Shown: positions 1 through 64,000 of the stretch, piece after piece
Numbering within the stretch: position 1 is the first letter of the stretch
Layout of the letters: each line of letters begins with the position of its first letter
DNA from: Pseudomonas phage pPa_SNUABM_DT01
Length of the DNA stretch: 64,000 nt
Sequence record: MW735835.1
Direction: 5' to 3' (one strand)
Notes under the pieces: model-generated
The model's input: the letters and a program-made list of their open reading frames with translations, nothing else
Databases searched by the model: none
What the model was told of the DNA's origin: nothing
Position numbers and translations under genes: made by a program

Positions 1-14
1 ACATCCTGGTCAAG

Positions 15-941
15 ATGAAGAAATGGATCAAGGAGAAGTTCGAGAACATGGCGGTCAACTCCCGCCGTACCAACTTCTACCGCGGCACTCTGGTCAAGCG
101 TGTGCAAGCCCTGCAAGCCCGTCTCGACGGCCTGCCGGAAGACTACGGTATCCCTGCCAAGCCCGTGCGCTACGACCCGCGTTACCTGGTGCAGATGTAC
201 AAGGACGGTCAGGCGATTCCGTTCACTGCGGCTGCCTTGGGCGCCGTCTGCGGCGAGATCATCTCCCTCATGGAGAAGGCCGTCAAAGACGTCCACGTCG
301 ACGCCTGCAAGCGTTCTGACGCCATTGGTGAAGTCATCGCTGCTATCCTCGTCACCCGCGACGAGATCGCTGCGGAAGAGCAGATGAAGAAGCTGTTCAA
401 GGACATCACTGGTCCGTGGCCGACCCTGGGCATGGTCAAGCCTGGCAGCGAGCTGATGGGTATCACCTGGGGAACGCCGGGTGAAGGCTATCGCAGCCGT
501 TACCGTGATGCCGAATGGATCATGGAACTGGTCGAGATGATCGAGATCAACCAGCTGCCGGTCAAGGTACGCCGTTCGGGCTCCTACCAGGTCAACATGC
601 TCGACATCAACGCCATGCGTGAGATCCTCGACGTGGTTGTCAACATGATGGAAAACCCCGTCACCGAAGATCACAGCTACTACGAGGAACTGTCTGGTTC
701 CTGGATGGAAGCCAACAAGGTGTGGGAACGTCTGTGGACCATGGTCACCACCATGGAGTTCAACCAGATGAACAATGAGTTGTGGCGCGCCTTCGACATC
801 GCGACCACCGCCATGTTCAACCTGCTGGACAAGGCGTACTACCAGATCGAAGATCTGCGTAACCCGTACTTCCGCATGCTGTCCGGTTCGCTGTATATCA
901 TGGAAGAACAGGCCAAGGCCTACGTGGCGGTCAACCGCTGA
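15..941 (+). CDS. hypothetical protein (308 aa); reading frame is open to the window start, so the gene may begin upstream
   Basis: Long ORF with GC3-rich codon use. No stop between position 3 and the ATG at 15. Followed by a hairpin at 948-977. Confidence 0.55.
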   Translation: MKKWIKEKFENMAVNSRRTNFYRGTLVKRVQALQARLDGLPEDYGIPAKPVRYDPRYLVQMYKDGQAIPFTAAALGAVCGEIISLMEKAVKDVHVDACKRSDAIGEVIAAILVTRDEIAAEEQMKKLFKDITGPWPTLGMVKPGSELMGITWGTPGEGYRSRYRDAEWIMELVEMIEINQLPVKVRRSGSYQVNMLDINAMREILDVVVNMMENPVTEDHSYYEELSGSWMEANKVWERLWTMVTTMEFNQMNNELWRAFDIATTAMFNLLDKAYYQIEDLRNPYFRMLSGSLYIMEEQAKAYVAVNR

Positions 942-947
942 TCCAAA

Positions 948-977
948 CATAGAGGAGGGGTTCGCCCCTCCTCTATG
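948..977 (+). terminator. GC-rich hairpin with UUCG loop (CATAGAGGAGGGG-TTCG-CCCCTCCTCTATG)
   Basis: Perfect 13-bp stem 7 nt after the stop of 15-941. No U-tract. Confidence 0.5.
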
Positions 978-1025
978 CCGAATCGACTGATTTTATGACA
1001 AAGATCATCCACCCGGGGAATCCCC

Positions 1026-2684
1026 ATGCCTAACCTTCTTATCCCTCTGCCGAACACGCACGACACGGTCACACGCCGTGTAGCGAAGAGCGTGATCGAC
1101 AACGTGATCCGTATTGCACGGATGGACGTAGAACGCGTTGAGATCCGTGGAGAGAGCCAACAGGCTGCCCAGCCCGGTACTGAACTGGGCGACACCAAAC
1201 TCTTCAACCGGTTCCAACATGATGGACGTGTGATTGTCACCTTGCGTGAGACCTACGTGGAATCCGAGGTGATCAACGCTGAAGTCCGTCATCCGTACGC
1301 ACAACCTATTTTTGCCGACCCCATGCTCGGTATCCACATCAAGCCCATCTACAGCAACACCGAGATGGAGCTGAACTTCACCTACCGGGCGAAGTCCAAG
1401 TCGGAAGCCAACGTCTGGCGTGACGACATCAAAGTGCGCATGGCAGACAACCGTCAGTCGCACCTGCATGAAGCCGACTACTTTTTTGCCGTCCCGAACT
1501 TCTGCTCGGAACTGCTGATCCACATGCACGAGCTGCGCGAGAAACAAGCCGGCTATGGTGAATCCCTGGGCGAGTACCTCCAGCGCTATTACACCAAACG
1601 TGCTCGTGTGCTGACCAACCAATCGGGTAACGACAAAGTCTCCCTGCTGACCATCGCAGAGAAACAGCTCGGCATCCAAGGCTGGTTCGACTTCGATACG
1701 CCCATCGAGGAAGAGAAGCAGGAAGACGGCCCCAGCTACCTCATTCAGTTCAACTACAAGTTTAGCTACTTGAAGCCTGTGGAACTGAACGTGCTCTACC
1801 CGCAAGTGGTGCACAACCAGCTGATCAGTCCTGATTACCTGGTGGTCAAGCCAAAAGAAGAAGACCCGATGCGTCTGCCGACGTACAAGAGTGATTACCG
1901 CTTTGCATTGGATCACTTCGACTACTTGGCCCGCATTCCGAGAAAGCCCATTGGAGGCATTCACATCCCGGATTACGACGAGTGGATTCCCAAAGGCGTC
2001 ACGCCTTACACCACGTCGCTGATCAACTGGATGGTGGTCTTTGAGGCCAAGGACATGAACCTCTGCTTCAACCAAGAGGACGTCCTGAACACCGGCTTCT
2101 TGCCAGAGTTCATCGAGTGGATGCGCGGTGAAGGCAACAAGATGGTGAAGCAGGGCCAGAGTCCTATTCACTTCTGCCTGTACCGTGATGACCAGTACAT
2201 CGTCGACGGTGATCTGGAAATCGTGGTCACTGATCAAGCCTTCGAGATCCGGACCAAGACCCCGTGTGACCTGCGCCAGCGGTACCACCTGCGCATGGGC
2301 TTCTGCACGGAGTTGGGCAAGTACACCGAAGAGGCCCTGATGGCCATGCACGTGAACGGCATGAACACCCTGCGACTGTTCCAATCGGTGTTGAACCGCC
2401 TGGACGTCGAGGATGCTCAGGCTAACCACATGACGCCAGACGGCAAGCTGTCCATCTCGTACATCAAGCGCTTCTTCGGCTTCCTCCGTGATCAACGCAT
2501 CGGCTCCGAGAACATCACGCAGCCTGATGGCAACAACCAGAACAACCGGTACCCCAGCGACAGCTGGTTCGAAAACGACGACAACTTCGGTTTCCGCATG
2601 GATGTTCCGTACGTCATGCAATTGACGATCCTCGCCGGCAACCGTAACAGGGTGAACGCAGATGCCAGTTCCACAGCTTCCTAA
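1026..2684 (+). CDS. hypothetical large phage protein (552 aa), possibly virion-associated
   Basis: Long ORF. The overlapping minus ORF 1005-2777 is a GC shadow. Tightly packed with its neighbours. Confidence 0.6.
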   Translation: MPNLLIPLPNTHDTVTRRVAKSVIDNVIRIARMDVERVEIRGESQQAAQPGTELGDTKLFNRFQHDGRVIVTLRETYVESEVINAEVRHPYAQPIFADPMLGIHIKPIYSNTEMELNFTYRAKSKSEANVWRDDIKVRMADNRQSHLHEADYFFAVPNFCSELLIHMHELREKQAGYGESLGEYLQRYYTKRARVLTNQSGNDKVSLLTIAEKQLGIQGWFDFDTPIEEEKQEDGPSYLIQFNYKFSYLKPVELNVLYPQVVHNQLISPDYLVVKPKEEDPMRLPTYKSDYRFALDHFDYLARIPRKPIGGIHIPDYDEWIPKGVTPYTTSLINWMVVFEAKDMNLCFNQEDVLNTGFLPEFIEWMRGEGNKMVKQGQSPIHFCLYRDDQYIVDGDLEIVVTDQAFEIRTKTPCDLRQRYHLRMGFCTELGKYTEEALMAMHVNGMNTLRLFQSVLNRLDVEDAQANHMTPDGKLSISYIKRFFGFLRDQRIGSENITQPDGNNQNNRYPSDSWFENDDNFGFRMDVPYVMQLTILAGNRNRVNADASSTAS

Positions 2685-4065
2685 TATCGACACGGTGCAA
2701 CAGAAGCCAGTCGTCGAACCGGTCAAAGTGCAGCCCAAGGAATACCAGGGTGCCACTGTTGATACCCACGAGGTCAAGTTCGACCAACTGCTGACCTACA
2801 TCGCCGGTCAAGCCTGGCACGTCAACTACCTCCCGATCGTTCGTGGTCGGGACGACGATGTCCGTCCTCTGGAGCCGGGTGTTCACCCGGTATTCCAACA
2901 GTACAAGCTCATCAAGGGCATGGAACTGAAAGTCACCAGTCCGCTGCAACCTTCGCAGATCGGTGACACCAAGGACATGACGCTGAAGGGCTCTGCGAAC
3001 GTCTACGGCGTCGTTATCCCCAACGTCGGTGACATTATCGTGGGTGACGTCGGCGACGGCCGTGAGGGGCTCTTTGGGGTCACCTCGTCGAACCGACTGA
3101 CGCACTACACCGCCACCGTGCATGAGATCGAGTACAGCCTCATCCGTCTGATGGATCAGGCCCTGGCCGATCAACTGTACGGGCAGAATGTGGTCGAGAC
3201 CCTGGTCTTCCACAAGGACTTCCTCGACACCGGGAACGATCCGCTGATCTCCGAAGAGGAGACCCTGCTGGTCAACAACCTCAAGGAACACTACGAGCGC
3301 CTGATCGCCTTGTACTTCCATGACTTTTATTCCCGGGACCGCAAATCTCTATTGGTACCCAACCAGCCGCGAGTGACGTACGATCCCTTCCTCGTGCGTT
3401 ACATCAAGACCATCCTGACCACGGATGATCACCCGCTCATGCGTCATATCACCGAGTTCAACGTACAAGGTGACCAGACGATGTACGAGTTCACCTTCTG
3501 GAACTGCCTGGAGACCATGGATCACGCAATGCTGACCATGAGTGTCCACCAAGCTGGCATCGTCGATGTCAAGCAGTTCTGGAACGGACGACCCACCATG
3601 AACAGTATCTACTATTCGGGTGTGGAAGCCGTGGTCTATCCCGACCTGTCCCCCACCAATGTGGACGCCGGTTATAACAACTGCCATTTTGATCCGGTCC
3701 TGACCGATCTGGTGCGCGGCGCAGCCCGCTTCCGTGAGCTGAACCGGTTGTTCCGTGACGACCTGGACCTCGATCCGACGCTGGAGATCTACGAAGCCGT
3801 CTCTCCGGAGCGTGCTGCACAGATCAAGCGGGTCACGGTGGACGATTACTACGTGCTGAGCAAGGACTTCTACCTCCACAAGCCCGACGTCAAGTTGAGC
3901 AAGCTGGAAGCGCTGACGATGGCTGCCATGAAAGGCGAAGCCATTGACATCCGCACCCTGGACTTCCTCTGCACCAATGCGATCAAATGGGATAACGTCG
4001 AGCGGTTCTACTACTTCCCAATTCTGTTCACGCTGCTCCGCGTGTACAAAAGGAGAATCAAGTGA
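2662..4065 (+). CDS. hypothetical protein (467 aa)
   Basis: Long ORF overlapping the upstream gene by 23 nt, suggesting translational coupling. Confidence 0.6.
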   Translation: MPVPQLPNIDTVQQKPVVEPVKVQPKEYQGATVDTHEVKFDQLLTYIAGQAWHVNYLPIVRGRDDDVRPLEPGVHPVFQQYKLIKGMELKVTSPLQPSQIGDTKDMTLKGSANVYGVVIPNVGDIIVGDVGDGREGLFGVTSSNRLTHYTATVHEIEYSLIRLMDQALADQLYGQNVVETLVFHKDFLDTGNDPLISEEETLLVNNLKEHYERLIALYFHDFYSRDRKSLLVPNQPRVTYDPFLVRYIKTILTTDDHPLMRHITEFNVQGDQTMYEFTFWNCLETMDHAMLTMSVHQAGIVDVKQFWNGRPTMNSIYYSGVEAVVYPDLSPTNVDAGYNNCHFDPVLTDLVRGAARFRELNRLFRDDLDLDPTLEIYEAVSPERAAQIKRVTVDDYYVLSKDFYLHKPDVKLSKLEALTMAAMKGEAIDIRTLDFLCTNAIKWDNVERFYYFPILFTLLRVYKRRIK

Positions 4066-4661
4066 GTAATCCCCGCTACCCCAACCTGGACTTGAAGAGC
4101 ATCGACTCTGTTCGAGAGCACATCTTCAAGGACACTTACACCTACGCCATTCCCGGCTATTTCCGGTACTCGAAAGAGTACAACCAGATCGTCGGGCACT
4201 TGAGCACGGGGTCGAAGCAGGGCGACGCCAACGCGATGGCCGAATACGTCAACATCGGTGGCACCATCGCCGACATCCTGAAGCTGTACGAGAAGGGATG
4301 TGACGTCAAGTTCGAGCACCGTGAAGATATCGTGACGGTTTACGAGGCATTGCTGGCCCACATCAACAACTGGGCCAACTACATCCGTCGTGACCCGAAC
4401 GTCAAGGATGCCCCGCTGAACTCCCTGTACTTGATGAGCGATTTCTGCACCACCATCAAGGCCCAGGTGATGGGCTTCAAGCCCAACGTGGAAGATGTCC
4501 CGCACCTCAAGCGGGTTTCCAGCCTGTTCGGCGGTGTCGTGGGCGCGGAAGAGCTGTTCAACGTCTCCGGTGTGGGCACCACGGTCGAAGAAACTGCTCC
4601 GACCATGAACCGTATCGAGAAAATGCTGGCAGAGCGTAAGAAAGACCAGCAAAAGCGGTAA
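4062..4661 (+). CDS. hypothetical protein (199 aa)
   Basis: ORF with ATGA start/stop overlap to the upstream gene. Confidence 0.55.
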   Translation: MSNPRYPNLDLKSIDSVREHIFKDTYTYAIPGYFRYSKEYNQIVGHLSTGSKQGDANAMAEYVNIGGTIADILKLYEKGCDVKFEHREDIVTVYEALLAHINNWANYIRRDPNVKDAPLNSLYLMSDFCTTIKAQVMGFKPNVEDVPHLKRVSSLFGGVVGAEELFNVSGVGTTVEETAPTMNRIEKMLAERKKDQQKR

Positions 4662-4680
4662 ATTCGACTGAGGGCGTCAC

Positions 4681-6066
4681 ATGGAATTCTCCCAAACGCC
4701 CCTTGGAGCCGAATACGAGCTGATCATGCGTGAAGGCAAAGGCGTCTACTACATGTACGACGCCACTTTCGCGACTGAACGTGAGAATATTGACGCCTTG
4801 CAGGTGGTCAGTATGGATTTCATCCGGGATTACCGTAACTCGGCCTCGGATGAAATCCTCATCAAGCTCGTTGTGCCCTGGGGCCAGTACCTGAACCGGG
4901 TTCTGCCGTTCAAAGAGAACCTGAAGGTGACCATCACTCGCAGTGAAGTTGATACCGTGAGTGGTGAGATCGTCGGGACTCGGGTGGAACAGACGTTTAT
5001 CGCGTTTCTGCCGCCTGAGACCGAAACCGGCATGCTCGATAATAGCCCTGAGACGGCCACGGAGTTCTCCGCGGACATCTCAGGTCTCAAGATCGTGCAA
5101 GTCCAGTTGCAAGAAGAGGCATTCAGCCGTGCCCGTTCGGAAATGGTGGGTGGGGTTTTCCGGGATTCGTCACCTTACGAGGTTCTGATCAGCCTGCTGC
5201 ACAACTCCATCCGACAAATGGACTTGGAGATCGCTGAAAGGATCGTTGGGGTGCACGCAACTCCTCCGAACAACACGGCGAAGCGCGGCACTACCCTGAT
5301 TCCCCACGGCACGCCGCTTGTAGCGCTTGCTGACAAGCTGCAAACCCAGTTGGGCGGTATCTACACTGCCGGAATCGGCTGCTACTTGCAGAAGGGTTAC
5401 TGGCACGTCTGGCCGCTGTACAACTACAAGCTCTATGACTCGGCTGAACGTACGGCCTTGTTCATCCTGGCGCCGTCTGGACGGTATCGGGGTGTGGAGC
5501 GCACCTACCGCATGGTGGACAAACACCTGACGGTATTCATCACTGGTGAAGTCTTGCGGCAAGACCCCTCCGAGATCCTTCTGCTCAACGAAGGTAACGG
5601 GGTCCGGTTTGCCAACGCAGACGCGATGATGGAAGGCTTCTTCGAGGTCTCCGGAAACAAAGCCGTGGCAAAAAGAACAAACAACGCCAATGAGTACGAG
5701 GCAATCAATCGTAAAGGCGTTTCCATGTCCCGAATCACCGAGGATATGGCAACCACGAACAACTTTAACGAAGCCTCCAAAGTTGCTGCCCGTAACGGGG
5801 CGTTCATCACCATGAACTGGGAAAACAGTAACCCAGACCTCATCATTCCTGGATTGCAGTGTGAGATCGGTTTCCTTGTTGAAGGCGACGTCTGCTTCAT
5901 CAACGGGGTCGTAGTGCACGCGCACGGGTATTCGGCATTGTCGGGTACTGGCCTGCACCAACGGATGCACCAGATCACCACGGAAGTGGTGTGTATGGTC
6001 GACCGTCAGTCGCCTGTGTATGCGAAGTTCCTCTCCAGTCAACAAAGCAATTCAACACAAACGTAG
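4681..6066 (+). CDS. hypothetical protein (461 aa)
   Basis: Long ORF. The minus-strand ORFs inside it are shadows. Confidence 0.6.
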   Translation: MEFSQTPLGAEYELIMREGKGVYYMYDATFATERENIDALQVVSMDFIRDYRNSASDEILIKLVVPWGQYLNRVLPFKENLKVTITRSEVDTVSGEIVGTRVEQTFIAFLPPETETGMLDNSPETATEFSADISGLKIVQVQLQEEAFSRARSEMVGGVFRDSSPYEVLISLLHNSIRQMDLEIAERIVGVHATPPNNTAKRGTTLIPHGTPLVALADKLQTQLGGIYTAGIGCYLQKGYWHVWPLYNYKLYDSAERTALFILAPSGRYRGVERTYRMVDKHLTVFITGEVLRQDPSEILLLNEGNGVRFANADAMMEGFFEVSGNKAVAKRTNNANEYEAINRKGVSMSRITEDMATTNNFNEASKVAARNGAFITMNWENSNPDLIIPGLQCEIGFLVEGDVCFINGVVVHAHGYSALSGTGLHQRMHQITTEVVCMVDRQSPVYAKFLSSQQSNSTQT

Positions 6067-6111
6067 CACTACATTATCGTGGTGCAGTAACTCAACCTGA
6101 GGTCCACAGCT

Positions 6112-6834
6112 ATGTCTGAAAATCATACGCTGGGGATGGTAACCGTCAGGGCGGGAGAGATACTTACCTTCACATTCGACGAATCCACCCCTGAGAAGCG
6201 TCGGCACCTCACAGTCGTGGCCATCCAAGACATTGATCTAAGTCGTGAGATGGCCTTGTTCTGTCAGGCGACCAACAGAGCTGGTAAGGATATCTACACG
6301 GAGAACGCGCTGCCTGCGTTTATTCAGCATCTGGCAGAGAAGCGGCTCCTGCACGTCGGCAGGGAAGTAAGTGTGCACTTTGGCGACCGTGGTCGTCCTG
6401 CTGCACGACTTATGAATGAGTACAGGTTCAGGATCAACCCCGAATCTTACTGGGAGGACAAGCTGGTCAATCGATACACGACCAGCTCGTTCACGCTATT
6501 CAACCATCAACAGCACAGCCTCATGGTGATGATGGGCGTCGATGCCCCGTTTTACATCCTGGCTGATTTGCTGGACATGCAAGGAGAACCGCTCGGTGTA
6601 CTAAGGCTTTCAATTATACCCGATCAACGGCACACCTTCATCAGTCCCGACGACGTCGAGAGAATCCGGTTGGCCCTGCAAGCCGACATCGCAATGAATG
6701 TAGAAGAGATCAGTGTCATGGTGGAACGAGTCCGTGTGGCATCCAACCCTGACTTTGGTCAAAGCGTCTTCAAGCGTCACCTTCCACCCATCGAACATCC
6801 CCCTAAAGTTGAACCCGAGACATCCACTTCATAA
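6112..6834 (+). CDS. hypothetical protein (240 aa)
   Basis: ORF in the gene array. Confidence 0.5.
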   Translation: MSENHTLGMVTVRAGEILTFTFDESTPEKRRHLTVVAIQDIDLSREMALFCQATNRAGKDIYTENALPAFIQHLAEKRLLHVGREVSVHFGDRGRPAARLMNEYRFRINPESYWEDKLVNRYTTSSFTLFNHQQHSLMVMMGVDAPFYILADLLDMQGEPLGVLRLSIIPDQRHTFISPDDVERIRLALQADIAMNVEEISVMVERVRVASNPDFGQSVFKRHLPPIEHPPKVEPETSTS

Positions 6835-6845
6835 AGGAACAGTGC

Positions 6846-7190
6846 ATGACCACCCCCAACACGTCTTGGAAGAAACCCCGCCCGCAAGGTAACCGCGACG
6901 ATCGTCGTCCGGATCAGCGCCCGCAGCGTTCCAACAGCTTCGGCAGCCTGTCCAGCCTGCGGGAACTCTCCGAACGCCAACCGGTGCGTAAACCGCAAGT
7001 CCAGCCGGAACCCCTGAAGTTCGAGGGTCCGCTGAACCACTGGTATGAAACCGAGCGCAACGGCCGGAAGTCTAAAGTCTTCCTGGTCGAAGTGAAGAAG
7101 GACGTCGTGACTTACAAGGACAAGGTCGAGGACAAGCATTCCCAGACCATGTCCCTGGCGAAGTTCATGAAGTTCTACAAGCCGGAGTAA
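6846..7190 (+). CDS. hypothetical protein with a basic, disordered N-terminus (114 aa)
   Basis: ORF followed by a UUCG hairpin at 7201-7222. Confidence 0.5.
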   Translation: MTTPNTSWKKPRPQGNRDDRRPDQRPQRSNSFGSLSSLRELSERQPVRKPQVQPEPLKFEGPLNHWYETERNGRKSKVFLVEVKKDVVTYKDKVEDKHSQTMSLAKFMKFYKPE

Positions 7191-7197
7191 GACGTGG

Positions 7198-7225
7198 CTT
7201 GAGGGGGCCTTCGGGCCCTCTCTAT
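7198..7225 (+). terminator. hairpin GAGGGGGCC-TTCG-GGCCCTCTC
   Basis: Directly after the stop of 6846-7190. Confidence 0.5.
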
Positions 7226-7254
7226 GCCCTCTCGCCCAAACCACTGAGGTTGCT

Positions 7255-7536
7255 ATGAAAGCACAGTACGTAGTACTGCCGAGTGCGAAAGTGCCGGTAC
7301 GAGCTGGTCAGTTCTTTTCTTTGTCCAGCAAGTTGGACCCAAGCACCAAGGACAACTTCAAAGCCCTCGTGGACTTCGACATGGTCGAAGAGGCACTGAA
7401 GGCTGGTGTTGATCTGCACAAACCCGGCACCCCGACTGACAATGCTCGGGCCAACATGTCCATCGCTGCTCACCTCGTTCATTCGGGCTTGGCAGAAATT
7501 GTTGACAAGCCGAGTAAAAACAAACAAACACACTGA
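7255..7536 (+). CDS. hypothetical protein (93 aa)
   Basis: ORF after a terminator. RBS-like gaggttgctATG. Confidence 0.45.
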   Translation: MKAQYVVLPSAKVPVRAGQFFSLSSKLDPSTKDNFKALVDFDMVEEALKAGVDLHKPGTPTDNARANMSIAAHLVHSGLAEIVDKPSKNKQTH

Positions 7537-7561
7537 ATGGTGTGTATCAAAGGAGTTATCC

Positions 7562-7726
7562 ATGAAACCAGCCGATAAGGAGTTCGAGTCACGCGACGAG
7601 CTGGAAAAGGCTTACAGCGCCGGGTCTCTGAAGACCGGTGAGCGTTACTACGTTCGCAACATCAACGTCACCTATCGCCTTGACGTTACACGTAAAGGCT
7701 TTGTAGAAATCCCGAATAACCAGTGA
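7562..7726 (+). CDS. small hypothetical protein (54 aa)
   Basis: ATG at 7562 preceded by aaaggag. Internal start of the longer tracked ORF 7406-7726. Confidence 0.35.
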   Translation: MKPADKEFESRDELEKAYSAGSLKTGERYYVRNINVTYRLDVTRKGFVEIPNNQ

Positions 7727-7733
7727 GGCTGTA

Positions 7734-8084
7734 ATGGACCACGTGTATATCTGGTGGCTGGACAAATGGCTGCTGATGGCAACTCACATGTTGCTGGAAG
7801 AAGCTGACCGCGGCAATCATTCGATCAACATCCTCCCGGGCCACATCAAGATAGCGTTGGATCAGGCTTGCGGCAAGCACTACGGTGGTCAGCTGTACCC
7901 ACCGATCACCCTGGCCGGGAGTGTCAACCCCGACCACCTGGACGTCCTGCAACAAGAGCGCCAACTGGCGGCCATCCTGTCCAATGGCTGGTTCGGCGTT
8001 CCGTTCGAAGAAGTGCACCTGCCCACCATCAAGCAGTACCCGGGCATCATCACTACCTTTAGCCTTCAGGCGGTGCGGAAATGA
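7734..8084 (+). CDS. hypothetical protein (116 aa)
   Basis: ORF. Overlaps the next gene by 4 nt. Confidence 0.45.
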   Translation: MDHVYIWWLDKWLLMATHMLLEEADRGNHSINILPGHIKIALDQACGKHYGGQLYPPITLAGSVNPDHLDVLQQERQLAAILSNGWFGVPFEEVHLPTIKQYPGIITTFSLQAVRK

Positions 8085-8695
8085 TCAGTGCAATCGATTT
8101 CTTGGTCAAAGGCGGCGGGCAGTTCGAGATCATCAAGGCTGACCATTGCGAAGTAGGCCTGGTCAACCTGTTCCTCGACGTTTCCTCGGCCACCACCGTC
8201 AAGGATCGTTACGATCTGATCTTCACCCCGGGTAACAGCTTCGGTCACATGACCGGCGGTTTCGACCTGGGTGTGGTGGAAGTCTTCGGGCGTGAGATCC
8301 AGATGAAGGTCCTGGAGATGATCAAGCAGAAGTACAGCGGTATGATGCCGGTGGGCTCTGCTGAAGTCGTCCAGATTGGTAACCATGCCGTGGTCTATGT
8401 TCCGACCATGATGGTGCCGACTCGTAACACAGGCCTGATCGATCCGTACATGCTCATGTGGCAAGGTCTGCGTGCAGTTGATCAATTCACCAAAGATACC
8501 GGAATCCATTTCCGCCATGCCCTCTGTCCGTTGTTCTGTGCGGGCACTGGTGGGTCGGCTCCTGACGTGGCCCTCCATCAGCAGAACATGGCGGTCTACG
8601 AGCATCGTCTCTCTCGTTCCGGTGCTCACCTGGGCTGCACTGACCTGTTCAGTGATGGCATGATCCGTTACAACTCCTTGTTCCAAGGTAAGTGA
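8081..8695 (+). CDS. macro-domain protein (ADP-ribose binding/processing fold), 204 aa
   Basis: Motifs match macro-domain signatures. DLIFTPGNSFGHMTGGFDLGV aligns with DAIVNAANsslLGGGGVdgAI. VVYVPTM aligns with VIHaVGP. ALCPLFCAGTGGSAPD aligns with AFPAIStGvyGyP. Confidence 0.5.
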   Translation: MISAIDFLVKGGGQFEIIKADHCEVGLVNLFLDVSSATTVKDRYDLIFTPGNSFGHMTGGFDLGVVEVFGREIQMKVLEMIKQKYSGMMPVGSAEVVQIGNHAVVYVPTMMVPTRNTGLIDPYMLMWQGLRAVDQFTKDTGIHFRHALCPLFCAGTGGSAPDVALHQQNMAVYEHRLSRSGAHLGCTDLFSDGMIRYNSLFQGK

Positions 8696-9345
8696 TGGAC
8701 TTCTGGAAGGCGATGGGATGGGAGTGGAGCTTCACCTGGTGTGGGGTCGGCTCCCGTGATGTCCCGGAAGAATTCGAGCCTTTGTTGATTTGGGTAGGTC
8801 ATTGCATGGCGCTGTTGAAGGGTGTGTTGTGTACCGGTGATGCCACTGGTTCCGACTACCTCTTCTGGCAAGGCTATGAGCGCGGTAAGGCAGAGAACAT
8901 GCCACCTGCGCAGATCTACTACACCAAGCTGAAGAACATGCGTAGCCTCTCTCACGACCCATTTAAGGGCCATCATGAGGCTGAACGCTATGACACCCAT
9001 GCCGAGGCCCAAGCGCTCGCATTTCGCGCTCGTGGCTCGTTTGAAGGGCTATTCCCATCAGGCATCGGGCTCCACACCCGCAACGCTTTCCAAGTCTTGT
9101 CGGAAGAGTTGTGCTTCCCGCGTTGGATCACTGTGTTCTGGGCTAAACCTGTCGGTAAGAAAGGTTTGGTTTCCGGTGGTACCAACACGGCAGTACAGCT
9201 GTCCGTCATGAACAACATCAAGAAGGTCAACCTGTACGTTGAGGAGGACCGCATCAAGTTCGTCGAGTGGCTTAAAGGGCAGCTTGTCAAGAAAGGCATC
9301 CCAGTTCCGCCCCTCGACACACCCGAGCTGCCAATGGCAGCGTAG
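8692..9345 (+). CDS. SLOG/DprA-like Rossmann-fold protein (217 aa)
   Basis: CGVGSRDVPEE followed about 25 aa later by VLCTGDATGSDYLFWQG. This resembles the DprA/Smf-LOG motifs GxGSR and SGxAxGxD. Start overlaps the macro gene by 4 nt. Confidence 0.4.
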   Translation: MMDFWKAMGWEWSFTWCGVGSRDVPEEFEPLLIWVGHCMALLKGVLCTGDATGSDYLFWQGYERGKAENMPPAQIYYTKLKNMRSLSHDPFKGHHEAERYDTHAEAQALAFRARGSFEGLFPSGIGLHTRNAFQVLSEELCFPRWITVFWAKPVGKKGLVSGGTNTAVQLSVMNNIKKVNLYVEEDRIKFVEWLKGQLVKKGIPVPPLDTPELPMAA

Positions 9346-9354
9346 GAGAATCTC

Positions 9355-9630
9355 GTGGATGACCGCATTATTGTAGTGGGTACCGATCATGGCTCTGCGA
9401 TGGAGCAACTCCGTAAGATCGCAGATTGTGAACGACCGTTGCCGGCACCTGCCATTGTGTTGGCTCCTGGCATTGAGCTGAAGCAACACCAGAGCCTCAC
9501 CACTCTGTGCCGCGAAGCCGGCTATAAGGTCACCGACATGATCGGTGGCATGGGTGTCATTCCCGACAAAAAGAAAGAACGGCCAGTGATCAAGGCAATG
9601 AGCCTGGCCGAGTTGTTCAAACTCAAATAA
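9355..9630 (+). CDS. hypothetical protein (91 aa), GTG start
   Basis: aggag RBS 6 nt upstream of GTG. Confidence 0.4.
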   Translation: MDDRIIVVGTDHGSAMEQLRKIADCERPLPAPAIVLAPGIELKQHQSLTTLCREAGYKVTDMIGGMGVIPDKKKERPVIKAMSLAELFKLK

Positions 9631-9642
9631 CCTGGGGGCTGC

Positions 9643-10317
9643 ATGCTTCGTTATCAACCGACACACAAGGGCTTCTTGCTCGCAATCGAAGGACCGGATG
9701 GGGCGGGCAAGTCTACCCTGCGTACCTGGCTGAGCGACTGGTTCCAGTCCCACGGCATTACTGCGGTGATCACCCGTGAACCAGGCGGCACGCCTGAAGC
9801 CGAGATGATCCGTCAGGATATCCTGCGTAAGCGCGAACCCCATGAAGAACCTGTCTGTGCTTTGACCCAAGCGTTGAAGTTCATGGCTGCTCGTGCCCAG
9901 CACATCGACCGTGTGCTGAAACCTAACATCGTTGCGGGCGAGTTGGTCATCACTGACCGCTTCTGCGACAGCACCTTCGCGTACCAGAGCCAGGAGGGTG
10001 TGGACCTTGGCAAGCTGCGTGCTATGCATGACGTGGCGTTTGACGGGTTCAAGCCAGACCTGACCATCTTGCTCGACGGGGACCCCAACATCTTCCGTGA
10101 GCGTATGGCAGGCCGTGGTGAAGGCGCCTTGAACTTCTACGACCTCAAGCCCATGTCGTTCCATGAACAGTCTCGCCGGGTCTACAGCGAGTGTGCTTCG
10201 ATGGATGCCAACCGTTACGCGGTGATCGACGCGACCCAGAACTTCGAACAGGTTCAGGCACAGATCATCCCGTACCTGATGGACATCGACGCCTGGCTGC
10301 GTAAACGCCCAGCATAA
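9643..10317 (+). CDS. tmk: thymidylate kinase (dTMP kinase)
   Basis: P-loop IEGPDGAGKSTL and DRF motif (ITDRFCDSTFAYQ). Lid arginines present. Length 224 aa, typical of Tmk. Confidence 0.85.
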   Translation: MLRYQPTHKGFLLAIEGPDGAGKSTLRTWLSDWFQSHGITAVITREPGGTPEAEMIRQDILRKREPHEEPVCALTQALKFMAARAQHIDRVLKPNIVAGELVITDRFCDSTFAYQSQEGVDLGKLRAMHDVAFDGFKPDLTILLDGDPNIFRERMAGRGEGALNFYDLKPMSFHEQSRRVYSECASMDANRYAVIDATQNFEQVQAQIIPYLMDIDAWLRKRPA

Positions 10318-10324
10318 CCCAGAA

Positions 10325-10348
10325 GAGTGGAGGGATGACCCCTCCACT
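10325..10348 (+). terminator. hairpin GAGTGGAGGG-ATGA-CCCTCCACTC
   Basis: 10-bp perfect stem after the tmk stop, followed by CTTTGCCC. Confidence 0.5.
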
Positions 10349-10370
10349 CCTTTGCCCTTAGGAGGGTATT

Positions 10371-10703
10371 ATGTCCATCATCATGACCACCATTTTGGCC
10401 GGTGAAGAAGAGCCCATGCAGCCTGTGGGTATCGATCCACACGGCACTCATCGGTTCCTCGAGAATCGCATCGTTCGTGACCTGCTGGACTTTGCATCTC
10501 CCCGTGGCTTCGACCTGAACCACATTGCAGTCCGTGGTCATGAAGGCCACTACTCTGATTCCGAGCATCGTCAGATGGCGCAGCTGATCGGTTACAGCGT
10601 TTGCGGTTACGGCACGTTGTCGTATGTCAATGATGCTTCGTACGAGGAAGCCTGGCGGCGGAGCCAAGCCCTCGAATCGGAAGACGATCCGAAAGAAGAG
10701 TGA
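10371..10703 (+). CDS. hypothetical protein (110 aa)
   Basis: ORF after hairpin 10325-10348. ggaggg RBS. Confidence 0.45.
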   Translation: MSIIMTTILAGEEEPMQPVGIDPHGTHRFLENRIVRDLLDFASPRGFDLNHIAVRGHEGHYSDSEHRQMAQLIGYSVCGYGTLSYVNDASYEEAWRRSQALESEDDPKEE

Positions 10704-10743
10704 TCCTACATTACACCAATACAGTCACCTAGGAGAGACAGGA

Positions 10744-11139
10744 ATGTCTAACACCCGCGCTGAAGAGTTGGCTCTCGCCGTATCCTCGATAGAGACCAAC
10801 GTCAACACCATCGAAGCATTGGTCGGTCAAGCGTACGCCAATGCTGATTTCAACTTCGTTACTGATTTCCGTGATTCCCGTGGCGCCAGCCTGGCTGAGT
10901 CCGGCGCCATCATGGGGGTCCTTGTCCGCCGTATGCAGGAGAACCTCAACTCCCTGGCGAACGTGCTTTACATTCGTGAACTGGAATCCCAACGGGAAGC
11001 CGTACCATGGCGTGAAATGGCAAAGGAAAACCGTCGTGTGGAAGCCATCTCGATGCTGCGCAAGTTCGCCAGCAATATCAGTTTCAGTGTCGGAGACGCT
11101 CGTGATGTGGTAGATGCCTACCTCAAACACGGTTTCTGA
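10744..11139 (+). CDS. hypothetical protein (131 aa)
   Basis: ATG with taggagagacaggaATG RBS. The longer tracked ORF start would overlap the upstream gene. Confidence 0.45.
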   Translation: MSNTRAEELALAVSSIETNVNTIEALVGQAYANADFNFVTDFRDSRGASLAESGAIMGVLVRRMQENLNSLANVLYIRELESQREAVPWREMAKENRRVEAISMLRKFASNISFSVGDARDVVDAYLKHGF

Positions 11140-11227
11140 CCACCCGGAATAGGTAGAGCAGACCTAAGGCCATATACTGGTATAAACCGTTTTGGATGCT
11201 CAAACCAACATCAATCGGAGAAACACC

Positions 11228-12265
11228 ATGCATACCACTCAAACCACCCACCATCGTATCTTCGCTACCAATCTCGGCGGGTCTGTGCTCGACGATGTAA
11301 TGGCGGGCATTGGCGCAGACTTCACTGGTGACGCTGGGGTATTTGACCTCGTCATCGCTGAGGGGGACGACTTCTCGCTGGACACCGTCATCCGTGACAT
11401 GTTCCCAGCACGTCTGCTTCCTGACACCGCAGAAACCCCGTGGCACGTCGATCTGGGTGTCCTGGCTGAAAAGCTGGGCGAACTCTGCGAGCAGGAGGGC
11501 TACAAGCCTCAGACTGGCATGTTCACCCGCAAGTACTACGAGGACGGCGTCCAGGCTTCCTGTGACATCTCCTGCATCGAACTGATGGACCTGCTGATGG
11601 CTTTGGCGGGCAACCATTATAAGATCGAAGGTATCTACACCCAGTGGGCGATGCACAGCGACAAAGCGCAGTTTGGTGCTCACGCTGGTGGTACCCGCAT
11701 CACCACCCGCCACTTCTCGGTGCCGTGCTTCACTCCGCCGGATCGGGCAGAGACCGTGATCAAGACTCTGGCCAAGCACAAGCTGTGCGAAGTCGGCGAC
11801 TACTTCGTCAACGAGTTCATCAACCCGATCCTGGATTGTGTCCCGGAAGGTCCGATGCAGGGTGCAGTGGAGCGTGCTGCCATTCGTTTTATGGGTGGCT
11901 ATCGTGCACCGGTGTCCGAAGGCTTCCTGGCCAGTGTGTCTGAGCCTGCGGATAAGTCCGACGTGGCAGGAAACGAGGTGCCGGTGTTCGGTGGGGTCCC
12001 GATGGAGAAAACCGGTAAAGACTGGACCGTTCGTGATCTGGACTACTACCGTAACTGGAACTTCAGGCAGGTTGGCATCCTCTCTGGGATTTCGGTGACT
12101 GAGGAAGACGCCATCTTCTACATCGACTGGTTCGGTCTGAAACTTTCCGACTACCTGCACAATCAGCTGAAACTGCCAGCAGACTACGTGGCTACCGTCA
12201 AGGACATCCGTTCTCGTCTGCTCGCTGGTGAAGAACTCACCATCCCGAATCGCGAAAACAAGTGA
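11228..12265 (+). CDS. hypothetical protein (346 aa)
   Basis: Long ORF. ggag RBS before the ATG at 11228 (alternative ATG at 11192). Hairpin terminator at 12274-12299. Confidence 0.5.
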   Translation: MHTTQTTHHRIFATNLGGSVLDDVMAGIGADFTGDAGVFDLVIAEGDDFSLDTVIRDMFPARLLPDTAETPWHVDLGVLAEKLGELCEQEGYKPQTGMFTRKYYEDGVQASCDISCIELMDLLMALAGNHYKIEGIYTQWAMHSDKAQFGAHAGGTRITTRHFSVPCFTPPDRAETVIKTLAKHKLCEVGDYFVNEFINPILDCVPEGPMQGAVERAAIRFMGGYRAPVSEGFLASVSEPADKSDVAGNEVPVFGGVPMEKTGKDWTVRDLDYYRNWNFRQVGILSGISVTEEDAIFYIDWFGLKLSDYLHNQLKLPADYVATVKDIRSRLLAGEELTIPNRENK

Positions 12266-12273
12266 CAAAATAG

Positions 12274-12299
12274 ATAGAGGGACTTCGGTCCCTCTATCA
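12274..12299 (+). terminator. hairpin GATAGAGGGAC-TTCG-GTCCCTCTATC
   Basis: 11-bp perfect stem after the stop of 11228-12265. Confidence 0.5.
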
Positions 12300-12328
12300 T
12301 TCACCAATCTTTATCAGGAATCATCATC

Positions 12329-13009
12329 GTGGCAGAAGCAGTTACCGAAATCGAATACGACACCCTTGAGCAGGAGTCCTCCGTACTGGAAATGTTCATG
12401 GCGATCAAGAACCCCAACGCCAAGAAAGTCAAGAAGCTCGCTGCCCGGCTTTATAACGAACTCCCGCTCGAGATCCAGAAGCGTCTGTGCCGTGACATCT
12501 ACCGCGCACATGACCCGGTCCTCTACATGACCACCTGCTACAACAAGATCCACGATTGCGCCATCCTCGTGAAACAGTTCATCGAAGACGGCTGCCACGG
12601 GATGATCTTTACCGGCAAGAACGGTACGGACACCTACCCGATCAAGTTGGACACCCGCACCAACTGGCTGAACGAAGGCAAACGCTGGGACCCCGAGCAG
12701 GAAATGATCATCCAGCATGAAGCCGTGAATTCATGGATGCGTGATCACGACAAGGGTTACTTCTTCGGCAAGGTCGTACTCTTCCCCACCTTCGGTTTCT
12801 CCGGTGAGCCTCGCATCATCGAGATGGCCTGCGGCGACACCGAGGGCATGGTCAAGTACCCGGGCACTGACTTCTACGTGAAGGCTGGTGCTGAACTCGA
12901 TGTGCAGGCAGTAGCTAGGGCTCAGATCGACATGGATCGCCGTCGCAATGAAAAGTCCAAGCTACTCGACCACCAACTGAAGCAGGAGTTTGCCAAGCTT
13001 GCGAAATAA
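12329..13009 (+). CDS. hypothetical protein (226 aa)
   Basis: ORF in the array. Confidence 0.5.
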   Translation: MAEAVTEIEYDTLEQESSVLEMFMAIKNPNAKKVKKLAARLYNELPLEIQKRLCRDIYRAHDPVLYMTTCYNKIHDCAILVKQFIEDGCHGMIFTGKNGTDTYPIKLDTRTNWLNEGKRWDPEQEMIIQHEAVNSWMRDHDKGYFFGKVVLFPTFGFSGEPRIIEMACGDTEGMVKYPGTDFYVKAGAELDVQAVARAQIDMDRRRNEKSKLLDHQLKQEFAKLAK

Positions 13010-13020
13010 CGAGGTGTAAG

Positions 13021-13701
13021 ATGAGCAGACCTGTCATTGATCTCATCGGGCAGCGTTTCAACATGTGGACGGTTAAAGATCTCCATAAGAACCGCTCTAA
13101 AGATGGGGGTTCTCGATGGGTCTGTGAGTGTGATTGTGGGGCGACCGGGGTGGTCTCTCGGCGCAACCTGGTTACAGGAAAATCCAAGTGTTGCGGCTGT
13201 TATGTCAGTGCGGAAGGGCTAGCCAATATCAGTCAGGCTAATTTCGTGCACGGCATGCGGACATCTCCAGAATACACCGCTTGGGCGGCGATGGTGCAAC
13301 AATGCACTAATCCAAAGCACATCGACTTTTGGAGATACGGCGGGTCTGGAATCGGGATCGTCCCAGAATGGGAGGCGGACTTCGAGAACTTTCTTACCGA
13401 CATGGGCCTACGACCCTCACCGTTGCATCGGCTCGAACGTATCGACGATACGCAGGGGTTCTCCAAGGATAACTGTCAATGGTCCATGACAGCCCACAAG
13501 AAAAGAAAGATCGATTATACTGGAACCCACACAATCCATGGCGAAGACCTCACCCTCCTTGAGATCGCTGAAAAATACAAGGTGCATTATTTTCGATTGC
13601 GGTACCGAGTCGCTAAGAAGGGACAGGCTGCTATCGATGCACTCAATGAATTACTGGAGCTAAAGAAAACATATGTCGCAGAAACTCTACATCGAGAATA
13701 A
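13021..13701 (+). CDS. putative homing-endonuclease-like / zinc-ribbon DNA-binding protein (226 aa)
   Basis: N-terminal CxCxCG...CCGC cysteine cluster. It also carries the phage endonuclease-associated signature YTAWAAMVQQCTNPKHIDFWRYGGSGIGI...DMGLRPSPLHRLERIDDTQGFSKDNCQW. This corresponds to the YxxWxxMxxRC...YGGRGI...DMG...LDRID...NCRW family commonly annotated as HNH/AP2-type homing endonuclease. Confidence 0.4.
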   Translation: MSRPVIDLIGQRFNMWTVKDLHKNRSKDGGSRWVCECDCGATGVVSRRNLVTGKSKCCGCYVSAEGLANISQANFVHGMRTSPEYTAWAAMVQQCTNPKHIDFWRYGGSGIGIVPEWEADFENFLTDMGLRPSPLHRLERIDDTQGFSKDNCQWSMTAHKKRKIDYTGTHTIHGEDLTLLEIAEKYKVHYFRLRYRVAKKGQAAIDALNELLELKKTYVAETLHRE

Positions 13702-14278
13702 CCAGGAAGTCCGTGATCTGATCACCAAGTACGGCTTTGCGCAGAATGCACACGGTCGTTACTTCCTGGATGAACCGTTCCTGGATCATGCAGTCGTGGA
13801 TGAAGAGTGCCCCGAGGGTTTCCGTCCGGTGGCATTGCATATCGTACCGTACACCATCGTTGAGGGTGAGATCATCTACTACGCTTTCAACAGCATGGGC
13901 TTGCCGACTATCTACGTCAGCTTCAGCATCACCCCGGACGACTTCGTCAACCACAAGGCCGGGGATGAACTGATGTCGCCTTGCCAGTCGATTGTGGGTA
14001 AGGTCATCCAAACCTTCGATGCGCCACACATCGACCTGAAGGTGGACATCGACAAGTTCAAGTTCCCGGCAGTGGTCGATGGTGAGTTCGTGTGGTCGAT
14101 GGAAGTCCAATCTGCTGACCATCACACTGTGGATGAGCTGGTCGCTCAGTTGGGTTCCATCCTGGGGCGCGTCACCAAAGAGCAAATCATCAATGGTGAC
14201 GTGGAAGTCAACAAATTGTCCAAGGACGTGGTCGCTTACAAGGCGCCTGACGTCGCTCCGGACATCACGGTGGGCTGA
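13673..14278 (+). CDS. hypothetical protein (201 aa)
   Basis: ORF overlapping the previous gene end by 29 nt. Confidence 0.5.
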   Translation: MSQKLYIENNQEVRDLITKYGFAQNAHGRYFLDEPFLDHAVVDEECPEGFRPVALHIVPYTIVEGEIIYYAFNSMGLPTIYVSFSITPDDFVNHKAGDELMSPCQSIVGKVIQTFDAPHIDLKVDIDKFKFPAVVDGEFVWSMEVQSADHHTVDELVAQLGSILGRVTKEQIINGDVEVNKLSKDVVAYKAPDVAPDITVG

Positions 14279-14279
14279 C

Positions 14280-14507
14280 ATGATCTTCCTCAAGGTTACC
14301 GTCATCGCACTGATCGCGATGCTTGTCCTGGCCTGGTTGGTTTATCGAGTCAGGCCGCGTTACACCAACTGGATCGACCACGACTGTGAGCGAGCCATGA
14401 GTTTCCTGATGTACCTGCGCACGACTTGGAAGGAACGCCTGTTCGCCTTGGTCTGCCTGTGGATCATCGTCTACTACAGCCTCATCAATAACCCCTGGAG
14501 TTCGTAA
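14280..14507 (+). CDS. small membrane protein (75 aa)
   Basis: ATG at 14280 directly after the upstream stop. Two hydrophobic segments. Confidence 0.4.
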   Translation: MIFLKVTVIALIAMLVLAWLVYRVRPRYTNWIDHDCERAMSFLMYLRTTWKERLFALVCLWIIVYYSLINNPWSS

Positions 14508-14508
14508 C

Positions 14509-14874
14509 ATGGGAGCCAAGGCGGCTATCCTGATTCACCTCTTTTCTATGGCGATGTTCATCACCTTGCTGGTGGCGTACATCATCCATGGGCTGATCTA
14601 CCCACGGGTATCTGGAACGATCCCGCTGGGCCCTCACACGGTCGACTACAAGGTCGGTCGAGTGCCGTTCTTCTCAGCACGCAAGTTCTTCGTCAAGTTG
14701 TACTACCGTTGGCAGTATGTCCCTGACTTGAACGGCTTCCTGCAAAGCAGTGCGGGTCGTGACTTGAAGTGCGAAGATAAGTCCTATTGGACACATCTCT
14801 TGGACTGCGGTCTTCTGTATCCGGCATTGTATGTTTATGTCTATGCCGGATTAGACTGGCTGCTGTTCGGATGA
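14509..14874 (+). CDS. membrane protein (121 aa)
   Basis: Hydrophobic N-terminal TM segments. Followed by terminator 14882-14912. Confidence 0.45.
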   Translation: MGAKAAILIHLFSMAMFITLLVAYIIHGLIYPRVSGTIPLGPHTVDYKVGRVPFFSARKFFVKLYYRWQYVPDLNGFLQSSAGRDLKCEDKSYWTHLLDCGLLYPALYVYVYAGLDWLLFG

Positions 14875-15177
14875 TAATAAGGTCGGGATAACACCCGACC
14901 CTTTATTTTTGAGGGGTCCTGTCGTGGAAGTGTCACTCAAAGCAATCCTGTTCTTCGCAACGCTGTTCCTCATCATCTCCTTCTGTACGTTGGAGGTGAA
15001 AAGAAAAGAGTGGGTCGACATGATCCGCATCATGCAGTGTGTCTTCTTCGGGGCCATCATCTGCATGTCCTTGACCGGGCTAGACATAGCCGGTTTTTAA
15101 GTACCTTGTGTGCATCATCTATGACAAACACTCGGGCTGAGGACACATCCTCAGCCCACTATTCCGAGGTACCGGTA

Positions 15178-15585
15178 ATGAATGCTTTTGGTATCAAGCA
15201 AGCCACTCTTCCTAAAGCTCCTGTCACCTGTGGCCGGATCATCGTCACGATGCCCACTCTGGAGCACGTGAAGGCTCTCCAGTTTCTGCTGAAGGACAAT
15301 GGCATCAGTCAGGAAGAGCCCATCCGTTACGAGGATTTCATCGCCAAGCCGAGTGATTACCCGGACAAGACCCGGTTGATCTGGCTGTTCCTCGAGAACC
15401 CGATGCAAATCTACTCAGTGATGGACCCGTTGACCATGTTCATGTGCGACGAGATCTTCGCTCTGGTTGGCAGGGCGGTCATTGTAACGCGCGACCAGTC
15501 TGGCAAACGCTGGGGCGTCAATGATGGTCCGTCGACGGAACACCTCGGTCAGTTCTGGGATGCGTTCGCTTACGTGAACCGTTAA
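15178..15585 (+). CDS. hypothetical protein (136 aa)
   Basis: ATG with gaggt RBS. Upstream 10-bp hairpin at 15134-15157. Confidence 0.45.
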   Translation: MNAFGIKQATLPKAPVTCGRIIVTMPTLEHVKALQFLLKDNGISQEEPIRYEDFIAKPSDYPDKTRLIWLFLENPMQIYSVMDPLTMFMCDEIFALVGRAVIVTRDQSGKRWGVNDGPSTEHLGQFWDAFAYVNR

Positions 15586-15634
15586 TAAAACCATCTGTCT
15601 GATCATCTATAGACAATAATAGCAAGGGGCCACC

Positions 15635-16360
15635 ATGTACAAACGTAAAGACACGATCGCCTTGGAGGCGGTGTTGTTGGAGAAGGGCTTGGATCTAAAC
15701 ACCGAGCTGGAGATCCTGGATGCCTGCAAACCTACGGCGAAAGATCTGTACGCTTCCCTGGCTTGTGCTCGCCGCCTGTTAGGCTATGGCATTGCTGTGC
15801 CGAACGTAACCATCGAACCCCGCAACACTTTGGTCGTGATGCAAGATATCGCGCTCAAGGGCGCTGACGGGGTCCACCTGGTCGTACGGACACAGTTCGA
15901 TGAGAACCTGCACCTAGACCGCTGTGACGTCATTATCAAAGGCGTTGTGCTCAAGGATCAAGGCCCTCGGGGCGGTGAACACACCGGCTACCTGTACTCC
16001 AAAGTGGAGATCACGACACTGGTTACGGTAACGCAGCTACTCGCTACGTTCGTCACTGACCTGTTCAAGCTGGTCTTCAACAGTGAATACGAAGAGGACC
16101 TGGTCCACATGGTCCTTCTCGAGGGTGTCGAGCTGAAGCGCGATCTGCCGATCCACTTCGCCAATCACTACCATGATGTCATCCTCAAGGACCACCCGTC
16201 CGTTGATGATCCGATTGGGGGTTACCCCGACCTGATCAAAGTGGCAGCGCTGTTGTTCCATCGCAACTGTCCAGACCAGGACAGCGTGATGTTCGTTCTC
16301 GAAAAGGGCGAAGAAGACGGCCATGCGGTCCTTGCCGTTCAGGTAGAGGAAGAGGCTTAA
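15635..16360 (+). CDS. hypothetical protein (241 aa)
   Basis: ORF in the array. Confidence 0.5.
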   Translation: MYKRKDTIALEAVLLEKGLDLNTELEILDACKPTAKDLYASLACARRLLGYGIAVPNVTIEPRNTLVVMQDIALKGADGVHLVVRTQFDENLHLDRCDVIIKGVVLKDQGPRGGEHTGYLYSKVEITTLVTVTQLLATFVTDLFKLVFNSEYEEDLVHMVLLEGVELKRDLPIHFANHYHDVILKDHPSVDDPIGGYPDLIKVAALLFHRNCPDQDSVMFVLEKGEEDGHAVLAVQVEEEA

Positions 16361-16419
16361 CGGCCTTGACCCAGGGGAGGATGATCTTATGACACAATCC
16401 AATAAAGTAACTTCGGGTA

Positions 16420-16911
16420 TTGTCTATGGATCGAACTCCCCTGGCGCTTTGGGCTAAGCACCTCATAAGGGCCGCCATTGACTACTTCAATGAACGCTCG
16501 ACCAAAGCCTGTCTTATCGTTGACAACACCATTCTCAAGGATGGGGTCCTGGCCGCAATGGCTCAGGAGAACAACAGCAGTGACTTCATTGTCTGTGTCG
16601 CACCGGGTTTCACCACCCAGTTAGATTTCGGAGACGCTGATCTGACCATCAGTGTGAAGTTCCACGATGCTGCCCATTCAATGGTCATCCCGTACCACGC
16701 GATTCGTGCAGTGATTGCTGCCGACAGCGGTGGTGTGCTGACCGAGAACGGCCACATTAACATCATCAGCGTCCCGCCGGTTGTGTACCCGCCTGCGTCC
16801 CGCTACCGTAATGAAGAAGAACTGGACAAGATTGCTCAGCAAGTGGTAGAGGAAGAAGTCCATGCCCAGCCCACGCAGTCTGAGCTTCAGCTAGTTGTAC
16901 GGAGATCATGA
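16420..16911 (+). CDS. SspB-like protein, second paralog (163 aa)
   Basis: FIVCVAPGFTTQLDFGDADLTISVKFHDAAHSMVIPYHAIRAVIAADSGG aligns with the SspB core IVLNIAPRAVGNLELANDEVRFNARFGGIPRQVSVPLAAVLAIYARENGAG. N-terminal PLALWAKHLIRAAIDYF resembles SspB PRRPYLLRAFYEWL. C-terminal LQLVVRRS resembles the XB tail LRVVK. Confidence 0.45.
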   Translation: MSMDRTPLALWAKHLIRAAIDYFNERSTKACLIVDNTILKDGVLAAMAQENNSSDFIVCVAPGFTTQLDFGDADLTISVKFHDAAHSMVIPYHAIRAVIAADSGGVLTENGHINIISVPPVVYPPASRYRNEEELDKIAQQVVEEEVHAQPTQSELQLVVRRS

Positions 16912-17230
16912 GGAAACAATGGTCGCACAAGTCTGGAATGACACCTTCGGGAAACTTGAGTCCTTTACTCAGGAACTGGAGAGAGTCAAGTCTTACGTAG
17001 CCCTGTCCGAACTCAAGCCGCTGTGGCGGATCATGAAGTCGATTCAGTTGCGCTACCTTCCTGTGCTGGACGAGGATCTTTCTCGTCGGCTTGAGAAGAT
17101 GATTGAGAAGCTGGAGATTCAGGACGTGACGCCCACGGCCTACTCCGAAGATGCTGCTCGCACCATGTTAGGTAACCTCGGGTACTCGTGCTCCATCGAC
17201 CCAGATTCCTTCGATGAGGAAGATCGTTAA
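16895..17230 (+). CDS. hypothetical protein (111 aa)
   Basis: ORF overlapping the upstream gene end. Confidence 0.4.
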   Translation: MYGDHEETMVAQVWNDTFGKLESFTQELERVKSYVALSELKPLWRIMKSIQLRYLPVLDEDLSRRLEKMIEKLEIQDVTPTAYSEDAARTMLGNLGYSCSIDPDSFDEEDR

Positions 17231-17276
17231 GTCCTTGTCGTCCCACCCAAGCCAACACCAGTAGTAAGGGAACACC

Positions 17277-17930
17277 ATGAAGAAAGAGAACATTCCCAAT
17301 CCGCGTACTTTCCTCGGTCACCCGATCGTGTTCGTCGACTCGTACGAGCAAGTCGGCCGGATCGTTGCCACCCAGGGTCACATTGGCGAGTTCTTCGTTA
17401 TCGGAGACAACGTCAAGAAGCCTGGCGCGGCTGTCGAAGCGATTTTCAAAGATCACTTCGTCAAGCAATTCCGCATTCGTTCTTCTGGTTCATGGAATTC
17501 CCTGTTCCGAGCCATGGCTGACGTCGACACTGCACGTGAGGATGGTACTCACTACAGTGAGGCTCGCGACCTGATGTTCGTCTCGTTGCATTCGCCCCAC
17601 GACATCAGCTCGGCACTGAACCGTCATCGCGCACTGAACAACATCACGTGCCGCGAGATGTACTGGCTCGACACCATCCACCTCGGTGAAGAAGCCGACG
17701 ACCTGGTTGACATGGCCCTCAAGACCATGCCCTCGGTCATCACCCCGGTCCGTTACTCTGACCTGACCATTGCTCAGCGTTTCGACCTGACCGCCTTCGA
17801 GTTCGCTCGTTTCATGCGACCGATCCATTGTGTGGATTCGGTGGACAACAGTTACAAGGGTGCTCCGTTCTACCCCGACCTCGTGATCAGTGGCCAGTTC
17901 AAGCTGCCTAACCGCATCACACCTGACTAA
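17277..17930 (+). CDS. hypothetical protein (217 aa)
   Basis: ORF followed by hairpin 17934-17951 and a T-rich tract. Confidence 0.5.
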   Translation: MKKENIPNPRTFLGHPIVFVDSYEQVGRIVATQGHIGEFFVIGDNVKKPGAAVEAIFKDHFVKQFRIRSSGSWNSLFRAMADVDTAREDGTHYSEARDLMFVSLHSPHDISSALNRHRALNNITCREMYWLDTIHLGEEADDLVDMALKTMPSVITPVRYSDLTIAQRFDLTAFEFARFMRPIHCVDSVDNSYKGAPFYPDLVISGQFKLPNRITPD

Positions 17931-17933
17931 TGC

Positions 17934-17966
17934 GAGGGGCTTCGGCCCCTCCTTCCTTTTCTTTTG
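17934..17966 (+). terminator. intrinsic terminator GAGGGGC-TTCG-GCCCCTC + T-rich tail
   Basis: Stem-loop followed by CTTCCTTTTCTTTTG. Confidence 0.6.
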
Positions 17967-17977
17967 AGAACACTGTT

Positions 17978-18256
17978 ATGATGACGCACTACCAACACCA
18001 GGATGATCACATCGTCATTGGTTCTGTCGCCGGTGACGAGGAAGCTCTGGCCAGCCTACTGAACAAGTTCAGTGACGCCGGTATCCAGCCCACGTTGATC
18101 AACCTGATCCATGAGGATGATCTGCACCTGATGATGGTGCACCACAAGGGCTTCGACGAAGCCACCTTGGCCGACCCGCAGAAAGCTCTGGCCAAGGTGA
18201 AAGAGATCCTCAATCCTTTCGCTGACGGCTTCACGGTCGCCCCTGAACAGCCGTAA
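17978..18256 (+). CDS. hypothetical protein (93 aa)
   Basis: ATG downstream of the terminator. In-frame internal start of tracked ORF 17930-18256. Confidence 0.4.
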   Translation: MMTHYQHQDDHIVIGSVAGDEEALASLLNKFSDAGIQPTLINLIHEDDLHLMMVHHKGFDEATLADPQKALAKVKEILNPFADGFTVAPEQP

Positions 18257-18330
18257 GGAGCCATTATGTCATTCCACGAGGGTCACTACACACGCTAGCC
18301 TCCATCATGTCGATGGAGGCGCGAAAGTGA

Positions 18331-18594
18331 GTGACCAAGATGTCTTACGACAAAGTATCCAAGCGCCTCAAGCGCCATCAGGATGCAGTGGCTGTGAATC
18401 AGCAACTGGCTATCTGCAAGTTTCACGAAGCGGTCGTGACGGAACCTTCTGGAGTCTTCCGTAAACGACATGCGCTGAACTGCGGACGGTCCAAATGCTT
18501 TCTTTGCTCCAATCCGCGGCGGCGGTTTAAAGCCATTACCTTGCCTGAACGTAGGGTAAACGAGGCGATGAAGTACGAACTGTTGTTCATCTAA
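18331..18594 (+). CDS. hypothetical basic protein (87 aa) with Cys/His cluster
   Basis: ORF preceded by a perfect 9-bp hairpin at 18290-18312. Followed by hairpin 18596-18625. Confidence 0.4.
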   Translation: MTKMSYDKVSKRLKRHQDAVAVNQQLAICKFHEAVVTEPSGVFRKRHALNCGRSKCFLCSNPRRRFKAITLPERRVNEAMKYELLFI

Positions 18595-18595
18595 A

Positions 18596-18625
18596 CATAG
18601 AGGGAGGCTTCGGCCTCCCTCTATG
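18596..18625 (+). terminator. hairpin CATAGAGGGAGGC-TTCG-GCCTCCCTCTATG
   Basis: 13-bp perfect stem after the stop of 18331-18594. Confidence 0.5.
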
Positions 18626-18688
18626 CCGTGACACAAGTGTTTTTGAACAAACCTGACCTATTCGATAGGTAACCAAGAGGATGCCGTC

Positions 18689-18976
18689 ATGGATTATTTT
18701 CACGTCTTTCGACAAGAAGGTCCGGTGTGCGTCTGCTTGACTCAATCACCGAACCACATCTATCAATGGGATAAATCTCGCGACTATGTGGCCAGTCATG
18801 TCATTGAGTTGCATGGTAAATGTTATCACTTGTTCATCTCGGGTGCTGAGAACATGACCATGCTTCGACAAGACAAGCACGCGGCGACTCGATTCGCTCG
18901 AGATTTCATCTGCAAAGGCAACGATGAATTTCTGGATATTGCTCGTATCCTGTTTAACCATCCGAGGAAGTTTTAA
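18689..18976 (+). CDS. hypothetical protein (95 aa)
   Basis: ORF with aagaggatgccgtcATG. Confidence 0.4.
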   Translation: MDYFHVFRQEGPVCVCLTQSPNHIYQWDKSRDYVASHVIELHGKCYHLFISGAENMTMLRQDKHAATRFARDFICKGNDEFLDIARILFNHPRKF

Positions 18977-19567
18977 GTGGCGACCAAACAACAAAAGAAA
19001 ATGAAGAAGGCGCGCAAGATGCGCGAGAAACAGATCAAAGTCTTCTGGGGTATTGGATTTCTGATCGTGCTGGCAATTGGCCTTGTCTGGGCCAAACCGA
19101 GCCATGCAGCGGTGGTCGTGTCCCGTCCGGTCATAGTGGCCAGGCCAGCGGTCACACCACCGCCACCTCGGGTATCGCCCACTCGTGTGTCCAGCACACC
19201 GACCCCCAAAGCAGCCACTGCCACCGGTGCTCACCCTACGCAACGCTATAGCTCCAGCCTGAGCGGTAGTTCGTCCTCGCCGACGTTCTTGCCGATGTAC
19301 ATCCCGATCTACCTGCCGAGTGCTTCAACTCCTGGTACGGTCGAGAAAGTCGATGTGGCCACTCCCATGTTGACCAAGTGCACGCAGGAGCAGTTCCAGC
19401 AGGCGAAGCTGTGGCAGCAGGACTGCAAGCAGCTGGAAGACATCAGTGACCGTTACTGTCCGATCCTGTCGTACTTCCGTTACTGTAAGGAGGCCCAGCC
19501 TGACGAGATCAAAGAACTCAAGCAGGCAGGTCCGAACTACAAGCACGTCTACCTGATCCCGGAGTGA
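18977..19567 (+). CDS. membrane-anchored proline-rich protein (196 aa), GTG start
   Basis: Basic N-terminus, one TM helix, then Pro/Thr/Ser-rich linker. Confidence 0.45.
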   Translation: MATKQQKKMKKARKMREKQIKVFWGIGFLIVLAIGLVWAKPSHAAVVVSRPVIVARPAVTPPPPRVSPTRVSSTPTPKAATATGAHPTQRYSSSLSGSSSSPTFLPMYIPIYLPSASTPGTVEKVDVATPMLTKCTQEQFQQAKLWQQDCKQLEDISDRYCPILSYFRYCKEAQPDEIKELKQAGPNYKHVYLIPE

Positions 19568-19570
19568 CGC

Positions 19571-19942
19571 ATGGACGAGAACGAATACCCACTCAAACAG
19601 TGGAAGTCCAACGAACTGCTCAAGGCTGCCTGCAAGCACCTCCTTGAACAGCCGGAGTACGTGGCTATGGATGTGGCTCAGCGGGACGAGATGGTCCGCT
19701 TTGCTCACGCCTTGCGTCGCAAACTCATGTTGGTCGTGGATAAGCCCGATCAGGCGGATAAAGACTTCCTCCTGCGGGGTTTCTCTAGCCTGTATGACAT
19801 CGAGATCACCACCGACGATCACCTGCGTTACGTCGTGACCATCCATGGCTATACCTTCGTCTTCATCATGGGGATTCCACTCGGTGACAATAAAATCCAT
19901 CCCGCTATGCAGATACTGTTCCCGGAAGGACGTGATAGTTGA
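19571..19942 (+). CDS. hypothetical protein (123 aa)
   Basis: ORF in the array. Confidence 0.45.
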   Translation: MDENEYPLKQWKSNELLKAACKHLLEQPEYVAMDVAQRDEMVRFAHALRRKLMLVVDKPDQADKDFLLRGFSSLYDIEITTDDHLRYVVTIHGYTFVFIMGIPLGDNKIHPAMQILFPEGRDS

Positions 19943-19999
19943 CGGCTTCTTCCCGTATTGCATTGACTACAACCGCTGTGCCATTCACAAGGACACAAA

Positions 20000-21424
20000 T
20001 TGATGATTCCGCAGAACTTGCTCGCTCTTAACGAGAACTTCATGACCCCGACCGACGACGTGTATCACGGCCTGATCGAGGACGTGCTCACCAACGGCAA
20101 CTACAAGGGTGACCGTACCGGTACCGGCACCTTCGCCGTCGTGGGCCGTATGGCTCGTTACAACCTGATGAACGGCCGTAGCCCTCGACCGACCACCAAG
20201 GCCATGAGCGACAACCCCGAACGCGAACTGTTGTGGTTCCGCAATGGTTCGTCTTCCATCAAAGAGCTACGTGACCAGAAAATCGGCATCTGGAACAGCT
20301 GGTTGATGCCTGGCTCGGCCAAGTACCGCCCGATGACCGTGGAAGAGATGAAACCCGGTATCATCAAGCATTACAAAGAGCAGGGTTACGACGACGTCGA
20401 GTTCGCTCCATATGCTGAAGGCGATGAAGACGTCACCGGTAAGTGGTTCACCGAGACCGGCATCAATCTCAACCCGAATGAAAAGACGCCCAAGGTGCGC
20501 ACGGTAGGTTATGCTGGCACGGCTGATCTGGCTGATTTCTACGCATGGCTATTGAGCATGAAAGCTCAAGTGCTGGTCGATGGTGATATCGGTCCTGGTG
20601 GCTACGGTCCTCAATGGCGCCACTGGCAGGACACTCAGCTCATCGACGAGAGCGAACTGCCAGCATACCAAGCTCAAGGTTACCAGCACGTCATCGACGT
20701 GCGTGACAGCGAAGCCTTCTATGGCAAGGTTGTGGTACACCGTGAGATCGACCAGCTGGCCAATGCGATCAAGCTGCTCCGTGAGGACCCGAACAGTCGG
20801 CGCATCATCGTGACTGCCTGGAACCCGGCACTGACCTGGAAAGCCGCTCTGCCTCCGTGCCACCTGTACTTCCAGTTCATCTCCCACGAGCTGACCTTGG
20901 AGCAGCGTTACATCATCGCCAAGGACCGTATGCTGCTCGAGAAGTACGACATCGCTCGTCATGAACAGCAAACCGGCATGATGGACTGCGCCCTGCGCAC
21001 CTGGAACGAATACGACATCCAGATCGACCGTCGTCACAAGACCGATGAAGAACTGCATGTCGTGATGGATCAGTTGCAGATCCCTCGCCGTGGCCTGTAC
21101 GGCTTCGTTCTGCTGCGTTCCAACGACCTCGGCCTGGGACAGCCGTTCAACGTCGCTCAGTACGCCAGCCTGACTCACATGGTCGCCCAGTGTGTCGGCA
21201 TGGCTCCGCTCGAACTGGTCTGGACTGCCGTGGATGCTCACGTGTATTCCAACCACGTCGAGGCACTGCGCGAACAGCTGGAACTCGAGTCCAAGGAATG
21301 TATCCCGCGGATCGTTCTGACCAAAGGCATCACCGACATCGACGCGTTCACCATCTCCGACATCAAGATCATTGACCACGAGATGCACAAGGCGCTGTCG
21401 GACAAGATGCCAGTCGCCGTCTGA
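20000..21424 (+). CDS. thyA: thymidylate synthase family enzyme (ThyA-like) with an internal insertion of about 200 aa
   Basis: N-terminal GDRTGTGT, ELLWF, GIWNSW. Catalytic RRIIVTAWNPAL...LPPCHLYFQF. C-terminal LRSNDLGLGQPFNVAQYASLTHMVAQ...DAHVYSNH. At 474 aa it is roughly 200 aa longer than canonical ThyA. Confidence 0.8.
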   Translation: MMIPQNLLALNENFMTPTDDVYHGLIEDVLTNGNYKGDRTGTGTFAVVGRMARYNLMNGRSPRPTTKAMSDNPERELLWFRNGSSSIKELRDQKIGIWNSWLMPGSAKYRPMTVEEMKPGIIKHYKEQGYDDVEFAPYAEGDEDVTGKWFTETGINLNPNEKTPKVRTVGYAGTADLADFYAWLLSMKAQVLVDGDIGPGGYGPQWRHWQDTQLIDESELPAYQAQGYQHVIDVRDSEAFYGKVVVHREIDQLANAIKLLREDPNSRRIIVTAWNPALTWKAALPPCHLYFQFISHELTLEQRYIIAKDRMLLEKYDIARHEQQTGMMDCALRTWNEYDIQIDRRHKTDEELHVVMDQLQIPRRGLYGFVLLRSNDLGLGQPFNVAQYASLTHMVAQCVGMAPLELVWTAVDAHVYSNHVEALREQLELESKECIPRIVLTKGITDIDAFTISDIKIIDHEMHKALSDKMPVAV

Positions 21425-21642
21425 TGCTTGAGACGGTAGAAAAGGATGGGGAGTACTTCTCCCCATCCGGTCTGCGCTTCAAAGTGTTGCACCTTGGCAA
21501 ACATGGCCAGGATTGTTCGTGGCCAATGGTCATCTACACCAACCTCGAACCCACCCATGATCGCCCTGCTGGCGAAATCTGGGTGATCGAGGAGACGTTG
21601 TTCATGAAGCAGTTCTCCGATCAAGTACAGGAATCTCCATGA
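21424..21642 (+). CDS. hypothetical small protein (72 aa)
   Basis: ORF overlapping the thyA stop (ATGA-style). Confidence 0.4.
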   Translation: MLETVEKDGEYFSPSGLRFKVLHLGKHGQDCSWPMVIYTNLEPTHDRPAGEIWVIEETLFMKQFSDQVQESP

Positions 21643-21839
21643 ATCATACTCGCAACGCTGTCCGATTCTTCATTGTGATCTTCTGGATCATCGTGATCGG
21701 ATTGGGGTACACCGTCATTTCGCATTCCGGCAATGCGTACGCGCTTAGCTGGGCGTCTTGGTTGTTTTACGCTGTTGTAACCATCGTGGTGCTGTATATC
21801 GGCGCCGTACTCTCCTTCAAACTCTGGAACATCAAATGA
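21639..21839 (+). CDS. small membrane protein (66 aa)
   Basis: Two hydrophobic helices. Confidence 0.35.
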   Translation: MNHTRNAVRFFIVIFWIIVIGLGYTVISHSGNAYALSWASWLFYAVVTIVVLYIGAVLSFKLWNIK

Positions 21840-22537
21840 AGAACATCTTCGCTGCTGTACTCATCATGCTCGCCATCGTTGGTTGCAGCCGTACCCCGTC
21901 GAACGTCCACGTGATCTCGACGACCAACTGCGGCGCATCGTGGGAGAAGCTCTCCGTCGGCTCCACTGTTCCCAAGCACACTGGCAACCCGTGCGGCTAC
22001 ACCGTGGCTCTGCCGAACTGGCCGATGGCCGGCGACACTCAGTTCAAGACCCAATTCTCCAAGAAGGTCCTGAGCAACGCGAAGATGTCGTACACCTACA
22101 CCATCACCGATCCGCTTCTGTTCATCAACGAAGCACGCTACCTCGGCAAGATGGGCGGCTCCCTCGAACTCTCTGCTGACAGCGTCGGCAGCCGTTACGA
22201 GATGGCTGAGAACATCATCATCGACAAGATGCTGCGTGAGGTGACGACTGAGCTGACTCGTGATCTGGACGTCGTCGATGCCAACCCGGCTGAGATCGAA
22301 GATGCGATCCTGAAGACCGCCAAGGACACCCTGGAGAAGAAAGGCATCGTCCTGAGCGATCTCGCCCTGGTCATCGAGAACGATGATCTGACTCGTCTGG
22401 CTATCGACGCCGCTACGGCGATCCGTGTGTACGAAGCTGCTGGCATCCGTTCGGTCGGCGAAAGCGTCATGACTGCTCGTGCCGGAGCTACCAAGATCCA
22501 GGTCATCACTGCCGCCGACGGCAACCCGGAACAGTAA
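21836..22537 (+). CDS. lipoprotein with SPFH/band-7-like C-terminal region (233 aa)
   Basis: Signal peptide MKNIFAAVLIMLAIVGCS (lipobox IVGC). C-terminal EIEDAILKTAKDTLEKKGIVL...IRVYEAAG resembles SPFH family helices. Confidence 0.45.
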   Translation: MKNIFAAVLIMLAIVGCSRTPSNVHVISTTNCGASWEKLSVGSTVPKHTGNPCGYTVALPNWPMAGDTQFKTQFSKKVLSNAKMSYTYTITDPLLFINEARYLGKMGGSLELSADSVGSRYEMAENIIIDKMLREVTTELTRDLDVVDANPAEIEDAILKTAKDTLEKKGIVLSDLALVIENDDLTRLAIDAATAIRVYEAAGIRSVGESVMTARAGATKIQVITAADGNPEQ

Positions 22538-22541
22538 CGCT

Positions 22542-22808
22542 ATGGTCGTGACAGGAAGACGGCCCAACATGACCCATGTCTCGGGTGCGTTCTATCTTGT
22601 TCGCACCCAGGCTGGCCTGAAGAAAGCCATCAAGCATTACTTCGACGAAGACGATGCCAAGATGGATGTGCACGGCTATCCGAAGAAGTACCCGGCGTTG
22701 ATTAGTCTCAATACCGGGTATCAGGGCTACTGGTACATCGTCGTCAAGCAAGTACATCTGAACGATCTGAAGAAGGTCCTACTGGACCAAGGTGAAATCA
22801 AGGAGTAG
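22542..22808 (+). CDS. hypothetical protein (88 aa)
   Basis: ATG just after the upstream stop. Alternative ATG at 22569. Confidence 0.35.
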   Translation: MVVTGRRPNMTHVSGAFYLVRTQAGLKKAIKHYFDEDDAKMDVHGYPKKYPALISLNTGYQGYWYIVVKQVHLNDLKKVLLDQGEIKE

Positions 22809-23009
22809 TTGTGGACAAACGTACTTTCATGCTTCAGTTCATCCTGAATGCACGTCGTTCTGGCCGTGATCGGGATATCCATAGCGAACGCGATCGTAGT
22901 GAAATTGTGGATGCAGCTGAAGATCTGTGGAACAAGGTAAACGAGAAGTGTGGCCCGGTAGCTAATCCGCACACCCCTGTGCCGAGACCCTGACGATAAG
23001 GAGAAAACA

Positions 23010-24047
23010 ATGGGTGGTAATGCACTGGCTCCGTTTGGAGCGCGTCGCGTAGACGCAAAGACTGCAAAAGCAGTGACCAGAAAGATGTTCGACGTGATGT
23101 CTGCTATCGCGGTCAAGCACGGCCTGGTTCTGAACATGCACCTGATTCCGGCTTATCGCACCAAGCCGGACTTCGGTGACCTGGACTTCGTCGTTGACAG
23201 TCGCTTCATGCAGGGGATCGACCGTACCACCCTCCTTGCCGAGTTGAAAGAACACTTCAACGCGGACATTCCGTTCAACAATGGTGGAACGGTGCTAAGT
23301 GTTGGCGTTCCGTTGGAAGAAGGTGGGTGTCTACAAGTCGATCTCATCTGGACTGCCGAAGAGAACATCAACACTTCGTTGGCGTACTTTGCCTGGAACG
23401 ATCTCGGTAACCTGATGGGTCGGATCGCGCACAAGTTCGGTTTGAAGTATGGCCATGATGGTTTGTGGATCGTCCTCCGTGACGGCACCTATGAGTTCGG
23501 CAAGATCCTCATCACGCGGGACACTGCCGAAGCTCTGACCTTCATGGGCTACGATCCCGTACGTTGGCTAGAAGGGTTCGAAACCCGTGACGATATCTAC
23601 CGTTTCACGGCATCGACTCGTTTCTTCAACAAAGCGATCTTCGAACTGGACAACCGGAACCACACGGCACGGGTACGTGAGAAGAAACGTCCTGTGTACA
23701 TGGAGTTCCTGGAGTGGGTGAAGAACCCGCCGTTCGAGTTGGCTGAGTACGAGTTCCCTGCGGACAAGTCGCTGAACCTCCCTCGTCTGTTTGAAGTGTT
23801 CCCACATGTCAAGCCGATCTACGAGAAAGAGTGGGCGAAGCTGGAAGAGCAGAAGTACCTCAAGACCCGGTTCAACGCAAGCCTTGTGAAAGAAATCACA
23901 GGGCGTGAAGATCGGGCGCTGGGTGATTACATGAAGCACTTCAAAGCAAACCACTGGAGTGCACTGGCGGACATCCGGAATATGTCGGACGACCAAGTCC
24001 GTGACCTGATCGTCCGTGTCGAGAAGGAATTGACTGAGATGGCGTAA
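23010..24047 (+). CDS. nucleotidyltransferase-fold-like protein (345 aa), function unknown
   Basis: PDFGDLDFVVDS resembles the D-x-D metal-binding motif of Pol-beta-type NTases. Sits immediately upstream of the CCA-adding enzyme. The assignment is tentative. Confidence 0.35.
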   Translation: MGGNALAPFGARRVDAKTAKAVTRKMFDVMSAIAVKHGLVLNMHLIPAYRTKPDFGDLDFVVDSRFMQGIDRTTLLAELKEHFNADIPFNNGGTVLSVGVPLEEGGCLQVDLIWTAEENINTSLAYFAWNDLGNLMGRIAHKFGLKYGHDGLWIVLRDGTYEFGKILITRDTAEALTFMGYDPVRWLEGFETRDDIYRFTASTRFFNKAIFELDNRNHTARVREKKRPVYMEFLEWVKNPPFELAEYEFPADKSLNLPRLFEVFPHVKPIYEKEWAKLEEQKYLKTRFNASLVKEITGREDRALGDYMKHFKANHWSALADIRNMSDDQVRDLIVRVEKELTEMA

Positions 24048-24067
24048 GCTACTCATAAGGAGTCTAA

Positions 24068-25378
24068 ATGGAAGTATTTCTGGTAGGTGGGTTTGTCCGG
24101 GATACACTTCTCGGACTCTCGCCGAACGATCGCGACTATGTCGTGGTTGGAGAAAGCCCAGAAAGCATGCTGGCGAAGGGGTTCACCCAAGTGGGTGGCC
24201 ACTTCCCGGTATTCTTGCATCCCGAAACCCAAGAAGAATATGCCCTGGCCCGGCAAGAGGTGAGCACCGGTGACGGTTACGGTGACTTCACCTATAACTG
24301 GGACGGGGTGTCGCTCGAGATGGACTTGAGCCGTCGTGATTTGACGATCAATGCCATGGCGATTGACACCAACGGTGAAGTGGTAGACCTGTTTGGAGGG
24401 GTAGCTGACCTCAACGCACGACTACTGCGGCACGTAGGTCCTGCATTCGTTGAAGACCCGTTACGGATCATGCGTGTGGCTCGTCTGTCTGCGGTATTGG
24501 GCTTCGACATCGCGTACGAAACCATGGCCCTCATGAAAGAAATGGTGGCCAAGGGCATGCTTCAGGCGTTACCGGGCGAACGCGTGTGGAAAGAGACTGA
24601 GAAGGCTCTGCTCAGCAAAGAACCGAGTCGGTATTTCAAGGTGCTGAAGGAATGCGGTGCTCTCCATGTCTGGTTCCCTGAACTGGACTTGATGGATCGT
24701 GTCCCGCAGCGTCCTGATTACCACGCTGAAGGCGATGTCTGGGTGCACACCCTGATGGTGCTGGATGAATCGGTGCCGCTGACCATGCATTTGGATCGTG
24801 AGCGTTGCTTGCGAGTGCGTTACGCCACGTTGACGCATGACTTCGGTAAGCTGGGCACACCGCAGAAGCTCTTGTGGGCAGATGACGGTGAGTTGCTGGG
24901 CAAACACCATGGTCATGAGGACCCAGATCGCTTTGGTCCGTTCCTGATGGCCTTCTCCAACCGGATTAAGGTGCCTACTCGCCTGCGTAAGTTCGCTCAT
25001 GTCGTGTCGGTCATTCATCAGAATGTCCACTCGATCAAGAAGATGTCTCCTAAGGGCCTGGTGTCGTTGTTCGACAAGGTCGGCGGTAACCGTTCCATTC
25101 GCGATGATGAATACTACCTGGAAGATCTCTCGATCGCCTGCTTGGCTGATAGCCTCGGTAGGCTGATAACCAAAGAAGATGGGTCGCTGGCTCAGATTCC
25201 CGGGTATCCTCAAGGCCAGTACTTCATCGACACCATGACACTCATCAACAACGTCGATGCTGGCGAGATCATGCAGAAAGAACTGGCCAAACGATGGCCG
25301 GTGAAGAAAGCACTGGAGAGCGTCCGGTCTGCTCGCAGTAAGGCAGTCGCTCCCTACGTCCGATCCCATAAATCTTAG
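24068..25378 (+). CDS. cca: CCA-adding tRNA nucleotidyltransferase (class II, head domain + HD domain)
   Basis: GGFVRDTLLGLSPNDRDYVV (GGxVRD...DxD polymerase head motif). ERVWKE body region. HD motif HTLMVL...ATLTHDFGK. Length 436 aa. Confidence 0.8.
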   Translation: MEVFLVGGFVRDTLLGLSPNDRDYVVVGESPESMLAKGFTQVGGHFPVFLHPETQEEYALARQEVSTGDGYGDFTYNWDGVSLEMDLSRRDLTINAMAIDTNGEVVDLFGGVADLNARLLRHVGPAFVEDPLRIMRVARLSAVLGFDIAYETMALMKEMVAKGMLQALPGERVWKETEKALLSKEPSRYFKVLKECGALHVWFPELDLMDRVPQRPDYHAEGDVWVHTLMVLDESVPLTMHLDRERCLRVRYATLTHDFGKLGTPQKLLWADDGELLGKHHGHEDPDRFGPFLMAFSNRIKVPTRLRKFAHVVSVIHQNVHSIKKMSPKGLVSLFDKVGGNRSIRDDEYYLEDLSIACLADSLGRLITKEDGSLAQIPGYPQGQYFIDTMTLINNVDAGEIMQKELAKRWPVKKALESVRSARSKAVAPYVRSHKS

Positions 25379-25386
25379 GAGTCCGT

Positions 25387-25884
25387 ATGGACCGTGAGTT
25401 TCTTGCTGAAATCGATCCTATCATCGCACAGATCAAGTCCGATGATGCAGGCAACTACGTCTTCCACCCGACCGAGAAGTCGTACGCCCTGATCCTGATC
25501 GACCGTACCATCGACATCTACGCTCGCATCCAGCACACCGGCCTGCAAGAGGCCATGAAGGACATGTGCGGCGTATTCGACCTCGTGTACGAGCCGCCGC
25601 AGGGCTGGAAGCTGAACGGGGTGTCATCGTTCTCGATCACTCTGATCGGCCAACGTGTCGACGTGTCGCTCGAGTTCTCCCGACACAACCCTGAAGACTC
25701 GAGCGTCATCGAGAAGGACCGGAAGGACTACGTGATCGAGCTGGCGAACTTCGCCGAGCGTGTCTACCTGTGTCGTATCCTCAGTGGCATCAATGTCAAC
25801 ATGCCTGTACACCGTAACCGTCAGCTGGACTTCGTGTTCACGTACGACGGTAAGGAACTGGCTATCAGTAAGCCGGGGGAGTGA
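25387..25884 (+). CDS. hypothetical protein (165 aa)
   Basis: ORF between the CCA and HD genes. Overlaps the next gene by 4 nt. Confidence 0.45.
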   Translation: MDREFLAEIDPIIAQIKSDDAGNYVFHPTEKSYALILIDRTIDIYARIQHTGLQEAMKDMCGVFDLVYEPPQGWKLNGVSSFSITLIGQRVDVSLEFSRHNPEDSSVIEKDRKDYVIELANFAERVYLCRILSGINVNMPVHRNRQLDFVFTYDGKELAISKPGE

Positions 25885-26525
25885 TGAACCACTTTCTTAC
25901 TCGTCTGGAAGGTAAGCTGCTGGTAGTCCTTGAGACGAATCCCAGTGCTAACCTTCCATACCACAACAACGAACACATGAAACAGATGTGGGCGCTGGCC
26001 AGGACCATCTGGGAACGTGAGGAGGAAGATGTCGGTCTGGGCGATTCCACTTGGAACTACGTGGTGCTGATGTTCGCCTGCCTGTTCCATGATTGGGATC
26101 ATTCCGGTGGCCACGACTCCGATCACTACAACGTGCTCCGGGCTCGTGAGTTCGTCGAAGAGCTGATCGCCAAGAATGGTTACACCCTCCCGGGGCGTGT
26201 CATCAAGGCGATTGACGATGCGATCGCCGTGACCGAGTTCCCCTTCGTTATCCAGCCGAAGAATCGACTGGAAGCAGTGATTCGCGATGCGGACTCACTG
26301 TATGCCACTCATCGTCGCGACCCTACCGTCATCATTGACGGCTTGCGTCAAGAGATGGAAGTCAAGTTTGGCAATGCGATCTCTGACCAGCAGATGCTGG
26401 ACGGTCATATCGACTTCATGGCCAAGACCACCATGTTCACCAAAACCGCCCACGATATCTGGGCTGCCAACGCGCAGCCGTTCGTGGAAGACCTGAAACG
26501 CTACGTTAAAGAACGAGGTAATTGA
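25881..26525 (+). CDS. HD-domain phosphohydrolase (214 aa)
   Basis: NNEHMKQMW (His) and CLFHDWDHSGG (HD) metal-binding motifs. Confidence 0.6.
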   Translation: MMNHFLTRLEGKLLVVLETNPSANLPYHNNEHMKQMWALARTIWEREEEDVGLGDSTWNYVVLMFACLFHDWDHSGGHDSDHYNVLRAREFVEELIAKNGYTLPGRVIKAIDDAIAVTEFPFVIQPKNRLEAVIRDADSLYATHRRDPTVIIDGLRQEMEVKFGNAISDQQMLDGHIDFMAKTTMFTKTAHDIWAANAQPFVEDLKRYVKERGN

Positions 26526-26830
26526 TGTCTACTCACCAGGTACGCAGCTACACCCTGAGCGGTGCTGCCATGGACGTGTTCACCAAGCTGTATCACAAAG
26601 GTCCGCAGGAAGACGGCGATCTGCCGAGCAAAGCCGGCATGACCGAATTGATCGATCTCGGCCTGGCCAAGAAAGACACCCGTCAAGACGGCATCAACAA
26701 GCTGACCAAACTCGGTGAGCATGAAGCGGGCGTGTACTTCACCCAAGTGGCCGTCAACAAGCAGCAAGAAGAAGCTGCTGCACGTGAAGCCGAGGAAGAG
26801 GATACCACCGATGAAGCAGAGCAGGCGTAA
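26522..26830 (+). CDS. hypothetical protein with acidic C-terminal tail (102 aa)
   Basis: ORF with C-terminus EEAAAREAEEEDTTDEAEQA. Confidence 0.4.
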   Translation: MMSTHQVRSYTLSGAAMDVFTKLYHKGPQEDGDLPSKAGMTELIDLGLAKKDTRQDGINKLTKLGEHEAGVYFTQVAVNKQQEEAAAREAEEEDTTDEAEQA

Positions 26831-27107
26831 TTTCCTGCGGATGATCGGTGTAGGTGCAGGAGCGGCAATTGCCGCTCCTGTGTTTGCACTGGTCCCTGAA
26901 CCGCAGGTCGACTTGGCCGCCCTCGAAGCTGAGTATCATCAGAAGGTCCTTGACGATCTGCTGACCCGCATCCGTGAAGGCGTCTACGAACAGGTCCAGA
27001 ATAGCAACTACGAAACTGCCCTCGAAGCTGCTCGTGGTGACGCGTTTGCCAACATGCTCTTTCAGAACCGGGTGGTAACGCCCGATGAAGTTGGACTCTT
27101 CGTATAA
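26811..27107 (+). CDS. twin-arginine (Tat) signal peptide protein (98 aa)
   Basis: MKQSRRNFLRMIGVGAGAAIAAPVFA matches the S-R-R-x-F-L Tat motif followed by an h-region and AxA-like site. Confidence 0.4.
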   Translation: MKQSRRNFLRMIGVGAGAAIAAPVFALVPEPQVDLAALEAEYHQKVLDDLLTRIREGVYEQVQNSNYETALEAARGDAFANMLFQNRVVTPDEVGLFV

Positions 27108-27137
27108 ACGCTCTAAGAGCACAACAAGGACTAAGAA

Positions 27138-27560
27138 ATGAAGAAGTACAGCCTGTTTCTCGCCGTCGCTTTCGCTTCCCTGACCCACATCGCCCCGACT
27201 CAAGCAGCCGAGATCATCGGCGAGGTAACGGCGGTCGTCGAGAAGGCAACCTGCACGCTCGTAGCGAAGGAAGACACCACCGGGAAGACCGTGGTAGGTG
27301 GTGGCGCTGGCGCGGTCGGTGGGGCCGTTGTAGGCCGTCTGATAGGGGGTAAGAAAGGTACCGGGTGGGGTGCACTGATTGGTGCCGGTGCTGGTGCCCT
27401 GATCGGTAACAACATGGGCGACGAGACCTACTCGTGCAACCTGATCATTACTGCTGATGGCAAGCGCCAGATGGTCGATGCGACCACCGAGAAGAAGCTC
27501 AAGCAGGGTGACCAGATCACCCTGATCAAGACCGACGACGGGAAACTGTCTGTCATGTGA
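27138..27560 (+). CDS. secreted glycine-zipper protein (140 aa)
   Basis: Sec signal MKKYSLFLAVAFASLTHIAPTQA. GGGAGAVGGAVVGRLIGG...GALIGAGAGALIG glycine-zipper repeats. Terminator hairpin at 27568-27591. Confidence 0.55.
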   Translation: MKKYSLFLAVAFASLTHIAPTQAAEIIGEVTAVVEKATCTLVAKEDTTGKTVVGGGAGAVGGAVVGRLIGGKKGTGWGALIGAGAGALIGNNMGDETYSCNLIITADGKRQMVDATTEKKLKQGDQITLIKTDDGKLSVM

Positions 27561-27659
27561 TCCAAGCGTCCGAGGGGTAACTCCCTCGGACTGTATACCG
27601 CATTGGATTTTTCTTTGGTCCTACATTATCCAGCAGCACTAAGCTAAGGGGGTAACACC

Positions 27660-27938
27660 ATGAGCGAGTCACCAGAAGAGTTTGGGCCACTGACGCCTGA
27701 ACAAGAACAAGAGATGCTCCGTCATCCGTTGAACGGACAGTACATCCACGAGCTGGAAGAGGATGTCAAGTACTACAGCCGTGTGCTCAAGGACACTTCG
27801 GAAGGCGATCCAGTACATCGCCGCTTTACCGCCCAGCTGGAATCCACGCAGCGTTACATTAACCTTCGCCGTCGGTTTGACCAATACGGCGTCGCTACCA
27901 TCTTCGACCTGGACAAAGTCCACGACACCCGCCGTTAA
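27660..27938 (+). CDS. hypothetical protein (92 aa)
   Basis: ORF with aaggggg RBS. Confidence 0.4.
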   Translation: MSESPEEFGPLTPEQEQEMLRHPLNGQYIHELEEDVKYYSRVLKDTSEGDPVHRRFTAQLESTQRYINLRRRFDQYGVATIFDLDKVHDTRR

Positions 27939-27967
27939 TTCACCCAGCAATCATCAGGAGATACCCC

Positions 27968-28306
27968 ATGAACAAAGCACTCGACGAACTGATGTGGGCT
28001 GCTCACCGCGCGGAAGGTGAAGCCGCTCATGCAATCGACAACACCGAAGGGATGTTCATCGACATCCGTGACGAGCAACAACTGCCCGTTGAAGGTGACA
28101 TCGAAGGTATCCATACCTTTAACCTGGGCGTGTCCATGGGTATCAAAACCTTCCTGGATCATTTGTCCACGGCAGGCTACAGCATCGTTACTCCTGACGG
28201 TGACGTCATTGCGCCTCATAGCGAAGGCTGCAAGACCGAACCGCTGGGTGAGACCTGGCAACACTGGCTGCTCTCGGGTGGCAAGAACCTGCGGGTGGCG
28301 GAATGA
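27968..28306 (+). CDS. hypothetical protein (112 aa)
   Basis: ORF with aggagatacccc RBS. Confidence 0.45.
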   Translation: MNKALDELMWAAHRAEGEAAHAIDNTEGMFIDIRDEQQLPVEGDIEGIHTFNLGVSMGIKTFLDHLSTAGYSIVTPDGDVIAPHSEGCKTEPLGETWQHWLLSGGKNLRVAE

Positions 28307-28659
28307 AAACGGCAGTAGATCTCCACGTGCGTGTGAAAAGTGTCTACCTTGCTTCCACGCACCATTATAAACGCCTGAAGGGAGGCAAACAACTCAGTCG
28401 TATTCGCCGTTGTGTGAAGGACGTTACAACCGAAGTCAGACCCAAGCAGGACGCTGTTAATGGCATCAACCTGATCATCGAAGTCCGTGATCGTCAATTC
28501 ACGGGTCGTCTGGAAGGTGTCCTGTGCAAGAAGACCGGTACCATCAGCTTCGCGGTTGTCGATTCCCAGATGTCCAGTTACCTGAAGAAGAAACGCTTCA
28601 ATGTAATTGGTTATGAACTCGAAGCCCGCCAAACCAACCTCAATCGCCGTAAAACGTAA
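28303..28659 (+). CDS. hypothetical basic protein (118 aa)
   Basis: ORF overlapping the upstream stop. Confidence 0.4.
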   Translation: MKTAVDLHVRVKSVYLASTHHYKRLKGGKQLSRIRRCVKDVTTEVRPKQDAVNGINLIIEVRDRQFTGRLEGVLCKKTGTISFAVVDSQMSSYLKKKRFNVIGYELEARQTNLNRRKT

Positions 28660-28670
28660 GAGAGATAACC

Positions 28671-28904
28671 ATGAGTGAGAACAAAAGCGCTGTAGATTTC
28701 ATCCTGGATCAGGCTGACCAGTTTGATCCGACCACCGTGCCCGGCTTTGAAGAGCGGGACAAGGCCGGTGAGTTCAAGAACAAGACCCCGTCCGAGATCC
28801 GCGAGATCCTCCTGAACGAAGCCGAGATGGAGGATTACAACCGCGAAGAGGCCGACGCCATGGAAGAAGAAGACCGTCGTAATGAGGAGCGCGATGATGG
28901 CTGA
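28671..28904 (+). CDS. small highly acidic protein (77 aa)
   Basis: Net strongly negative, ending EEADAMEEEDRRNEERDDG. Confidence 0.4.
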   Translation: MSENKSAVDFILDQADQFDPTTVPGFEERDKAGEFKNKTPSEIREILLNEAEMEDYNREEADAMEEEDRRNEERDDG

Positions 28905-29205
28905 GAAAGACGATCAGCTGGCTGAAGACCTGCGCGTACCTGTCGGCGGTTTCTCGGTCAGCACTCAGCTGAAAGCGCAGCTGTCCGGCGTCAAGAAGCT
29001 CCTGGAAACCGACTACTCCAAGTTCAAGGAGAAGAAGGCCTACAGGCTGAAGAAGATCCCGGACGCCGCCTACTTCATCAACTACATCGCCGTGTGCCCG
29101 AACAGCGGTCTGCCAATGGCCCTGGGCTTCACGGTGACCACCACTGGCTACGCTCCTCAGGCAATGCTGCTGAAGGACCTCAAACCGGAAGAAGTGTTCT
29201 TCTAA
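28894..29205 (+). CDS. hypothetical protein, paralog A of a tandem pair (about 103 aa)
   Basis: gaggag RBS then ATGATG. Shares FK.K..YR....DA.YFIN.I...MP.A.GF...L.P..ML..L..EVF with the next gene. Confidence 0.45.
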   Translation: MMAEKDDQLAEDLRVPVGGFSVSTQLKAQLSGVKKLLETDYSKFKEKKAYRLKKIPDAAYFINYIAVCPNSGLPMALGFTVTTTGYAPQAMLLKDLKPEEVFF

Positions 29206-29214
29206 GGAGTTGTC

Positions 29215-29538
29215 ATGTCGCTGAAAGAAGACGATCCCTGGGCAGGGACGATCGACCTCACTCAGGCCAGTTTCGGGCGAGGGCGCGAGATCAAGGTCCA
29301 GTTGATGGTGGCGCACCAGTTGGCCACCATGGATTTCAGTGGTTTCAAGGCCAAGCACTGCTACCGGGTGCGTGGTCAAGAAGATGCTGTCTTCTACATC
29401 AACGAGATCCAGAAGCACCACGAATCGGCCATGCCGGAAGCCTGCGGGTTCTTGTGCATTCCCGGCTCCCTGAAACCTGCCCGTGTCATGCTCACTGAGT
29501 TGGGCGGGGAGGTGTTCATTGGTCCTTCCGTACTCTAA
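29215..29538 (+). CDS. hypothetical protein, paralog B of a tandem pair (107 aa)
   Basis: Paralogous to 28894-29205 by motif alignment. Confidence 0.45.
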   Translation: MSLKEDDPWAGTIDLTQASFGRGREIKVQLMVAHQLATMDFSGFKAKHCYRVRGQEDAVFYINEIQKHHESAMPEACGFLCIPGSLKPARVMLTELGGEVFIGPSVL

Positions 29539-29569
29539 GCAGAAGCCATCTGTTGGTGGTCTGGCGCTG

Positions 29570-29782
29570 ATGGTTCCGGCCAACGACAACAAGCCAGACT
29601 TCGTCATCATTGGCGACCATACCAGGCTCTCCGTCAAGGCGTCTCTCTGGTTCAAGGTACGGGCAACCGTTCAGCACCAGTGGGCCTACGATCAACTCAA
29701 GAAGTTCGCTGAAGCGAATGAAATGAGTGAGCCGATCTTGGTCATCATCGATTACGACCACCAAGTCATCAAGCCGAAATAG
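29570..29782 (+). CDS. small hypothetical protein (70 aa)
   Basis: Internal ATG of tracked ORF 29483-29782. Start uncertain. Terminator at 29783-29810. Confidence 0.3.
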   Translation: MVPANDNKPDFVIIGDHTRLSVKASLWFKVRATVQHQWAYDQLKKFAEANEMSEPILVIIDYDHQVIKPK

Positions 29783-29810
29783 AGGAGAGGCCTTCGGGCC
29801 TCTCCTTTTC
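29783..29810 (+). terminator. intrinsic terminator AGGAGAGGCC-TTCG-GGCCTCTCCTTTT
   Basis: 10-bp stem + U-tract after the stop of 29570-29782. Confidence 0.6.
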
Positions 29811-29829
29811 ACCATCGTGAGGGAACGAC

Positions 29830-30639
29830 ATGTACACTGCCAAGTCTTCAGGGATCGTGCAATACAACGCAAACGACAGTCGCGTTGAGATCCTGCGGCC
29901 GGTCAACGCATCGGAACGTGCAAACCCCGAATCCTTTTATCAGCTTGAGGAATTCCTCACTGGTACCGTGATCCAGATGGTCGCTACCAAGGACCTCAAT
30001 CACTTCCGCCAGCATGAGAACCTGCATGTCTGGGGTAAAGAACTCTACACCATGGAGATGTACGTCAACCTGCTACGAGATGTGCACCGCATGGTGATCG
30101 TTCATGGACCTAATACCGAAGTCTTCGGTCCACAACCAGATCAGGGCTTCATCATGAAGTCCATCGGCAACAAGATGCACGTCGGGATGCAAGTGACCAA
30201 CCAAGCGGTGTTAATGGCCTTGGACACGCACATCGCCGGTATCATGGCAGATGGCACTATCCTGCGTGAAGGGACGGTGTCTTCGTTTGACAGTTTCGTC
30301 GCAATGGCTCAGCAACGTGTCGATAACGCGTTATCAATCATCACCACGGAGGCTTCTGGCTGCTTGCGTCGACAATGGGACCAAGCTGCTGGGTTGGAGA
30401 TCCATGAGATCCAGCACTTCTACGTTCGCAACACGTCGACAGACTGGAAGGACTACCTCGACCTGCAACGGGTCATGGACATCCTCAACGTCTCGCACAC
30501 CACCATCAATCGTTACCGAGCTGGGCAAGTCCCTGCGGGTTGCGATCCCTTCCCCAAACCTGACCGCTTTCGTGGTCGGTCCCCGTACTGGCATAAGAAC
30601 ACCATCGATGGCTGGATCGTCCGCCGGGTAATGGAGTGA
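29830..30639 (+). CDS. protein with C-terminal AlpA-type (MerR-like) HTH DNA-binding domain (269 aa)
   Basis: C-terminus ILNVSHTTINRYRAGQVPAGCDPFPKPDRFRGRSPYWHKNTIDGWI matches the Phage_AlpA pattern (..stiyr....g.FPkP...g.r...W....i..Wi). Confidence 0.5.
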   Translation: MYTAKSSGIVQYNANDSRVEILRPVNASERANPESFYQLEEFLTGTVIQMVATKDLNHFRQHENLHVWGKELYTMEMYVNLLRDVHRMVIVHGPNTEVFGPQPDQGFIMKSIGNKMHVGMQVTNQAVLMALDTHIAGIMADGTILREGTVSSFDSFVAMAQQRVDNALSIITTEASGCLRRQWDQAAGLEIHEIQHFYVRNTSTDWKDYLDLQRVMDILNVSHTTINRYRAGQVPAGCDPFPKPDRFRGRSPYWHKNTIDGWIVRRVME

Positions 30640-30641
30640 TC

Positions 30642-30663
30642 GAGGGAGCCTTCGGGCTCCCTC
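30642..30663 (+). terminator. hairpin GAGGGAGCC-TTCG-GGCTCCCTC
   Basis: After the stop of 29830-30639. Followed by an AT-rich region upstream of the tail-fibre genes. Confidence 0.5.
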
Positions 30664-30756
30664 TTATGCCGCCTCGCCTATTTATTTTTTCCAAGATATC
30701 CCTATGTACCGCTTTCTTTAATAAGCCTGTTAAGGCTCCCAAACAGGTAGTAAATC

Positions 30757-31674
30757 ATGCCGCCCAGCTTTGAAACACTCAAGACGAAGTTCATGGCGCT
30801 GTTGGTAGCGATCTCTGAGCACCTGGACACCAAGCTGGACAAAACCAGTGCCGCTGTCAGCGCAGATAAGCTTACCAATCCGTTCAGCCTGACTCTCAGT
30901 GGTGATCTTTCTGGTAACGTCTTCATCCAAGGCAATACCAGCATCAACTGGAATGTCACTCTCGTGAATTCCGGCGTTACCGCCGGGGTCTACCCAAAAG
31001 TCACTGTCGATGCCAAAGGCCGTGTGACTGGTGGCGAACTACTTATCGCGGCAGACATCCCTTCCCTAGATGCGGCCAAGATCGGTTCGGGTACCTTTGC
31101 CGTTGCTCGCATTCCGACACTCGATGCATCGAAGGTGGGTACGGGTGTGTTTGACCCTCAGCGTATCCCACTGCCCACTAAACTGGCCGCATCCCGTTCC
31201 TTCACCATGACAGGCGATGGTGATTGGTCGGTCAGTGGTGACCTCAGTGGTAACCTGACCGGCGTCCTGACCCTGGCCAACTCCGGTGTCGTTGCGGGTA
31301 CGTACGGTGGGGCTACTCAGATCCCCCAAGTGACTGTGGATGCCAAAGGCCGTATCACGGGTGTCACGCTGGTGAACATCAAGGCCCAAACGGCCATCCC
31401 GGTGAACGAATACGTGACTGTGGCAGCAGGTGGCGTGAAGCAGTACGACCTGCAAACCCTGCTCGGCGCAGGTCATGCCAGCTTCGACAAGAAGACTGCT
31501 GAGATCTGCGTCCGTGCCAAAGACACCAACAGCGCTTCGCCGATGTACCAGGCGTACGCCAACGCAGAAGCACTGGTCAGTGCGGGCATCAAGGACGAAC
31601 GCTACGTAATCATCGCCAACCAGTCCACTTCCGCGCTGGACCTGTTCGTCAAGGTCCTTGTACATCCTCTTTAA
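30757..31674 (+). CDS. tail fibre protein with internal Phage_fiber_2-like repeats (305 aa)
   Basis: Two repeats: SGDLSGNVFIQGNTS...VNSGVTAGVYPKVTVDAKGRVTGG and SGDLSGNLTGVLTLANSGVVAGTYGG...VTVDAKGRITGV. N-terminus is similar to 46430-47590. Confidence 0.6.
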   Translation: MPPSFETLKTKFMALLVAISEHLDTKLDKTSAAVSADKLTNPFSLTLSGDLSGNVFIQGNTSINWNVTLVNSGVTAGVYPKVTVDAKGRVTGGELLIAADIPSLDAAKIGSGTFAVARIPTLDASKVGTGVFDPQRIPLPTKLAASRSFTMTGDGDWSVSGDLSGNLTGVLTLANSGVVAGTYGGATQIPQVTVDAKGRITGVTLVNIKAQTAIPVNEYVTVAAGGVKQYDLQTLLGAGHASFDKKTAEICVRAKDTNSASPMYQAYANAEALVSAGIKDERYVIIANQSTSALDLFVKVLVHPL

Positions 31675-31684
31675 GGACTGAGCC

Positions 31685-34375
31685 ATGGCTGATATTTCCT
31701 TTGATGTGGCAGAAGGGTACTATCTAGCGCCCTTCACTGCCAACATGCTCTTGAGCGCCAATGTTCAGAGCTTGCAGTTCAGTGTCAACGGGGCACCGCC
31801 TGCCATTTCTAAGTACATCGCGTACGACACCCTCACTCCTCCGAACCCGTTCATCGCGGTGACCCAGGACGGTACGGGTAACGTGGTGTACGACGGTGGT
31901 TTCCCGAAGTTCTACAACAGTGTGGCTCCTGTGGCGGGGATCAATGCCTCGATCACCATGGAGTTCAAAGCCACTCGCACTGCTGGCGCCACCGGTAACA
32001 CGTACTACTACGATGCGTTCACCAACAAGAACGTCACCATTGCTATCGGTGACAAGTTGGTGTACGACATGTTCCAGGATAACATCGACGCCCGGGTCGG
32101 TATCGATGCTATCACTGCGGCTAACCCACAGACCGATCCTGCGACGTATTCCCTGCGTGATTGGGGATGGCCCACCTCTGGTTCCATTAAGGACCAGAAC
32201 GGTTTGGCAGCGCACCCTAGCACCGCCCTGGGCACCCTGCCCGTCGGACAATGGTACCACCGTGAGTTCGACCTGTCGCAGTGTGCCGGTCACACCTTCA
32301 TCAAATGGTCGCTGGCCTACGAAGGTGAAGTGGCAGGTACGTTTGCCACCCGTTTCCGTGACATCTACATCCTGGACCGTGATGGCAACATCAAGGCCAC
32401 CTTGTTCAAGGATGTCATTGACCTGCCCAACAGCTCGTCTGCTGAAGCAGGGGCTTCGGGTTACACCAACCTGAGCAAGACCCTGTACGACCCACGGTCT
32501 CAGTTGTCTGCATCATTCAAGTACCTGTACAACGCCATCAACTGGGTAGCCAACCCCAAGAAGGTGGCAGCGGGTAACCGTAAGATCCTGATTTTGGGTG
32601 ATGCCATCTCCACGGGCTCTTATCCAGTCAAGGGGACGACAGCAAGCGGGTTCAACACCAGCTTTACTCGCTTGTGCGCAGCGGCTGGTTTCACGCCGAC
32701 GTTTAAGGACATCTCTGATTACGCCGGTAGTCGACTTGACCCGACTGCTGCTGAACTGAGTCAGTACACCTGCGTACTGCTGATGTCTTCGCAATCCGGT
32801 AACATCGCTTACATCACCGATGCTGCGGTGCAGAACTTGCTGGCATTCCGAGAAGCAGGTAACGGCTTGATCGTGGTGACCGACCACGGTCCTGTCATCA
32901 GCGATATCGCTCAAGCCAACAACACCGCACTAGGCTCGGCCTTCTTCTGGACAGCAAACAAGCTGATCAGTCAATTTGGCGCGTACTTCAGTGGTGACTA
33001 CAACCGTACGCCTGTGAACGTGGGGTTCCTTCGTTCAACGTACGGCGATCATCCTCTGTATGCCGGCATGACCAACGCTGAGAACATCAGTGCAGGTGGC
33101 TCCGAGAGCCGGGTGCAGGTGGCGATCTATCCATCGCTCACGCCTGGTCAAGTGGCTCCGTTCAACATCGGCAACGGTAAGACGGTGATCCAAGTCACCG
33201 CCACGTTGAACAGCGGTGATATCGTCAGCTACAAGATCACCTACAACGTCGTGACGTTCAAGATCTCCTTCTCGGATGGGACTCAGATCCGGGATAACGG
33301 CCAGACCATGGACGTGGGAGCGAAGAACCAATCCCTCATCAACGCGGTCTTGGTGGGTTCTCTCGACCAGGCGGTTAACGGCATCGTCTACAAGAACGGT
33401 GTTCGTGTAGGGGCTGTCACGTACACTGTTGCCGGTGGTCTAGTACAGACCTGGGACGATTCAAGCGCAGGTGGGGTGAAGGTACAGAACTCCGACAAGT
33501 TCACTGTGATCATGGGCGCTCCCCTGAACATGACCAGTGAGATCACCATCAAGCGATTCCAACCTATCACGGTTCGTGGTAAGAAGGACCTCGCCGACAT
33601 CATGAACACCCTGCGGACGTTCAAGCCTGAGTTGACTGACATCAAGCGGGTTGGAGCAATCATTGCCGACATCGCTGCTGGTGCCCCTGGGCTTGGGATT
33701 ACCCACTCGGTTAACATCCCGCTCAACCTGAAACTGTTGGGCGACCACTTCAACAACGAAGGCCGCACATCCGCTGACCACATTTGGAAACTGGAAGCCG
33801 ACCTTGCAGACCTCATGGGAACCAAAGCAGCAGTTGCAACCGGAGCAATGAACTACGTCACCTTCGGTGGCAAGAACGCATTGAAGTTTACGCCGGGCAG
33901 CAACGCATGGGTGACCATCAACAACCTGAAATTCGGTACCGGTCCGTGGTCGGTGAACCTCTGGTACAACCCAGTCAACTTCACTGATTACCACCACCTC
34001 CTCTCGACACCGGACAACGCGACACTCATCTTCAAGATAGGCAAGAACACTGACCCAATCGCAGCGGCCAAGCCTTATGTAGTCGCGAGTTCGTTCAACG
34101 TCGCCGGAGGTAAGGTTGGAGCTGATTTGGTTACAGCGGGGGCTTGGTCGATGTTCACGTTCACGTTTACCGGGTCTTCTTTGAAGATCTACGTGAACGG
34201 CGTACTGAAAGGTGACTTCGCCGTCACCATGAACGTACCTCTGTCCAATTTCAAGATTGGACATTACACGAACGGGACGACCACCGAGCAATCCAACGGC
34301 TATCAGCGTGACCTGTCCATCTACAGTCATGCCTTGACGACCAATGAAATACTCGAACTGTACGCTTCTGGATAA
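31685..34375 (+). CDS. large tail fibre / tailspike-like protein (896 aa) with C-terminal LamG-like jelly-roll
   Basis: Largest ORF, in the tail-fibre module. C-terminal region (WSVNLWYNPVNFTDYHHLL...SLKIYVNGVLKGDF) resembles concanavalin/LamG folds. Overlapping minus ORFs are shadows. Confidence 0.6.
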   Translation: MADISFDVAEGYYLAPFTANMLLSANVQSLQFSVNGAPPAISKYIAYDTLTPPNPFIAVTQDGTGNVVYDGGFPKFYNSVAPVAGINASITMEFKATRTAGATGNTYYYDAFTNKNVTIAIGDKLVYDMFQDNIDARVGIDAITAANPQTDPATYSLRDWGWPTSGSIKDQNGLAAHPSTALGTLPVGQWYHREFDLSQCAGHTFIKWSLAYEGEVAGTFATRFRDIYILDRDGNIKATLFKDVIDLPNSSSAEAGASGYTNLSKTLYDPRSQLSASFKYLYNAINWVANPKKVAAGNRKILILGDAISTGSYPVKGTTASGFNTSFTRLCAAAGFTPTFKDISDYAGSRLDPTAAELSQYTCVLLMSSQSGNIAYITDAAVQNLLAFREAGNGLIVVTDHGPVISDIAQANNTALGSAFFWTANKLISQFGAYFSGDYNRTPVNVGFLRSTYGDHPLYAGMTNAENISAGGSESRVQVAIYPSLTPGQVAPFNIGNGKTVIQVTATLNSGDIVSYKITYNVVTFKISFSDGTQIRDNGQTMDVGAKNQSLINAVLVGSLDQAVNGIVYKNGVRVGAVTYTVAGGLVQTWDDSSAGGVKVQNSDKFTVIMGAPLNMTSEITIKRFQPITVRGKKDLADIMNTLRTFKPELTDIKRVGAIIADIAAGAPGLGITHSVNIPLNLKLLGDHFNNEGRTSADHIWKLEADLADLMGTKAAVATGAMNYVTFGGKNALKFTPGSNAWVTINNLKFGTGPWSVNLWYNPVNFTDYHHLLSTPDNATLIFKIGKNTDPIAAAKPYVVASSFNVAGGKVGADLVTAGAWSMFTFTFTGSSLKIYVNGVLKGDFAVTMNVPLSNFKIGHYTNGTTTEQSNGYQRDLSIYSHALTTNEILELYASG

Positions 34376-34386
34376 CGGAGAATAAC

Positions 34387-34836
34387 ATGAGCGTCGCTCT
34401 TCCCAAGTTCACTGAACCGCTCGAGGAGATCCACTACCTCAAAGCGTTCTCAAACTTCGACACGCGTCAAATCGGCAAGCGTCAGTACATGATGCTTGAA
34501 GAGTTCTCGTTCGACGACGAAGTCTTCGGCAAGATCACTGTACCGAAAGGCTTCGTTACCAACTACGCCTCCCTGGATGCATTGCGCAACATCGTCCTCT
34601 TCCCGGTCTACGCTCTGCTGGCCGATTACGGGGACATGTCCGCGACCATTCACGACTACCTGTACAGCAAAGGCAGCCGAATCACCGTCAACGGTGAGTT
34701 GGTGCGCCCGACCAAAGAACAGGCAGACGAGATCTTCTACCGCGCCCTGCGCAGTGAAGGCATCGCTCGGTGGCGTGCAGGTATGTTCTTCTACGGCGTG
34801 CATCTGTTTGCAGAAGACGCTTACGAAGAAGACTGA
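34387..34836 (+). CDS. DUF1353-like protein (149 aa)
   Basis: KITVPKGFVTNYASLDALRNIVLFPVY resembles the DUF1353 motif (vP.GF.TD.aSiP). Confidence 0.45.
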   Translation: MSVALPKFTEPLEEIHYLKAFSNFDTRQIGKRQYMMLEEFSFDDEVFGKITVPKGFVTNYASLDALRNIVLFPVYALLADYGDMSATIHDYLYSKGSRITVNGELVRPTKEQADEIFYRALRSEGIARWRAGMFFYGVHLFAEDAYEED

Positions 34837-34847
34837 AGGATCTCATT

Positions 34848-35537
34848 ATGCGCATCCTGTTGATGGCCGCGGCAAACAGCAAGAATGGTTACCCGACCGA
34901 TGTCCTCGCTGACATCATCAGCCAGTTCACGTTCAAGAACAACTCGATCGTGGATGAGAAATCTAAACGCAACCTCACCTTCACAGGCGGTGCGTCGGTG
35001 GTTGATGGTCAGGCCGTGGTCCCACATGGGACTGGTAAATACACCCAAGTGGCGATTGACTACTTTGGTGCGGGAGACTTCACCTACGAAATCCACTTCA
35101 CCAGGACTAATCCCGTTTCGGGTGAGGGCATGGTATTGCCTTGTCATTGGGCAAACGGTGGACTTACCAGCGACGATAACCGCTTCAGTGTGTTGGTTGC
35201 TCCAGATGGTTCGATTGGGGTCTGTTTCGCCACCTCGGGCGCAGCAGGCGCTTATACGTGGCGCGCTAGTGCGGCGAATGTCGTGGGTGTTCTCAACAGG
35301 GAATACCATGTGGTCGTCGAGCGGTATAACGGGATCATCAAGGTCTTTGTTGACCGTGTCGAAGTGTTGTCGTGGAGTCAGCCTGCTCCGCTCTGGGCCA
35401 CGACCGGCAACTACCTCAGAGACACCTATAGTGGCACAGGTAACGCAGGGCACAAATGGCGTAACCTCCGGGTTGCTAAGCGTGCGCTCTACAAACACGT
35501 CATTCCGGCATTCGTGCCGTTCCCAGCGATTCCGTGA
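34848..35537 (+). CDS. LamG/concanavalin-like lectin domain protein (229 aa)
   Basis: aagga RBS 7 nt upstream. Jelly-roll-like sequence FTYEIHFTRTNP...YHVVVERYNGIIKVFVDRVEV. Terminator at 35546-35567. Confidence 0.5.
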   Translation: MRILLMAAANSKNGYPTDVLADIISQFTFKNNSIVDEKSKRNLTFTGGASVVDGQAVVPHGTGKYTQVAIDYFGAGDFTYEIHFTRTNPVSGEGMVLPCHWANGGLTSDDNRFSVLVAPDGSIGVCFATSGAAGAYTWRASAANVVGVLNREYHVVVERYNGIIKVFVDRVEVLSWSQPAPLWATTGNYLRDTYSGTGNAGHKWRNLRVAKRALYKHVIPAFVPFPAIP

Positions 35538-35545
35538 CAGGCATA

Positions 35546-35567
35546 GAGGAGGGCTTCGGCCCTCCTC
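35546..35567 (+). terminator. hairpin GAGGAGGGC-TTCG-GCCCTCCTC
   Basis: After the stop of 34848-35537. Confidence 0.5.
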
Positions 35568-35588
35568 ATTTATTCGATTCGAAATATT

Positions 35589-35612
35589 TTCAACGATACA
35601 TAGTAGCAGTGA
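35589..35612 (+). promoter_or_regulatory. 24-nt dyad motif copy 1 (TTCAACGATACATAGTAGCAGTGA)
   Basis: One of 5 near-identical intergenic copies. 54 nt upstream of the ATG of 35666-35875. Confidence 0.45.
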
Positions 35613-35665
35613 GTAGGAAGAATAATCTACCTATCTCACTTACCCAACTCTCTGGAGAGACTACT

Positions 35666-35875
35666 ATGTACACTGTTAAACACAACCGCATCATCGACAA
35701 CTACATCGAGCTGCTGAAAGCTGGTCTGGAAAAAGCCATGGCTACCTTCATCGCTCGTGCTCTGTCGGCCAAAGTGATCCTGGACGTCGCTGTTAGCGAT
35801 ACCGGTATCCACCTGAACATCTGGGACAACGAAACCACCAGCGAGAAAGCTGTGGTCTTCGCGTTCAAAGCGTAA
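35666..35875 (+). CDS. small hypothetical protein (69 aa)
   Basis: ggagag RBS. Preceded by the 24-nt dyad motif at 35589-35612. Confidence 0.4.
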   Translation: MYTVKHNRIIDNYIELLKAGLEKAMATFIARALSAKVILDVAVSDTGIHLNIWDNETTSEKAVVFAFKA

Positions 35876-35975
35876 GGAGAAAAGGGGATGTACTTCCCTT
35901 TTCTTTTTTCTTTTTTGCCTGGGTTTAACAGCCAAATCCCTATGACATAAACCAATCGGCATCAAAGGAACGACC

Positions 35976-36638
35976 ATGCTCGATTTCAGTCCGCTTACGC
36001 TTGCGATCCAACGCTTTACCGACAACATCAAGACCCTCCTGTCGTCTGCTCCCGTTGTGTACGTGGGCGAATACAAAGGCTGGGCTCCGAGCACCATTCC
36101 GACTGGCTGGCTGCTGTGCGACGGCAGTGCAGTGAGCCGTACCGAGTACGCTGACCTCTTCGCTGAGATCGGCGTTGCGTTCGGAGCAGGAGATGGTAGC
36201 ACAACCTTTAACCTGCCTGACTTCCGTGGTCGAGTGCCTCGTGGTTTGACCGATCTCGAAGCCATGGGTTCAACTGGCGGTAGTGACGACGTTGTTCTCG
36301 TGGAGGGCAACCTGCCGGCGCACGCACACGCCCTTGGTGCAGAAGCCCAAGCCGATACCGTCATGAAATTGGCGACTACCGAGATCAGTCCTGTCAATGT
36401 CCCGACGAGCACGAAGAACGTCTTCGGACCTGCCTTCAGTGGTAGAACTCCAGTCACTACCTATACCGAACCCTCATCTCTTGCCAGTGGTGAGGCCAAT
36501 TATGGTTCTATCACTACGGATCTGTCGGGTGATACCAGCACTGTCGGTTCTGGTGATCCGGTCGACATCACGCCTTCGTATATCGGTCTCCGCTGGATCA
36601 TCGCCGCTGTCGGTGTACGGGCTACTGCTGTAGCCTAA
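35976..36638 (+). CDS. phage tail-collar domain protein (220 aa)
   Basis: GWLLCDGSAVSRTEYADLFAEIGVAFGAGDGSTTFNLPDFRGRVPRG matches the tail-collar signature (W..CDG......Y..LF..iG..yG.gdg.tTF.lPDlRGR). Confidence 0.65.
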   Translation: MLDFSPLTLAIQRFTDNIKTLLSSAPVVYVGEYKGWAPSTIPTGWLLCDGSAVSRTEYADLFAEIGVAFGAGDGSTTFNLPDFRGRVPRGLTDLEAMGSTGGSDDVVLVEGNLPAHAHALGAEAQADTVMKLATTEISPVNVPTSTKNVFGPAFSGRTPVTTYTEPSSLASGEANYGSITTDLSGDTSTVGSGDPVDITPSYIGLRWIIAAVGVRATAVA

Positions 36639-36653
36639 ACAGCAATAAGGATA

Positions 36654-36690
36654 GGGGATAGGGGCATTGCCCCTATCCCCATTTATTTAA
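36654..36690 (+). terminator. intrinsic terminator GGGGATAGGGGC-ATT-GCCCCTATCCCC + AT-rich tail
   Basis: 12-bp perfect stem after the tail-collar gene, then ATTTATTTAATGG. Confidence 0.6.
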
Positions 36691-36772
36691 TGGATTTTCT
36701 GATTATTCACAGGATACAAAACACCTGTCTTTGAAAACGTATGGAAAATACCCTATTTAGAAAGGTCTCGAC

Positions 36773-37315
36773 ATGACCACCTATTTAACCGAAATAGCCA
36801 GGTACGCTGCCAACCTCAAGACGCTACTGAACAACACAGCAGCCTTGATGAAAACTATCAGGGACTCGAACAGCTATCGCGCTCAAGATGTGTTCAGGAC
36901 GTTTATCATTGGTACTGGAGGTCCTTCAGGCACTGGCGGTACTGGCGACATGACTGTCGACAACCTGGGTCAGACAAACAACGTCTACCTCCACTTAAAA
37001 CTCCCCATCACCAACGCACAAGACAAGGTCTCCTTCCTGATGCGGATGGAAGGGTACAACTACGGTGCTAGCAAGATAATCAACGTAGCTTGGAGTGGTG
37101 GCATGAATGGTGGGAGTCTCCTCAAAGCCACGTCAGGGACCCATCCTGTTGATGTCTACGTCGACGCCAATGGCAACCTCGTGTGCTCGATCTTCTTCAC
37201 CAGTATCTACTACACGACTGTCAACATCGAGACCATGTGTCAAGACGACAGTAAACGAATCATCAGGGGTCAGCTTCAAGGTAAGGTTTCCCTAGCTTCT
37301 CAGATCAATTTCTAG
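36773..37315 (+). CDS. hypothetical structural-module protein, paralog 1 (180 aa)
   Basis: Paralogous to the next gene (YLHLK..., ...IFFTSIYYTTVNIETM versus LFPSIYYVTLEIDSM). Confidence 0.5.
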   Translation: MTTYLTEIARYAANLKTLLNNTAALMKTIRDSNSYRAQDVFRTFIIGTGGPSGTGGTGDMTVDNLGQTNNVYLHLKLPITNAQDKVSFLMRMEGYNYGASKIINVAWSGGMNGGSLLKATSGTHPVDVYVDANGNLVCSIFFTSIYYTTVNIETMCQDDSKRIIRGQLQGKVSLASQINF

Positions 37316-37888
37316 GTGAGTGCCATGACTCTAACCGCCTCGATACTCAACTACACGAGTAAAGTAAAAGCCAAGATAGACAAGATCATTGCAGACAAGG
37401 ACATCATCGGCACTGACAACGTCCGTGGTAGCATCTACCGCAATATCTTCAAGGGTTTCATCCGTACGGTCAGCACGCAGGAAGGTGGACCGAGTGTATC
37501 GGGCGATTTTCCTGCTGTCGGTACTCCGTTTGCAGATAACCTGAACATTTACCTACACTTCCGGATACCCTACAACATCAACGTGGATTCCAAGATGTTC
37601 TGGTTGAACATCCGAGGTTACTGCTTCGGGGGTTCCCAGATCATCGGCACGACTGCGGTCGGGTACAGCTACGCTCCTACCAAGCAACTCTTGAACACGC
37701 AAGTGTCCTCGGTTCAAACAGCTGAGCTGTACGCGGATACCAACGGAAACGTCGTACTGTCTATTCTGTTCCCCAGCATCTACTACGTCACGCTTGAGAT
37801 TGACTCCATGATGGTAGGGAACGGAACCCCGATCAAACGCGACATGTTGCAGGTGAAATACTCGAAGTCGAATCGCGTGGTGTTCTAA
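37316..37888 (+). CDS. hypothetical structural-module protein, paralog 2 (190 aa), GTG start
   Basis: Tandem duplicate of 36773-37315. Confidence 0.5.
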   Translation: MSAMTLTASILNYTSKVKAKIDKIIADKDIIGTDNVRGSIYRNIFKGFIRTVSTQEGGPSVSGDFPAVGTPFADNLNIYLHFRIPYNINVDSKMFWLNIRGYCFGGSQIIGTTAVGYSYAPTKQLLNTQVSSVQTAELYADTNGNVVLSILFPSIYYVTLEIDSMMVGNGTPIKRDMLQVKYSKSNRVVF

Positions 37889-38071
37889 ACCCTATTGTAT
37901 GTACAGGCAGTTGATACTGTCTAGTGAGGGGGTGATCCAGCACGAGTTTTGACCCGGAACGGTTTAGCCTCGACGGGAGTCAGTTGCATACGTTCCAACG
38001 GCGCCTGTACGACGACCCACGTGGCGGCGGTCACGTGGGTCATTTTGCCGCCTCTATCCCAGGGTATTGAA

Positions 38072-38446
38072 ATGAGCGCATCCGCTAGCTTGAATGCTCT
38101 GGCACAGAGCAGCAGTCGGTATCTCGCCCTACTGCGAGACATCATCCTTAAAGGCATTCCGCAAGTCTTCACTCCGTCTGGAAGACTCACCACCGGTCCA
38201 TTGAAAGAGTGGTATGGAACGGTAACGTCCGTCAACGGAGTGTGGACGGCCAACGTGCAGAACGCAGGGTTTGTTCAGATCCTTCACGTTGATCCTCAGG
38301 CTGTTTACAATGATACCGCGTACAACCAGCAAGTCACAGCGTCCATCAACTCTGTCTCCCTGACTTCGATCTCCGGTCGTGTCATCCGGGATGGCGGTAA
38401 AGCGGGCCCGAACTGTTCTGTCATGGTTAAAGTTACGGGAAGGTAA
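38072..38446 (+). CDS. hypothetical protein (124 aa)
   Basis: ATG after a 180-nt structured gap. Start uncertain. Confidence 0.35.
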   Translation: MSASASLNALAQSSSRYLALLRDIILKGIPQVFTPSGRLTTGPLKEWYGTVTSVNGVWTANVQNAGFVQILHVDPQAVYNDTAYNQQVTASINSVSLTSISGRVIRDGGKAGPNCSVMVKVTGR

Positions 38447-38452
38447 TGTCCT

Positions 38453-39070
38453 ATGTACTACTTCTACCCCGCCGAAAAGGCATTCAACCATGGCGCCTCC
38501 ATTTGGCCTACGTCTGTCGAAGTCACTGATGCGGTTTATGCTCAGTTGATGATCGATCTGGACAACGGCTATGTGTTGGAGGTCGATGAGAACGGTCATC
38601 CGTATAGCGTGGCTCCTTCCGAACCTTCGGTGAAGCCAATCGCTGATCTGTTCCAAGAACGCTTGGCCAGATTGAACAACGACTACGAGGCAGCAGTCTT
38701 GTACCTCAAGTCGACGTACCCGCCATCGGAAGTCATCACGTGGCCCGTGCAGATCATTGAGGCACGCGCTATTTTCTCGTGGCTGGATGCGAACCCCACC
38801 CTGACCATCGCTGATATGCCTGAAAGCATAGCGCCGTTCCTGGTGGCGCTGAGTGCCTCACGTGTAGCATTGGGTTATCCCAGTGACTTGCAACACTTGG
38901 CGCAACGCGTGATCGAGAACGATGCATTGTTCACCCCTGCTTTGGCGAATGTCACCGCGGTGCGTCACATGACCGAGAAAGAGATGTTGGCTGCGGTGAA
39001 TGCGAACGATAGCATCCTGCTGATGGCCATCACTTGGACGTTCCCCTATCCGCCTGTCGTGATCGAATGA
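38453..39070 (+). CDS. hypothetical protein (205 aa)
   Basis: ORF followed by dyad motif 39078-39101. Confidence 0.5.
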   Translation: MYYFYPAEKAFNHGASIWPTSVEVTDAVYAQLMIDLDNGYVLEVDENGHPYSVAPSEPSVKPIADLFQERLARLNNDYEAAVLYLKSTYPPSEVITWPVQIIEARAIFSWLDANPTLTIADMPESIAPFLVALSASRVALGYPSDLQHLAQRVIENDALFTPALANVTAVRHMTEKEMLAAVNANDSILLMAITWTFPYPPVVIE

Positions 39071-39077
39071 AATAAAA

Positions 39078-39101
39078 TTCAACGATACATGATAGCAGTG
39101 A
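39078..39101 (+). promoter_or_regulatory. 24-nt dyad motif copy 2 (TTCAACGATACATGATAGCAGTGA)
   Basis: 35 nt upstream of the ATG of 39136-39549. Confidence 0.45.
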
Positions 39102-39135
39102 TCATACTAACCATGTCCCTTTGGGAGATCTCAAG

Positions 39136-39549
39136 ATGCGTGACAGACACGGCATTAGCATCATCATGGCCGACTCCGGTGACGAAGTCGACAGTATCAT
39201 TCATCTGCTAGGCATTACCGAAGCATTTCCGCTCCGTTCTTTGGAGCAGATGTTTCAGCTCGACCCTGACGCGGTCTACTTCGTGGTCATGCGGACCAAG
39301 GAAGAGATGACCAAGTTCGCTGAGTACTTCACTGTCAAACGTGGAGTGATGTCAGTGGGCGGACATCGTAGCAGTCTGGGCTTCAACGTGGATTGGATGT
39401 CGAAGATCCTCCTGAAGCCTCGGACTCAACCATCTCCCAGTGTGGCAGCGGTGGTGGAGAAAGCCTTACCCAAGGCGTTCACTGCAATCGAGATCCCGCC
39501 GCACATCGAGAAGGACGATCCGTACGCCGATTTGGGTTACAGGCGCTAA
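39136..39549 (+). CDS. hypothetical protein (137 aa)
   Basis: gggag RBS 8 nt upstream. Terminator at 39557-39590. Confidence 0.45.
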   Translation: MRDRHGISIIMADSGDEVDSIIHLLGITEAFPLRSLEQMFQLDPDAVYFVVMRTKEEMTKFAEYFTVKRGVMSVGGHRSSLGFNVDWMSKILLKPRTQPSPSVAAVVEKALPKAFTAIEIPPHIEKDDPYADLGYRR

Positions 39550-39556
39550 TAAGCAT

Positions 39557-39590
39557 GGGCGGGGTAATCCCCGCCCTTATGCCCTTTTTT
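39557..39590 (+). terminator. intrinsic terminator GGGCGGGG-TAAT-CCCCGCCC + TTATGCCCTTTTTTCTTT
   Basis: 8-bp GC stem + U-tract after the stop of 39136-39549. Confidence 0.65.
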
Positions 39591-39596
39591 CTTTGG

Positions 39597-39626
39597 TTGT
39601 AATTAAAAATTATAGAGCAATACATT
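39597..39626 (+). promoter_or_regulatory. sigma70-like promoter TTGTAA-N18-TACATT in an AT-rich intergenic region
   Basis: Same -10 hexamer (TACATTAT) as the promoter at 47647-47675. Upstream of 39669-40508. Confidence 0.3.
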
Positions 39627-39668
39627 ATAACCATGGAAGCACAACCATAAATCCATTAAGGGGATATC

Positions 39669-40508
39669 ATGAAAGAAGCACTCGCCAACGAAACTGAACG
39701 CAACCAACAAGCCGCTGGGAAGGCTGAAGGGGACGTTCGGATCAGCGATCTGCCAGTCATGGGAGAAGGGGTTGAGGATCTCTCGCTGAGCGACAACAAT
39801 CCGCATGTCGGTATGGAGGCTATCATGGGCAAGGCACTCGATGAGCCTGAGCATGAGGTTGTCAATGACGAACAAGGTCGTCCGATCAAGATTTACGGAT
39901 ACAGCGGCAACAGCTCTGCTGGTTCGGTAGCCCACACTGATCGCGGCGACATGTCCATCAGTGATATCATCGATCTGCGCAATGGTGTACCTCGCGGTAC
40001 TACCAGCCGTGACCTCGCCATCGATCCCGGCATCCGCGCCCGTACTCGTCTCGAGACCCGCGGTCAAAAGATCAAGCGTGCTGCGGTGCGTACCTACCTG
40101 ATCCTTCTCACGTTGATCCTGGCAGCTGTAGGTAGCCTCGGTTACTACATTTACCATCAGACCTTCGAAGTGCCCGGCAAACGCCTGACCGACTATCGTC
40201 CCTGCTCCTACGTCGACGAGAAGCTCGGCCTGGAGATCACGGGTCGTCGTGAATTCTCCTACCTGGAGCGTTCGCTGTTCGGCGTTCACTACCGGCTGGA
40301 GAAGGACATCAGTGAGCGCACTCAGATCGACATCCGTGGCGAGGCCATCACTGCCGTCGGCTTGACTGGCGACAAAGCCAAGCCATTCTGGGCGAAATTC
40401 GCTGACATGGGTGAACGAGGTATTATGATACTCGACCCCGCGAATCAGTATGTCTTCACCACCAAGAAGAAGGCAGTCGTGATCGACTACGATCAATTCT
40501 GCCGCTAA
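39669..40508 (+). CDS. membrane protein (279 aa)
   Basis: Central TM segment YLILLTLILAAVGSLGYYIY. Hairpin at 40526-40543. Confidence 0.5.
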   Translation: MKEALANETERNQQAAGKAEGDVRISDLPVMGEGVEDLSLSDNNPHVGMEAIMGKALDEPEHEVVNDEQGRPIKIYGYSGNSSAGSVAHTDRGDMSISDIIDLRNGVPRGTTSRDLAIDPGIRARTRLETRGQKIKRAAVRTYLILLTLILAAVGSLGYYIYHQTFEVPGKRLTDYRPCSYVDEKLGLEITGRREFSYLERSLFGVHYRLEKDISERTQIDIRGEAITAVGLTGDKAKPFWAKFADMGERGIMILDPANQYVFTTKKKAVVIDYDQFCR

Positions 40509-40576
40509 GTAACGACATCAAGACAGGGAGGCTACGGCCTCCCGCATTATCCATCTGCACGCAACCAAGGAACATC

Positions 40577-40786
40577 ATGGCAGACATCGACGCATCGGTA
40601 AAGAACATCCAGCAATCCATCGCCGCACTGCTGGAGCGCGTCAATAAAGGGGAAGTTCTGTCCAAGGAAGAAGCTCAGGCACTCCTCGAGTGTCGAAAGC
40701 AGTTCGACCAGCTCAAGCAGGTCGACACTTACAAGGAAATTCTGCGTGGCACCAAACTGAAAGAACTCACTGACAAGTGGGCTTAG
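40577..40786 (+). CDS. hypothetical coiled-coil protein (69 aa)
   Basis: ORF with aaggaacatcATG. Confidence 0.4.
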   Translation: MADIDASVKNIQQSIAALLERVNKGEVLSKEEAQALLECRKQFDQLKQVDTYKEILRGTKLKELTDKWA

Positions 40787-40794
40787 GGGGCATC

Positions 40795-41154
40795 ATGAGT
40801 AATCGCAATCTGGCAGCGTGTTACGACACGGTCATCTATTTCCAGGACAAGGGCAAGCCGCGTCAGTACATCAAGGCGATCGGCAAAGACCTCCTCGAGT
40901 TCATTTACTTCACGGAGAATCTGGACGAAGCCAAACTGTTCCGCCCCCATGTAGGCTGGGCAGGTGAAGGCATCGACTACGACTCTTACCACAACGCGTT
41001 CAACATCTTGGTCCAGCGCTTGCGCAAGGATGACAAGTATCGTGTGGCGTTGGGGAATGAGATCTTCGACGAAACCAATAACCAGACGGTCGTCGCAGCC
41101 ATGCGCATCGAGCACACCGACCGTCTGACCACCGTACTGATGCCGCAGGAGTAA
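40795..41154 (+). CDS. hypothetical protein (119 aa)
   Basis: ATG after ggggg. Avoids overlap with the upstream gene. Confidence 0.4.
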   Translation: MSNRNLAACYDTVIYFQDKGKPRQYIKAIGKDLLEFIYFTENLDEAKLFRPHVGWAGEGIDYDSYHNAFNILVQRLRKDDKYRVALGNEIFDETNNQTVVAAMRIEHTDRLTTVLMPQE

Positions 41155-41156
41155 CC

Positions 41157-41513
41157 GTGAGCAAATCTGAGGAACCGATTGTCGTCATCAAATGGCTACA
41201 CTCGTCCTCGGGCCGCAGTAAACGCAGCGAGATCGTCAACCAAGGATGCTTCGTGCTCGAGCACGAAGCTACCGGGCGCTTCTATCTGGGCCAGAGCGAC
41301 AACGTCAGCAAAGACGTCGATAAACAACTTTCCCAACTGGCAAACGGCAAGCACCCGAACAAGATCCTGAACGTCCTCTACGAGAAGGACAACGAGATCC
41401 GGGTGTTCGAATATCCACAGAAGGCAAAGAAGAAACGCGTAACCCTCATGCGTGAGCTGATTGAGAAGGCCGGCTACCTTTGCCTAAATCCAAGAGATGT
41501 CCGCAATGTATAA
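41157..41513 (+). CDS. GIY-YIG domain protein (118 aa), GTG start
   Basis: GCFVLEHEATGRFYLGQSDNVSKDVDKQLSQLANGKH matches the GIY-(10 aa)-YIG...R...H core. Confidence 0.5.
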   Translation: MSKSEEPIVVIKWLHSSSGRSKRSEIVNQGCFVLEHEATGRFYLGQSDNVSKDVDKQLSQLANGKHPNKILNVLYEKDNEIRVFEYPQKAKKKRVTLMRELIEKAGYLCLNPRDVRNV

Positions 41514-42012
41514 AGACCTGAAGCTTCCCAAGCTGGTGCAGCAGATTCTCCTGGTCACCCGTGACCACATTCTTTCTTCGTCCGCCAAGTGCCACATGTT
41601 GGTGCTGGCGACTCCCAAGTTCCTCAAGGACAATCCGCACCTGAAGCCGAGCGCGTTCGAACACGCGATCTTCGGCCCGGTCGTGGTCCTGAACATCACC
41701 CCGCAAGCGATCGGCCCGATCACCTTGGGTGATGACTTCATCAGCTTCGAAGCCCGCTACAGTGGTGCCCTGCTGACCAACTTCGTGACCATGGGTGACA
41801 TCGTTGGCTTGTATTCGCCAGAAGAAGGCTCGGTCATGATCGACGTCGGTGTGGTCAACCTCATCGGTGATACCGGCATGGGTGACGGCAGTGTCGGCAT
41901 GATTGCTGCCCGTCCGCTGAACAGCTACGAGCCGGCAGAATCCGAAGCCCAGGTCCAAACCCAACCCGTTCAACCGCCGCGTGAGCGCCCTAGCCTGAAG
42001 GTAGTCAAATGA
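41497..42012 (+). CDS. sspB: SspB homolog (ClpX adaptor-like), 171 aa
   Basis: GPVVVLNITPQAIGPITLGDDFISFEARYSGA aligns with E. coli SspB GQIVLNIAPRAVGNLELANDEVRFNARFGG. C-terminus PPRERPSLKVVK aligns with the SspB ClpX-binding tail PPRGGRPALRVVK. Confidence 0.6.
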   Translation: MSAMYKDLKLPKLVQQILLVTRDHILSSSAKCHMLVLATPKFLKDNPHLKPSAFEHAIFGPVVVLNITPQAIGPITLGDDFISFEARYSGALLTNFVTMGDIVGLYSPEEGSVMIDVGVVNLIGDTGMGDGSVGMIAARPLNSYEPAESEAQVQTQPVQPPRERPSLKVVK

Positions 42013-42431
42013 GTCAGATAGCTCTGTTCGATGACGGCCGTAAAGAACCTGTCGAGTACGCTTTCGGCGTCCCGGTGCAGGTCTTAATCCCGGACTCCCA
42101 TGGCCTGACCCAGGCTGAGGTCGATGACCTGATGCCGTCGGCTGCCCTGCCGATCTTCACCACCTATCCGAAGCGCAACCTGCGTCCGGGTCTGGCGGAT
42201 TTCTATGCCAAGCTCAAGCCGGCTAAGATCGGCTACCTGCGGGCCTCAGGCTTCGTAAAAGGAAATGAAGGCTGGGTATTACATGGGAGAATCGAGTATG
42301 GGGACAATGTGCGCAGTGAACTGCTCACCGATCCCCGCCTGGTGGTTCTCAGTGTCGACATCGAACGTGGCGATCCTTCTAAGGGGCGAAAGGCTATTGG
42401 CCTGGACCGGATGATGGTAAGCCCGAAGTAA
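42009..42431 (+). CDS. hypothetical protein (140 aa)
   Basis: ORF overlapping the SspB stop by 4 nt. Confidence 0.45.
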   Translation: MSQIALFDDGRKEPVEYAFGVPVQVLIPDSHGLTQAEVDDLMPSAALPIFTTYPKRNLRPGLADFYAKLKPAKIGYLRASGFVKGNEGWVLHGRIEYGDNVRSELLTDPRLVVLSVDIERGDPSKGRKAIGLDRMMVSPK

Positions 42432-42440
42432 GGAGCCTCC

Positions 42441-44435
42441 ATGGACAACCGCATCGAAGCCCTGCGGGCAGAGATCAGTCGTCTGAACGATCTCTACTAC
42501 AACGAAGGGGATTCCGGCGTCGAAGATGCCGTGTACGATTCCCTGAAGAAGGAACTGCGGGAACTCGAAGGTGAAACCGACGACCCGCTGTCCCCTCTGA
42601 ACATCATCGGGGCTCCCGTCGCCGGGGGCTTCGATAAAGTCAAGCACCTGACCCCCATGCAGAGCCTGGGCAACGTGTATAACGAGACTGAACTCACCGA
42701 CTGGTGTGACAATCTCGAGTATCCGGCCTGCGCTCAGATGGAACTCAAGCATGACGGCCTGGCCATTGACCTGCTGTACGACAAGACTCACCTGAAGTAT
42801 GCCGCTACCCGCGGCGACGGTGAAGTCGGTGATGATATCACCGATAACGCCATTTACTTCGAGGGTGTGCCAGAGCAGCTGCGTGGTTTCAGCGGTAAAG
42901 TTGAAATCCGTGGTGAAGCTGTCATCCCGCACAAGCACTTCAAGCGTGTTTGTGAACTGCGTGAGTCGCTGGGCAAGAAAGTCTACGCCAACCCCCGCAA
43001 CATGGTGGCTGGACTGGCTCGCAAAAAGGAAGGAGCGGAGCTGCAAGGCATGGGCATCCGCTTCATCGCCTACGATGCAGTCATTCACACCGACGAAGGC
43101 CCGCTTTCGGTGCCGATGTCGTACTTCCAGCAGGATCTTCAGAGCCAGTTCTACATCTCTCTGCCGGTCTGGGAGGGTTTGACCAGCGATATCGTCAACA
43201 TCGTCGAAACAATCGACGACGTAGCCGAGACTCGTGAGACCCTAGGGCATGACATTGACGGCTTGGTACTGAAATTGATCAAGCCTGAAGACCGCAAAGC
43301 CCTCGGCAGCCGTTCTACCAGCCCGCGATGGGCCGTGGCGTACAAGTTCGAAGCCCAGACCACGACCTCAGTGCTGCAAAGCGTCGAATTGCAGGTCGGT
43401 CGTACCGGGGCCATCACCCCAGTGGCCAAGATCAAGCCCGTCAAGCTCTGCGGTGTGACCATCAGCAGCGTGACGCTTCACAATTTCGAAGAAATCGAGC
43501 GGTTGGACCTCCGTCTGCTCGACACGGTTGTCGTTTCCCGTCGTGGCGACGTCATCCCGAAGATCGAAAGCGTGATCACGGCTCTGCGTACTGACGAACA
43601 CGGCATCATCCCCATTCCCACGGAGTGTCCGTGCTGTGGGGCGCCGTTGAGCAAGAAGGAAGTGGGCAAAGAAGAAGGTGTGAAGCTGTACTGCACCAAC
43701 TCCGTCACCTGTCCTGCTCAGGTCATCAACAAAATGGCCTACTTTGTCAGCCGCGATGGCATCGACGTGAAGAACCTCGGCCCAGCCGCCGTCGAATCCT
43801 TGATTGTGTCGGGTTCGTTGGGGTCGTTCAGCTCGTTGTTCCACCTGACCGAGTCGGATTTCTACAACGCTGGCATCGGGGAAGCCATGACCGACAAGAT
43901 CATGGCCAGTATCGAACGCTGCAAGAAGCTGCCGTTCAAGAAAGTCCTGCGTGCTGTCGGTATCCCGGAAGTCGGCGACTCCACTGCTCGTGATTTGGCG
44001 TTGTTCTACTCGTCGTTCAAGGAGTTGTTCGAAGCCAAGGCTGAAGACATTGAACGAATCCCGGACATCGGCCCTGCGGTCTCTGCAAGCCTCGCTAAGG
44101 CGTTCGAATCCAATGGCGCCGATTACCTGGCCTTGGATAAGATCCTCACCTACGAGGCTGATACGGTCCTTAAAGCCGAGATTCAGGACCTCGCCGGCAA
44201 AACTGTGGTGGTGAGTGGCAGTGACTTCGATGGTAAGTCGCGCAAGGAGATGGAAGCCGACGTGATTTCGCGTGGTGCTAAGCTCTCCAAGTCCGTCAGC
44301 AAGAAAACCGACATCCTCTTCGCAGGTATTGGTGCTGGCCCAGACAAAGTCAAGACCGCCAAAGAGCTGGGGTTCGTCGTTGATGGCATCATGATGACCA
44401 ATCCCAATTCCCTCACTCGCATTCTTCCTCTGTAA
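42441..44435 (+). CDS. ligA: NAD-dependent DNA ligase
   Basis: Adenylation motif ELKHDGLAIDLLY (KxDG). OB fold. Zn-finger CPCCGAPL...C...C. HhH region. C-terminal BRCT (GKTVVVSGSDFDGKSRKEME...). Length 664 aa. Confidence 0.85.
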   Translation: MDNRIEALRAEISRLNDLYYNEGDSGVEDAVYDSLKKELRELEGETDDPLSPLNIIGAPVAGGFDKVKHLTPMQSLGNVYNETELTDWCDNLEYPACAQMELKHDGLAIDLLYDKTHLKYAATRGDGEVGDDITDNAIYFEGVPEQLRGFSGKVEIRGEAVIPHKHFKRVCELRESLGKKVYANPRNMVAGLARKKEGAELQGMGIRFIAYDAVIHTDEGPLSVPMSYFQQDLQSQFYISLPVWEGLTSDIVNIVETIDDVAETRETLGHDIDGLVLKLIKPEDRKALGSRSTSPRWAVAYKFEAQTTTSVLQSVELQVGRTGAITPVAKIKPVKLCGVTISSVTLHNFEEIERLDLRLLDTVVVSRRGDVIPKIESVITALRTDEHGIIPIPTECPCCGAPLSKKEVGKEEGVKLYCTNSVTCPAQVINKMAYFVSRDGIDVKNLGPAAVESLIVSGSLGSFSSLFHLTESDFYNAGIGEAMTDKIMASIERCKKLPFKKVLRAVGIPEVGDSTARDLALFYSSFKELFEAKAEDIERIPDIGPAVSASLAKAFESNGADYLALDKILTYEADTVLKAEIQDLAGKTVVVSGSDFDGKSRKEMEADVISRGAKLSKSVSKKTDILFAGIGAGPDKVKTAKELGFVVDGIMMTNPNSLTRILPL

Positions 44436-44448
44436 ACAGGAGTACTCA

Positions 44449-44913
44449 ATGAGCACCCAACAACTGATCATGTTCGACAAGCCGCTGACCATCGAGGAGG
44501 CCGTGCAAGCGGCCCCTGACCAAGCTCTGGCGCTTCCCTGGGGTGTCCAGTCCATGGTGGCCGACACGGTGCGTCACATGGTCCTGCTGGCGTCGTCCAT
44601 CAGCGAACACTACCGCTATGCCCTCGGCCTGTCCGGAGGCATCGCCCAGTACCTTTACGACCAACCGGCCGGTGCCATCACCAACCCGGATCTCTTCCTG
44701 CGCACCGCTCAGGTTGGTAGCCTGATCGGTCACTTCGATGGCTTGGAAACCCATGCCATCCAGGCCGAGATCCCCGAAGACGAACAGTGCATGATGCTGC
44801 TCGTCATCAACGACGACAAGCTGGTAGTCGGCTACCTGCTCACCAAGCTGCGCGAGTACGGCGACCACATCAACGTGAACAACGTCCTTCCTAAGACCAA
44901 GGCGGCTCAATAA
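44449..44913 (+). CDS. hypothetical protein (154 aa)
   Basis: ORF in the array. Confidence 0.45.
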   Translation: MSTQQLIMFDKPLTIEEAVQAAPDQALALPWGVQSMVADTVRHMVLLASSISEHYRYALGLSGGIAQYLYDQPAGAITNPDLFLRTAQVGSLIGHFDGLETHAIQAEIPEDEQCMMLLVINDDKLVVGYLLTKLREYGDHINVNNVLPKTKAAQ

Positions 44914-45474
44914 ATGGAAATCTTCAACAAGCTGGTCGACGCCCTGCGTGCTGCGCAGAATGACGACATTCAACTGACCCTGACCGGTAAAGCCGGCCAA
45001 GGCAACCTGACTGCGCGAGTGCACTACAAGCGCGACAACCTGCTGACCAAGATCCTGTACCGCCACGACCTGTCGCGCCTGGGCCCGAACAGCGAAGAGT
45101 TGGCCATGTATTGCGCCGGTCTCGAACGTCCGCAGCAGCACATGTGGACCAAGATCCCCGGCCGTCAAATGGTCGAGTTGGCACGTGTCACCGGTAGCCT
45201 GGGTGTGAACCCGGACATGTACCTGCCGGCCTGCTGCGACATCGGCGGCCTGGTGCTGAAGGGCTACGACGAGTTCCCGCACACCAGCGCGTACCTGCGC
45301 CAGTGGTCTGCCAAGGGCAAGGGCATCGGCCTCGAGCTGATCGTCCTGTACCGCAGCGAAGCCGAAGTCCACGTCTTCGAGTCGTCGATCAACTACTACA
45401 TCCAGCCGGACATGGACAAGTTGGTCGCCAGCCTGAAGAAGATCCACGAAGCCGGCGCTCTCAAGGTCGGCTAA
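44914..45474 (+). CDS. hypothetical protein (186 aa)
   Basis: ORF with ATG overlapping the upstream stop (TAAATG). Confidence 0.45.
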   Translation: MEIFNKLVDALRAAQNDDIQLTLTGKAGQGNLTARVHYKRDNLLTKILYRHDLSRLGPNSEELAMYCAGLERPQQHMWTKIPGRQMVELARVTGSLGVNPDMYLPACCDIGGLVLKGYDEFPHTSAYLRQWSAKGKGIGLELIVLYRSEAEVHVFESSINYYIQPDMDKLVASLKKIHEAGALKVG

Positions 45475-45990
45475 ATGGTCAAGGTCTCGCTGATCTACGC
45501 CCAGAACGAGGACGGTGCCATCGGTTTGAAGGGTTCTCACCCGATGCCGTGGCACTTCCCGGAGGACATGCAGCGTTTCGCAGCCCTTACCAAAGGTAAG
45601 GCGATGGTCATGGGGTCGAGTACCTTCGACTCCCTGCCTCGTATCCTTCCGGGTCGCTTCCATTACGTGATGACCCGTAGCCAGGGTCTCCCGCGTCTGG
45701 GGCGCCTCGATCAAGTACAGTTTCTGAACAGCCTCGAGCAGGTGTTCGAGAAAGCCACCCTACACGCTGAAGAACTCTTCGTGATCGGCGGTGGTGACAT
45801 CTTGAACCAAGCCATGCATTGGGCTGACACCATTTATCGCACAGTCGTGCTCAACACTCCGCTTCGGGGTCGTGAGCTGGCCAAGGTCAAGAAGCCGGGT
45901 GAAGACCCGATCTGGAAACGCTTCAAGCTGACCGACACCCAGCGCATCGATGATCGTCTGATCTTCGAGACCTACGAACGCATCATCTAA
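45475..45990 (+). CDS. folA: dihydrofolate reductase
   Basis: VSLIYAQNEDGAIGLKGSHPMPWHFPEDMQRF...KAMVMGSSTFDSLP matches the DHFR N-terminal NADPH/folate-binding motifs. Length 171 aa. Confidence 0.8.
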   Translation: MVKVSLIYAQNEDGAIGLKGSHPMPWHFPEDMQRFAALTKGKAMVMGSSTFDSLPRILPGRFHYVMTRSQGLPRLGRLDQVQFLNSLEQVFEKATLHAEELFVIGGGDILNQAMHWADTIYRTVVLNTPLRGRELAKVKKPGEDPIWKRFKLTDTQRIDDRLIFETYERII

Positions 45991-46000
45991 GGATTGCATC

Positions 46001-46345
46001 ATGAAGAAATGGCTTTTGGTTATGTTGTCTCTGTTGTGTACTTCTGCATTCGCTGAAGAGCAGCGCTTTGTAATGGAACCCGCTCATTGCAAGGTCCTGA
46101 GGCTTCATGCCCTAAAGGCCATCACGGGTAAGCAAACTGGGGTTGTGTACCCTCAGTATGTCCGTGAACGGGTGGAGGACTCCCAGTCACTCGTGGCAGG
46201 GGAACGGTTGATCTACATGGACATCCTTCCGTACTCGCTGGAAATGGCGTACGAGTACTACCACAACGACTTCAACGACAGCACCCCTTACGAGGAAGTG
46301 ATCTACGACAACTGCATGAAACGCGTCGGCGACGTCGCGCAATAA
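46001..46345 (+). CDS. secreted hypothetical protein (114 aa)
   Basis: Signal peptide MKKWLLVMLSLLCTSAFA. Terminator at 46340-46369. Confidence 0.5.
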   Translation: MKKWLLVMLSLLCTSAFAEEQRFVMEPAHCKVLRLHALKAITGKQTGVVYPQYVRERVEDSQSLVAGERLIYMDILPYSLEMAYEYYHNDFNDSTPYEEVIYDNCMKRVGDVAQ

Positions 46346-46369
46346 TACCGGGAGGGCCTAGGCCCTCCC
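46340..46369 (+). terminator. intrinsic terminator GGGAGGGCC-TA-GGCCCTCCC + TTTTTATTTTG
   Basis: Stem + U-tract after the stop of 46001-46345. Confidence 0.65.
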
Positions 46370-46429
46370 TTTTTATTTTGTCATCTTATGACTCTGTGTC
46401 GTTCATTTTTCTTTTAGGGAATAAATAAG

Positions 46430-47590
46430 ATGGCCTCTTCAAGTCAGTTGTCTGCAAAGTTTGCAGCGCTGTTGGTTGCCATTGCGGGTAAGATCAATGG
46501 AAAGCTGGATGCCGGAGCCAAGGCTGCGGACTCTGCACTCCTTGACGGTAAGAACATCACGCAGGTAGGGGCCGCAGCCATTGCAGCCAACCTGGGCGGT
46601 GTGAACGGCCGTAAAGGCGAGCTTCCATTCTTCACCCAAGATGGCGTCCCCATGGCTCTTGGCAGTGCTGAACTTTTGACGCAACTGCGAATGGCCAATG
46701 ATGACACCACCATCGCCAACCTCAAGAGCGCTTCGGTCTCGTTCTCCGAGATCTTCAACAAATGGAAGCGCATCAGCCACGGAAGCAACCTGGTGTTCCC
46801 GAACATCCCGGCTGAACTGGATGGCTGGTCTTACGACAGCGGCACCGATCGAATCTCCTCGACCATCAATAGCGTCAGCTTGATCGGTATCATCAGTACC
46901 GATCGGTTCGACAGCTACGAGTTCGAGACCATCATGAAGTCCACTGCGGCGGACGACGATGGTGTGGGCATGTGCCTGGCGTTCAAGACCATAGGCTCTC
47001 GCGAGTACACCCTTTCGGTGATGATCTCCGCAGGTGGGATCAGTCCAGCTGGTGGAGTGGTGAACGGGCAGTTGCCTCTCGTGATGGTGGCCGTCAACTA
47101 CGGACAAGGTGCGGCGAACGGTCAGGAAATCCTGGCAGTGCAGAACCTGGGTGTCCCTGCTCAGATGTGGAACAACGGTGCGGACTTCGCTGCTGGTGTA
47201 AGGGTTGTGGCAAAGCGCACAATCACCAACCAGCTCGAGATCACTTGTACCCGTGCCGACGGTTCGCCGTGGCCGACCCCGTTCTACTGGACCGGCGCAT
47301 TGCCGACCATCTTCCAGACCAAATGTCCGATCGGTTACCTGGCTATTTCTCAGCCAGGGGCGACTTGGCAGAACGTCAAGCTCCCCACCTCGAAAGCCGA
47401 TATCATCGACATGCGCGATCTGACCGTGTGGCGGTACTTGAACAACAACTGGGTGAACGCAGGTAAGGCGAACAACGCCGGCGTGCTGACTCCAGGGCGG
47501 CTGTACAAGAACAACATCGGAACGATGGGCTCGTACTACCTGGACTTCGAGGGTAACTTCATTACCCTCGGCGTACCGAACGTGCTGTAA
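46430..47590 (+). CDS. tail-fibre-like protein (386 aa)
   Basis: N-terminus SAKFAALLVAIAGKINGKLD is paralogous to the N-terminus of 30757-31674 (KTKFMALLVAISEHLDTKLD). Terminator at 47595-47620. Confidence 0.5.
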   Translation: MASSSQLSAKFAALLVAIAGKINGKLDAGAKAADSALLDGKNITQVGAAAIAANLGGVNGRKGELPFFTQDGVPMALGSAELLTQLRMANDDTTIANLKSASVSFSEIFNKWKRISHGSNLVFPNIPAELDGWSYDSGTDRISSTINSVSLIGIISTDRFDSYEFETIMKSTAADDDGVGMCLAFKTIGSREYTLSVMISAGGISPAGGVVNGQLPLVMVAVNYGQGAANGQEILAVQNLGVPAQMWNNGADFAAGVRVVAKRTITNQLEITCTRADGSPWPTPFYWTGALPTIFQTKCPIGYLAISQPGATWQNVKLPTSKADIIDMRDLTVWRYLNNNWVNAGKANNAGVLTPGRLYKNNIGTMGSYYLDFEGNFITLGVPNVL

Positions 47591-47594
47591 TAGA

Positions 47595-47620
47595 GGGAGG
47601 GCTTCGGCCCTCCCCTTTTA
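47595..47620 (+). terminator. intrinsic terminator GGGAGGGC-TTCG-GCCCTCCC + CTTTTA
   Basis: After the stop of tail-fibre-like gene 46430-47590. Confidence 0.6.
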
Positions 47621-47646
47621 TGCGCCAAATCGTATGAATCGGGCTT

Positions 47647-47675
47647 TTGACTCGATTGTTTCATGGCACTACATT
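47647..47675 (+). promoter_or_regulatory. sigma70-like promoter TTGACT-N17-TACATT
   Basis: Near-consensus -35, 17-nt spacer, -10 TACATT. About 80 nt upstream of 47754-48236. Confidence 0.4.
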
Positions 47676-47753
47676 ATTCACACGGACAAGGTTATGCCAA
47701 CACCCTACCCAGTGAAAGAGAGCCGCAGTTGAGACCGTAAAGGAAAGACTCTC

Positions 47754-48236
47754 ATGTCGAAAGGCAAATACGTAATTCCGGTGATTTTGGGGCAACCGGG
47801 CAGCGAGCTTTATCTCGTGAAAGGGGACTTGCCTCCGCGACAAGGTATGGCACTCGTTCGTTTGACTGGTGAACGCCAGCTGAACGCCAAGGACGAGAAA
47901 GAACTGGACAAACTCATCGAGCGGATGGGGCCGCCGAAGAATCGTCCAGCACGTCTGACGGAACTCACCTTCCTGAACGACACTGTCATCACCCTCGTTG
48001 ACCAGCATGAGGCCACTCTCGTGCAAGGTTACATCAACAATACTCTGCCAGGTGCGTTCCGGGCTCCGGAATTGAACAACTGGTACATCTTCGAGCGCCA
48101 GGGTGATCTCACCCCGCTGAAGCTTGCTCGCTTCGCCATCAACCTGCTTGAGCGAAGTCAGCGCATGGAGCTTCTCGGAAACCTGTCGGGTAAGAGCGTG
48201 TCCTTCACGCACTACAAGTACGACAACTTCCGTTGA
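47754..48236 (+). CDS. hypothetical protein (160 aa)
   Basis: aaggaaagactctcATG. Preceded by sigma70-like promoter 47647-47675. Followed by hairpin 48243-48264. Confidence 0.5.
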   Translation: MSKGKYVIPVILGQPGSELYLVKGDLPPRQGMALVRLTGERQLNAKDEKELDKLIERMGPPKNRPARLTELTFLNDTVITLVDQHEATLVQGYINNTLPGAFRAPELNNWYIFERQGDLTPLKLARFAINLLERSQRMELLGNLSGKSVSFTHYKYDNFR

Positions 48237-48242
48237 TCCTCA

Positions 48243-48268
48243 CGGCACTCCTTCGGGGGTGCCGTTTA
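48243..48268 (+). terminator. hairpin CGGCACTCC-TTCG-GGGGTGCCG + TTTATG
   Basis: 9-bp stem after the stop of 47754-48236. Confidence 0.5.
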
Positions 48269-48274
48269 TGCCGC

Positions 48275-49429
48275 ATGTCAAAGAAAACGAACCCATCATC
48301 AAGTATGTCACCAAGAGAGTACTCATCAATGTCGCAGCAAACTGAGCGGTACAACATCTTCTACCCGGCCATCTCGGTCGGTGATGTGCAAGCATCTTTC
48401 GGTGAAGGTCGCCGGATCGGTATCACCATGCAGGATGTGGCTGAGATCGTGAAAGTCACCGAGAACCTCAGTCAGGTCCCGGATGTGAGCGAGCTGCGCA
48501 TCGTTCAGCGCAACAACAAGCCCTGCGTCAAACTGGGCAAGGTCCTCGTCGGCGTTCTGATGTGGCCGCCGGTCGAAGAGCTGGCGAACTGGGAGCAGTG
48601 GGAAAACTCCTTCGTCATCGAAGCGCCGGCCTGGTTGAAAGAAATGGCCATGGCGCAGAAGATCGCCGAGAAAGGTGTGGTCACCGAAACGATGGCCTCG
48701 ATCTGGATCAAGGAGATGCGAGAGAAACTGGTAGCATTGAATCCCGATGATTCGACGCTCATCTATTTCGACTCCTTGAGCGAAATCGTACCCAACATCG
48801 ACAAGGTGGGTGATACCCACGTCGTTGTGCCGAACGCCGAGAACATGACTGAGGACATGATCGACGCGTCGCGTTCCCTGCTGCTTTATACCGACACCTT
48901 CAGCACTGCGAACATCCAGAGCATCCGTCGCAAGATTTCGTTGCGTCCCTGGACTGCCCGTCACCTGCCGAAGTGGTTCCTCGAGACCGACTGCCACCTG
49001 ACCAAGGCTGGTCGCGCTATGTTGGCGTACCACCTGACTCTAGCAGCCGCCATCGATCCGCCCGTGGAGGAAGAGAAATACTTCCACACCAAGGAACCCA
49101 AGCAGTTGACCGCCTACGGCGTAGAGCTGGTGCTGGATGCCAACGGTCGTCAGCTGGCTCTGACTCAGGCCTTCGAGTCCCTGTGGCTCAAGGTGGAAGA
49201 CGGTCAGATGTTCGATCTGCAAGTCAACCGTCATCAGCTGCCTGACGAGTGGAAGGGTTTCTTCCGCAAGCAGGCCGTTGAGATCAGCGGCGTCATCCGT
49301 AAAGGTGAAGGCGGCGTCATCGAACTGAAGAACCCCATAGTGCGTCTGGGTCTGAAGAACGAGTTCGCCGACATTGTCACCTACTCCATCAATCCTTCCG
49401 CGGACATCCCGCGTAACAAGAAGGTGTAA
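48275..49429 (+). CDS. hypothetical protein (about 384 aa; start uncertain, alternatives at 48305 and 48329)
   Basis: Long ORF. Overlapping minus ORFs are shadows. Confidence 0.5.
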   Translation: MSKKTNPSSSMSPREYSSMSQQTERYNIFYPAISVGDVQASFGEGRRIGITMQDVAEIVKVTENLSQVPDVSELRIVQRNNKPCVKLGKVLVGVLMWPPVEELANWEQWENSFVIEAPAWLKEMAMAQKIAEKGVVTETMASIWIKEMREKLVALNPDDSTLIYFDSLSEIVPNIDKVGDTHVVVPNAENMTEDMIDASRSLLLYTDTFSTANIQSIRRKISLRPWTARHLPKWFLETDCHLTKAGRAMLAYHLTLAAAIDPPVEEEKYFHTKEPKQLTAYGVELVLDANGRQLALTQAFESLWLKVEDGQMFDLQVNRHQLPDEWKGFFRKQAVEISGVIRKGEGGVIELKNPIVRLGLKNEFADIVTYSINPSADIPRNKKV

Positions 49430-49431
49430 CC

Positions 49432-49890
49432 ATGGCTATCCACATGATGCTCGTGGCGTTCGGCACTAACGACCCTAGCACCGACAACGCTGCTCTGCTC
49501 AAGCACTGCGGTTGGAACCCGGAGACTGAAGGCCGGACTATCGACGGTGCTGTTCAACAGTACCAAGTCGATACCGAAGTGCCTGGCGTGAAGATCCGCA
49601 TCGTCTCGATCATGGACAGGCAGATCGCTGCTGAGAACGTGACGGTGGTCTTCGAGAACGCGTTCCCTGAGGAACTCTCTCACGAAGAGTACATGACCCG
49701 GATCGATAAGATCGAGGCCATCCTTCAGGAGTTCTATAAGCGCATCTCGCTGCCCGAGGACTTCAACACCACGTACTACAACCTCAATGGCGACACTGCT
49801 GTTGTTCTGCCAGGCATGGCCGGCAACCTGACTGCTGCACTCGCCTCCAGCCGTAAAGAAGATATCAAGGCCCAAAATGAAACTGAATGA
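49432..49890 (+). CDS. hypothetical protein (152 aa)
   Basis: ORF in the array. Confidence 0.45.
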   Translation: MAIHMMLVAFGTNDPSTDNAALLKHCGWNPETEGRTIDGAVQQYQVDTEVPGVKIRIVSIMDRQIAAENVTVVFENAFPEELSHEEYMTRIDKIEAILQEFYKRISLPEDFNTTYYNLNGDTAVVLPGMAGNLTAALASSRKEDIKAQNETE

Positions 49891-50140
49891 AGTCTTCATC
49901 GTCACCGCCATCGTTGGGATCATTGCCACCAGTGTGGGTTGGGCTGATCCCGATGGCGCCAAGCAATTGTTGGAATCCGAAGGGTTCACTGGCGTGCAGA
50001 TCAAAGGACGTACCTTCTTTGGCTGCGGCAAGACGGATATCTGGAGAACCGAGTTCAGTGCCAAGAACCCTCGCGAGATCCCGGTTCATGGGGTCATCTG
50101 CAAGAGCGTGACTGGCGAGGCCTACATCAGAAGGAAGTAA
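49877..50140 (+). CDS. small membrane/secreted protein (87 aa)
   Basis: Hydrophobic N-terminus VFIVTAIVGIIATSVGWA. Confidence 0.4.
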   Translation: MKLNEVFIVTAIVGIIATSVGWADPDGAKQLLESEGFTGVQIKGRTFFGCGKTDIWRTEFSAKNPREIPVHGVICKSVTGEAYIRRK

Positions 50141-50143
50141 GGC

Positions 50144-50572
50144 ATGCAACAGGTACGTGTAGGGGTCGGCGTTATCATCATGCGTGATAACAAGATCCTG
50201 ATGGGTAAGCGCAAGGGCAGTCATGGTGCGGGTTGCTATTCTGTCCCGGGCGGTCATCTGGAGTTCGGCGAGAACATCGGTGCCTGTGCCAAGCGTGAAG
50301 TTCTGGAAGAAACGGGGATCGTGCTTCTCGATCCCCTGGTCCAAGGTGGCTACACCAACGACATCTTCAGTGAAGAAGGCAAGCACTACGCCACGCTCTT
50401 TGTGGTGTCGCGCTTCAACGAGGGCGAAGCTCAGAACCTCGAGCCAGAGAAGTGTGATGGTTGGGCCTGGTACGACATGGCCGACCTTCCCCAGCCCTTG
50501 TTCTTGCCGTTCCAGAACTACATGGACAAGGTGCACGAGCATCTGTTCGGCCGTGAGAAACTGACCGCCTAA
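50144..50572 (+). CDS. NUDIX hydrolase (MutT-like)
   Basis: Nudix box GGHLEFGENIGACAKREVLEETGI (Gx5Ex7REUxEExGU). Confidence 0.7.
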   Translation: MQQVRVGVGVIIMRDNKILMGKRKGSHGAGCYSVPGGHLEFGENIGACAKREVLEETGIVLLDPLVQGGYTNDIFSEEGKHYATLFVVSRFNEGEAQNLEPEKCDGWAWYDMADLPQPLFLPFQNYMDKVHEHLFGREKLTA

Positions 50573-50581
50573 GGAGCCGTC

Positions 50582-50854
50582 ATGTGCAAGCGTCTCGGTA
50601 AGAAGCACTTCCAGTACGTCGGCACCGATGGCCTGGATAAGTTGAAACAGGACAAGTCCCATTGGAACCCCAAGCGCCGGCTATGGGACACCTATCGGGT
50701 ACAGATCCTGCTTGCCCACACCAACTTGCGGGATGTCTATTGGAATCCCCAGCATAAAACCCCTGCCGGGATCGAGAAGAAGCTCACCCGCGCTAAAGCA
50801 GCTTACTACGCCAAACTCGAGAAGTACTACGAGCGCACTGGCAACGGCAAGTAA
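50582..50854 (+). CDS. hypothetical protein (90 aa)
   Basis: ORF in the array. Confidence 0.4.
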   Translation: MCKRLGKKHFQYVGTDGLDKLKQDKSHWNPKRRLWDTYRVQILLAHTNLRDVYWNPQHKTPAGIEKKLTRAKAAYYAKLEKYYERTGNGK

Positions 50855-50893
50855 CTCATCAAGTATTTTCAGCAAAGAAGAAGGAAGAACGAC

Positions 50894-52765
50894 GTGACTG
50901 AAGCAATCCAATACCACGAAGCCCTGGACGAACTGCGCGCAGCCTCCGAGGCTCTCCTGAAAGATGGCGCCGGTGTCATCTTCACCACCCAGTGCCGTAA
51001 GAAGCTGGGCGAACAATATCTGCGCGCGATGGCCAACGCGGCCAAAGAGCTGAACATGGACGTCAACGAGGTGGTCACTCACTTCCGTTGCTCCACCTGC
51101 TCCCGCTTCATGGCCCGTGTGGGTCACCTGGTGATCTCCAACCCGGAAAACCCCTTCGCCGTTCGTTCTGTGTTCTGGAACCCGGCAGTCGTCACCGACC
51201 CGCTGATGAAACTGGTCGTGGCCGAGATGAAGCGTTACGTCGAGAGCGCTCGTATCCAGAACGTCTACAACGTGGACGGCCCGTACAAGCAGTACACCGA
51301 GGTGACCAACCTGGGCGGTAAAGAGTTCCGCCACTACTTCATCCCGCAGGCCGTGCTGACCCACCGCGTCCCGGTGCTGAACAACCCGATCAGCATCGCC
51401 GACTTCTCCAAGAAGTTCGACCAGGTCGCAGCCCTGATCCGTTTCACCGGTGAAGTGTCGCTGGACACCGTGATGTACGTCGACGGCCTGTTCCAGGCGC
51501 GCATGATCGAACACGTCGGCGCGTCCGAGAAGACCATGGGTGATCTGAAGGCCCTGTTGGCCAGCCTGCAAGTGGCCAAGTCCACCTCGGACTACGGCCT
51601 GGCTCAGGGTGACTACAACAAGGAAACCATTCTGGTCAACACCATCTGGATGGCAGCCCTGCGCAACATGAACATGCTGTCGATCCGTGGTTCGATCCTC
51701 GGCAAGCTGCTGGCCTTCACCCACGATGCCCTGGCCAAGGGCGCTCGTGAAGCGCAACTGGACGGCATCAAGAAGTTCTGGGCCACCCAGACCGACGGCC
51801 TGCACTACCAGCGCACCACCCGTGAGGCTAGCGAGTCGCAGCTCTCCAAGACCGCTCGTTTCCTGGAAGAAGGCGGCTGGAACGAGTCGCTGAAGCAGGT
51901 CGAAGCGGCCGAACTGGACCTGCCGGTACTCTGGCAAGCCAAGGAAGCCTGGACGTTCGAAGAAGGCCACAAAGCCATCTCCAACGACTTCGCTGCCTTC
52001 GCGGCCAAGAAGGGCGTCGAGCTGAACGATCCGACTCAACCGAAACCCATCGACCTCGGCTACTTCATCAACGAAGTCCTGCCGTTTGTCGAATCCATGG
52101 GCTTCGTGGCTACCGGCCTGACCTTCATGCCGATCCTGGTGAACCGTATGGCCAACCTGGAAGCCAAGCCGATCTTCGTCTACGACACCCTCGAGAACCG
52201 CGCTCCGTTCATCCCGTGGCGTTACGACCGTAACTACTCGGTGCGTGAGCTGAACCCGCTGGCCAGCCTGACCAAGAACGGCGAGACCGTCCTGCCGGTG
52301 CTGTCGATCACCTCGGATTCCACCATTGGTTACAAGGGCCGTCGTCCTCAGGACAACGACATCTTCTTCCAGTTCGGTGGCATCTCGATGCCGCAAGCGC
52401 CGCGCCCGGCACTCTTCGCCGAGTCCATGGACAAGCAGTTCTACGAGCACCGTCGTGCGATCGAGGACTACTGCCGCAACACCATCGTACCGCGTTCGGA
52501 AACCCAGCAGTCGATCTCGATGGTCTTCGGCCCGCGTCATCCGCAGGACCACTCGAATGTGTTCGTGCTCCTGCACGTGCGTTTCGGTGAAGAAGGCAAG
52601 GCCCGTTTCGGTGCGACCAATGTGACCTACCGCTTCGATGCGCGCGGTTACACCGTCCAGCCGGACCTCAGCAAGTTCGAAGTGATTCGTGACCGGACCA
52701 AGGTCGCCGTCACCGAGCCGACTGAAGCGCCGAAAGTGCCCACGGCAGAAGTCCGCGCACTGTAA
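50894..52765 (+). CDS. hypothetical large protein (623 aa), GTG start
   Basis: aaggaag RBS. Long ORF. Terminator 52773-52798. Confidence 0.6.
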   Translation: MTEAIQYHEALDELRAASEALLKDGAGVIFTTQCRKKLGEQYLRAMANAAKELNMDVNEVVTHFRCSTCSRFMARVGHLVISNPENPFAVRSVFWNPAVVTDPLMKLVVAEMKRYVESARIQNVYNVDGPYKQYTEVTNLGGKEFRHYFIPQAVLTHRVPVLNNPISIADFSKKFDQVAALIRFTGEVSLDTVMYVDGLFQARMIEHVGASEKTMGDLKALLASLQVAKSTSDYGLAQGDYNKETILVNTIWMAALRNMNMLSIRGSILGKLLAFTHDALAKGAREAQLDGIKKFWATQTDGLHYQRTTREASESQLSKTARFLEEGGWNESLKQVEAAELDLPVLWQAKEAWTFEEGHKAISNDFAAFAAKKGVELNDPTQPKPIDLGYFINEVLPFVESMGFVATGLTFMPILVNRMANLEAKPIFVYDTLENRAPFIPWRYDRNYSVRELNPLASLTKNGETVLPVLSITSDSTIGYKGRRPQDNDIFFQFGGISMPQAPRPALFAESMDKQFYEHRRAIEDYCRNTIVPRSETQQSISMVFGPRHPQDHSNVFVLLHVRFGEEGKARFGATNVTYRFDARGYTVQPDLSKFEVIRDRTKVAVTEPTEAPKVPTAEVRAL

Positions 52766-52772
52766 GTCCCTT

Positions 52773-52798
52773 GGGGGTGGACCTTCCACCCCCTTTCC
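52773..52798 (+). terminator. hairpin GGGGGTGG-ACCTT-CCACCCCC + TTTCC
   Basis: After the stop of 50894-52765. Confidence 0.5.
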
Positions 52799-52810
52799 AT
52801 TCAAGATTCA

Positions 52811-52834
52811 TTCACTGATACATCATGTCAGTGA
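52811..52834 (+). promoter_or_regulatory. 24-nt dyad motif copy 3 (TTCACTGATACATCATGTCAGTGA)
   Basis: Perfect inverted repeat TCACTGA-N9-TCAGTGA. 23 nt upstream of the GTG of 52857-53984. Confidence 0.45.
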
Positions 52835-52856
52835 ACATCCACTAGGAGTAACACCT

Positions 52857-53984
52857 GTGCTCAAGCCCACCCCGCTCGTACGTACCAAGCGCGATGAAAT
52901 GACCTTCGGCATCCTGCCGGAATACGTTCCCCAGGACCTGGTCGGCAACATGAAAGGCGATGCTCGTCTGTACAGCTCCGACGAGATCTACAACCTGATG
53001 ATGAAGATGGACGAAGGCTTCGTCGGCATGCGTCGTTCGGTCATCGACAAGACCGAAGCTGTACGTCAGCTGATCCTCTACGCCCTGGCCACCAAGCTGA
53101 TCGGCGGCGTGCTGCACTACGCTGTGTACCAGCGTGCTGCTGGCGCTGAAGCCCAGCTGAAAGACGGCTTCTCCATCGGCTTCGGCGGTCACGTCGAGAA
53201 GAAGGACCTGTGCAGCCACGTCTCGCTGGACGAACACGGCAACGAAGTGGAAGTGGAAGAAGTCCCGTCCTCCTTCTACTCCACCATGCGCTCCGGCATC
53301 CGTGAGCTGCAAGAAGAAGTGCTCTTCTACCACCCGAGCGACGTTGAGCGTCCGTTCACCCAGGAAGAGATCCTCAACCACATCGGCGCTGGCTTCGGCT
53401 ACCGTCAGTTCGCGCTGGTGGAAGTGGAGAAGCTCTCCGAAGAACAGCAAGTCGCTTCCAAGTACAACCACGCCCACTTCGCCGTCATCGACGCCGATAT
53501 CCCGGGTGCTGGCGCTCTAGTCGTCGAGAAGGACGTGTTCTTCGCCGGTGACGCATTCCGCGAACTGTTCCAGCAAGAACCGATCCGTCGTGTGCAGGGC
53601 GCCCAACTGGGCAGCAACGTCGTACCGTTCGCCTTCATCAGCGACCGTGACGTCGAAGGCAAGCCGGGCTTCGTCGGTAACACCCACCTGGGTCTGGCAG
53701 CCATCCTGCGCGTTGAAGGCGACATCTCCTTCAAGGTGCTGGAAGAGAAGTACACCACCATTGGTTGGAAGACCAAGGAAGAACTCCTCGAACTGCGCTC
53801 GCGCTGCGAACCGTGGACCCAGTACCTGCTGGAGCACATCGACGCCATCGAACTGATCGCGCGCAACGAGTGCTTCACCCAGCCGCCGCAAATGCAGGCT
53901 GCGCCGACCGTGGAAGAGCTGGCTGCCAAGCAAGCTGAAATCCCGGCCGAAGAAGGCCTGGTGGGCGACGAAACCGTCCACTAA
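52857..53984 (+). CDS. hypothetical protein (375 aa), GTG start
   Basis: aggag RBS 8 nt before the GTG. Preceded by dyad motif 52811-52834. Hairpin at 53996-54021. Confidence 0.5.
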   Translation: MLKPTPLVRTKRDEMTFGILPEYVPQDLVGNMKGDARLYSSDEIYNLMMKMDEGFVGMRRSVIDKTEAVRQLILYALATKLIGGVLHYAVYQRAAGAEAQLKDGFSIGFGGHVEKKDLCSHVSLDEHGNEVEVEEVPSSFYSTMRSGIRELQEEVLFYHPSDVERPFTQEEILNHIGAGFGYRQFALVEVEKLSEEQQVASKYNHAHFAVIDADIPGAGALVVEKDVFFAGDAFRELFQQEPIRRVQGAQLGSNVVPFAFISDRDVEGKPGFVGNTHLGLAAILRVEGDISFKVLEEKYTTIGWKTKEELLELRSRCEPWTQYLLEHIDAIELIARNECFTQPPQMQAAPTVEELAAKQAEIPAEEGLVGDETVH

Positions 53985-54062
53985 GCAGTAACAAAGAGGT
54001 GAGGGGTCCGCCCTCACCTCTCTGCCGTCTCGCACATTCACCTGATCTATCAAGGAATCATC

Positions 54063-54992
54063 ATGTCTGACAAGAAACCCGCTACTGTTTTCATTGTTCA
54101 TCGCAACGACGCAGTCCTCCCTGACGAGGTGCGTAAGAATTACAACATCTTTGAGATGTCTGAGAAGTGGAGCCTTTCTGCGCTGACGCCGGAGAACTTC
54201 GCGCTCATCAATCCCGAAGACAAGGTCGTTGGTGTCGGTTACACCAAAGACGCCGAAGATGCATTCGGGTTCATCGACCCCGATTACGAGAAACTGTCGA
54301 TGGACGCTGCCAAGCGTTTCTACGCTCGGCCCACTGTTGCCCATTTCTTGGGTCTGCTTCTGGGTTGGTCGATGGTCAACGAAGAGCTGGAGTCTTACGA
54401 CGACGGTGATGGTGCCTCCTGGACCCGTGTCGATGACGAATGCTGGTACGGCGATATCGACTCTGTGATCCTGAACCTCGTCATGCCGAAGGATGGCGGC
54501 GGTGCCTGTGGCTGCGGTAGCAACTACGCCGCTGTGTTGTCGCTGGACAAGTTCCTGCGCACCCAGATGAACCACCCGTTCATCTCCAAGGATGAAGATG
54601 ACATCCGCAAGGGTCATCTCGAAGACACCGTTTATCGTGAAGACCTGCTCGGCCACGCCTTCTGGTTCATTGCCTACGTCATGGACGCGGCGGGGATGAC
54701 CGAACACGGCTCCGGCATTCGTCATGGCTGGCTGCAACTCAAAGGCGTCCTGTTGGCGCTGTTGATCGGCGAATCTATCCGGATGAGCACCTCTCAGGAT
54801 GAGGAAGAGCCGGTCGACCAAGAAGTGCATGACGAATTCAACCCGACTAAAGAAAAGGCCATGGAAGCTGCCATCCATCTGGATAAAGACCTTCAGATGT
54901 TGATGGCTGGAACCTGGGTACCCGATCGCCATTCCTGCGAAGCAGCACTGGATAACGTCGGGGTCGTCCGTCGGTTCATCGAATCCAAGTAA
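54063..54992 (+). CDS. hypothetical protein (309 aa)
   Basis: ORF with aaggaatcatcATG. Confidence 0.5.
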   Translation: MSDKKPATVFIVHRNDAVLPDEVRKNYNIFEMSEKWSLSALTPENFALINPEDKVVGVGYTKDAEDAFGFIDPDYEKLSMDAAKRFYARPTVAHFLGLLLGWSMVNEELESYDDGDGASWTRVDDECWYGDIDSVILNLVMPKDGGGACGCGSNYAAVLSLDKFLRTQMNHPFISKDEDDIRKGHLEDTVYREDLLGHAFWFIAYVMDAAGMTEHGSGIRHGWLQLKGVLLALLIGESIRMSTSQDEEEPVDQEVHDEFNPTKEKAMEAAIHLDKDLQMLMAGTWVPDRHSCEAALDNVGVVRRFIESK

Positions 54993-55033
54993 CTCGCACA
55001 TCCACCTCCGAACATTCATCAAGGAATTTCACC

Positions 55034-56263
55034 ATGCCTGCACAAGTCAACATCAACAACTACGACAACCACCTCGTGATCACCGCCACCGACCAGAGCA
55101 ATCTGGTGGATCATGTCCCGGCGATGGTCTACAAGGCAGTGTTGCGTCCGTACGGCATCGTGCTGATCAAGGACCGTCCGACCTTCACCCTTCCGCAACT
55201 GCGCTTCGGTCGCCATAAGCGTTTCTTCACCCAGATCAGTAACAGCTATGACCGCGATGGCCGTGGCACTGGCGTGCTGTTGGCTGGTGAAAAGGGCACC
55301 GGTAAGTCGCTGATGGCGGAAGAACTGGGCGCCTGGATGATCAAGCAGGACCTGCCGGTGATCATGGTCAGCGAACCCATGTCGGCTGAAGACCTGTCGG
55401 TCGTCATTAAGGCTGTCGGGCCGTGCATGGTGCTCTTCGACGAGTTCGGTAAGGTGTATCACGATGTCCACGAGCGTGAACGCCTGCTGACCCTGTTCTC
55501 GGACACCTCGTTCGTCGGTGTGATGTTCGTCATCACGGGCAACGCTGCCAGTGAGTTCTCCGAGTTCCTGGTTCACCGCCCTCAGCGGTTCCTCTACTGC
55601 ATCAACTACCACAGTGGTGTGGACGAGGAGACCATGGAAGACATCCTTACCACCATGCAGGTCAAGCCGGAGATGCATGAGCTGTTCCGCGAGTACCGGG
55701 TCGATAGCCGTACCCTGAACATCGACTCGCTCATGTGCGTCGTGCGTCAGTCGGCGGACTGCAAGACCCCGGAGGAGCTTGTAGAGCGTTGCGAGATCCT
55801 CAACGTACCGGAACTTCCTAAGAAGCGCTGGTACATCAAGGATGTCGTTCAGCTCAGCACGGACACCGAGGAAGTCAAGCCGTTTGGCTGGGACTTCAAC
55901 GCGAACCGTGTAGGCTTCATCGGCCTGATCGAAGGACGTGTGATGGAAGCCCGCCATATTCGCGATCCAGAGGGCCGTCGTACGTCTGTCGAGTACCAAG
56001 TCTCTGCTGACAACAGCGACGTCAAGATCGTCGTAGAAGGCATGCGCACTTTCGAGGTAACCCTCACTTACGGTTACATGCGCCCATGCTTTGATGCTGT
56101 GAAGCATGGTGAGCCGCACCCTGAGGCGGTTCTTACCAGAGAAAACAACCTCATGGTCCCTTCACGGGCAGGTGGTTTTGGTACGTTCCATTCCGAGGCC
56201 ACCGTGGATAGCGGCTCGCCGCGTGAACCGTGGCGAGCCGTTCAACCGGCAGGCCGTCATTAA
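55034..56263 (+). CDS. AAA+ ATPase (409 aa)
   Basis: Walker A GVLLAGEKGTGKSL. Walker B CMVLFDEFG. Sensor-1-like FVITGN. Confidence 0.65.
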   Translation: MPAQVNINNYDNHLVITATDQSNLVDHVPAMVYKAVLRPYGIVLIKDRPTFTLPQLRFGRHKRFFTQISNSYDRDGRGTGVLLAGEKGTGKSLMAEELGAWMIKQDLPVIMVSEPMSAEDLSVVIKAVGPCMVLFDEFGKVYHDVHERERLLTLFSDTSFVGVMFVITGNAASEFSEFLVHRPQRFLYCINYHSGVDEETMEDILTTMQVKPEMHELFREYRVDSRTLNIDSLMCVVRQSADCKTPEELVERCEILNVPELPKKRWYIKDVVQLSTDTEEVKPFGWDFNANRVGFIGLIEGRVMEARHIRDPEGRRTSVEYQVSADNSDVKIVVEGMRTFEVTLTYGYMRPCFDAVKHGEPHPEAVLTRENNLMVPSRAGGFGTFHSEATVDSGSPREPWRAVQPAGRH

Positions 56264-56302
56264 TCCCTGTTCCACCCAACCCAAGGACTAAGGAGTCCAG
56301 CA

Positions 56303-56620
56303 ATGCAAGTGAAAAACCTGAGCAACATCGCTGAAGCCCTGAAAGCCGTCTCCAAAGAAGGCAAGGTCACGTTGGTCATCGACACCCTGAAGAAGCGCGA
56401 CAGCGCAGCTGTGGGCAAGGTCGGTGACGTGTACTTCCAGCTGTCCTTCGACTCGTTGGCTGACGGTATCAAAGCTGGTCGTTCCGTGGAACTGAACGTG
56501 GAAACCGGCGAGGCTGTACTGCTCGACGTTCCTGTCCAGCCAGTGACCAAGGCCGTAGAGCCTACTTCTCGTCCTGGCCGCTCCTGCTCCTCCCGCATCA
56601 GCAACAAGGACATGATGTAA
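56303..56620 (+). CDS. hypothetical protein (105 aa)
   Basis: ORF with aaggagtccagcaATG. Terminator at 56635-56665. Confidence 0.45.
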   Translation: MQVKNLSNIAEALKAVSKEGKVTLVIDTLKKRDSAAVGKVGDVYFQLSFDSLADGIKAGRSVELNVETGEAVLLDVPVQPVTKAVEPTSRPGRSCSSRISNKDMM

Positions 56621-56634
56621 CCACCCCGTTCAGA

Positions 56635-56665
56635 GAGGAGGGCTTCGGCCCTCTTTCTCTTTTGT
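56635..56665 (+). terminator. intrinsic terminator GAGGAGGGC-TTCG-GCCCTCT + TTCTCTTTTGTTTG
   Basis: Stem + U-rich tail after the stop of 56303-56620. Confidence 0.6.
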
Positions 56666-56678
56666 TTGCGAGGAAAGC

Positions 56679-57209
56679 ATGACCACGATCGTTTATCATC
56701 AAGGCGCCATCTACGCGGATCAGGTCCACGTACGTGCTGGCACACCCTGCACCAGCCATCTGGCTGTTAAAATCTTCACCTCTGCCGATAAGCAGTTCGC
56801 CTACGGCGTGAGCGGTCGAGCCATTGCCCCGAAGGAGCGCGAATCTCTCGAACAGATTCTTCGCAAGGGCCTAGAGAAGCTTCTTGTAGCGAACATGGGC
56901 GATTCTATCATGACTCCCATGATCTTCTCTGAAGAGGAAATAGAACGTCTCAGCGATTTCGGTGGTTGGGTCATCATGACCAAGACCAGGGCATTCATTT
57001 GGCTGTCGCGGATGATCCGCGAGGCCACAGGAGCAACCATGGGCGCCGGTACCGGTTGCTGGCTGGTGTGCGGAATGATTTACGGCGGCATGAAGCCGGA
57101 GAAAGCCATTCTTAACACAGGTGACTTGGATTGCTGCACTGGTGGCGGTGTGAACAAGATCAGTGCTAAATCCCTGAAACCCTTCGTCATCAAAGGAGAG
57201 TCCAAATGA
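56679..57209 (+). CDS. HslV-like / proteasome-beta-like Ntn-hydrolase (176 aa)
   Basis: N-terminus MTTIVYHQGAIYADQ aligns with HslV [20 protein letters not shown] (catalytic Thr2). KIFTSADKQFAYGVSG aligns with RLYNDKVIAGFAGG. TMGAGTGCWLVCGMIYG aligns with IAIGSGGPYAQAAA. Confidence 0.45.
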   Translation: MTTIVYHQGAIYADQVHVRAGTPCTSHLAVKIFTSADKQFAYGVSGRAIAPKERESLEQILRKGLEKLLVANMGDSIMTPMIFSEEEIERLSDFGGWVIMTKTRAFIWLSRMIREATGATMGAGTGCWLVCGMIYGGMKPEKAILNTGDLDCCTGGGVNKISAKSLKPFVIKGESK

Positions 57210-57787
57210 CCCTCGCAGTCTGGCTCGACGACGAAGTCGGCCTTCAAGCCCAGGCCAACCCGATGGAAGGTGTGTACTTCCGCCTACCGGAAGACAACTT
57301 CGATCGTTGCTTCTCCAAGTATGGTTTCGTCTACTCCCTCAAGGAGTTCGAGATCAACTACCCGGCCGTGGTGGAAAATCGCCTCCCGCCAATCCCACGC
57401 CACATCAACAATGCGTCCAGTCAGCTGGTCTACATGCTGATCGATCATTATGGAGAAGTCTGGCAGATCGACTATTGGTCTGATCGCGAAGGCCGCGTCA
57501 ATGCTCCTCAAATGTCCATCTTCTCCATGCCGGCCGGAAAGGTGAAGACCCTGGTAGCGTGCACGGATGAAGGCGATTTGGAGTTGCTCACTGGTTTCGT
57601 CATGGCCAACCGAAACAAAGACGAAATCAACCAGTTCATCTTCGATAAGAAGCTCGGTCACGGCAAACGCCTTACGTGGCTGAGCAAAAAGGACATCGTC
57701 GAACGTCTCAATAAGGAGTTCCCGCTTGAGAAAGATCCCGGTGAAAGTAATCCCTTCGCCCAAGCCATCGCCACCCCCTCGCCCTAA
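57206..57787 (+). CDS. hypothetical protein (193 aa)
   Basis: ORF overlapping the upstream stop (ATGA). Confidence 0.5.
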   Translation: MTLAVWLDDEVGLQAQANPMEGVYFRLPEDNFDRCFSKYGFVYSLKEFEINYPAVVENRLPPIPRHINNASSQLVYMLIDHYGEVWQIDYWSDREGRVNAPQMSIFSMPAGKVKTLVACTDEGDLELLTGFVMANRNKDEINQFIFDKKLGHGKRLTWLSKKDIVERLNKEFPLEKDPGESNPFAQAIATPSP

Positions 57788-58799
57788 CGCGGTGGTAACC
57801 TTCTCTCCAGAAGGCAAGATCGTGCTCGGACCTGGGCCTATTGGTGGCCCGGGTAAATAAATACGATCCGACCAAAGATCTATGTAGTAGCACTGTGACA
57901 TCATCCCAAGATCACAAGGAACCCAATGCTGCTGAGCCCGGTCATTGGTCTCCTGTGCCGCCCTAACGTCCTATCCTTCGCCTGGAAGGCGCTGATCAAG
58001 GCCGTGGCTTTCGAGCCGCCGCCTACCGAACCCAGCTGGACGCGGCCGCACCCTAAGGAGACCGCCTCTTCGCGGTCCGAGCATTCTGGTCCCTGCCTCA
58101 CGGATAAGGCCCGTGGCATGGTGGCGACCGAACGCTTAGACCTAATGTACATCTGCTGAAGCGAACGCTTAAAACTATCGCCTCTAAGGAGAGCTTGCGA
58201 TCAAAACCCTCAGCGTTGCCACTATGGCGATGCTAACCCTGCTCGTCGCCACCGTCGCTAACGCGGCACCCGTAGTCGGGAGCCCAGGCAAACGGAAGGA
58301 CGCGGTCGAGATGCCGGATAGGACCCTCACCCAGGACTCGACACCTGGTCTATCGAGGGCAGTCCCTACTGTGGACTGCTTTGGGTACGAGGCTCCTCTG
58401 ACAGCGGCTCACGACTGGCGTGATTCGACACTGGAGCGGGGTAGCTACGTTGTAGTGCCCGAGAGGACTGTCAAGCGCGTGCTTCCGGTGCACGGCAGCC
58501 TGACAGTATCGGGAAATACAATTTAAGTACCGATACTGATTCGATTAAGTTCGAAGATGATGAGGGGGCAGTGGTCCTCCGTCCTTAGCAGTTAGGCCAC
58601 CCAAGTATAACGGGACAGGGCGATTGCCCGACGACACCTGTTGAACGGCTCGAGCCTGGTGCGGGACAAACGTGGTAAAGGTTACGGGGCGTCGTTAGTT
58701 TGTAGTTCCTATGGCGGGGTTGATCTCCCAGCTGAGGTGCTGCCAAACGACGGCCCCTAGACTTCTCTTTATTTTTTGTTTTGCCGGGATACCAATCCT

Positions 58800-59138
58800 A
58801 TGGTTACTAATCCCGAGACTTTTATCATGTCCCTGACCCCTCTGGTACAAGTCACCACCTCGTTTGCCAACAGCTCCTCTCCGGGGTCGTTGGATAACCG
58901 TGAGCGGTGGCAGGCTGCGCGAATTACCGCAAGCCACATCAACACCTTCCTCGTTCTCATGACCCGTTGCCCGAAAGAAGCGTTCTCGGGTGAAGAGTTC
59001 GAGTCTGCCAAGCACTTGATGACCACGTTCCAGGCGGCCTGTGGTATATTCATCGATGGTCTACATACTGCGACCACCGTAGAGCAATTATTGGAGATCA
59101 ACCAGGAATTCTACTCCATGTGCTGCGCTAAAGGATAA
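58800..59138 (+). CDS. hypothetical protein (about 112 aa; start uncertain, alternatives 58776 and 58827)
   Basis: First convincing ORF after the low-coding 57.8-58.8 kb region. No clear RBS. Confidence 0.3.
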   Translation: MVTNPETFIMSLTPLVQVTTSFANSSSPGSLDNRERWQAARITASHINTFLVLMTRCPKEAFSGEEFESAKHLMTTFQAACGIFIDGLHTATTVEQLLEINQEFYSMCCAKG

Positions 59139-59143
59139 ACACC

Positions 59144-59794
59144 ATGACCATTAGAACGCTGCTGTGCGCTGGCGCACAGACCAATAAAACCTACTTGCCA
59201 GGACCCCAGAACCTCGCGTTTGGCACAATGGAAGACCGTGGGTATTTCGGCGAGGTGAGTAGTGCTGACCTCGCTACCAGCGCCGAGCTGGCCACTTTGG
59301 TTGATTTGGATTCGATCGGCACGATAATGAATCCGGCAGCCAGCTGGTTGAAATTCGCTCACAAAGGCAAGGTCCTCTATATTGCCAAACAGCCCCTGCG
59401 CCGGGGCTTGACGATCGCTCAGTATAGCGCCCGTGGTCTGATATATGGTCGTGATGTCACCATTAAAGACATTCCGTTTAAGGTCAGGTTCATGACCGGG
59501 GGTGACGCCGATCCCGCTACCGTCGGCGGTGGTGAATGGAACGACCTCATGTACCCGGTATGTTCAGCCAGGCCAGCGGGACAACCAATATGGGCCAACT
59601 TCTCCGAAGCTACCCTCATGGTCAATAACGCTGATGTGGGCCGGGCTACTTTCTGTCAAGAATTACGATCAGGGTCTACATTCCACATCTACCGTGGTTA
59701 CACGTCACTGCAAACTTTTGCAGCAGCAGTAGCTAACTCCGACATGAACAACTACGGTTGGCGTCCTGTCCTTGAGTACACCGGTTCTCTCTGA
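59144..59794 (+). CDS. hypothetical protein (216 aa)
   Basis: aaggataaacaccATG. Terminator at 59800-59831. Confidence 0.5.
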   Translation: MTIRTLLCAGAQTNKTYLPGPQNLAFGTMEDRGYFGEVSSADLATSAELATLVDLDSIGTIMNPAASWLKFAHKGKVLYIAKQPLRRGLTIAQYSARGLIYGRDVTIKDIPFKVRFMTGGDADPATVGGGEWNDLMYPVCSARPAGQPIWANFSEATLMVNNADVGRATFCQELRSGSTFHIYRGYTSLQTFAAAVANSDMNNYGWRPVLEYTGSL

Positions 59795-59799
59795 TGCGT

Positions 59800-59831
59800 C
59801 ATACAGGGCAGGCCTAGGCCTGCCCTGTATG
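59800..59831 (+). terminator. hairpin CATACAGGGCAGGCC-TA-GGCCTGCCCTGTATG
   Basis: 15-bp stem after the stop of 59144-59794. Immediately followed by the 48-nt repeat. Confidence 0.5.
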
Positions 59832-59875
59832 CCGATTTGATTGAAACTTTTTTCAACGATACATGATAGCGGTGA
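59828..59875 (+). repeat. 48-nt exact repeat copy A (TATGCCGATTTGATTGAAACTTTTTTCAACGATACATGATAGCGGTGA) containing dyad motif copy 4
   Basis: Identical 48-mer at 63553-63600. Motif ends 35 nt upstream of the ATG of 59910-60632. Confidence 0.7.
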
Positions 59876-59909
59876 ATAACCCCCGCAATAATCTAATGGA
59901 GATTGAACT

Positions 59910-60632
59910 ATGAACGCTACTAAAACTGCTCTGATCGCTGGCGCCGGTGTCCTGGGTGTGGCTGCTGTTGCTGGTCTCGGCTGGCGCTGCCTGAAGTCCC
60001 GCAATAAAGCCAAGGCTGTCGAGCCGGTAGCTGCTGTTCCGGTGGTACCGCCGGTGACCAAGAAGCCGGAGACTGTGGAGGTGAAAGAACTCTCCACCCT
60101 GTCGCTGCGCAAGGCTGGCGATCCTGTCCTGTCGGCAGTCGCTGACATGATGGACAACAACTGGAACCTGGGTAATCACCCGGTGACAGAAGAAGCTGTT
60201 GTTGAAGAGGTCGTGACCGAGGCTGTTGTTGCTCCCAACGACAAGGTCGAAGAAATCCAGGATGGCGAAGGTCAACCGCTCGTCTCGGTCTCCCGTGTCC
60301 GCGTCCCGGACCAATCGACTGAAGCCGAACCGGACATGACCCCAGTCTTCTGGAAGAACTTCCTGGCCAACATCAAGCGCCCTGACGTGATCGCTGTCGA
60401 GTCCAAGTCGGACTTTGCAGTGCACGATACTAAGCGTGCCAAGGGCTTCCATCGCTGCACCCTGGATGGCGTGGAGGGTGTCCTCCACGTCACCAAGTCC
60501 CACACCACTGCTCTGATTCATCTCGGTGGTACGGAGTTCAGTGGTATCAGCACCAGCTCCTCGCGCTTCCAAGGCAAGGGCCTGCGCAACCTGAACGCCG
60601 ATCAAGCCAAGAACTTCTTGGCCGGTCGGTAA
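59910..60632 (+). CDS. membrane-anchored protein (240 aa)
   Basis: N-terminal TM ALIAGAGVLGVAAVAGLGW. Pro/Val/Glu-rich linker. Preceded by dyad motif 59852-59875. Confidence 0.5.
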   Translation: MNATKTALIAGAGVLGVAAVAGLGWRCLKSRNKAKAVEPVAAVPVVPPVTKKPETVEVKELSTLSLRKAGDPVLSAVADMMDNNWNLGNHPVTEEAVVEEVVTEAVVAPNDKVEEIQDGEGQPLVSVSRVRVPDQSTEAEPDMTPVFWKNFLANIKRPDVIAVESKSDFAVHDTKRAKGFHRCTLDGVEGVLHVTKSHTTALIHLGGTEFSGISTSSSRFQGKGLRNLNADQAKNFLAGR

Positions 60633-60641
60633 GACAGCATA

Positions 60642-60680
60642 AGAGGAGGCCTTCGGGCCTCCTCTAGCTTTTCTTTTTTG
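60642..60680. terminator. bidirectional intrinsic terminator AGAGGAGGCC-TTCG-GGCCTCCTCT + AGCTTTTCTTTTTTG
   Basis: Sits between the convergent genes 59910-60632 (+) and 60684-61151 (-). Confidence 0.65.
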
Positions 60681-60683
60681 ACC

Positions 60684-61151
60684 TTACCAGTTCAGCGCAG
60701 CACGATCCGAGGTGATGGTCAACTTCTTCCGAGCCAGCCAAGCCTTCAGGTCCACTTCGGTGCACGAGTCAATCATGCTTGCCGAGATGGTCTCCTTGGT
60801 TTTGTACTCGTTGAGGATACCGTTGTAGAGGTTGTCCACTTTGACCCACAGTGCTCGGTCCCAGTCAATCTTGTACAGGTACACCTGGAGTTTCTCCAGT
60901 TCCTGCTTGCTGGGTACCTTACCCTCGAAGCAAAGCATGATGTCGTTGCCAGCGGATTTGAAGCGGTTCAGCTTGTAGTGTTTCTCCACCACGGAAGCGA
61001 AGCCCTGGGCAATGGCTTCTTCCAGCAGAGTGGTCGCGTACAGCCACTCATTGGACTCCGTGGTGTCCCACTCGACCTTGATCCCAGTGTAGGCGATACC
61101 TGGCTTGAGTTCGGGTTGACGGTAGCCCGATCCGTGGTAAAGGTGCGGCAT
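60684..61151 (-). CDS. minus-strand hypothetical protein (155 aa) with a possible PARP-like (H-Y-E) ADP-ribosyltransferase signature
   Basis: Only credible minus-strand gene. Its RBS is gggga. It converges on the bidirectional hairpin at 60642-60665. LYHGSGY..GIKVEW resembles the PARP/DarT-type NAD-binding H-G-S motif. LNEYKTK, about 108 aa downstream, resembles the catalytic Y-N-E-Y segment. The assignment is tentative. Confidence 0.4.
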   Translation of the reverse strand: MPHLYHGSGYRQPELKPGIAYTGIKVEWDTTESNEWLYATTLLEEAIAQGFASVVEKHYKLNRFKSAGNDIMLCFEGKVPSKQELEKLQVYLYKIDWDRALWVKVDNLYNGILNEYKTKETISASMIDSCTEVDLKAWLARKKLTITSDRAALNW

Positions 61152-61213
61152 GATGATCCCCGTTATTTAGAAAGGAGAGGCCTCATAGTGTAGAACTTTA
61201 CAAGGCCTACTCC

Positions 61214-61756
61214 ATGAAAAAGTTGTTGGTTTTCCGAGAGGGGGTACACCCCGATCCTCGAGAGCTTGACGACTTCCTATACGATAGCGAGCTATTCCGA
61301 AGTGACTTCCTTGACCTTTCCCCTGAGGAGAAGTTCGAGCACTACTCGGATAACCTGTCGCTACACACATCGACATGGGAAGTCGTCTTCAAGGATGACG
61401 ACAAGTACGACTTTTGGCACTTCCTCTGCGTGGGCTCTGACACTTACGCCTTCGATGAGCCTGCATTCATCGCGACGTTCGATTTCTTTCCTAAAGAATT
61501 GATCAACGTCCGCTGCTGCAACTGCCGTGCCGTGTTCCACAAAGACAATTACATGGTGGTGATCTACCGCCTTCCGAAAGCAGTGTCGCATCTGGTCGAT
61601 CTGCACCTCAAATATCGACTGGAAAGCTTCAAAGATGGAAAGTACCACTATGATCTACCTAAGGATGACCTGGGATCTGTTAATGTACAAATGGAGGAAG
61701 CGGAAGTTTCTGAAGGAGACGAAACAAGCAATCCTAAACACCGTACTCGATCCTGA
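61214..61756 (+). CDS. hypothetical protein (180 aa) with acidic C-terminus
   Basis: ORF diverging from the minus-strand gene across a 62-nt intergenic region. Confidence 0.45.
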   Translation: MKKLLVFREGVHPDPRELDDFLYDSELFRSDFLDLSPEEKFEHYSDNLSLHTSTWEVVFKDDDKYDFWHFLCVGSDTYAFDEPAFIATFDFFPKELINVRCCNCRAVFHKDNYMVVIYRLPKAVSHLVDLHLKYRLESFKDGKYHYDLPKDDLGSVNVQMEEAEVSEGDETSNPKHRTRS

Positions 61757-62198
61757 CACCTTTTACGTTTACTTGGCCATTCGAGCTGGCGGTAATAAGG
61801 AATACGCCTACCAGAACCTGGTGCAGTCGGTCTACGCGATGATCTATAGCATCTACCGCGAGAAAGGCCTCCAGAAGGAGTTCTACACGTCTTTGATGCC
61901 CAAGCACATAGACGAGTGGGCTAAGACGTTGGAGTACCGTGGAGCGCTTGCTACGGCGGCTAACGCGACGAAGTGTGTCTTTGCTCAACCTGGGGTCACC
62001 GAAGGTCGTCGGATGTACTTCCTGCTGGGTGATTTGGTCTACAACCGCCTGAGTGAAGATGAACACCTTAGGCTGGAATTGTCGGAGATGATGTTTGACC
62101 TGATTGCAGATCAAGCCGAGCCAAGCATCAAGCCTGTGGTGTTCGCCGATGGCGATCGGATCGTCAATCTGTTCACATTGCGCTTCGAAAATACTTGA
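61683..62198 (+). CDS. hypothetical protein (171 aa), overlaps the upstream gene by 74 nt in the +1 frame
   Basis: Internal ATG of tracked ORF 61635-62198. Either a real overlap or an unrecognised frameshift. Confidence 0.35.
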   Translation: MYKWRKRKFLKETKQAILNTVLDPDTFYVYLAIRAGGNKEYAYQNLVQSVYAMIYSIYREKGLQKEFYTSLMPKHIDEWAKTLEYRGALATAANATKCVFAQPGVTEGRRMYFLLGDLVYNRLSEDEHLRLELSEMMFDLIADQAEPSIKPVVFADGDRIVNLFTLRFENT

Positions 62199-62253
62199 TA
62201 GTATGAGGTTGATCAAAAATCAGCCAACACTAGACACTATCAAGGACGCCATC

Positions 62254-62661
62254 ATGCCCGTCAAGAAAAGCATCGCTGCTGAAGTTAAGCCTGCCGCCAA
62301 ACCCGCTGTCAAGAAACCTGCCGTGAAGAAGCCCGCCGCCAAGAAGCCGGCTGCAAAGCCTGCTGCCAAGGCTCCGGTAGCCTCGATCAAGGTGCCGGCC
62401 AAGGTCGCTGCCGCTGCTGCCAAACCGGCAACCAAGAAGGCCGCCACCAAGCGCAAGCCGGTCGATCAGATCCCCGCTGCCCTGAAGGAAATCCTGGCTT
62501 CCTTCAAGACCGGTGGCCTGAGCCGTACCGAGTCCCTCGGCGGTAAGGTCAGCAAGGCCCAGAAAGAAGCGCTGGCACGCGTTGCCAAGAAATACGACAT
62601 CACCCCGTCGGAACTGGTTGCCGCTCTGGTGATCAACTTCCTGAGCGTCGCTGACGTCTAA
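62254..62661 (+). CDS. histone H1-like / AlgP-like lysine-alanine-proline repeat DNA-binding protein (135 aa)
   Basis: aagga RBS. KPAAKPAVKKPAVKKPAAKKPAAKPAAKAP repeats typical of bacterial H1-like nucleoid proteins. Terminator at 62677-62698. Confidence 0.55.
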   Translation: MPVKKSIAAEVKPAAKPAVKKPAVKKPAAKKPAAKPAAKAPVASIKVPAKVAAAAAKPATKKAATKRKPVDQIPAALKEILASFKTGGLSRTESLGGKVSKAQKEALARVAKKYDITPSELVAALVINFLSVADV

Positions 62662-62676
62662 GGCGTCCATCGCACT

Positions 62677-62698
62677 GAGGAGGGCTTCGGTCCTCCTC
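62677..62698 (+). terminator. hairpin GAGGAGGGC-TTCG-GTCCTCCTC
   Basis: After the stop of H1-like gene 62254-62661. Confidence 0.5.
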
Positions 62699-62740
62699 TT
62701 TGCCGCATGCTATGAGTCTAGCCCTTATGAGGATTATGCA

Positions 62741-63247
62741 ATGGGTAAAGTATTCACCGGTACTGTGCTGAAGTACGGCCTCCTTGCCCTGGTGCTCCTT
62801 GGCGGTTTGTACTACTGGATTGACTGGTCGTTGGATAAAGTCACTGAAGTGGCTAACCAGAAGACCACCATCGAAGAACGTGACAAGACCATCACTGATC
62901 TGCGTCAACAGATCACCGATTACGTCACTGGCAAACAACATACTGACAATGGTTACGCCGATATCGAACAGGATCAGGTGGACCTACTCTGTGCGGCCCG
63001 TTACAAGGCGCCACCGCCTGTCGCCCCTGTTGCACCCAAACCCGAAATCGTCGAGGTGGTGAAATGGCGCGATCGGACCACCCAATGTCCCACCACCGAT
63101 CCTGAGAAGGCCGAGCCGTTCGATCCGAACACCAGTGAGCTGCGACCTGTCAACGAAGAGATTGCCTTGCAATCGCTCAATAACACCTGGAAGGCGTACT
63201 GCCTTGCAGTCAACAACAAGGAGGAGATATGTGCTCCATTCCGTTGA
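62741..63247 (+). CDS. i-spanin (Rz-like), 168 aa
   Basis: N-terminal TM (LLALVLLGGLYYWIDW), charged coiled-coil, Pro-rich linker. The o-spanin ORF overlaps its 3' end. Confidence 0.5.
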   Translation: MGKVFTGTVLKYGLLALVLLGGLYYWIDWSLDKVTEVANQKTTIEERDKTITDLRQQITDYVTGKQHTDNGYADIEQDQVDLLCAARYKAPPPVAPVAPKPEIVEVVKWRDRTTQCPTTDPEKAEPFDPNTSELRPVNEEIALQSLNNTWKAYCLAVNNKEEICAPFR

Positions 63248-63522
63248 CGGGCCGGCCTAAGGTCCCGCCACCCAGTGGCCTGCTGCTGTTGGCTGTGCTA
63301 CTGGTGCTGCCCTTCCTGCACGGGTGCGGCAATAACCAGTACAAAGCTGTCCCGGAGTGTGCCATCACTACTCCGCCTGATGTCAAGCGTTTCGCTCAGG
63401 GTAACCCTGACGAGCGTCTGGTCCTGATGTCCAACGCGTACATCTCCCAGACCAAGAACGTCAACGATTGCAACGCCAAGATCCGTTTGGTGAACGCATC
63501 GAACAAAGCCGTGGACAACTGA
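63229..63522 (+). CDS. o-spanin (Rz1-like) outer-membrane lipoprotein, 97 aa
   Basis: Starts inside the i-spanin end in another frame. Signal with lipobox LLVLPFLHGCGNN. Pro-rich. Terminator at 63529-63555. Confidence 0.4.
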   Translation: MCSIPLTGRPKVPPPSGLLLLAVLLVLPFLHGCGNNQYKAVPECAITTPPDVKRFAQGNPDERLVLMSNAYISQTKNVNDCNAKIRLVNASNKAVDN

Positions 63523-63528
63523 ATAATT

Positions 63529-63555
63529 GGCGAGGGCAAATGCCCTCGCCTTTAT
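63529..63555 (+). terminator. intrinsic terminator GGCGAGGGC-AAAT-GCCCTCGCC + TTTATG
   Basis: After the o-spanin stop. Followed by the 48-nt repeat. Confidence 0.55.
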
Positions 63556-63600
63556 GCCGATTTGATTGAAACTTTTTTCAACGATACATGATAGCGGTGA
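63553..63600 (+). repeat. 48-nt exact repeat copy B containing dyad motif copy 5
   Basis: Identical to 59828-59875. 33 nt upstream of the ATG at 63634. Confidence 0.7.
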
Positions 63601-63633
63601 TCTACCATAACCTAGTCGTCGGAGACTATCATC

Positions 63634-63762
63634 ATGATCTTTCAAATCATCAATCTGCTGTCCGCTGTCAGCGTCATCAGTATCAACTGCCCGTTCGCGG
63701 ATAAAGCAGTCATCACTGAAGTCTTCAAATTCGCCAAGCGCATCATCAGCGCTGTAATCTGA
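63634..63762 (+). CDS. small hydrophobic protein (42 aa), holin/antiholin-like candidate
   Basis: ggaga RBS. Preceded by dyad motif 63577-63600. Not in the ORF track (below 60 aa). Confidence 0.3.
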   Translation: MIFQIINLLSAVSVISINCPFADKAVITEVFKFAKRIISAVI

Positions 63763-63772
63763 GGACATCGCC

Positions 63773-63937
63773 ATGAGCCTTCAAAACGCTGTCATCAGTG
63801 TCGCCATCGTGGGTAGTGGAGTCGGGGTGTACTACCTCGCCAAACACTACATTCAAAAGAAGAAAGAAGCTGAGGCCCGAGAGGTCGTCAGCAAACTGAT
63901 CGCCGATGTACCGGAGATCATCAAACCTTCCCGCTAA
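63773..63937 (+). CDS. small TM protein (54 aa)
   Basis: gagga RBS 7 nt upstream. TM helix AVISVAIVGSGVGVYYLA then basic tail. Confidence 0.3.
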   Translation: MSLQNAVISVAIVGSGVGVYYLAKHYIQKKKEAEAREVVSKLIADVPEIIKPSR

Positions 63938-63971
63938 ACGTGCACTTACCCTAGATCTAAGGAGATCTAAA

Positions 63972-64000
63972 ATGTCTTACCTTGATTCTGTTGTGTCGGT
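63972..64000 (+). CDS. 5' end of a gene truncated by the window end
   Basis: aaggag RBS then ATGTCTTACCTTGAT... Confidence 0.3.

Follow-up and report, generated by a model that had tools for sequence, protein, structure and literature searches.

The closest described system to the phage macrodomain considered here is yeast Ymx7 (YMR087W, PDB 1njr), an ADP-ribose-1''-monophosphatase of the Pfam Macro_2 family (PF14519); its clade, termed 'Macro-2 type', is described as having Appr-1''-p phosphatase but no de-MARylating activity (PMC6397177). For its neighbour, a SLOG protein, the best relatives in both fold and sequence are the Rossmann-fold domains of bacterial DprA/Smf (PDB 4ljk, 3maj, 3uqz), which in the bacterial protein lie between a SAM domain and a DML1/winged-helix domain. 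The same two superfamilies provide the sensor domains of ThsA in Thoeris, SLOG in type I and Macro in type II, and both bind ADP-ribose-derived signals. Phage macrodomains with an anti-DarT role have also been described, namely PhiKZ gp104, known as AdfM (PMC13309987), and T4 Tk.4 (10.1101/2025.11.20.689424). The association of Macro with SLOG is itself of a known kind, having been predicted computationally for viruses: Iyer et al. 2022 (PMC9503650) describe DNA-virus neighbourhoods in which SLOG, Macro and NADAR domains occur together and predict that these act on diffusible ADPr derivatives; the present case, in which each domain stands alone in adjacent genes of a large phage, is an association of the same kind.

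The present locus lies in a window of 64,000 nucleotides, the whole stretch of DNA that was analysed, which comes from a novel phiKZ-like (chimallivirus) jumbo phage. Megablast of positions 7000-11000 against 50,697 phage records returned no matches and, given that the phage is new at the DNA level, gene context was taken from metagenome contigs. The genes concerned are the following:

7734..8084, + strand: ORF116, a conserved 116-aa open reading frame overlapping the macro start by 4 nt
8081..8695, + strand: macro gene, 204 aa, Pfam Macro_2 / yeast Ymx7 type; accessory
8695..9345, + strand: SLOG gene, 216 aa from ATG 8695, single-domain, DprA clade; core gene
9355..9630, + strand: 91-aa open reading frame between SLOG and tmk, kept in some relatives only
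9643..10317, + strand: tmk, thymidylate kinase (PF02223, E 4.7e-40), the conserved downstream neighbour of SLOG

Both the macro gene and the SLOG gene that follows it are present on the plus strand, as the initial annotation had proposed. The 4-nt overlap by which that annotation coupled them is more likely to be a 1-nt TGATG overlap, given that homologues start with MDFW, MELW or MDLW and that one of them (P0023) is 216 aa long, which favours ATG 8695 over the alternative start GTG 8692. Nor is the overlap distinctive: ORF116 and macro overlap by 4 nt, and stop/start overlaps of 1 or 4 nt occur at 11 of the 94 gene junctions within the window. ORF116, for which Pfam and PHROGs gave no family matches, is kept in 13 related loci and in relatives always lies immediately 5' of SLOG, or of macro and SLOG. 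No tRNA genes were found, and a promoter and terminator scan of 6000-11500 gave nothing exceeding shuffled expectation. The reading preferred here, tentatively and at a little less than an even chance, is that these are two real, separably evolving genes, an accessory Ymx7-type macrodomain enzyme and a core nucleotide-binding SLOG of the DprA clade, which are facultatively associated.

The three macrodomain signature blocks previously described for the 8081-8695 reading frame can all be read directly from it: the first, D45-L-I-F-T-P-G-N52-S-F-G-H-M-T-G59-G60-F-D62-L-G-V, corresponds to DxIxxxxNSxxxxxGGxDxxV, and the others are a VVYVP strand and a CPLFCAGTGG loop. The protein matches Macro_2 (PF14519) with E 8.7e-6 and 25.7 bits against a gathering cutoff of 27 bits, the same family is matched by 19/19 members of the macro family (best E 2.8e-8), and PHROGs assigns phrog_2613 (E 5.7e-28). 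Against the PDB the sole match of the family profile is Ymx7 1njr (E 2e-12, residues 44-180), and the AF2 model (pLDDT 92.5) has the three-layer alpha/beta/alpha macro fold. N52-SFGHMT-G59-G60-F-D62 is invariant in all 19 members, and the invariant residues include N52, D62, G59, G60, Y106, P108, T109 and G155, the last of these in the second Gly-rich phosphate loop (G155-T-G-G). At the level of sequence this supports a Ymx7-type ADP-ribose-1''-phosphatase-like protein with the catalytic Asn and Asp intact, which is predicted to be an ADP-ribose-1''-X hydrolase, X being a phosphate or an ester. Nevertheless, macro differs from Ymx7 in several respects, with 22% identity over a shorter chain (204 aa versus 284 aa). 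Ymx7 has a His before its VPT motif where the phage family has the invariant Tyr106; this residue, His145, we take to be part of the Ymx7 active site, and its replacement counts against the preferred reading. Furthermore, the phage gene is viral and accessory and has no evident tRNA-splicing or KptA context in the window: scans of 48 window proteins against Pfam or PHROGs revealed no gene for KptA, 2H, Nudix or NAD salvage, and with KptA, 2H and NAD salvage absent from this set a classical source of ADP-ribose-1''-phosphate is not evident in the window. Fusion partners seen in the macro family (SDR, WD40 and HD_4) were uninformative.

A homologue of macro in PhiPA3, gp271 (family HMM E 3e-39, 122.7 bits), was recorded as 'diffuse cytoplasmic' when tagged with GFP (PMC10643120 Supplementary Table 3) and, by analogy with this protein of about 30% identity, the window macro is probably cytoplasmic. 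This bears on the suggestion, made in the initial annotation, that the locus reverses DarT-like DNA ADP-ribosylation. In its fullest form, macro would be an AdfM-like anti-DarT enzyme that strips ADP-ribose from phage ssDNA while the DprA-like SLOG holds the ssDNA, a scheme for which gp104 and Tk.4 provide precedents and with which the DprA clade of the SLOG is consistent. However, BLASTP of macro against gp104 (sequence from PMC13309987) gave E 2.1, indicating no homology, and the macro family HMM scored 0.2 bits against Tk.4 and -0.9 bits against gp104, so that identity of macro with AdfM was rejected. The catalytic Lys of DarG (K80) and AdfM (K78) follows the PT motif of a beta-strand, whereas the residue following P108-T109, Met110 in macro, is Met in 18/19 family members according to a motif alignment rather than a superposition; R115, which follows the second PT, varies across the family, and no Lys is conserved nearby. 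Moreover, in PhiPA3 AdfM gp108 is nuclear and gp271 cytoplasmic (PMC10643120 supplement), and the phage deleted for gp108 is DarTG2-sensitive although gp271 is retained. Given that macro is unrelated to AdfM and lacks the DarG Lys, that gp271 is cytoplasmic while the DNA is in the phage nucleus, and that PhiPA3 without gp108 is sensitive, reversal of DarT DNA ADP-ribosylation by macro is unlikely, and the combined scheme with SLOG is very improbable.

The SLOG protein was expected to show a GxGSR...SGxAxGxD signature and, read from the sequence, it has GVGSR at residues 18-22 and TGDATGSD at residues 48-55, the latter in agreement except for Thr in place of Ser. It belongs to the family of phiKZ gp207 and PhiPA3 gp249, with homologues in 512 GenBank phage records, and consists of one compact domain of 216-217 aa, most relatives having about 200-220 aa. 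A Pfam search of the window protein gave no matches, and PHROGs assigned it to phrog_768, 'DprA-like' (E 1.5e-32). Across the family, PF02481 (DprA, DNA_processg_A) is matched by 14/42 members (best E 1.4e-9), and the family profile finds only DprA chains in the PDB at E<0.05 (E 0.007-0.04). The AF2 model (pLDDT 95.2) shows a Rossmannoid SLOG fold in which a Gly-rich loop follows strand 1 and a GG-x-x-T loop is also present; both of the original domain calls stand. The invariant residues are G20, G49, A51, D55, R130, N131, G162-G163-T164-N165-T166 and N180. GSR, GxAxGxD and RN we take to be DprA motifs, and matching motifs are invariant in the phage family; in the place of what is presumably an S/G-G-S/T loop in DprA, the phage proteins have a GGT-x-TA loop. 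By clade the SLOG is a DprA-type protein and not a ThsA/YpsA or LOG one; it shares about 11-12% identity with DprA, has no SAM or DML1 domain, and contains an insertion of about 55 residues (residues 66-120) that is specific to the family.

A further possibility is that the SLOG is an enzyme of the pyrimidine-nucleotide pool acting with tmk and thyA, such as a LOG/PpnN- or DNPH1-type N-glycosidase of (d)NMPs, macro being unrelated to it. The gene does lie beside tmk in 14/14 close relatives, and in 7 remoter loci it is flanked by tmk and thyA (L005, L029, L032, L037, L042, L101, L102), and a dCTP deaminase occurs 3-4 kb downstream of it in phiKZ-type phages. However, the position of the catalytic Glu in the LOG motif PGGxGTxxE is Q169 in the SLOG (Q in 36, K in 3, R in 2 and M in 1; n=42), the LOG family PF03641, which had been named as a candidate, is matched by 0/42 members, and the neighbourhood may simply be conserved chimallivirus synteny; such an enzyme is therefore most improbable.

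A more serious alternative is that the SLOG, as a pared-down DprA-like protein that binds ssDNA, mediates recombination or serves DNA metabolism in another way, as an analogue of UvsY for the phage UvsX/RecA, and that its adjacency to macro is without functional meaning, macro having settled in a permissive junction 5' of it. Its nearest relatives are DprA proteins, which bind ssDNA, and this counts against the preferred reading. The PF02481 and PDB matches and the invariant DprA-like motifs described above favour a mediator, and the same matches are also what places the SLOG of the preferred reading in the DprA clade. The excerpted text of Iyer et al. 2021 (PMC7824862) notes a DprA-like SLOG of the same family in phiKZ-type phages and makes the same proposal for group 1/2 jumbo phages. 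In Nankokuvirus Epa26 the SLOG gene is flanked by DNA ligase and PcrA helicase, PhiPA3 gp249 is near ORFs annotated as RecX-like and MutL-like, and the presence or absence of macro among relatives would also be expected of a meaningless adjacency. On the other hand, bacterial DprA has a SAM domain and a C-terminal DML1/winged-helix domain that are missing from the phage protein; the pI of the window protein, 7.0 (family median 8.3), is not strongly basic; and gp249 is absent from the PhiPA3 proteins enriched more than 3-fold by RecA- or ChmA-miniTurboID, and so is not enriched near nuclear RecA. In addition, the SLOG gene always adjoins tmk, the homologue of which in Erwinia phage RAY (gp311) is cytoplasmic, and the NAD+-binding fusions described below are hard to square with a pure ssDNA binder. 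The nuclear location of the RAY 'DprA' gp153 is of no help to a mediator role either: gp153 comes from another family with no relation to the SLOG (BLASTP E>4, hhalign probability 0.1%), and transfer of its location to the SLOG was rejected for that reason. Taken together, a mediator role is credible but somewhat unlikely. In other phage families the SLOG gene is found among ATP-dependent ligase, PcrA helicase and dCMP deaminase genes or beside unrelated genes, and a comparison of its surroundings in Nankokuvirus, Phapecoctavirus and Krischvirus gave no consistent or informative pattern. Literature searches covering phiKZ gp207, 201phi2-1 gp321 and 'DprA-like' proteins of phages turned up no functional work on the SLOG family.

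A different ligand is suggested by four SLOG orthologues (P0127, P0129, P0130 and P0131) in which the SLOG domain is preceded by an NAD+-binding Nlig-Ia domain (PF22745, E 3e-11 to 5e-9, exceeding the gathering cutoff). These fusions are syntenic, being sited between tmk and thyA in sister phages, and on reading the sequences the NMN-contacting aromatic and Asp positions are kept. The fusion favours an NAD+/ADP-ribose theme, and in general terms such a theme is supported; the fusion does not appear in the excerpted texts of Iyer et al. 2022 (PMC9503650) or 2021 (PMC7824862). Two observations count against extending it to the SLOG of the preferred reading: first, the fusion is limited to one small lineage and second, no NAD+ genes were found near SLOG in other phage families. 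ORF116 and the small ORFs 5' of SLOG in other loci were considered as stand-alone Nlig-Ia domains and rejected, an HMM of the fusion N-termini having matched the fusions only. The stronger claim, that the gp207-family SLOG binds or cleaves NAD+ or ADP-ribose rather than mediating recombination and, with the optional macro, would form a cytoplasmic pathway against NAD+-derived immune signals or toxic ADP-ribose-1''-phosphate, is unlikely as it stands.

Whether macro and SLOG act as a pair is best judged from their association across relatives. On the backbone ORF116-[macro]-SLOG-tmk, which is seen in 14 syntenic relatives, SLOG is present in 14/14 and macro in 6/14, so that SLOG is retained beside tmk in 8/14 from which macro is missing; the family HMM found no degraded macro remnants in any six-frame ORF of these macro-minus loci. 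The presence of macro on the SLOG tree is patchy, the pattern expected of an accessory or arms-race gene, and in the same genomes macro is 46-52% identical compared with 66-75% for SLOG. It follows that proximity to tmk, which the initial annotation regarded as non-standard, is normal for this clade, SLOG-tmk being the conserved part. The annotation had gone further and proposed a translationally coupled candidate counter-defence module that removes or sequesters ADP-ribose-based signals; spelled out, the SLOG would sequester or break down Thoeris signals of the gcADPR type, and macro would do the same with His-ADPR or the linearised product. The viral SLOG/Macro/NADAR neighbourhoods, the Nlig-Ia fusion and a cytoplasmic macro homologue, suited to soluble signals, are consistent with this, as is the adjacency with stop/start overlap, which L001/L002 and L009 share with the window. 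However, beyond the relatives without macro, a small membrane-protein gene intervenes between the two genes in 3/6 macro-bearing relatives, the homologues in GenBank chimalliviruses lie far from each other (15 kb in PhiPA3, 68 kb in RTH11), and no macro fusion is found among the matches listed (120 SLOG relatives). Nor did a PADLOC scan of the macro and SLOG proteins give any match; the NAD-linked viral SLOGs are, in the excerpted text of PMC9503650, mainly of the YpsA-like clade whereas the window SLOG is of the DprA clade; and the characterised phage Thoeris inhibitors found in full-text literature are Tad1/Tad2 sponges and RyR-domain enzymes, with no macro or SLOG among them. A dedicated module of this kind is weakly founded and decidedly unlikely; on a role in Thoeris signalling as such, the evidence weighs neither for nor against. 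Given that SLOG works without macro in most relatives, the two look like loosely associated neighbours in a facultative association rather than an obligate module; of the original functional interpretation, the domain identities and the general NAD+/ADP-ribose theme hold, and functional coupling is supported only in part.

For the two separably evolving genes preferred here, the folds, motifs, family membership, synteny and fusion are observed; from these we infer the following scheme of substrates and any counter-defence role, in which the cytoplasmic site is taken by proxy from PhiPA3. Macro, in the cytoplasm, would bind ADP-ribose, and its Asn52/Asp62 pair would most likely hydrolyse a substituent at the 1'' position, for which phosphate, acyl and an ester-linked protein or RNA end are candidates; this activity may clear or neutralise NAD+-derived products that arise during infection or from host defences. 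The SLOG would bind a nucleotide through its GxGSR / GDAxGxD / RN / GGTNT pocket, the ligand suggested by context being of the NAD+ or ADP-ribose type; this ligand it would bind and may also cleave at a glycosidic bond. The small molecules on which the two proteins act may be related.

Chimalliviruses serve as a model for phage counter-defence; recent work on one of their macrodomains, AdfM, showed that it removes the ADP-ribosylation of DNA by DarT2 within the phage nucleus. The locus presents a second, unrelated macrodomain family in these phages, and its apparently cytoplasmic site points to a different, non-DNA ADP-ribose substrate. It also puts in question the label 'DprA-like DNA recombination-mediator protein' that is attached to many of the 512 GenBank records, to which the Nlig-Ia fusion offers a concrete alternative in the binding of an NAD+-derived ligand. 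Should the NAD+/ADP-ribose reading of the SLOG be true, a widespread and uncharacterised counter-defence family would have been mislabelled as 'DprA-like'. A new family of counter-defence enzymes would result if either macro or SLOG proves to process toxic NAD+ metabolites or immune signals; if not, two common jumbo-phage genes gain a cleaner annotation.

The conserved association at this locus is that of the DprA-like gene (SLOG) with the thymidylate kinase gene (tmk), and the macrodomain gene (macro) is an accessory in a fixed slot beside them. The genes concerned are as follows:

7734-8084, + strand: ORF116, a 116-aa ORF with no family match, directly upstream of SLOG, with or without macro, in 13 related loci and overlapping the start of macro
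8081-8695, + strand: macro, 204 aa
8692/8695-9345, + strand: SLOG, 217/216 aa

Both macro and SLOG are real, the motifs quoted in the initial annotation being legible directly in the translation, and its domain calls are borne out by Pfam and PHROG matches and by family profiles. The macro protein matches phrog_2613 (E 5.7e-28) and Pfam Macro_2 (PF14519, E 8.7e-6, 25.7 bits against a cutoff of 27), a model matched by all 19 aligned members of its family. SLOG matches phrog_768, 'DprA-like' (E 1.5e-32); the window protein has no Pfam match, and among 42 relatives PF02481 (DprA) is matched by 14 and the LOG, YpsA and YAcAr models by none. Since homologues begin MDFW or MELW and the 99%-identical protein P0023 is 216 aa long, SLOG probably starts at ATG 8695, so that an overlap with macro is present as proposed, but of 1 nt (TGATG) rather than 4 nt. 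This overlap is nothing special in the window, because ORF116 overlaps macro likewise and 1- or 4-nt stop/start overlaps occur at 11 of 94 gene junctions.

Related loci were taken from metagenome contigs and IMG/VR, homologues of macro, SLOG, tmk, thyA and the flanking ORFs were mapped, and the resulting syntenic set comprises 14 distinct genomes with SLOG 63-75% identical to that of the window. The backbone in these is ORF116, macro where present, SLOG, zero to two small ORFs and tmk. SLOG and tmk are found in all 14. That SLOG is a pyrimidine-pool enzyme is very unlikely and the least probable reading of all. Macro is present in six (the window, L001, L006, L007, L008 and L009) and missing from eight (L003, L004, L019, L021, L022, L024, L025 and L026), where the family HMM, run over every six-frame ORF, detected no remnant of macro; ORF116 directly abuts SLOG in seven of these eight, the exception being L003, with an unrelated 165-aa ORF instead, and may be the true conserved partner of SLOG. 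On a neighbour-joining SLOG tree the macro-positive genomes are split between two distinct subclades, and macro-negative genomes nest alongside them; within the same genomes macro is more diverged than SLOG (46-52% versus 66-75% identity). In L006-L008 a hydrophobic, membrane-like ORF of ~105 aa (~5600-5935) with two long hydrophobic stretches lies between macro and SLOG, and the macro and SLOG homologues are far apart in PhiPA3 (gp271 at 246.4 kb, gp249 at 231.2 kb) or in Xanthomonas phage RTH11 (127 kb and 59 kb respectively). The translationally coupled pair first proposed is therefore a facultative neighbourhood. The SLOG family occurs in 512 GenBank phage records and the macro family in 44, and many of the phages with macro (P2-like SEN4/5, Sinorhizobium phages, phiRSL1) come from genera unnamed among the SLOG matches listed. 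That viral Macro, SLOG and NADAR domains co-occur, form neighbourhoods and process diffusible ADP-ribose derivatives has been predicted computationally (PMC9503650); set beside the facultative arrangement, the coupled macro-SLOG anti-Thoeris module of the initial annotation is unlikely.

The window itself comes from a new phiKZ-like (chimallivirus-type) jumbo phage, because homologues of both proteins lie on 240-310 kb metagenomic contigs with phiKZ inner-body proteins. Megablast of positions 7000-11000 against 50,697 phage records gave no match. The + strand carries nearly all long ORFs (GC ~55%), and PHROG matches include phiKZ-type virion proteins as well as the thymidylate synthase, CCA-adding enzyme and DNA ligase listed among the following genes:

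13021-13701, + strand: HNH homing-endonuclease-like gene (phrog_374, E 7e-49)
16420-16911, + strand: ORF with a weak SspB-like match (E 0.0025)
20000-21424, + strand: thymidylate synthase, 474 aa, including a long internal stretch that the PHROG profile lacks
24068-26525, + strand: CCA-adding tRNA nucleotidyltransferase, then a 165-aa ORF, then an HD-domain protein (4-nt overlap)
42441-44435, + strand: full-length NAD-dependent DNA ligase

PhiPA3 gp274 and phiKZ gp235 share this long form of the thymidylate synthase. Despite the CCA-adding enzyme gene, ARAGORN found no tRNA gene in the whole 64-kb window. Relative L001 carries a GIY-YIG/I-TevI-like endonuclease (13898-14542) at a position similar to that of the HNH gene, which suggests a mobile-endonuclease hotspot. 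An SspB-like gene, gp270, lies immediately upstream of gp271 in PhiPA3 (L098:4669-5457), and another is near the SLOG-tmk locus of L003.

Against the PDB, the macro family profile gives one significant protein only, yeast Ymx7/YMR087W, which is an ADP-ribose-1''-monophosphatase (E 2e-12, residues 44-180). Asn52-x6-Gly-Gly-Phe-Asp62, Tyr106, Pro108, Thr109 and Gly155 are invariant in all 19 macro sequences, and Asn52 and Asp62 align with Ymx7 Asn80 and Asp90, which Kumaran et al. (2005) reportedly proposed as catalytic together with His145, a position we take to be Tyr106 here. The family HMM matches PhiPA3 gp271 at E 3e-39. PMC6397177 assigns YMR087W to a clade of 'Macro-2 type', which turns ADP-ribose-1''-phosphate into ADP-ribose and lacks de-MARylating activity. 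Proven roles exist for other phage macrodomains: the phage nucleus imports AdfM (PhiKZ gp104, PhiPA3 gp108), which strips DarT2 ADP-ribose from DNA (PMC13309987), and T4 Tk.4 has the equivalent role (10.1101/2025.11.20.689424). It had been suggested that macro likewise reverses DarT-like DNA ADP-ribosylation. However, this is very unlikely: neither BLASTP nor the family HMM relates macro to gp104 or Tk.4, the catalytic Lys position of DarG/AdfM is a near-invariant Met, gp271 is 'diffuse cytoplasmic' whereas gp108 is 'nuclear' in a PhiPA3 localisation screen (PMC10643120 Supplementary Table 3), and PhiPA3 without gp108 is DarTG2-sensitive though gp271 is retained. Chimalliviruses thus carry a second, distinct and apparently cytoplasmic macrodomain family, a location which points to an ADP-ribose substrate that is soluble or attached to protein or RNA, and not to phage DNA.

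SLOG belongs to the phiKZ gp207/PhiPA3 gp249/201phi2-1 gp321 family and its sequence places it in the DprA clade. G49-D-A51-x-G-x-D55, R130-N131, G162-G-T-N-T166, N180 and the GxGSR loop (R22 in 40/42) are invariant or near-invariant and match DprA motifs, and Q169 replaces the LOG catalytic Glu. Unlike DprA, it is a single domain without SAM and DML1, and has a family-specific insertion (residues 66-120). A literature search found no experiments on this family. Group 1/2 jumbo phages share a conserved DprA/Smf-type SLOG, most likely this one, which Iyer et al. 2021 described and suggested to be an additional protein binding ssDNA (PMC7824862). That SLOG is a true DprA-like ssDNA mediator is rather unlikely, though the best of the alternatives. 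In other phage families its gene neighbours either resemble DNA-metabolism contexts or tell little, which counts against a link to NAD+. RecA- and ChmA-miniTurboID did not enrich gp249, which speaks weakly against a RecA-proximal role. The one nuclear location shown for a chimallivirus 'DprA', that of Erwinia phage RAY gp153 (L099:8630-9511), is not transferable, given that gp153 is unrelated in sequence to the gp207 family; two different chimallivirus proteins share one 'DprA-like' label.

A SLOG profile search returned 227 relatives, and nearly all of the 120 listed are stand-alone proteins of ~200-225 aa. Four longer clusters (298-312 aa) among the matches listed are P0127, P0129, P0130 and P0131. 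In P0127, P0129 and P0131, scanned directly, the N-terminal 70 residues match Nlig-Ia (PF22745, described in Pfam as 'DNA ligase-like, N-terminal NAD+-binding domain') with E-values from 3e-11 to 5e-9 that pass the gathering cutoff, and P0130 has the domain by precomputed Pfam annotation. P0081 is extended at its N-terminus by a divergent stretch of about the same length. The fusion genes, SLOG orthologues from sister chimallivirus lineages, lie between tmk and thyA, the slot that unfused SLOG genes occupy in neighbouring chimallivirus lineages, for example:

L101:6001-6897: Nlig-Ia-SLOG fusion (P0131)
L102:6001-6903: Nlig-Ia-SLOG fusion (P0129)

The aromatic and Asp positions that reportedly contact NMN in LigA (Sriskanda and Shuman 2002) appear on our reading to be kept in the fusions, as in the Ia-like N-terminus of the window ligase (LYYNEGDSGVEDAVYD), which falls short of E 0.01 against Pfam Nlig-Ia. 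This full-length ligase implies that the phage depends on NAD+ for ligation. The available part of Iyer et al. 2022 (PMC9503650) describes solo Nlig-Ia proteins in 81 phages, likely NAD+ sensors, and contains no fusion to a gp207-family SLOG. The fusion and the macro adjacency in six genomes provide two independent contextual links of the SLOG family to NAD+/ADP-ribose-binding domains.

The favoured reading, with somewhat below even chances, is of an accessory cytoplasmic ADP-ribose-1'' enzyme and a core nucleotide-binding protein, neither dependent on the other. Macro would bind ADP-ribose and take off a 1''-linked phosphate, acyl or ester group, which could arise from RES-type NAD+ phosphorylases, KptA-type RNA repair, sirtuin-type reactions or the ester-type ADP-ribosylation of RNA ends or protein. 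Against a link to NAD+, the 48 window proteins scanned include no NAD-salvage, KptA or 2H gene. The SLOG ligand is plausibly NAD+-derived and might be sensed, sequestered or cleaved. Jumbo-phage DprA-like SLOGs have already been noted (PMC7824862) and phage macrodomains are established as anti-defence enzymes for other subfamilies; new here are the presence/absence polymorphism of macro at a fixed slot, a Ymx7-type macro family distinct from AdfM and the existence of the Nlig-Ia-SLOG fusion, in a SLOG family that is very widespread.

Follow-up and report, generated by a model that had tools for sequence, protein, structure and literature searches.

The phage Pseudomonas phage pPa_SNUABM_DT01 carries a repeated intergenic sequence ahead of several of its genes, which raises the question of what this sequence does and what reads it. 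A sequence-only reading of the stretch analysed here (64,000 nt of record MW735835.1, hereafter the window) had described five copies of a 24-nt dyad-symmetric motif, and proposed either an operator for a dimeric regulator, e.g., an AlpA-like protein, or a phage-specific class of promoters. Our analysis argues for promoters. The five motifs very probably serve as early promoters in a phiKZ-like jumbo phage (chimallivirus type), and the enzyme that recognises them would be a multisubunit RNA polymerase (RNAP) encoded by the phage itself, most likely the virion enzyme (vRNAP). Elements of this type are already known, and the copies in the window are a new sequence variant of them.

Five copies of a directional intergenic element

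All five copies, at 35589, 39078, 52811, 59852 and 63577, are present on the + strand with at most one mismatch to the proposed pattern. Only 0.02 matches to this pattern are expected by chance in the 64-kb window, and five were reached in none of 100 shuffles. A position weight matrix scored the five copies at 43-55 bits, against -0.5 at the best other position of the window. An nhmmer profile of 29 copies of the family recovered the same five sites (E between 1e-14 and 1e-6) and no weaker sixth copy in the window, where the next match had E = 7.7. The five copies all lie in intergenic gaps at operon starts, co-oriented with the genes that follow, and end 53, 34, 22, 34 and 33 nt before the start codon (copies 1 to 5). 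The spacings given earlier (23-54 nt, with a fixed 33-35 nt in three copies) agree with these values within counting convention. Copies 4 and 5 lie in a 48-nt block, TATGCCGATTTGATTGAAACTTTTTTCAACGATACATGATAGCGGTGA, which is indeed duplicated exactly at 59828-59875 and 63553-63600, each time after a strongly folding hairpin (-28.6 and -20.7 kcal/mol, Table 1).

The conserved element is longer than the 24 nt first described, since conservation in the 29 family copies begins about 17 nt further upstream, at CGATTCGAA. It spans about 41 nt and is directional: ATTCGAAA-N4-TTTCAAC-GA-TACATnnT-N5-TGA. At least 24 more distinct copies, with an unchanged 17-nt core, were found in IMG/VR contigs of 250-277 kb, and the motif was absent from the 50,697 phage records searched. 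Every related contig has all its copies on one strand. Copies 4 and 5 are each syntenic with a copy in one of these contigs (L035). Syntenic proteins of the window and of the IMG/VR contigs are only 35-60% identical, and the promoter blocks are nearly the sole matches between them at the DNA level. That the core is invariant despite such diverged proteins suggests selection on the element, which we count in favour of early promoters.

Table 1. Elements, hairpins and first genes along the window (predicted +1: position of the putative transcription start).
Feature	Coordinates	Strand	Details
Putative promoter, copy 1	35572..35612	+	extended element ATTCGATTCGAAATATTTTCAACGATACATAGTAGCAGTGA; predicted +1 G 35611; nhmmer E = 1.6e-14
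Putative promoter, copy 2	39062..39101	+	predicted +1 39100; nhmmer E = 2e-9
Putative promoter, copy 3	52795..52834	+	most divergent, TTCACTGATACATCATGTCAGTGA; predicted +1 52833; nhmmer E = 1e-6
Putative promoter, copy 4	59835..59875	+	within 48-mer; predicted +1 59874; nhmmer E = 1.6e-12
Putative promoter, copy 5	63560..63600	+	within 48-mer; predicted +1 63599; nhmmer E = 1.9e-12
Terminator hairpin just before copy 1	35546..35567	+	9 pairs; TTTATTCG tail; -20.1 kcal/mol
Terminator hairpin before copy 3	52773..52793	+	-18.5 kcal/mol
Terminator hairpin before copy 4	59800..59831	+	TATGCCG tail, with which the 48-mer begins; -28.6 kcal/mol
Terminator hairpin before copy 5	63529..63550	+	TTTATGCCG tail; -20.7 kcal/mol
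Leader hairpin at predicted 5' end of copy-1 transcript	35611..35637	+	GAGUAGGAAGAAUAAUCUACCUAUCUC; -9.3 kcal/mol, z = -4.4
First gene after copy 1	35666..35875	+	69-aa ORF, no function assigned
First gene after copy 2	39136..39549	+	137 aa, no function assigned; then hairpin 39557-39576 and TTATGCCC
First gene after copy 3	52857..53984	+	375 aa, GTG start, phrog_8902 (function unassigned)
First gene after copy 4	59910..60632	+	240 aa, no function assigned; then terminator 60642-60665
First ORF after copy 5	63634..63762	+	42 aa

Likeness to the promoters of phiKZ and other jumbo phages

The virion proteins of the window match only phiKZ-like jumbo phages of 210-312 kb (180 and 261 records), and there is synteny between the window and Xanthomonas phage LucasX. 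There is no RNAP gene within the 64-kb window. The evidence for a multisubunit enzyme comes from related contigs, not from the same phage: one motif-sharing contig encodes a homologue of the beta subunit (phrog_3148, 1338 bits; Thermus beta, E = 5e-5). Motif-sharing contigs also encode a homologue of PHIKZ027 (E = 8e-118). These data place the phage in the phiKZ-like group that encodes multisubunit RNAPs, as regards the RNAP through its relatives. In every jumbo phage that encodes an RNAP, one motif can be detected bioinformatically before the early operons and, where tested, this motif is the early promoter of the vRNAP (PMC7598289).

The phiKZ promoters with TATATTAC that we examined, upstream of gp5, gp6, gp10.1, gp31, gp36, gp41.3 and gp54, have the layout terminator-ATTCAAA-N4-TTTAAAC-AG-TATATTAC-N5-TGA. 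The family consensus is identical to that of phiKZ at 17 of the 23 defined positions in one register, and at 3-10 positions at 16 other offsets. The shared parts are the terminator hairpin with TTATGYCG, the ATTCAAA box, N4, TTTAAAC or TTTCAAC, two nucleotides, the 8-nt core, N5 and TGA. Early promoters of phiKZ have an extended -10 box and, upstream of -19, a T-rich tract, and their leaders are typically 31-40 nt long (PMC8244752). The element of the window is likewise long and conserved, combines an extended -10-like core with a T-rich tract further upstream, and can be aligned to the family promoters. Gene co-orientation, leader lengths and density are also similar: the virion RNA polymerase of phiKZ reads 28-32 early promoters in a genome of 280 kb, AR9 has 41 per 251 kb, N1M2 has 31, and the window has five per 64 kb. 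The differences are in the sequence itself. The window has TACATnnT where phiKZ has TATATTAC and TTTCAAC where phiKZ has TTTAAAC, hence its element is less AT-rich than that of phiKZ, in a genome of 55% GC. In the window family, conservation of the upstream CGATTCGAA box is stronger. Finally, the phiKZ promoters have been mapped, whereas those of the window are predicted.

Early promoters were also predicted in OBP, N1M2, 201phi2-1 and EL (PMC7058600, Table 2), which are cultured Pseudomonas and Klebsiella phages. In one register, the window copies agree at 16-18 of 24-26 positions with the motifs of N1M2 (TTTCARRYAKATATTATYWAAGTGWA) and OBP (TTTYARRYAKATATTATYWWADTG). When the IUPAC models of these two motifs, taken from PMC7058600, were scanned blindly, the five sites ranked 1-5 among ~128,000 positions on both strands. 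The motifs of this set differ from ours in specific bases (CGATACAT versus RYAKATAT), and the core of EL, CTACATTATY, turns up again as a variant, both in the window and in its relatives. The early promoter of AR9, AAATATATATTAT-(6N)-G+1, is used by the vRNAP of a jumbo phage with uracil-containing DNA. It resembles the window element in its extended conserved sequence, ~6 variable nucleotides and conserved initiating G, and is also present in many copies and bioinformatically detectable. Yet, it has no detectable sequence homology past an ATTAT-like core, and AR9, with its uracil genome, is not nucleus-forming.

The directionality of the element, its placement between terminator and ribosome-binding site or start codon, the phiKZ register and the N1M2 and OBP models thus bear out the suggestion of a phage-specific promoter class. 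A vRNAP packaged in the virion and injected with the DNA would read the five promoters. The functional parts would be the upstream ATTCGAAA-like box, the T-run, TTTCAAC, and the extended -10-like core GATACATnnTA, followed by 5-6 variable bases and the conserved TGA. In phiKZ and phiR1-37, transcription begins 6 nt downstream from the element (PMC5312081), and by this rule we place the predicted start at the G of the TGA, which falls where a phiKZ-type start would be expected. The leaders would then be 55, 36, 24, 36 and 35 nt long (copies 1 to 5). Among the points against early promoters are the content of the downstream genes, which is not clearly early, the lack of an RNAP gene in the window itself, and a core less AT-rich than those described in other phiKZ-like phages.

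Operators and other polymerases

The copy at 52811 is, as had been noticed, a perfect 7-bp inverted repeat (TCACTGA-N9-TCAGTGA). Such symmetry would suit an operator at which a dimeric phage DNA-binding protein (AlpA-like) represses or activates the adjacent genes, and the window does encode a DNA-binding-like ORF (29830-30639, phrog_597). This copy stands out alone, with 8 of 11 complementary pairs (2% of shuffles), and its symmetry is incidental. On the proposed axis, as on the best one, 6-7 of the 11 positions pair in most copies, and the score of the consensus (6/11) is reached by 38% of the shuffles of the consensus 24-mer. Dyad symmetry is not a property of the motif: in four of the five copies it is no higher than chance, it is not kept in relatives, and it lacks the conservation expected of operators for dimeric helix-turn-helix regulators. 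Within the 29 family copies, complementarity is nearly constant only for TCA/TGA and TA/TA. The conservation of these five pairs leaves a slight probability of a symmetric component of recognition. The conserved sequence is asymmetric: the left half (TTCAACGA) is invariant without a mirrored right half, and positions 18-21, which mirror its invariant ACGA, vary freely. Moreover, the element points strictly in the direction of transcription in all the genomes, the phiKZ sequences homologous to it are mapped promoters, and none of the results tested linked the motif to any DNA-binding protein. We regard an operator as very improbable.

A promoter for the bacterial RNAP, with sigma-70 or an alternative sigma factor of the host, is hardly credible either. 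Hexamer-like strings can be read at the sites, but they are weak (e.g., TTGAAA-15-CATGAT). Hexamers of the -35/-10 type at 16-18 nt are lacking except for one weak 9/12 match (ATGATA-18-AATAAT, 59863-59892) that begins inside copy 4; the other four sites show no sigma-70 consensus, and sigma-70-like sequences are not enriched over shuffles (12 found versus 8.4 expected; 3 versus 4.8). The conserved block is contiguous over ~40 nt instead of forming two hexamers, and phiKZ-like phages transcribe without the host RNAP. Contiguity over ~23 nt is shared with the T7/SP6-type promoters of single-subunit phage RNAPs, with at most 13/23 identities (SP6; 11/23 for T7), whereas the phiKZ-family promoters give a far better match in register. 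The equivalent of the T7 +1 G (motif position 18) varies between G, C and A, and the conserved GGGAGA-like initially transcribed block is absent. The clade has a multisubunit RNAP, and no single-subunit RNAP gene was found among the ORFs scanned in the window and its relatives. A promoter of this type is extremely improbable. The element could also serve the non-virion RNAP of the phage, for middle or late genes, or a modified form of it. The clade encodes a multisubunit RNAP and the two enzymes are indistinguishable from DNA alone, some copies are near structural genes (copy 1 of the window; contigs L025 and L081), and certain AR9 genes bear early and late promoters together. However, the known promoters of non-virion RNAPs are short, weak and cannot be found bioinformatically, e.g., the late TATG of phiKZ, its middle TACT or AT-rich sequence at -22 to -24, or the AACA-N6-TA/G of AR9. 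The window element is long and strongly conserved, and its homology to the early class of phiKZ holds in register, which makes the non-virion enzyme distinctly unlikely.

Terminators, leaders and downstream genes

Terminators of the phiKZ type (hairpin and TTATGCCG) directly precede four of the five early-promoter candidates. The TTTATTCG tail is similar to the phiKZ terminator motif TTATKYYGT (PMC10914365). Since these four copies sit right behind terminators, the terminator-promoter cassette would close one transcription unit and open the next. There is no such hairpin upstream of copy 2, where the segment folds to only -4.0 kcal/mol and the ORF at 38453-39070 ends in a stop codon that overlaps the upstream element. 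The 69-aa ORF after copy 1 is closed by a terminator-like hairpin (35874-35908) and is apparently a single-gene unit.

Most genes downstream of the copies have no assigned function; the others include a ligase, a DHFR, an endonuclease and an HslV-like protein. No copy was found in the first 35.5 kb of the window, where most virion genes lie. Copy 1 is surrounded by tail-fibre-like genes, and one of the copies in relatives (L025 and L081) lies ahead of a cluster whose last gene encodes a PHIKZ027-like virion protein. A nuclear-shell protein was not detectable in the ORF right after that copy.

Such promoters are expected for a phage of this kind. Their annotation would nevertheless provide five starts of transcription units which, with the TTATGCCG terminators, give an operon map for part of a jumbo phage of the nucleus-forming type. 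The architecture of phiKZ early promoters (upstream box, T-run, TTTMAAC, 8-nt core, N5, TGA) is kept well outside the cultured Pseudomonas phages and survives with an altered core in a genome of 55% GC.

The vRNAPs recognise promoters without a known sigma-like subunit. The leader hairpin occurs in 18 of the 29 family copies with several types of stem pairs, i.e., it covaries in ~60% of them. The nominally free spacer bases are homogenised within genomes, as in the 48-nt identity of the window and in the different spacer shared by the syntenic pair of L035. Together with the CGATTCGAA box, these features could mark a novel factor of the virion transcription machinery, for promoter specificity or for binding early mRNA, a speculation that we hold doubtful. 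If it were true, this GC-richer variant and its many uncultured relatives would make a natural covariation series for finding the determinant. Aligned sets of diverged promoter variants and their cognate polymerases might likewise be used to search for specificity determinants.

Copies and extent of the element

The sequence-only reading had described five intergenic copies of a 24-nt motif. Searching the window for this pattern with up to three mismatches returned exactly these five (see table below), each with zero or one mismatch, on the + strand and within an intergenic gap, when 0.02 matches on average were expected by chance and none of 100 shuffles reached five. All genes of the window are on the + strand, and the motif ends shortly before a start codon in each case (22–53 nt), as had been noted. 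The exact 48-nt duplication was also recovered. A position weight matrix gave 43–55 bits to the five copies and -0.5 to the next best position of the window, and an nhmmer profile built from 29 family copies matched the same five alone (E values between 1.6e-14 and 1.2e-6), with E = 7.7 for the match that followed. Weaker full-length copies are therefore not concealed elsewhere in the window. Strong hairpins (-18.5 to -28.6 kcal/mol) precede four of the five copies; the one at 39078 lacks a strong upstream hairpin and shares its first bases with the 3' end of the ORF before it.

The extent of the element was read from the alignment of 25–29 distinct copies. Conservation starts at CGATTCGAA, around 17 nt upstream of the 24-mer, and continues with a T-run, the invariant TTCAACGATACAT..TA, four free positions and a closing TGA. 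The extended element, with its upstream box (ATTCGAAA), spans about 41 nt.

The motif had also been described as dyad-symmetric. This holds for the copy at 52811, which has 8 of 11 complementary pairs on the proposed axis (motif position 13), a value reached by 2% of the shuffles, but not for the other copies of the window (6–7 pairs) or for the motif in general: the consensus value of 6/11 is equalled by 38% of the shuffles when all axes are allowed. Among the 29 distinct family copies, consistent complementarity is limited to TCA/TGA and TA/TA, and the invariant ACGA of the left half (positions 5–8) lies opposite the free positions 18–21. Since ACGA is invariant whereas its mirror positions are free, and symmetry is at the level of shuffles, the motif is asymmetric and directional.

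Coordinates of the features in the window (distances are the gaps between the 24-mer and the start codon; leaders are predictions by homology)
Feature	Coordinates	Strand	Distance (nt)	Predicted leader (nt)
Motif copy 1	35589	+	53	55
Motif copy 2	39078	+	34	36
Motif copy 3	52811	+	22	24
Motif copy 4	59852	+	34	36
Motif copy 5	63577	+	33	35
Identical 48-nt block	59828-59875
Identical 48-nt block	63553-63600
(T)TATGCCG-tailed hairpin	950-985	+
(T)TATGCCG-tailed hairpin	7200-7230	+
(T)TATGCCG-tailed hairpin	18600-18630	+
(T)TATGCCG-tailed hairpin	27565-27595	+
(T)TATGCCG-tailed hairpin	30640-30675	+
(T)TATGCCG-tailed hairpin	39557-39585	+
(T)TATGCCG-tailed hairpin	47593-47625	+
(T)TATGCCG-tailed hairpin	48245-48275	+
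(T)TATGCCG-tailed hairpin	53995-54030	+
(T)TATGCCG-tailed hairpin	62674-62705	+
Hairpin closing the unit of copy 1	35874-35908
Leader hairpin	35611-35637
RBS hairpin	35643-35662
RBS hairpin	59890-59906
RBS hairpin	63614-63630
CTACATTAY	6069-6077	+
CTACATTAY	10706-10714	+
CTACATTAY	27621-27629	+
CTACATTAY	47669-47677	+
ATACATTATA	39620-39629
Terminator before ATACATTATA	39557-39576
ccCTATG(t/a)a string	~30695-30705
ccCTATG(t/a)a string	~35935-35945
Tail-fibre-like gene	30757-31674
Tail-fibre-like gene	35976-36638
ORF of 896 aa	31685-34375
Thymidylate synthase homologue	20003-21424
Gap without called gene	58527-58799

Relation to phiKZ-type early promoters

Jumbo phages that encode RNA polymerases each carry one conserved motif, identifiable by bioinformatics, upstream of their early operons; in all cases tested, the virion RNA polymerase (vRNAP) uses this motif as its early promoter (PMC7598289). 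In phiKZ, early promoters consist of an extended -10 box and, upstream of -19, a tract rich in T, and early leaders are mostly of 31–40 nt (PMC8244752). The start site is 6 nt downstream of the element in phiKZ and phiR1-37, and the AR9 early promoter reads AAATATATATTAT-(6N)-G+1 (PMC5312081). In the first 50 kb of phiKZ (NC_004629), TATATTAC sites are found upstream of gp5, gp6, gp10.1, gp31, gp36, gp41.3 and the shell gene gp54. Their layout, hairpin+TTATGTC ... ATTCAAA-N4-TTTAAAC-AG-TATATTAC-N5-TGA, is the same as that of the window, hairpin+TTATGCC ... ATTGAAA-N4-TTTCAAC-GA-TACATGAT-N5-TGA. The family and phiKZ consensuses are identical at 17 of 23 defined positions in one register, compared with 3–10 at 16 other offsets. 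Independent models were taken from a published table of predicted promoters of N1M2, OBP, 201phi2-1, EL and phiKZ (PMC7058600). Run blind on both strands, those of N1M2 and OBP ranked the five sites first to fifth in the window, and that of 201phi2-1 placed four of them in its top five, the site at 52811 not being among its eight listed matches. A phage-specific promoter class, one of the two functions offered by the sequence-only reading, is supported by the shared register and these ranks. The variant found here was absent from 50,697 phage records (60-nt query) and from the texts of papers (motif string). This kind of element is already known, and tabulated for several cultured phages, whereas the sequence variant is new and comes from an uncultured lineage.

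We regard it as very probable that the five motifs are early promoters for the phage's own multisubunit RNA polymerase (msRNAP), most likely the vRNAP, i.e., the enzyme that would start the infection programme. Homology places the predicted +1 at motif position 23, the G of TGA. The terminator-promoter cassettes would insulate successive transcription units, and copy 1 appears to drive a single 69-aa ORF closed by a hairpin. The sequence data establish the copies themselves, their orientation, conservation and homology, and an msRNAP gene in the clade; the start site, the early timing and the preference for the vRNAP are inferred. The genes downstream of the copies are mostly of unassigned function, so gene content provides no check of the timing.

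Use by the non-virion RNA polymerase (nvRNAP) instead is improbable: the nvRNAP promoters known so far are short and undetectable by sequence, and the homology of this element is with early promoters. The other function originally offered, an operator for a dimeric regulator, is very unlikely in spite of the symmetric copy at 52811, because symmetry is neither significant nor conserved and the element is directional. A sigma-70 promoter is equally hard to credit, since the hexamer consensus is missing at four of the five sites and shows no enrichment relative to shuffles. Least likely of all is a promoter of T7/SP6 type, to which identities are only 11–13 of 23, the base equivalent to +1 being variable and the enzyme of the clade multisubunit.

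Lineage of the phage and relatives carrying the element

The scanned ORFs of the window match PHROG families of phiKZ-like phages, and also include a thymidylate synthase, a tRNA nucleotidyltransferase, an NAD-dependent ligase, a DHFR and an HslV-like peptidase. Two virion-type proteins matched 180 and 261 phage records (tblastn). The matches listed were all from phiKZ-group jumbo phages of 210–312 kb, with at most ~33% identity, and their hosts included Pseudomonas, Erwinia, Serratia, Ralstonia, Xanthomonas and Vibrio, among others. Gene order agrees with that of Xanthomonas phage LucasX. At the DNA level, neither megablast with 35000-45000 nor the 60-nt promoter query, which gave chance matches only, found a counterpart among the 50,697 phage records. 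The window therefore represents an uncultured, deep branch of the phiKZ group.

Motif scans found the element in IMG/VR contigs of 250–277 kb and in fragments, including at least 3300011868_000001, 3300011678_000001, 3300035492_000309, 3300014697_000001, 3300037294_000266 and 3300014063_000001, with all copies of a contig on a single strand. DNA-level similarity between these contigs and the window is almost confined to the promoter blocks. The region 58.8-63.5 kb is syntenic with three related loci (L035, L082 and L001) that have promoters in the same intergenic slots, at an amino-acid identity of only 35–60%. One promoter copy of the relatives (loci L081/L025) lies ahead of a gene cluster that encodes, among others, a virion protein. 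The ORFs after this copy showed no similarity to the phiKZ shell protein gp54 and no PDB or Pfam match.

An msRNAP gene is present in the relatives; the window itself has none. A 1239-aa protein of one contig matches phrog_3148, "RNA polymerase beta subunit" (1338 bits). Because it matches Thermus RNAP beta (E = 5e-5) and none of the solved phiKZ nvRNAP chains, it would fit a vRNAP subunit. Another contig encodes a homologue of PHIKZ027 (E = 8e-118).

The catalytic motif NADFDGD/DFDGD was found neither in the window nor in the first related loci. The 896-aa ORF upstream of copy 1, considered as a T7-like RNAP, encodes no polymerase but a structural protein of the virion that carries a Laminin_G_3 domain. 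The thymidylate synthase homologue (473 aa) matches the 335-position phrog_160 profile over residues 13–472 and may contain an insertion. The 273-nt gap without called gene is GC-rich and has a T-rich tract at its end; Rfam and tRNA scans found no Rfam family or tRNA anywhere in the window.

Spacers, leaders, terminators and other motifs

The two 48-nt blocks are identical even at the "free" spacer positions (gattgaaactttt), and the syntenic pair of L035 (4318 and 7802, motif orientation) has another spacer in common, gattccaattatt. Copies of one genome are therefore closer to each other than to their orthologues, as gene conversion or co-adaptation specific to each genome might produce.

A hairpin starting no more than 8 nt from the predicted +1 follows 18 of the 29 distinct family copies (in the window and in L003, L006, L065, L081, L084, L050, L001, L009 and others), with an AGA/UCU upper stem, an AUAA/AUGA loop and a mean z of -3.7 relative to shuffles when sequences are folded individually. 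Stem positions 4–8 show several pair types, suggesting compensatory change. RNAalifold predicted nothing on the MAFFT alignment of this hairpin, because loop-length indels broke the alignment. The remaining copies have unstructured C/A-rich leaders (AUAACCC...). The hairpin could stabilise the 5' end of some early mRNAs or serve there as a protein-binding element. A further factor, for specificity or RNA binding, is a rather doubtful proposal, whose traces would be the upstream box, the spacer homogenisation within genomes and the covarying hairpin. The ribosome-binding site after the promoters often falls within a small hairpin, with some of the Shine-Dalgarno bases in the 3' arm (GTTCTnanGGAGAAC, GATCTaatGGAGATC, CTCTCtggAGAGA), in the window and in the L001, L003, L006, L015 and L041 leaders.

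More than ten GC-rich hairpins on the + strand, including those before promoters, end in (T)TATGCCG and not in a plain T-run. These tails agree with the phiKZ terminator, a hairpin followed by TTATKYYGT (ONT-cappable-seq, PMC10914365). With its requirement for 5 T or more, a generic terminator scan missed many of these hairpins.

A second short motif, CTACATTAY, has four intergenic copies located 38–85 nt before start codons (0.25 expected; no shuffle out of 100 reached four). It equals the promoter core predicted for phage EL, and has the TACATnAT core in common with the main motif. In the relatives L025, L081 and L145, CTACATTAT is surrounded by all parts of the promoter architecture, the spacer being longer by one nt. 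In the window the flanking boxes are degenerate, so these sites could represent weak promoters or variants, either of this class or of a different one. The N1M2 and OBP models ranked sixth the ATACATTATA site, located behind a terminator. Finally, two intergenic ccCTATG(t/a)a strings upstream of tail-fibre-like genes are reminiscent of the TATG motif of phiKZ late promoters.

Follow-up and report, generated by a model that had tools for sequence, protein, structure and literature searches.

A divergent SspB-like protein with a Pseudomonas-identical XB tail, a candidate adaptor for host ClpXP, in Pseudomonas phage pPa_SNUABM_DT01

The window analysed here, a stretch of 64,000 nucleotides from sequence record MW735835.1, belongs to Pseudomonas phage pPa_SNUABM_DT01, a phiKZ-related phage of P. 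aeruginosa with a genome of 265,520 bp, which bears out the phage origin supposed in the first-pass annotation. The paper describing the phage (PMC8541153) gives P. aeruginosa as the host for MW735835 and reports virion and non-virion RNA polymerases of the phiKZ type; the SspB-like gene considered here is nowhere mentioned in it. Nearly all genes of the window lie on the plus strand and are tightly packed. They encode a head-tail joining protein, an extended thymidylate synthase, a CCA/polyA-polymerase-like protein, an NAD-dependent DNA ligase, a Laminin-G protein, a dihydrofolate reductase (DHFR), a small endonuclease-like protein and tail-fibre-like proteins. One structural protein shares 31–34% identity with its counterparts in RP12, Xoo-sp14, Noxifer and Phabio, all phiKZ-like jumbo phages. 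Searches of the INPHARED phage collection, whose records do not include MW735835, with the DNA and the protein of the locus returned no match; a phage 98.9% identical was found in ENA metagenomes. A 623-aa protein encoded at 50894–52765 was checked as a chimallin candidate and gave only a remote match, to a Janthinobacterium siphophage protein.

Inspection of the plus strand revealed an uninterrupted open reading frame (ORF) at 41497–42012 encoding 171 aa with the C-terminus PPRERPSLKVVK, the frame and sequence that the first-pass annotation had put forward. The GC3 of this frame is 0.74, and the GC content by codon position favours it over an antisense shadow ORF (41446–41973). The gene more probably starts at the second ATG (41506), with a product of 168 aa, because a Shine-Dalgarno-like AAGAG motif directly adjoins the first ATG, at 41497, but precedes the second by 9 nt. 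This start also agrees with independent metagenome gene calls and with the 168-aa GenBank protein QTH80469.1, an exact sequence match labelled "putative ClpXP protease specificity-enhancing factor". A viral protein 100% identical to the SspB-like protein is present in BFVD as well. The identification as SspB is correct, but it was already in GenBank, and phage SspB homologs had already been described. The coordinates of the features are collected in Table 1; residue numbers for the SspB-like protein follow the 171-aa frame.

Table 1. Features of the SspB-like gene, its surroundings and the second SspB-fold gene in the window
Feature	Position	Strand	Evidence or remark
Degenerate SspB-fold paralog, 161 aa, QTH80425.1	16426..16911	+	HMM, hhalign, weak family matches
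Alternative upstream ATG	41497	+	Would give 171 aa
SspB-like CDS	41506..42012	+	168 aa, sequence identical to QTH80469.1
SspB-like substrate-binding domain, residues ~10–116	41524..41844	+	Helix 10–28, then beta-rich core; AlphaFold2, Foldseek
Clade-specific insertion/remodelled segment, residues 40–59, PKFLKDNPHLKPSAFEHAIF	41614..41673	+	Alignments, predicted secondary structure
SspB 'VLNI.P.A' strand, VVVLNITPQAIG	41680..41715	+	Conservation of 90% or more in canonical SspBs and in the phage subfamily
SspB 'F.ARF.G' strand, FEARYSG	41746..41766	+	Conserved in the clade and canonical SspBs
Flexible linker, residues ~121–160	41857..41976	+	Low confidence; length and sequence vary among relatives
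XB tail RPSLKVVK, then stop at 42010–42012	41986..42009	+	Tail comparison with Pseudomonas SspBs
140-aa gene, no assigned function	42009..42431	+	Start overlaps the SspB-like stop (ATGA)
Intrinsic-terminator hairpin, strong	46350..46369	+	Closes the block 40577–46345

The SspB-like gene resides in a compact gene block (40577–46345) together with the endonuclease-like gene, the NAD-ligase and DHFR, and a strong hairpin closes the block; a sister terminator hairpin occurs at 47595–47614. On two related contigs, L013 and L014, the SspB-like protein is only ~27% identical to that of the window, and the gene order is nonetheless kept: the SspB-like gene is followed by a small gene, the gene for a 664-aa NAD-ligase, a further two small genes, DHFR and then genes for products of ~388 aa and 160 aa. 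None of the relatives has an interrupted ORF. Comparison of the SspB-like gene with that of the 98.9%-identical metagenomic relative disclosed seven synonymous codon changes and one nonsynonymous change, and the gene is evidently under purifying selection.

We also considered neighbouring genes as possible functional partners. The product of the 140-aa gene that overlaps the SspB-like stop codon resembles the product of the next gene after the SspB-like one in L013 (35% identity, E=5e-27) and showed no similarity to the downstream genes of L010 and L015; a role as conserved partner gene was ruled out, as it is kept only in the closest phage clade. The AAA+ protein encoded at 55034–56263 was rejected as a phage ClpX, given that it has no N-terminal zinc-finger domain and matched only a generic phage ATPase PHROG. 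Within the window, nothing ClpX-like and no tmRNA was detected.

To evaluate family membership, we compared the protein with profile collections and with proteins of known structure. The SspB profile of Pfam (PF04386), singled out in the first-pass annotation as a check, matched at E=3.9e-4 with 20.9 bits, below its gathering score of 27. Nine NCBIfam models for ClpXP specificity-enhancing factors matched as well, seven of them at E=2e-11 to 1e-5 and all far below their cut-offs; the best equivalog scored 44.1 bits (E=2e-11), with its cut-off at 135. A near end-to-end match was obtained with PHROG 8945, 'stringent starvation protein SspB-like', filed under moron, auxiliary metabolic gene and host takeover and existing as a catalogue entry only; residues 10–171 aligned with positions 8–149 of the 149-position profile (E=5.1e-9, 37 bits). 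A sequence search of the PDB gave 10 significant matches, all 10 of them SspB. With phmmer, the alignment to E. coli SspB (PDB 8et3_Y; E=2e-6) ran from residue 54 through the last residue, 171, tail included, and the tail pairs residue by residue with that of E. coli SspB, PPRGGRPALRVVK. Identity to canonical SspBs over the core is ~22–27%. The similarity to SspB is well above chance yet weak, and because the profile matches are significant but sub-threshold, we regard the protein as a divergent relative of SspB, not an equivalog.

The predicted structure is in agreement with the sequence data. AlphaFold2 run on the single sequence gave an unusable model (pLDDT 40.5), and a 23-sequence alignment was used instead; this alignment included canonical SspBs, so the model leans to the SspB fold. 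The resulting pLDDT was 87–97 over residues 11–110 and above 90 over residues ~20–110. When this model was compared with the PDB by Foldseek, the top 13 matches were all SspB (probability 1.00, E 1e-6 to 1e-4), with TM scores on the target of 0.52–0.65, which are moderate only. The profile and structure comparisons proposed beforehand therefore both pointed to SspB, though at a sub-threshold Pfam score.

Within the folded domain, helix 10–28 was predicted with high confidence in this single-chain model, yet the canonical conserved residues of the helix are not kept. Residues 40–59, for which two short helices are predicted, stand in place of canonical LPGVQVPMEYARDG, and the conservation of N46 and P47 in this segment is confined to the phage subfamily. 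The two core motifs that had prompted the SspB assignment are both found, VVVLNITPQAIG at residues 62–73 and FEARYSG at residues 84–90. In the former, L65, N66 and A71 of VVVLNITPQA correspond to L53, N54 and A59 in E. coli SspB; in the latter, F84, R87 and G90 correspond to F72, R75 and G78. The pLDDT falls below 50 at residues 121–146 in the linker, where the alignment columns are gapped and variable. The SspB-like protein has the three-part architecture of SspB, a folded domain, a linker of ~40 residues and a C-terminal XB peptide.

The XB tail is intact, as had been claimed, and it is the version of the host genus. The last eight residues, RPSLKVVK, are also the last eight of SspB in 34/34 Pseudomonas species, sampled as SspB loci from Pseudomonas genomes; in these proteins PPRP[ST]G precedes the shared peptide. 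E. coli SspB ends in RPALRVVK, so that the phage tail differs from it by S for A and K for R. Over the core, by contrast, identity to canonical SspB is only ~23%. Across the clade to which the phage protein belongs, the L-x-V-V-K residues of the tail (L167, V169, V170 and K171) show conservation of at least 90%, on a par with the core positions, and the linker varies freely. At the DNA level, the tail codons differ from those of host genes at synonymous sites, with 18–22 of 27 nt identical, approximately as among Pseudomonas species themselves. A recent graft of the 3' end of a host sspB was ruled out on these grounds. The identity of the tail is upheld at the protein level, by selection on the peptide.

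The role of this peptide has been studied in bacterial SspB. Replacement of R128–K135 of P. aeruginosa SspB by alanine weakens ClpX binding, raising the Kd from 27 nM to 179 nM (PMC13251409). The P. aeruginosa tail itself presumably reads RPSLKVVK, judging from the 34 other Pseudomonas species and from the R128 and K135 endpoints. A protein fused to the XB peptide can recruit ClpXP through that peptide alone (PMC12373786), and free XB peptide inhibits ClpXP degradation of N-domain-dependent substrates, lambda O and FtsZ among them (PMC3983244).

When 1.84 billion representatives were searched exhaustively with HMMER, only 25 relatives reached E<=1e-3, and a profile search of a 5.8-billion-protein database yielded no further clade members. 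One HMMER match, a 799-aa repeat protein (P0005), was set aside as likely spurious or compositional. The clade comprises about 11 members including the SspB-like protein, with overall identities of 25–44%, and it was monophyletic in 144 of 200 bootstraps, apart from both the canonical SspBs and the phage SspBs described so far. Another of its members is located between DHFR and the thymidylate synthase gene (ThyA) on a 130-kb contig.

A column-by-column comparison, in E. coli numbering, disclosed what the clade shares with canonical SspBs and what it has lost. Common to both are L53, N54, A59, F72, R75 and G78 in the core and P159, L161, V163 and K165 in the tail. Approximately 18 canonical positions are not conserved in the clade, namely P11, Y12, R15, A16, W20, N24, T27, P28, P42, D48, G49, P57, P86, A95, E97, G99, G101 and F104. 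The canonical N-terminal signature RPYLLRA.YEW..DN..TP is absent; W20, T27 and P28, invariant in the canonical set, are replaced by H, K and C in the phage protein, and the YARENG segment reads YSPEEG. All ~11 clade members keep the XB tail, and in all of them the canonical N-terminal W/TP motif and the YARENG motif are absent. In addition, the clade carries an insertion of 8–12 residues (FL.DNPH...) before the VLNI strand.

Among SspBs, conservation is limited to the dimer interface and the ssrA groove (PMC9963277), and the lost canonical positions therefore probably include parts of both. Dimerisation and ssrA binding by the SspB-like protein cannot be assumed. The lost YARENG segment probably includes R91 and E92, which contact AlgU in P. 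aeruginosa; the placement of these residues is our own mapping, the paper on the AlgU contacts giving residue numbers only.

A search with E. coli SspB identified homologs in 81 phage records, mostly from phiKZ-like jumbo phages. Among them are phiKZ gp232, proteins of the Erwinia Agricanvirus group including RAY gp39, and proteins of Ralstonia phage FLC4-3B and the Xanthomonas phages LucasX and RTH11, along with one from the T4-like phage pf16. XB-like ends are present in pf16, RAY and FLC4-3B, sub-terminal in phiKZ gp232 and absent in the two Xanthomonas phage proteins. Our literature searches did not find a biochemical characterisation of any phage SspB.

Compared with bacterial SspBs (E. 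coli; P. aeruginosa PA4427; PDB 1OX9, 1OU8 and 8ET3), the protein studied here shares the three-part architecture, the predicted fold and the six core positions, and its last eight residues are identical to those of Pseudomonas SspB. In contrast to them, it lacks the N-terminal signature and YARENG, carries the insertion of 8–12 residues and is encoded by a phage.

Three phage proteins offer further parallels. RAY gp039 and its Agricanvirus relatives, annotated as 'putative SspB-like ClpXP adaptor', likewise come from phiKZ-like jumbo phages and combine an SspB-like domain with an XB-like end, KKPTLTVVK; unlike the present protein, RAY gp39 retains the TP motif of canonical SspBs and clusters with the bacterial ones, and the two proteins share 16% core identity. 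RAY gp039 was described in 2023 as an SspB-like ClpXP adaptor whose GFP fusion localises to the cytoplasm and not to the phage nucleus (PMC10299810). The pf16 protein gp18, from a T4-like phage of P. putida, is likewise an SspB homolog from a Pseudomonas phage and has its XB-like tail, KKPTLRVVK, intact, though this tail is not identical to that of its host. It differs further in being 53% identical to the SspB of E. coli and as much as 68% identical to SspBs of Pseudomonas, and because it is such a close copy of bacterial SspB, a recent capture from the host is suggested for it. Its authors proposed in 2017 that it competitively inhibits RseA delivery (PMC5587285). Finally, phiKZ gp232 (PHIKZ232, with orthologs in PA7, KTN4 and others) is the SspB-like counterpart in a P. 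aeruginosa jumbo phage; its SspB-like domain is N-terminal, and its gene is positioned three genes upstream of ThyA, in a nucleotide-metabolism neighbourhood as in the window. It nevertheless measures 302 aa, has a long additional stretch in its middle and the sub-terminal XB-like sequence PKLTVIKGGKK, is labelled hypothetical only and falls outside the clade of the SspB-like protein.

These observations make it reasonably probable, in our estimate, that the gene encodes a highly divergent SspB-type adaptor, made by the phage for host ClpXP, with a host-identical tail and with cargo other than, or besides, ssrA-tagged proteins. Homology to SspB, the fold, the architecture, the match of the tail to the host genus, purifying selection and the conservation of the tail throughout the clade come directly from the data above; that the protein binds ClpX, forms dimers and delivers cargo, and what this cargo is, we infer. 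Because the tail is identical to the XB peptide of Pseudomonas SspB, the SspB-like protein would most likely be tethered through RPSLKVVK to the zinc-binding N-domain of host ClpX in infected P. aeruginosa. The remodelled SspB groove would present cargo to ClpXP, and the presence of the phage protein on the ClpX N-domains would create competition with host SspB and with other N-domain-dependent clients. Cargo beyond ssrA-tagged proteins is suggested because the core of the groove is kept, its surroundings are replaced and the insertion adjoins it. By analogy, the cytoplasmic location of RAY gp039 is where host ClpXP would be, and we count it in favour of the adaptor reading.

The main rival, which we hold to be unlikely, is that the protein acts as a decoy or as a competitive inhibitor: its XB tail would saturate the ClpX N-domains with nothing delivered, and it could shield phage ClpXP substrates or shut down host pathways of the SspB, RssB or MucA type. 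The inhibition of N-domain-dependent ClpXP degradation by free XB peptide (PMC3983244) fits such a role, as does the fact that the host-identical tail is the most strictly conserved element of a protein in which many canonical positions are lost. Nonetheless, L65, N66, A71, F84, R87 and G90 are conserved at overall identities of 25–44% and would be unneeded in a mere carrier of the tail, and this conserved groove core argues against a pure decoy, unless the conserved domain serves dimerisation and avidity only. Competition follows from the adaptor model anyway, and the two readings are not exclusive. We give a still lower probability, and call it improbable, to an equivalent of host SspB that would bind the ssrA tag (AANDENY-type) and boost ClpXP clearance of tmRNA-tagged products, recycling amino acids and rescuing ribosomes during infection. 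Such a role agrees with the retained VLN...A and F.AR..G motifs and the unchanged architecture; against it, the host SspB already has the same tail, the insertion/remodelled segment flanks the groove, and W20, T27-P28, P42, D48-G49 and YARENG are lost. The separation of the clade from canonical SspBs (144/200 bootstraps) and the lack of a tmRNA in the window also speak against it.

Very improbable, in our view, is that a captured host sspB persists here as a decaying or functionless relic, or that the SspB fold is reused for a role unrelated to ClpX. The very low profile scores, the rarity of homologs (25 among 1.84 billion representatives) and the degenerate paralog in the genome could be read this way, but the ORF is intact in all relatives, synonymous changes outnumber nonsynonymous ones 7:1 and synteny persists at ~27% identity. 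A tail invariant across the clade and identical to that of the host genus, and a compact operon with ligase and DHFR, are likewise at odds with a remnant.

Returning to the adaptor reading, a more specific version is possible but doubtful, namely that a phage-specific clade keeping only the groove core and a host-mimicking tail re-targets cytoplasmic host ClpXP to new cargo. Equally tentative are the suggestions that it might do so jointly with the paralog at 16426–16911, and that the cargo might come from the host, as a defence or regulatory protein, or from the phage, as a protein whose removal is timed. If true, this version would describe a natural viral device for targeted protein degradation. 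More generally, if the adaptor function were confirmed, the virus would be equipping a host AAA+ protease with a targeting subunit of viral origin; this would be a bacterial counterpart of viral ubiquitin-ligase hijacking and would give XB-based engineered degraders (CLIPPERs) a precedent in nature. The combination of a host-identical tail with a remodelled cargo domain is cleanly testable in P. aeruginosa, for which the phage, host genetics and a ClpX-SspB binding assay exist. Three findings are new: the tail matches that of the host genus exactly, the protein falls in a rare divergent clade, which is now defined, and the window holds a second SspB-fold paralog. The immediate gain is modest and lies in a hypothesis made sharper, a clade delimited and a paralog recognised for the first time.

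This paralog, QTH80425.1, carries the label "hypothetical protein" in GenBank. It matched our custom SspB HMM at E=1e-10, the Pfam SspB profile at E=2.5e-3 and phrog_8945 at E=8e-3, and an hhalign comparison with A3 gave a probability of 87.8% (E=3e-6). Its best five PDB sequence matches were SspB, at E~0.1. In the paralog, VCV replaces VLN, and the protein ends in ...ELQLVVRRS, in which the XB-like sequence is not terminal.

The SspB-like gene is directly preceded by a small endonuclease-like gene on the same strand, and its likely start overlaps the stop of that gene (ATGTATAA). The endonuclease-like product may be a small homing-type endonuclease. Near-identical metagenomic contigs also carry this gene; in L013, a contig of a distant relative, the region upstream of the SspB-like gene is without it. 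The order of the neighboring genes is conserved in the distant relatives (L013/L014), where the ligase and DHFR genes flank the SspB-like gene. Just upstream of the SspB-like block in L013/L014, nine tandem paralogous DUF7941 genes were observed (894-7645, minus strand), an array with no obvious counterpart in the window at the equivalent position.

Features of the window other than the SspB-like gene
Feature	Position	Strand	Details
Degenerate SspB-fold paralog, 161 aa, QTH80425.1	16426-16911	+	Annotated only as 'hypothetical protein'
Thymidylate synthase, 474 aa	20000-21424	+	Pfam match in two separate stretches
CCA-adding/polyA-polymerase-like enzyme	24068-25378	+	
896-aa protein	31685-34375	+	Laminin_G_3 / concanavalin-like lectin domain at C-terminus
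Endonuclease-like gene, 118 aa	41157-41513	+	phrog_13862, E=3.5e-27
NAD-dependent DNA ligase	42441-44435	+	Complete domain set: adenylation, OB, Zn, HhH, BRCT
DHFR	45475-45990	+	
Terminator hairpin, GC-rich	46350-46369	+	GGGAGGGC-NNNN-GCCCTCCC, then T-run
Terminator hairpin, GC-rich	47595-47614	+	GGGAGGGC-NNNN-GCCCTCCC, then T-run
623-aa protein	50894-52765	+	phrog_1735, function not known

Inspection of the second protein with an SspB fold, QTH80425.1, revealed VCV at the position of the conserved VLN core motif and a C-terminus (...ELQLVVRRS) that resembles the ClpX-binding XB peptide yet is not terminal. No homologs of this paralog were found in the deposited phage collection. DNA and protein searches of the INPHARED-derived collection with the locus likewise gave no match; the collection does not include MW735835 (Pseudomonas phage pPa_SNUABM_DT01) itself, although the phage was published in 2021.

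Among the nucleotide enzymes, the thymidylate synthase is of unusual length, and the division of its Pfam match into two pieces implies a large insertion. Extended forms also occur in relatives, with 467 aa in the contig L010 and ~488 aa in phiKZ gp235. The gene for the 896-aa lectin-domain protein adjoins a tail-fibre-like gene (30757-31674), and its product probably acts in receptor binding or as a decoration protein; several LamG-domain genes are mentioned in the phage's own paper (PMC8541153). For the 623-aa protein, the sole relative detectable in deposited phages was a hypothetical protein of the Janthinobacterium siphophage Donnerlittchen (22% identity). It was examined as a candidate chimallin and showed no detectable chimallin identity.

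The two terminator hairpins are near-identical to each other and each lies directly 3' of a gene end, while shuffled sequence, used as a control, contained 0 such hairpins. Together they look like a reused, phage-specific terminator module.
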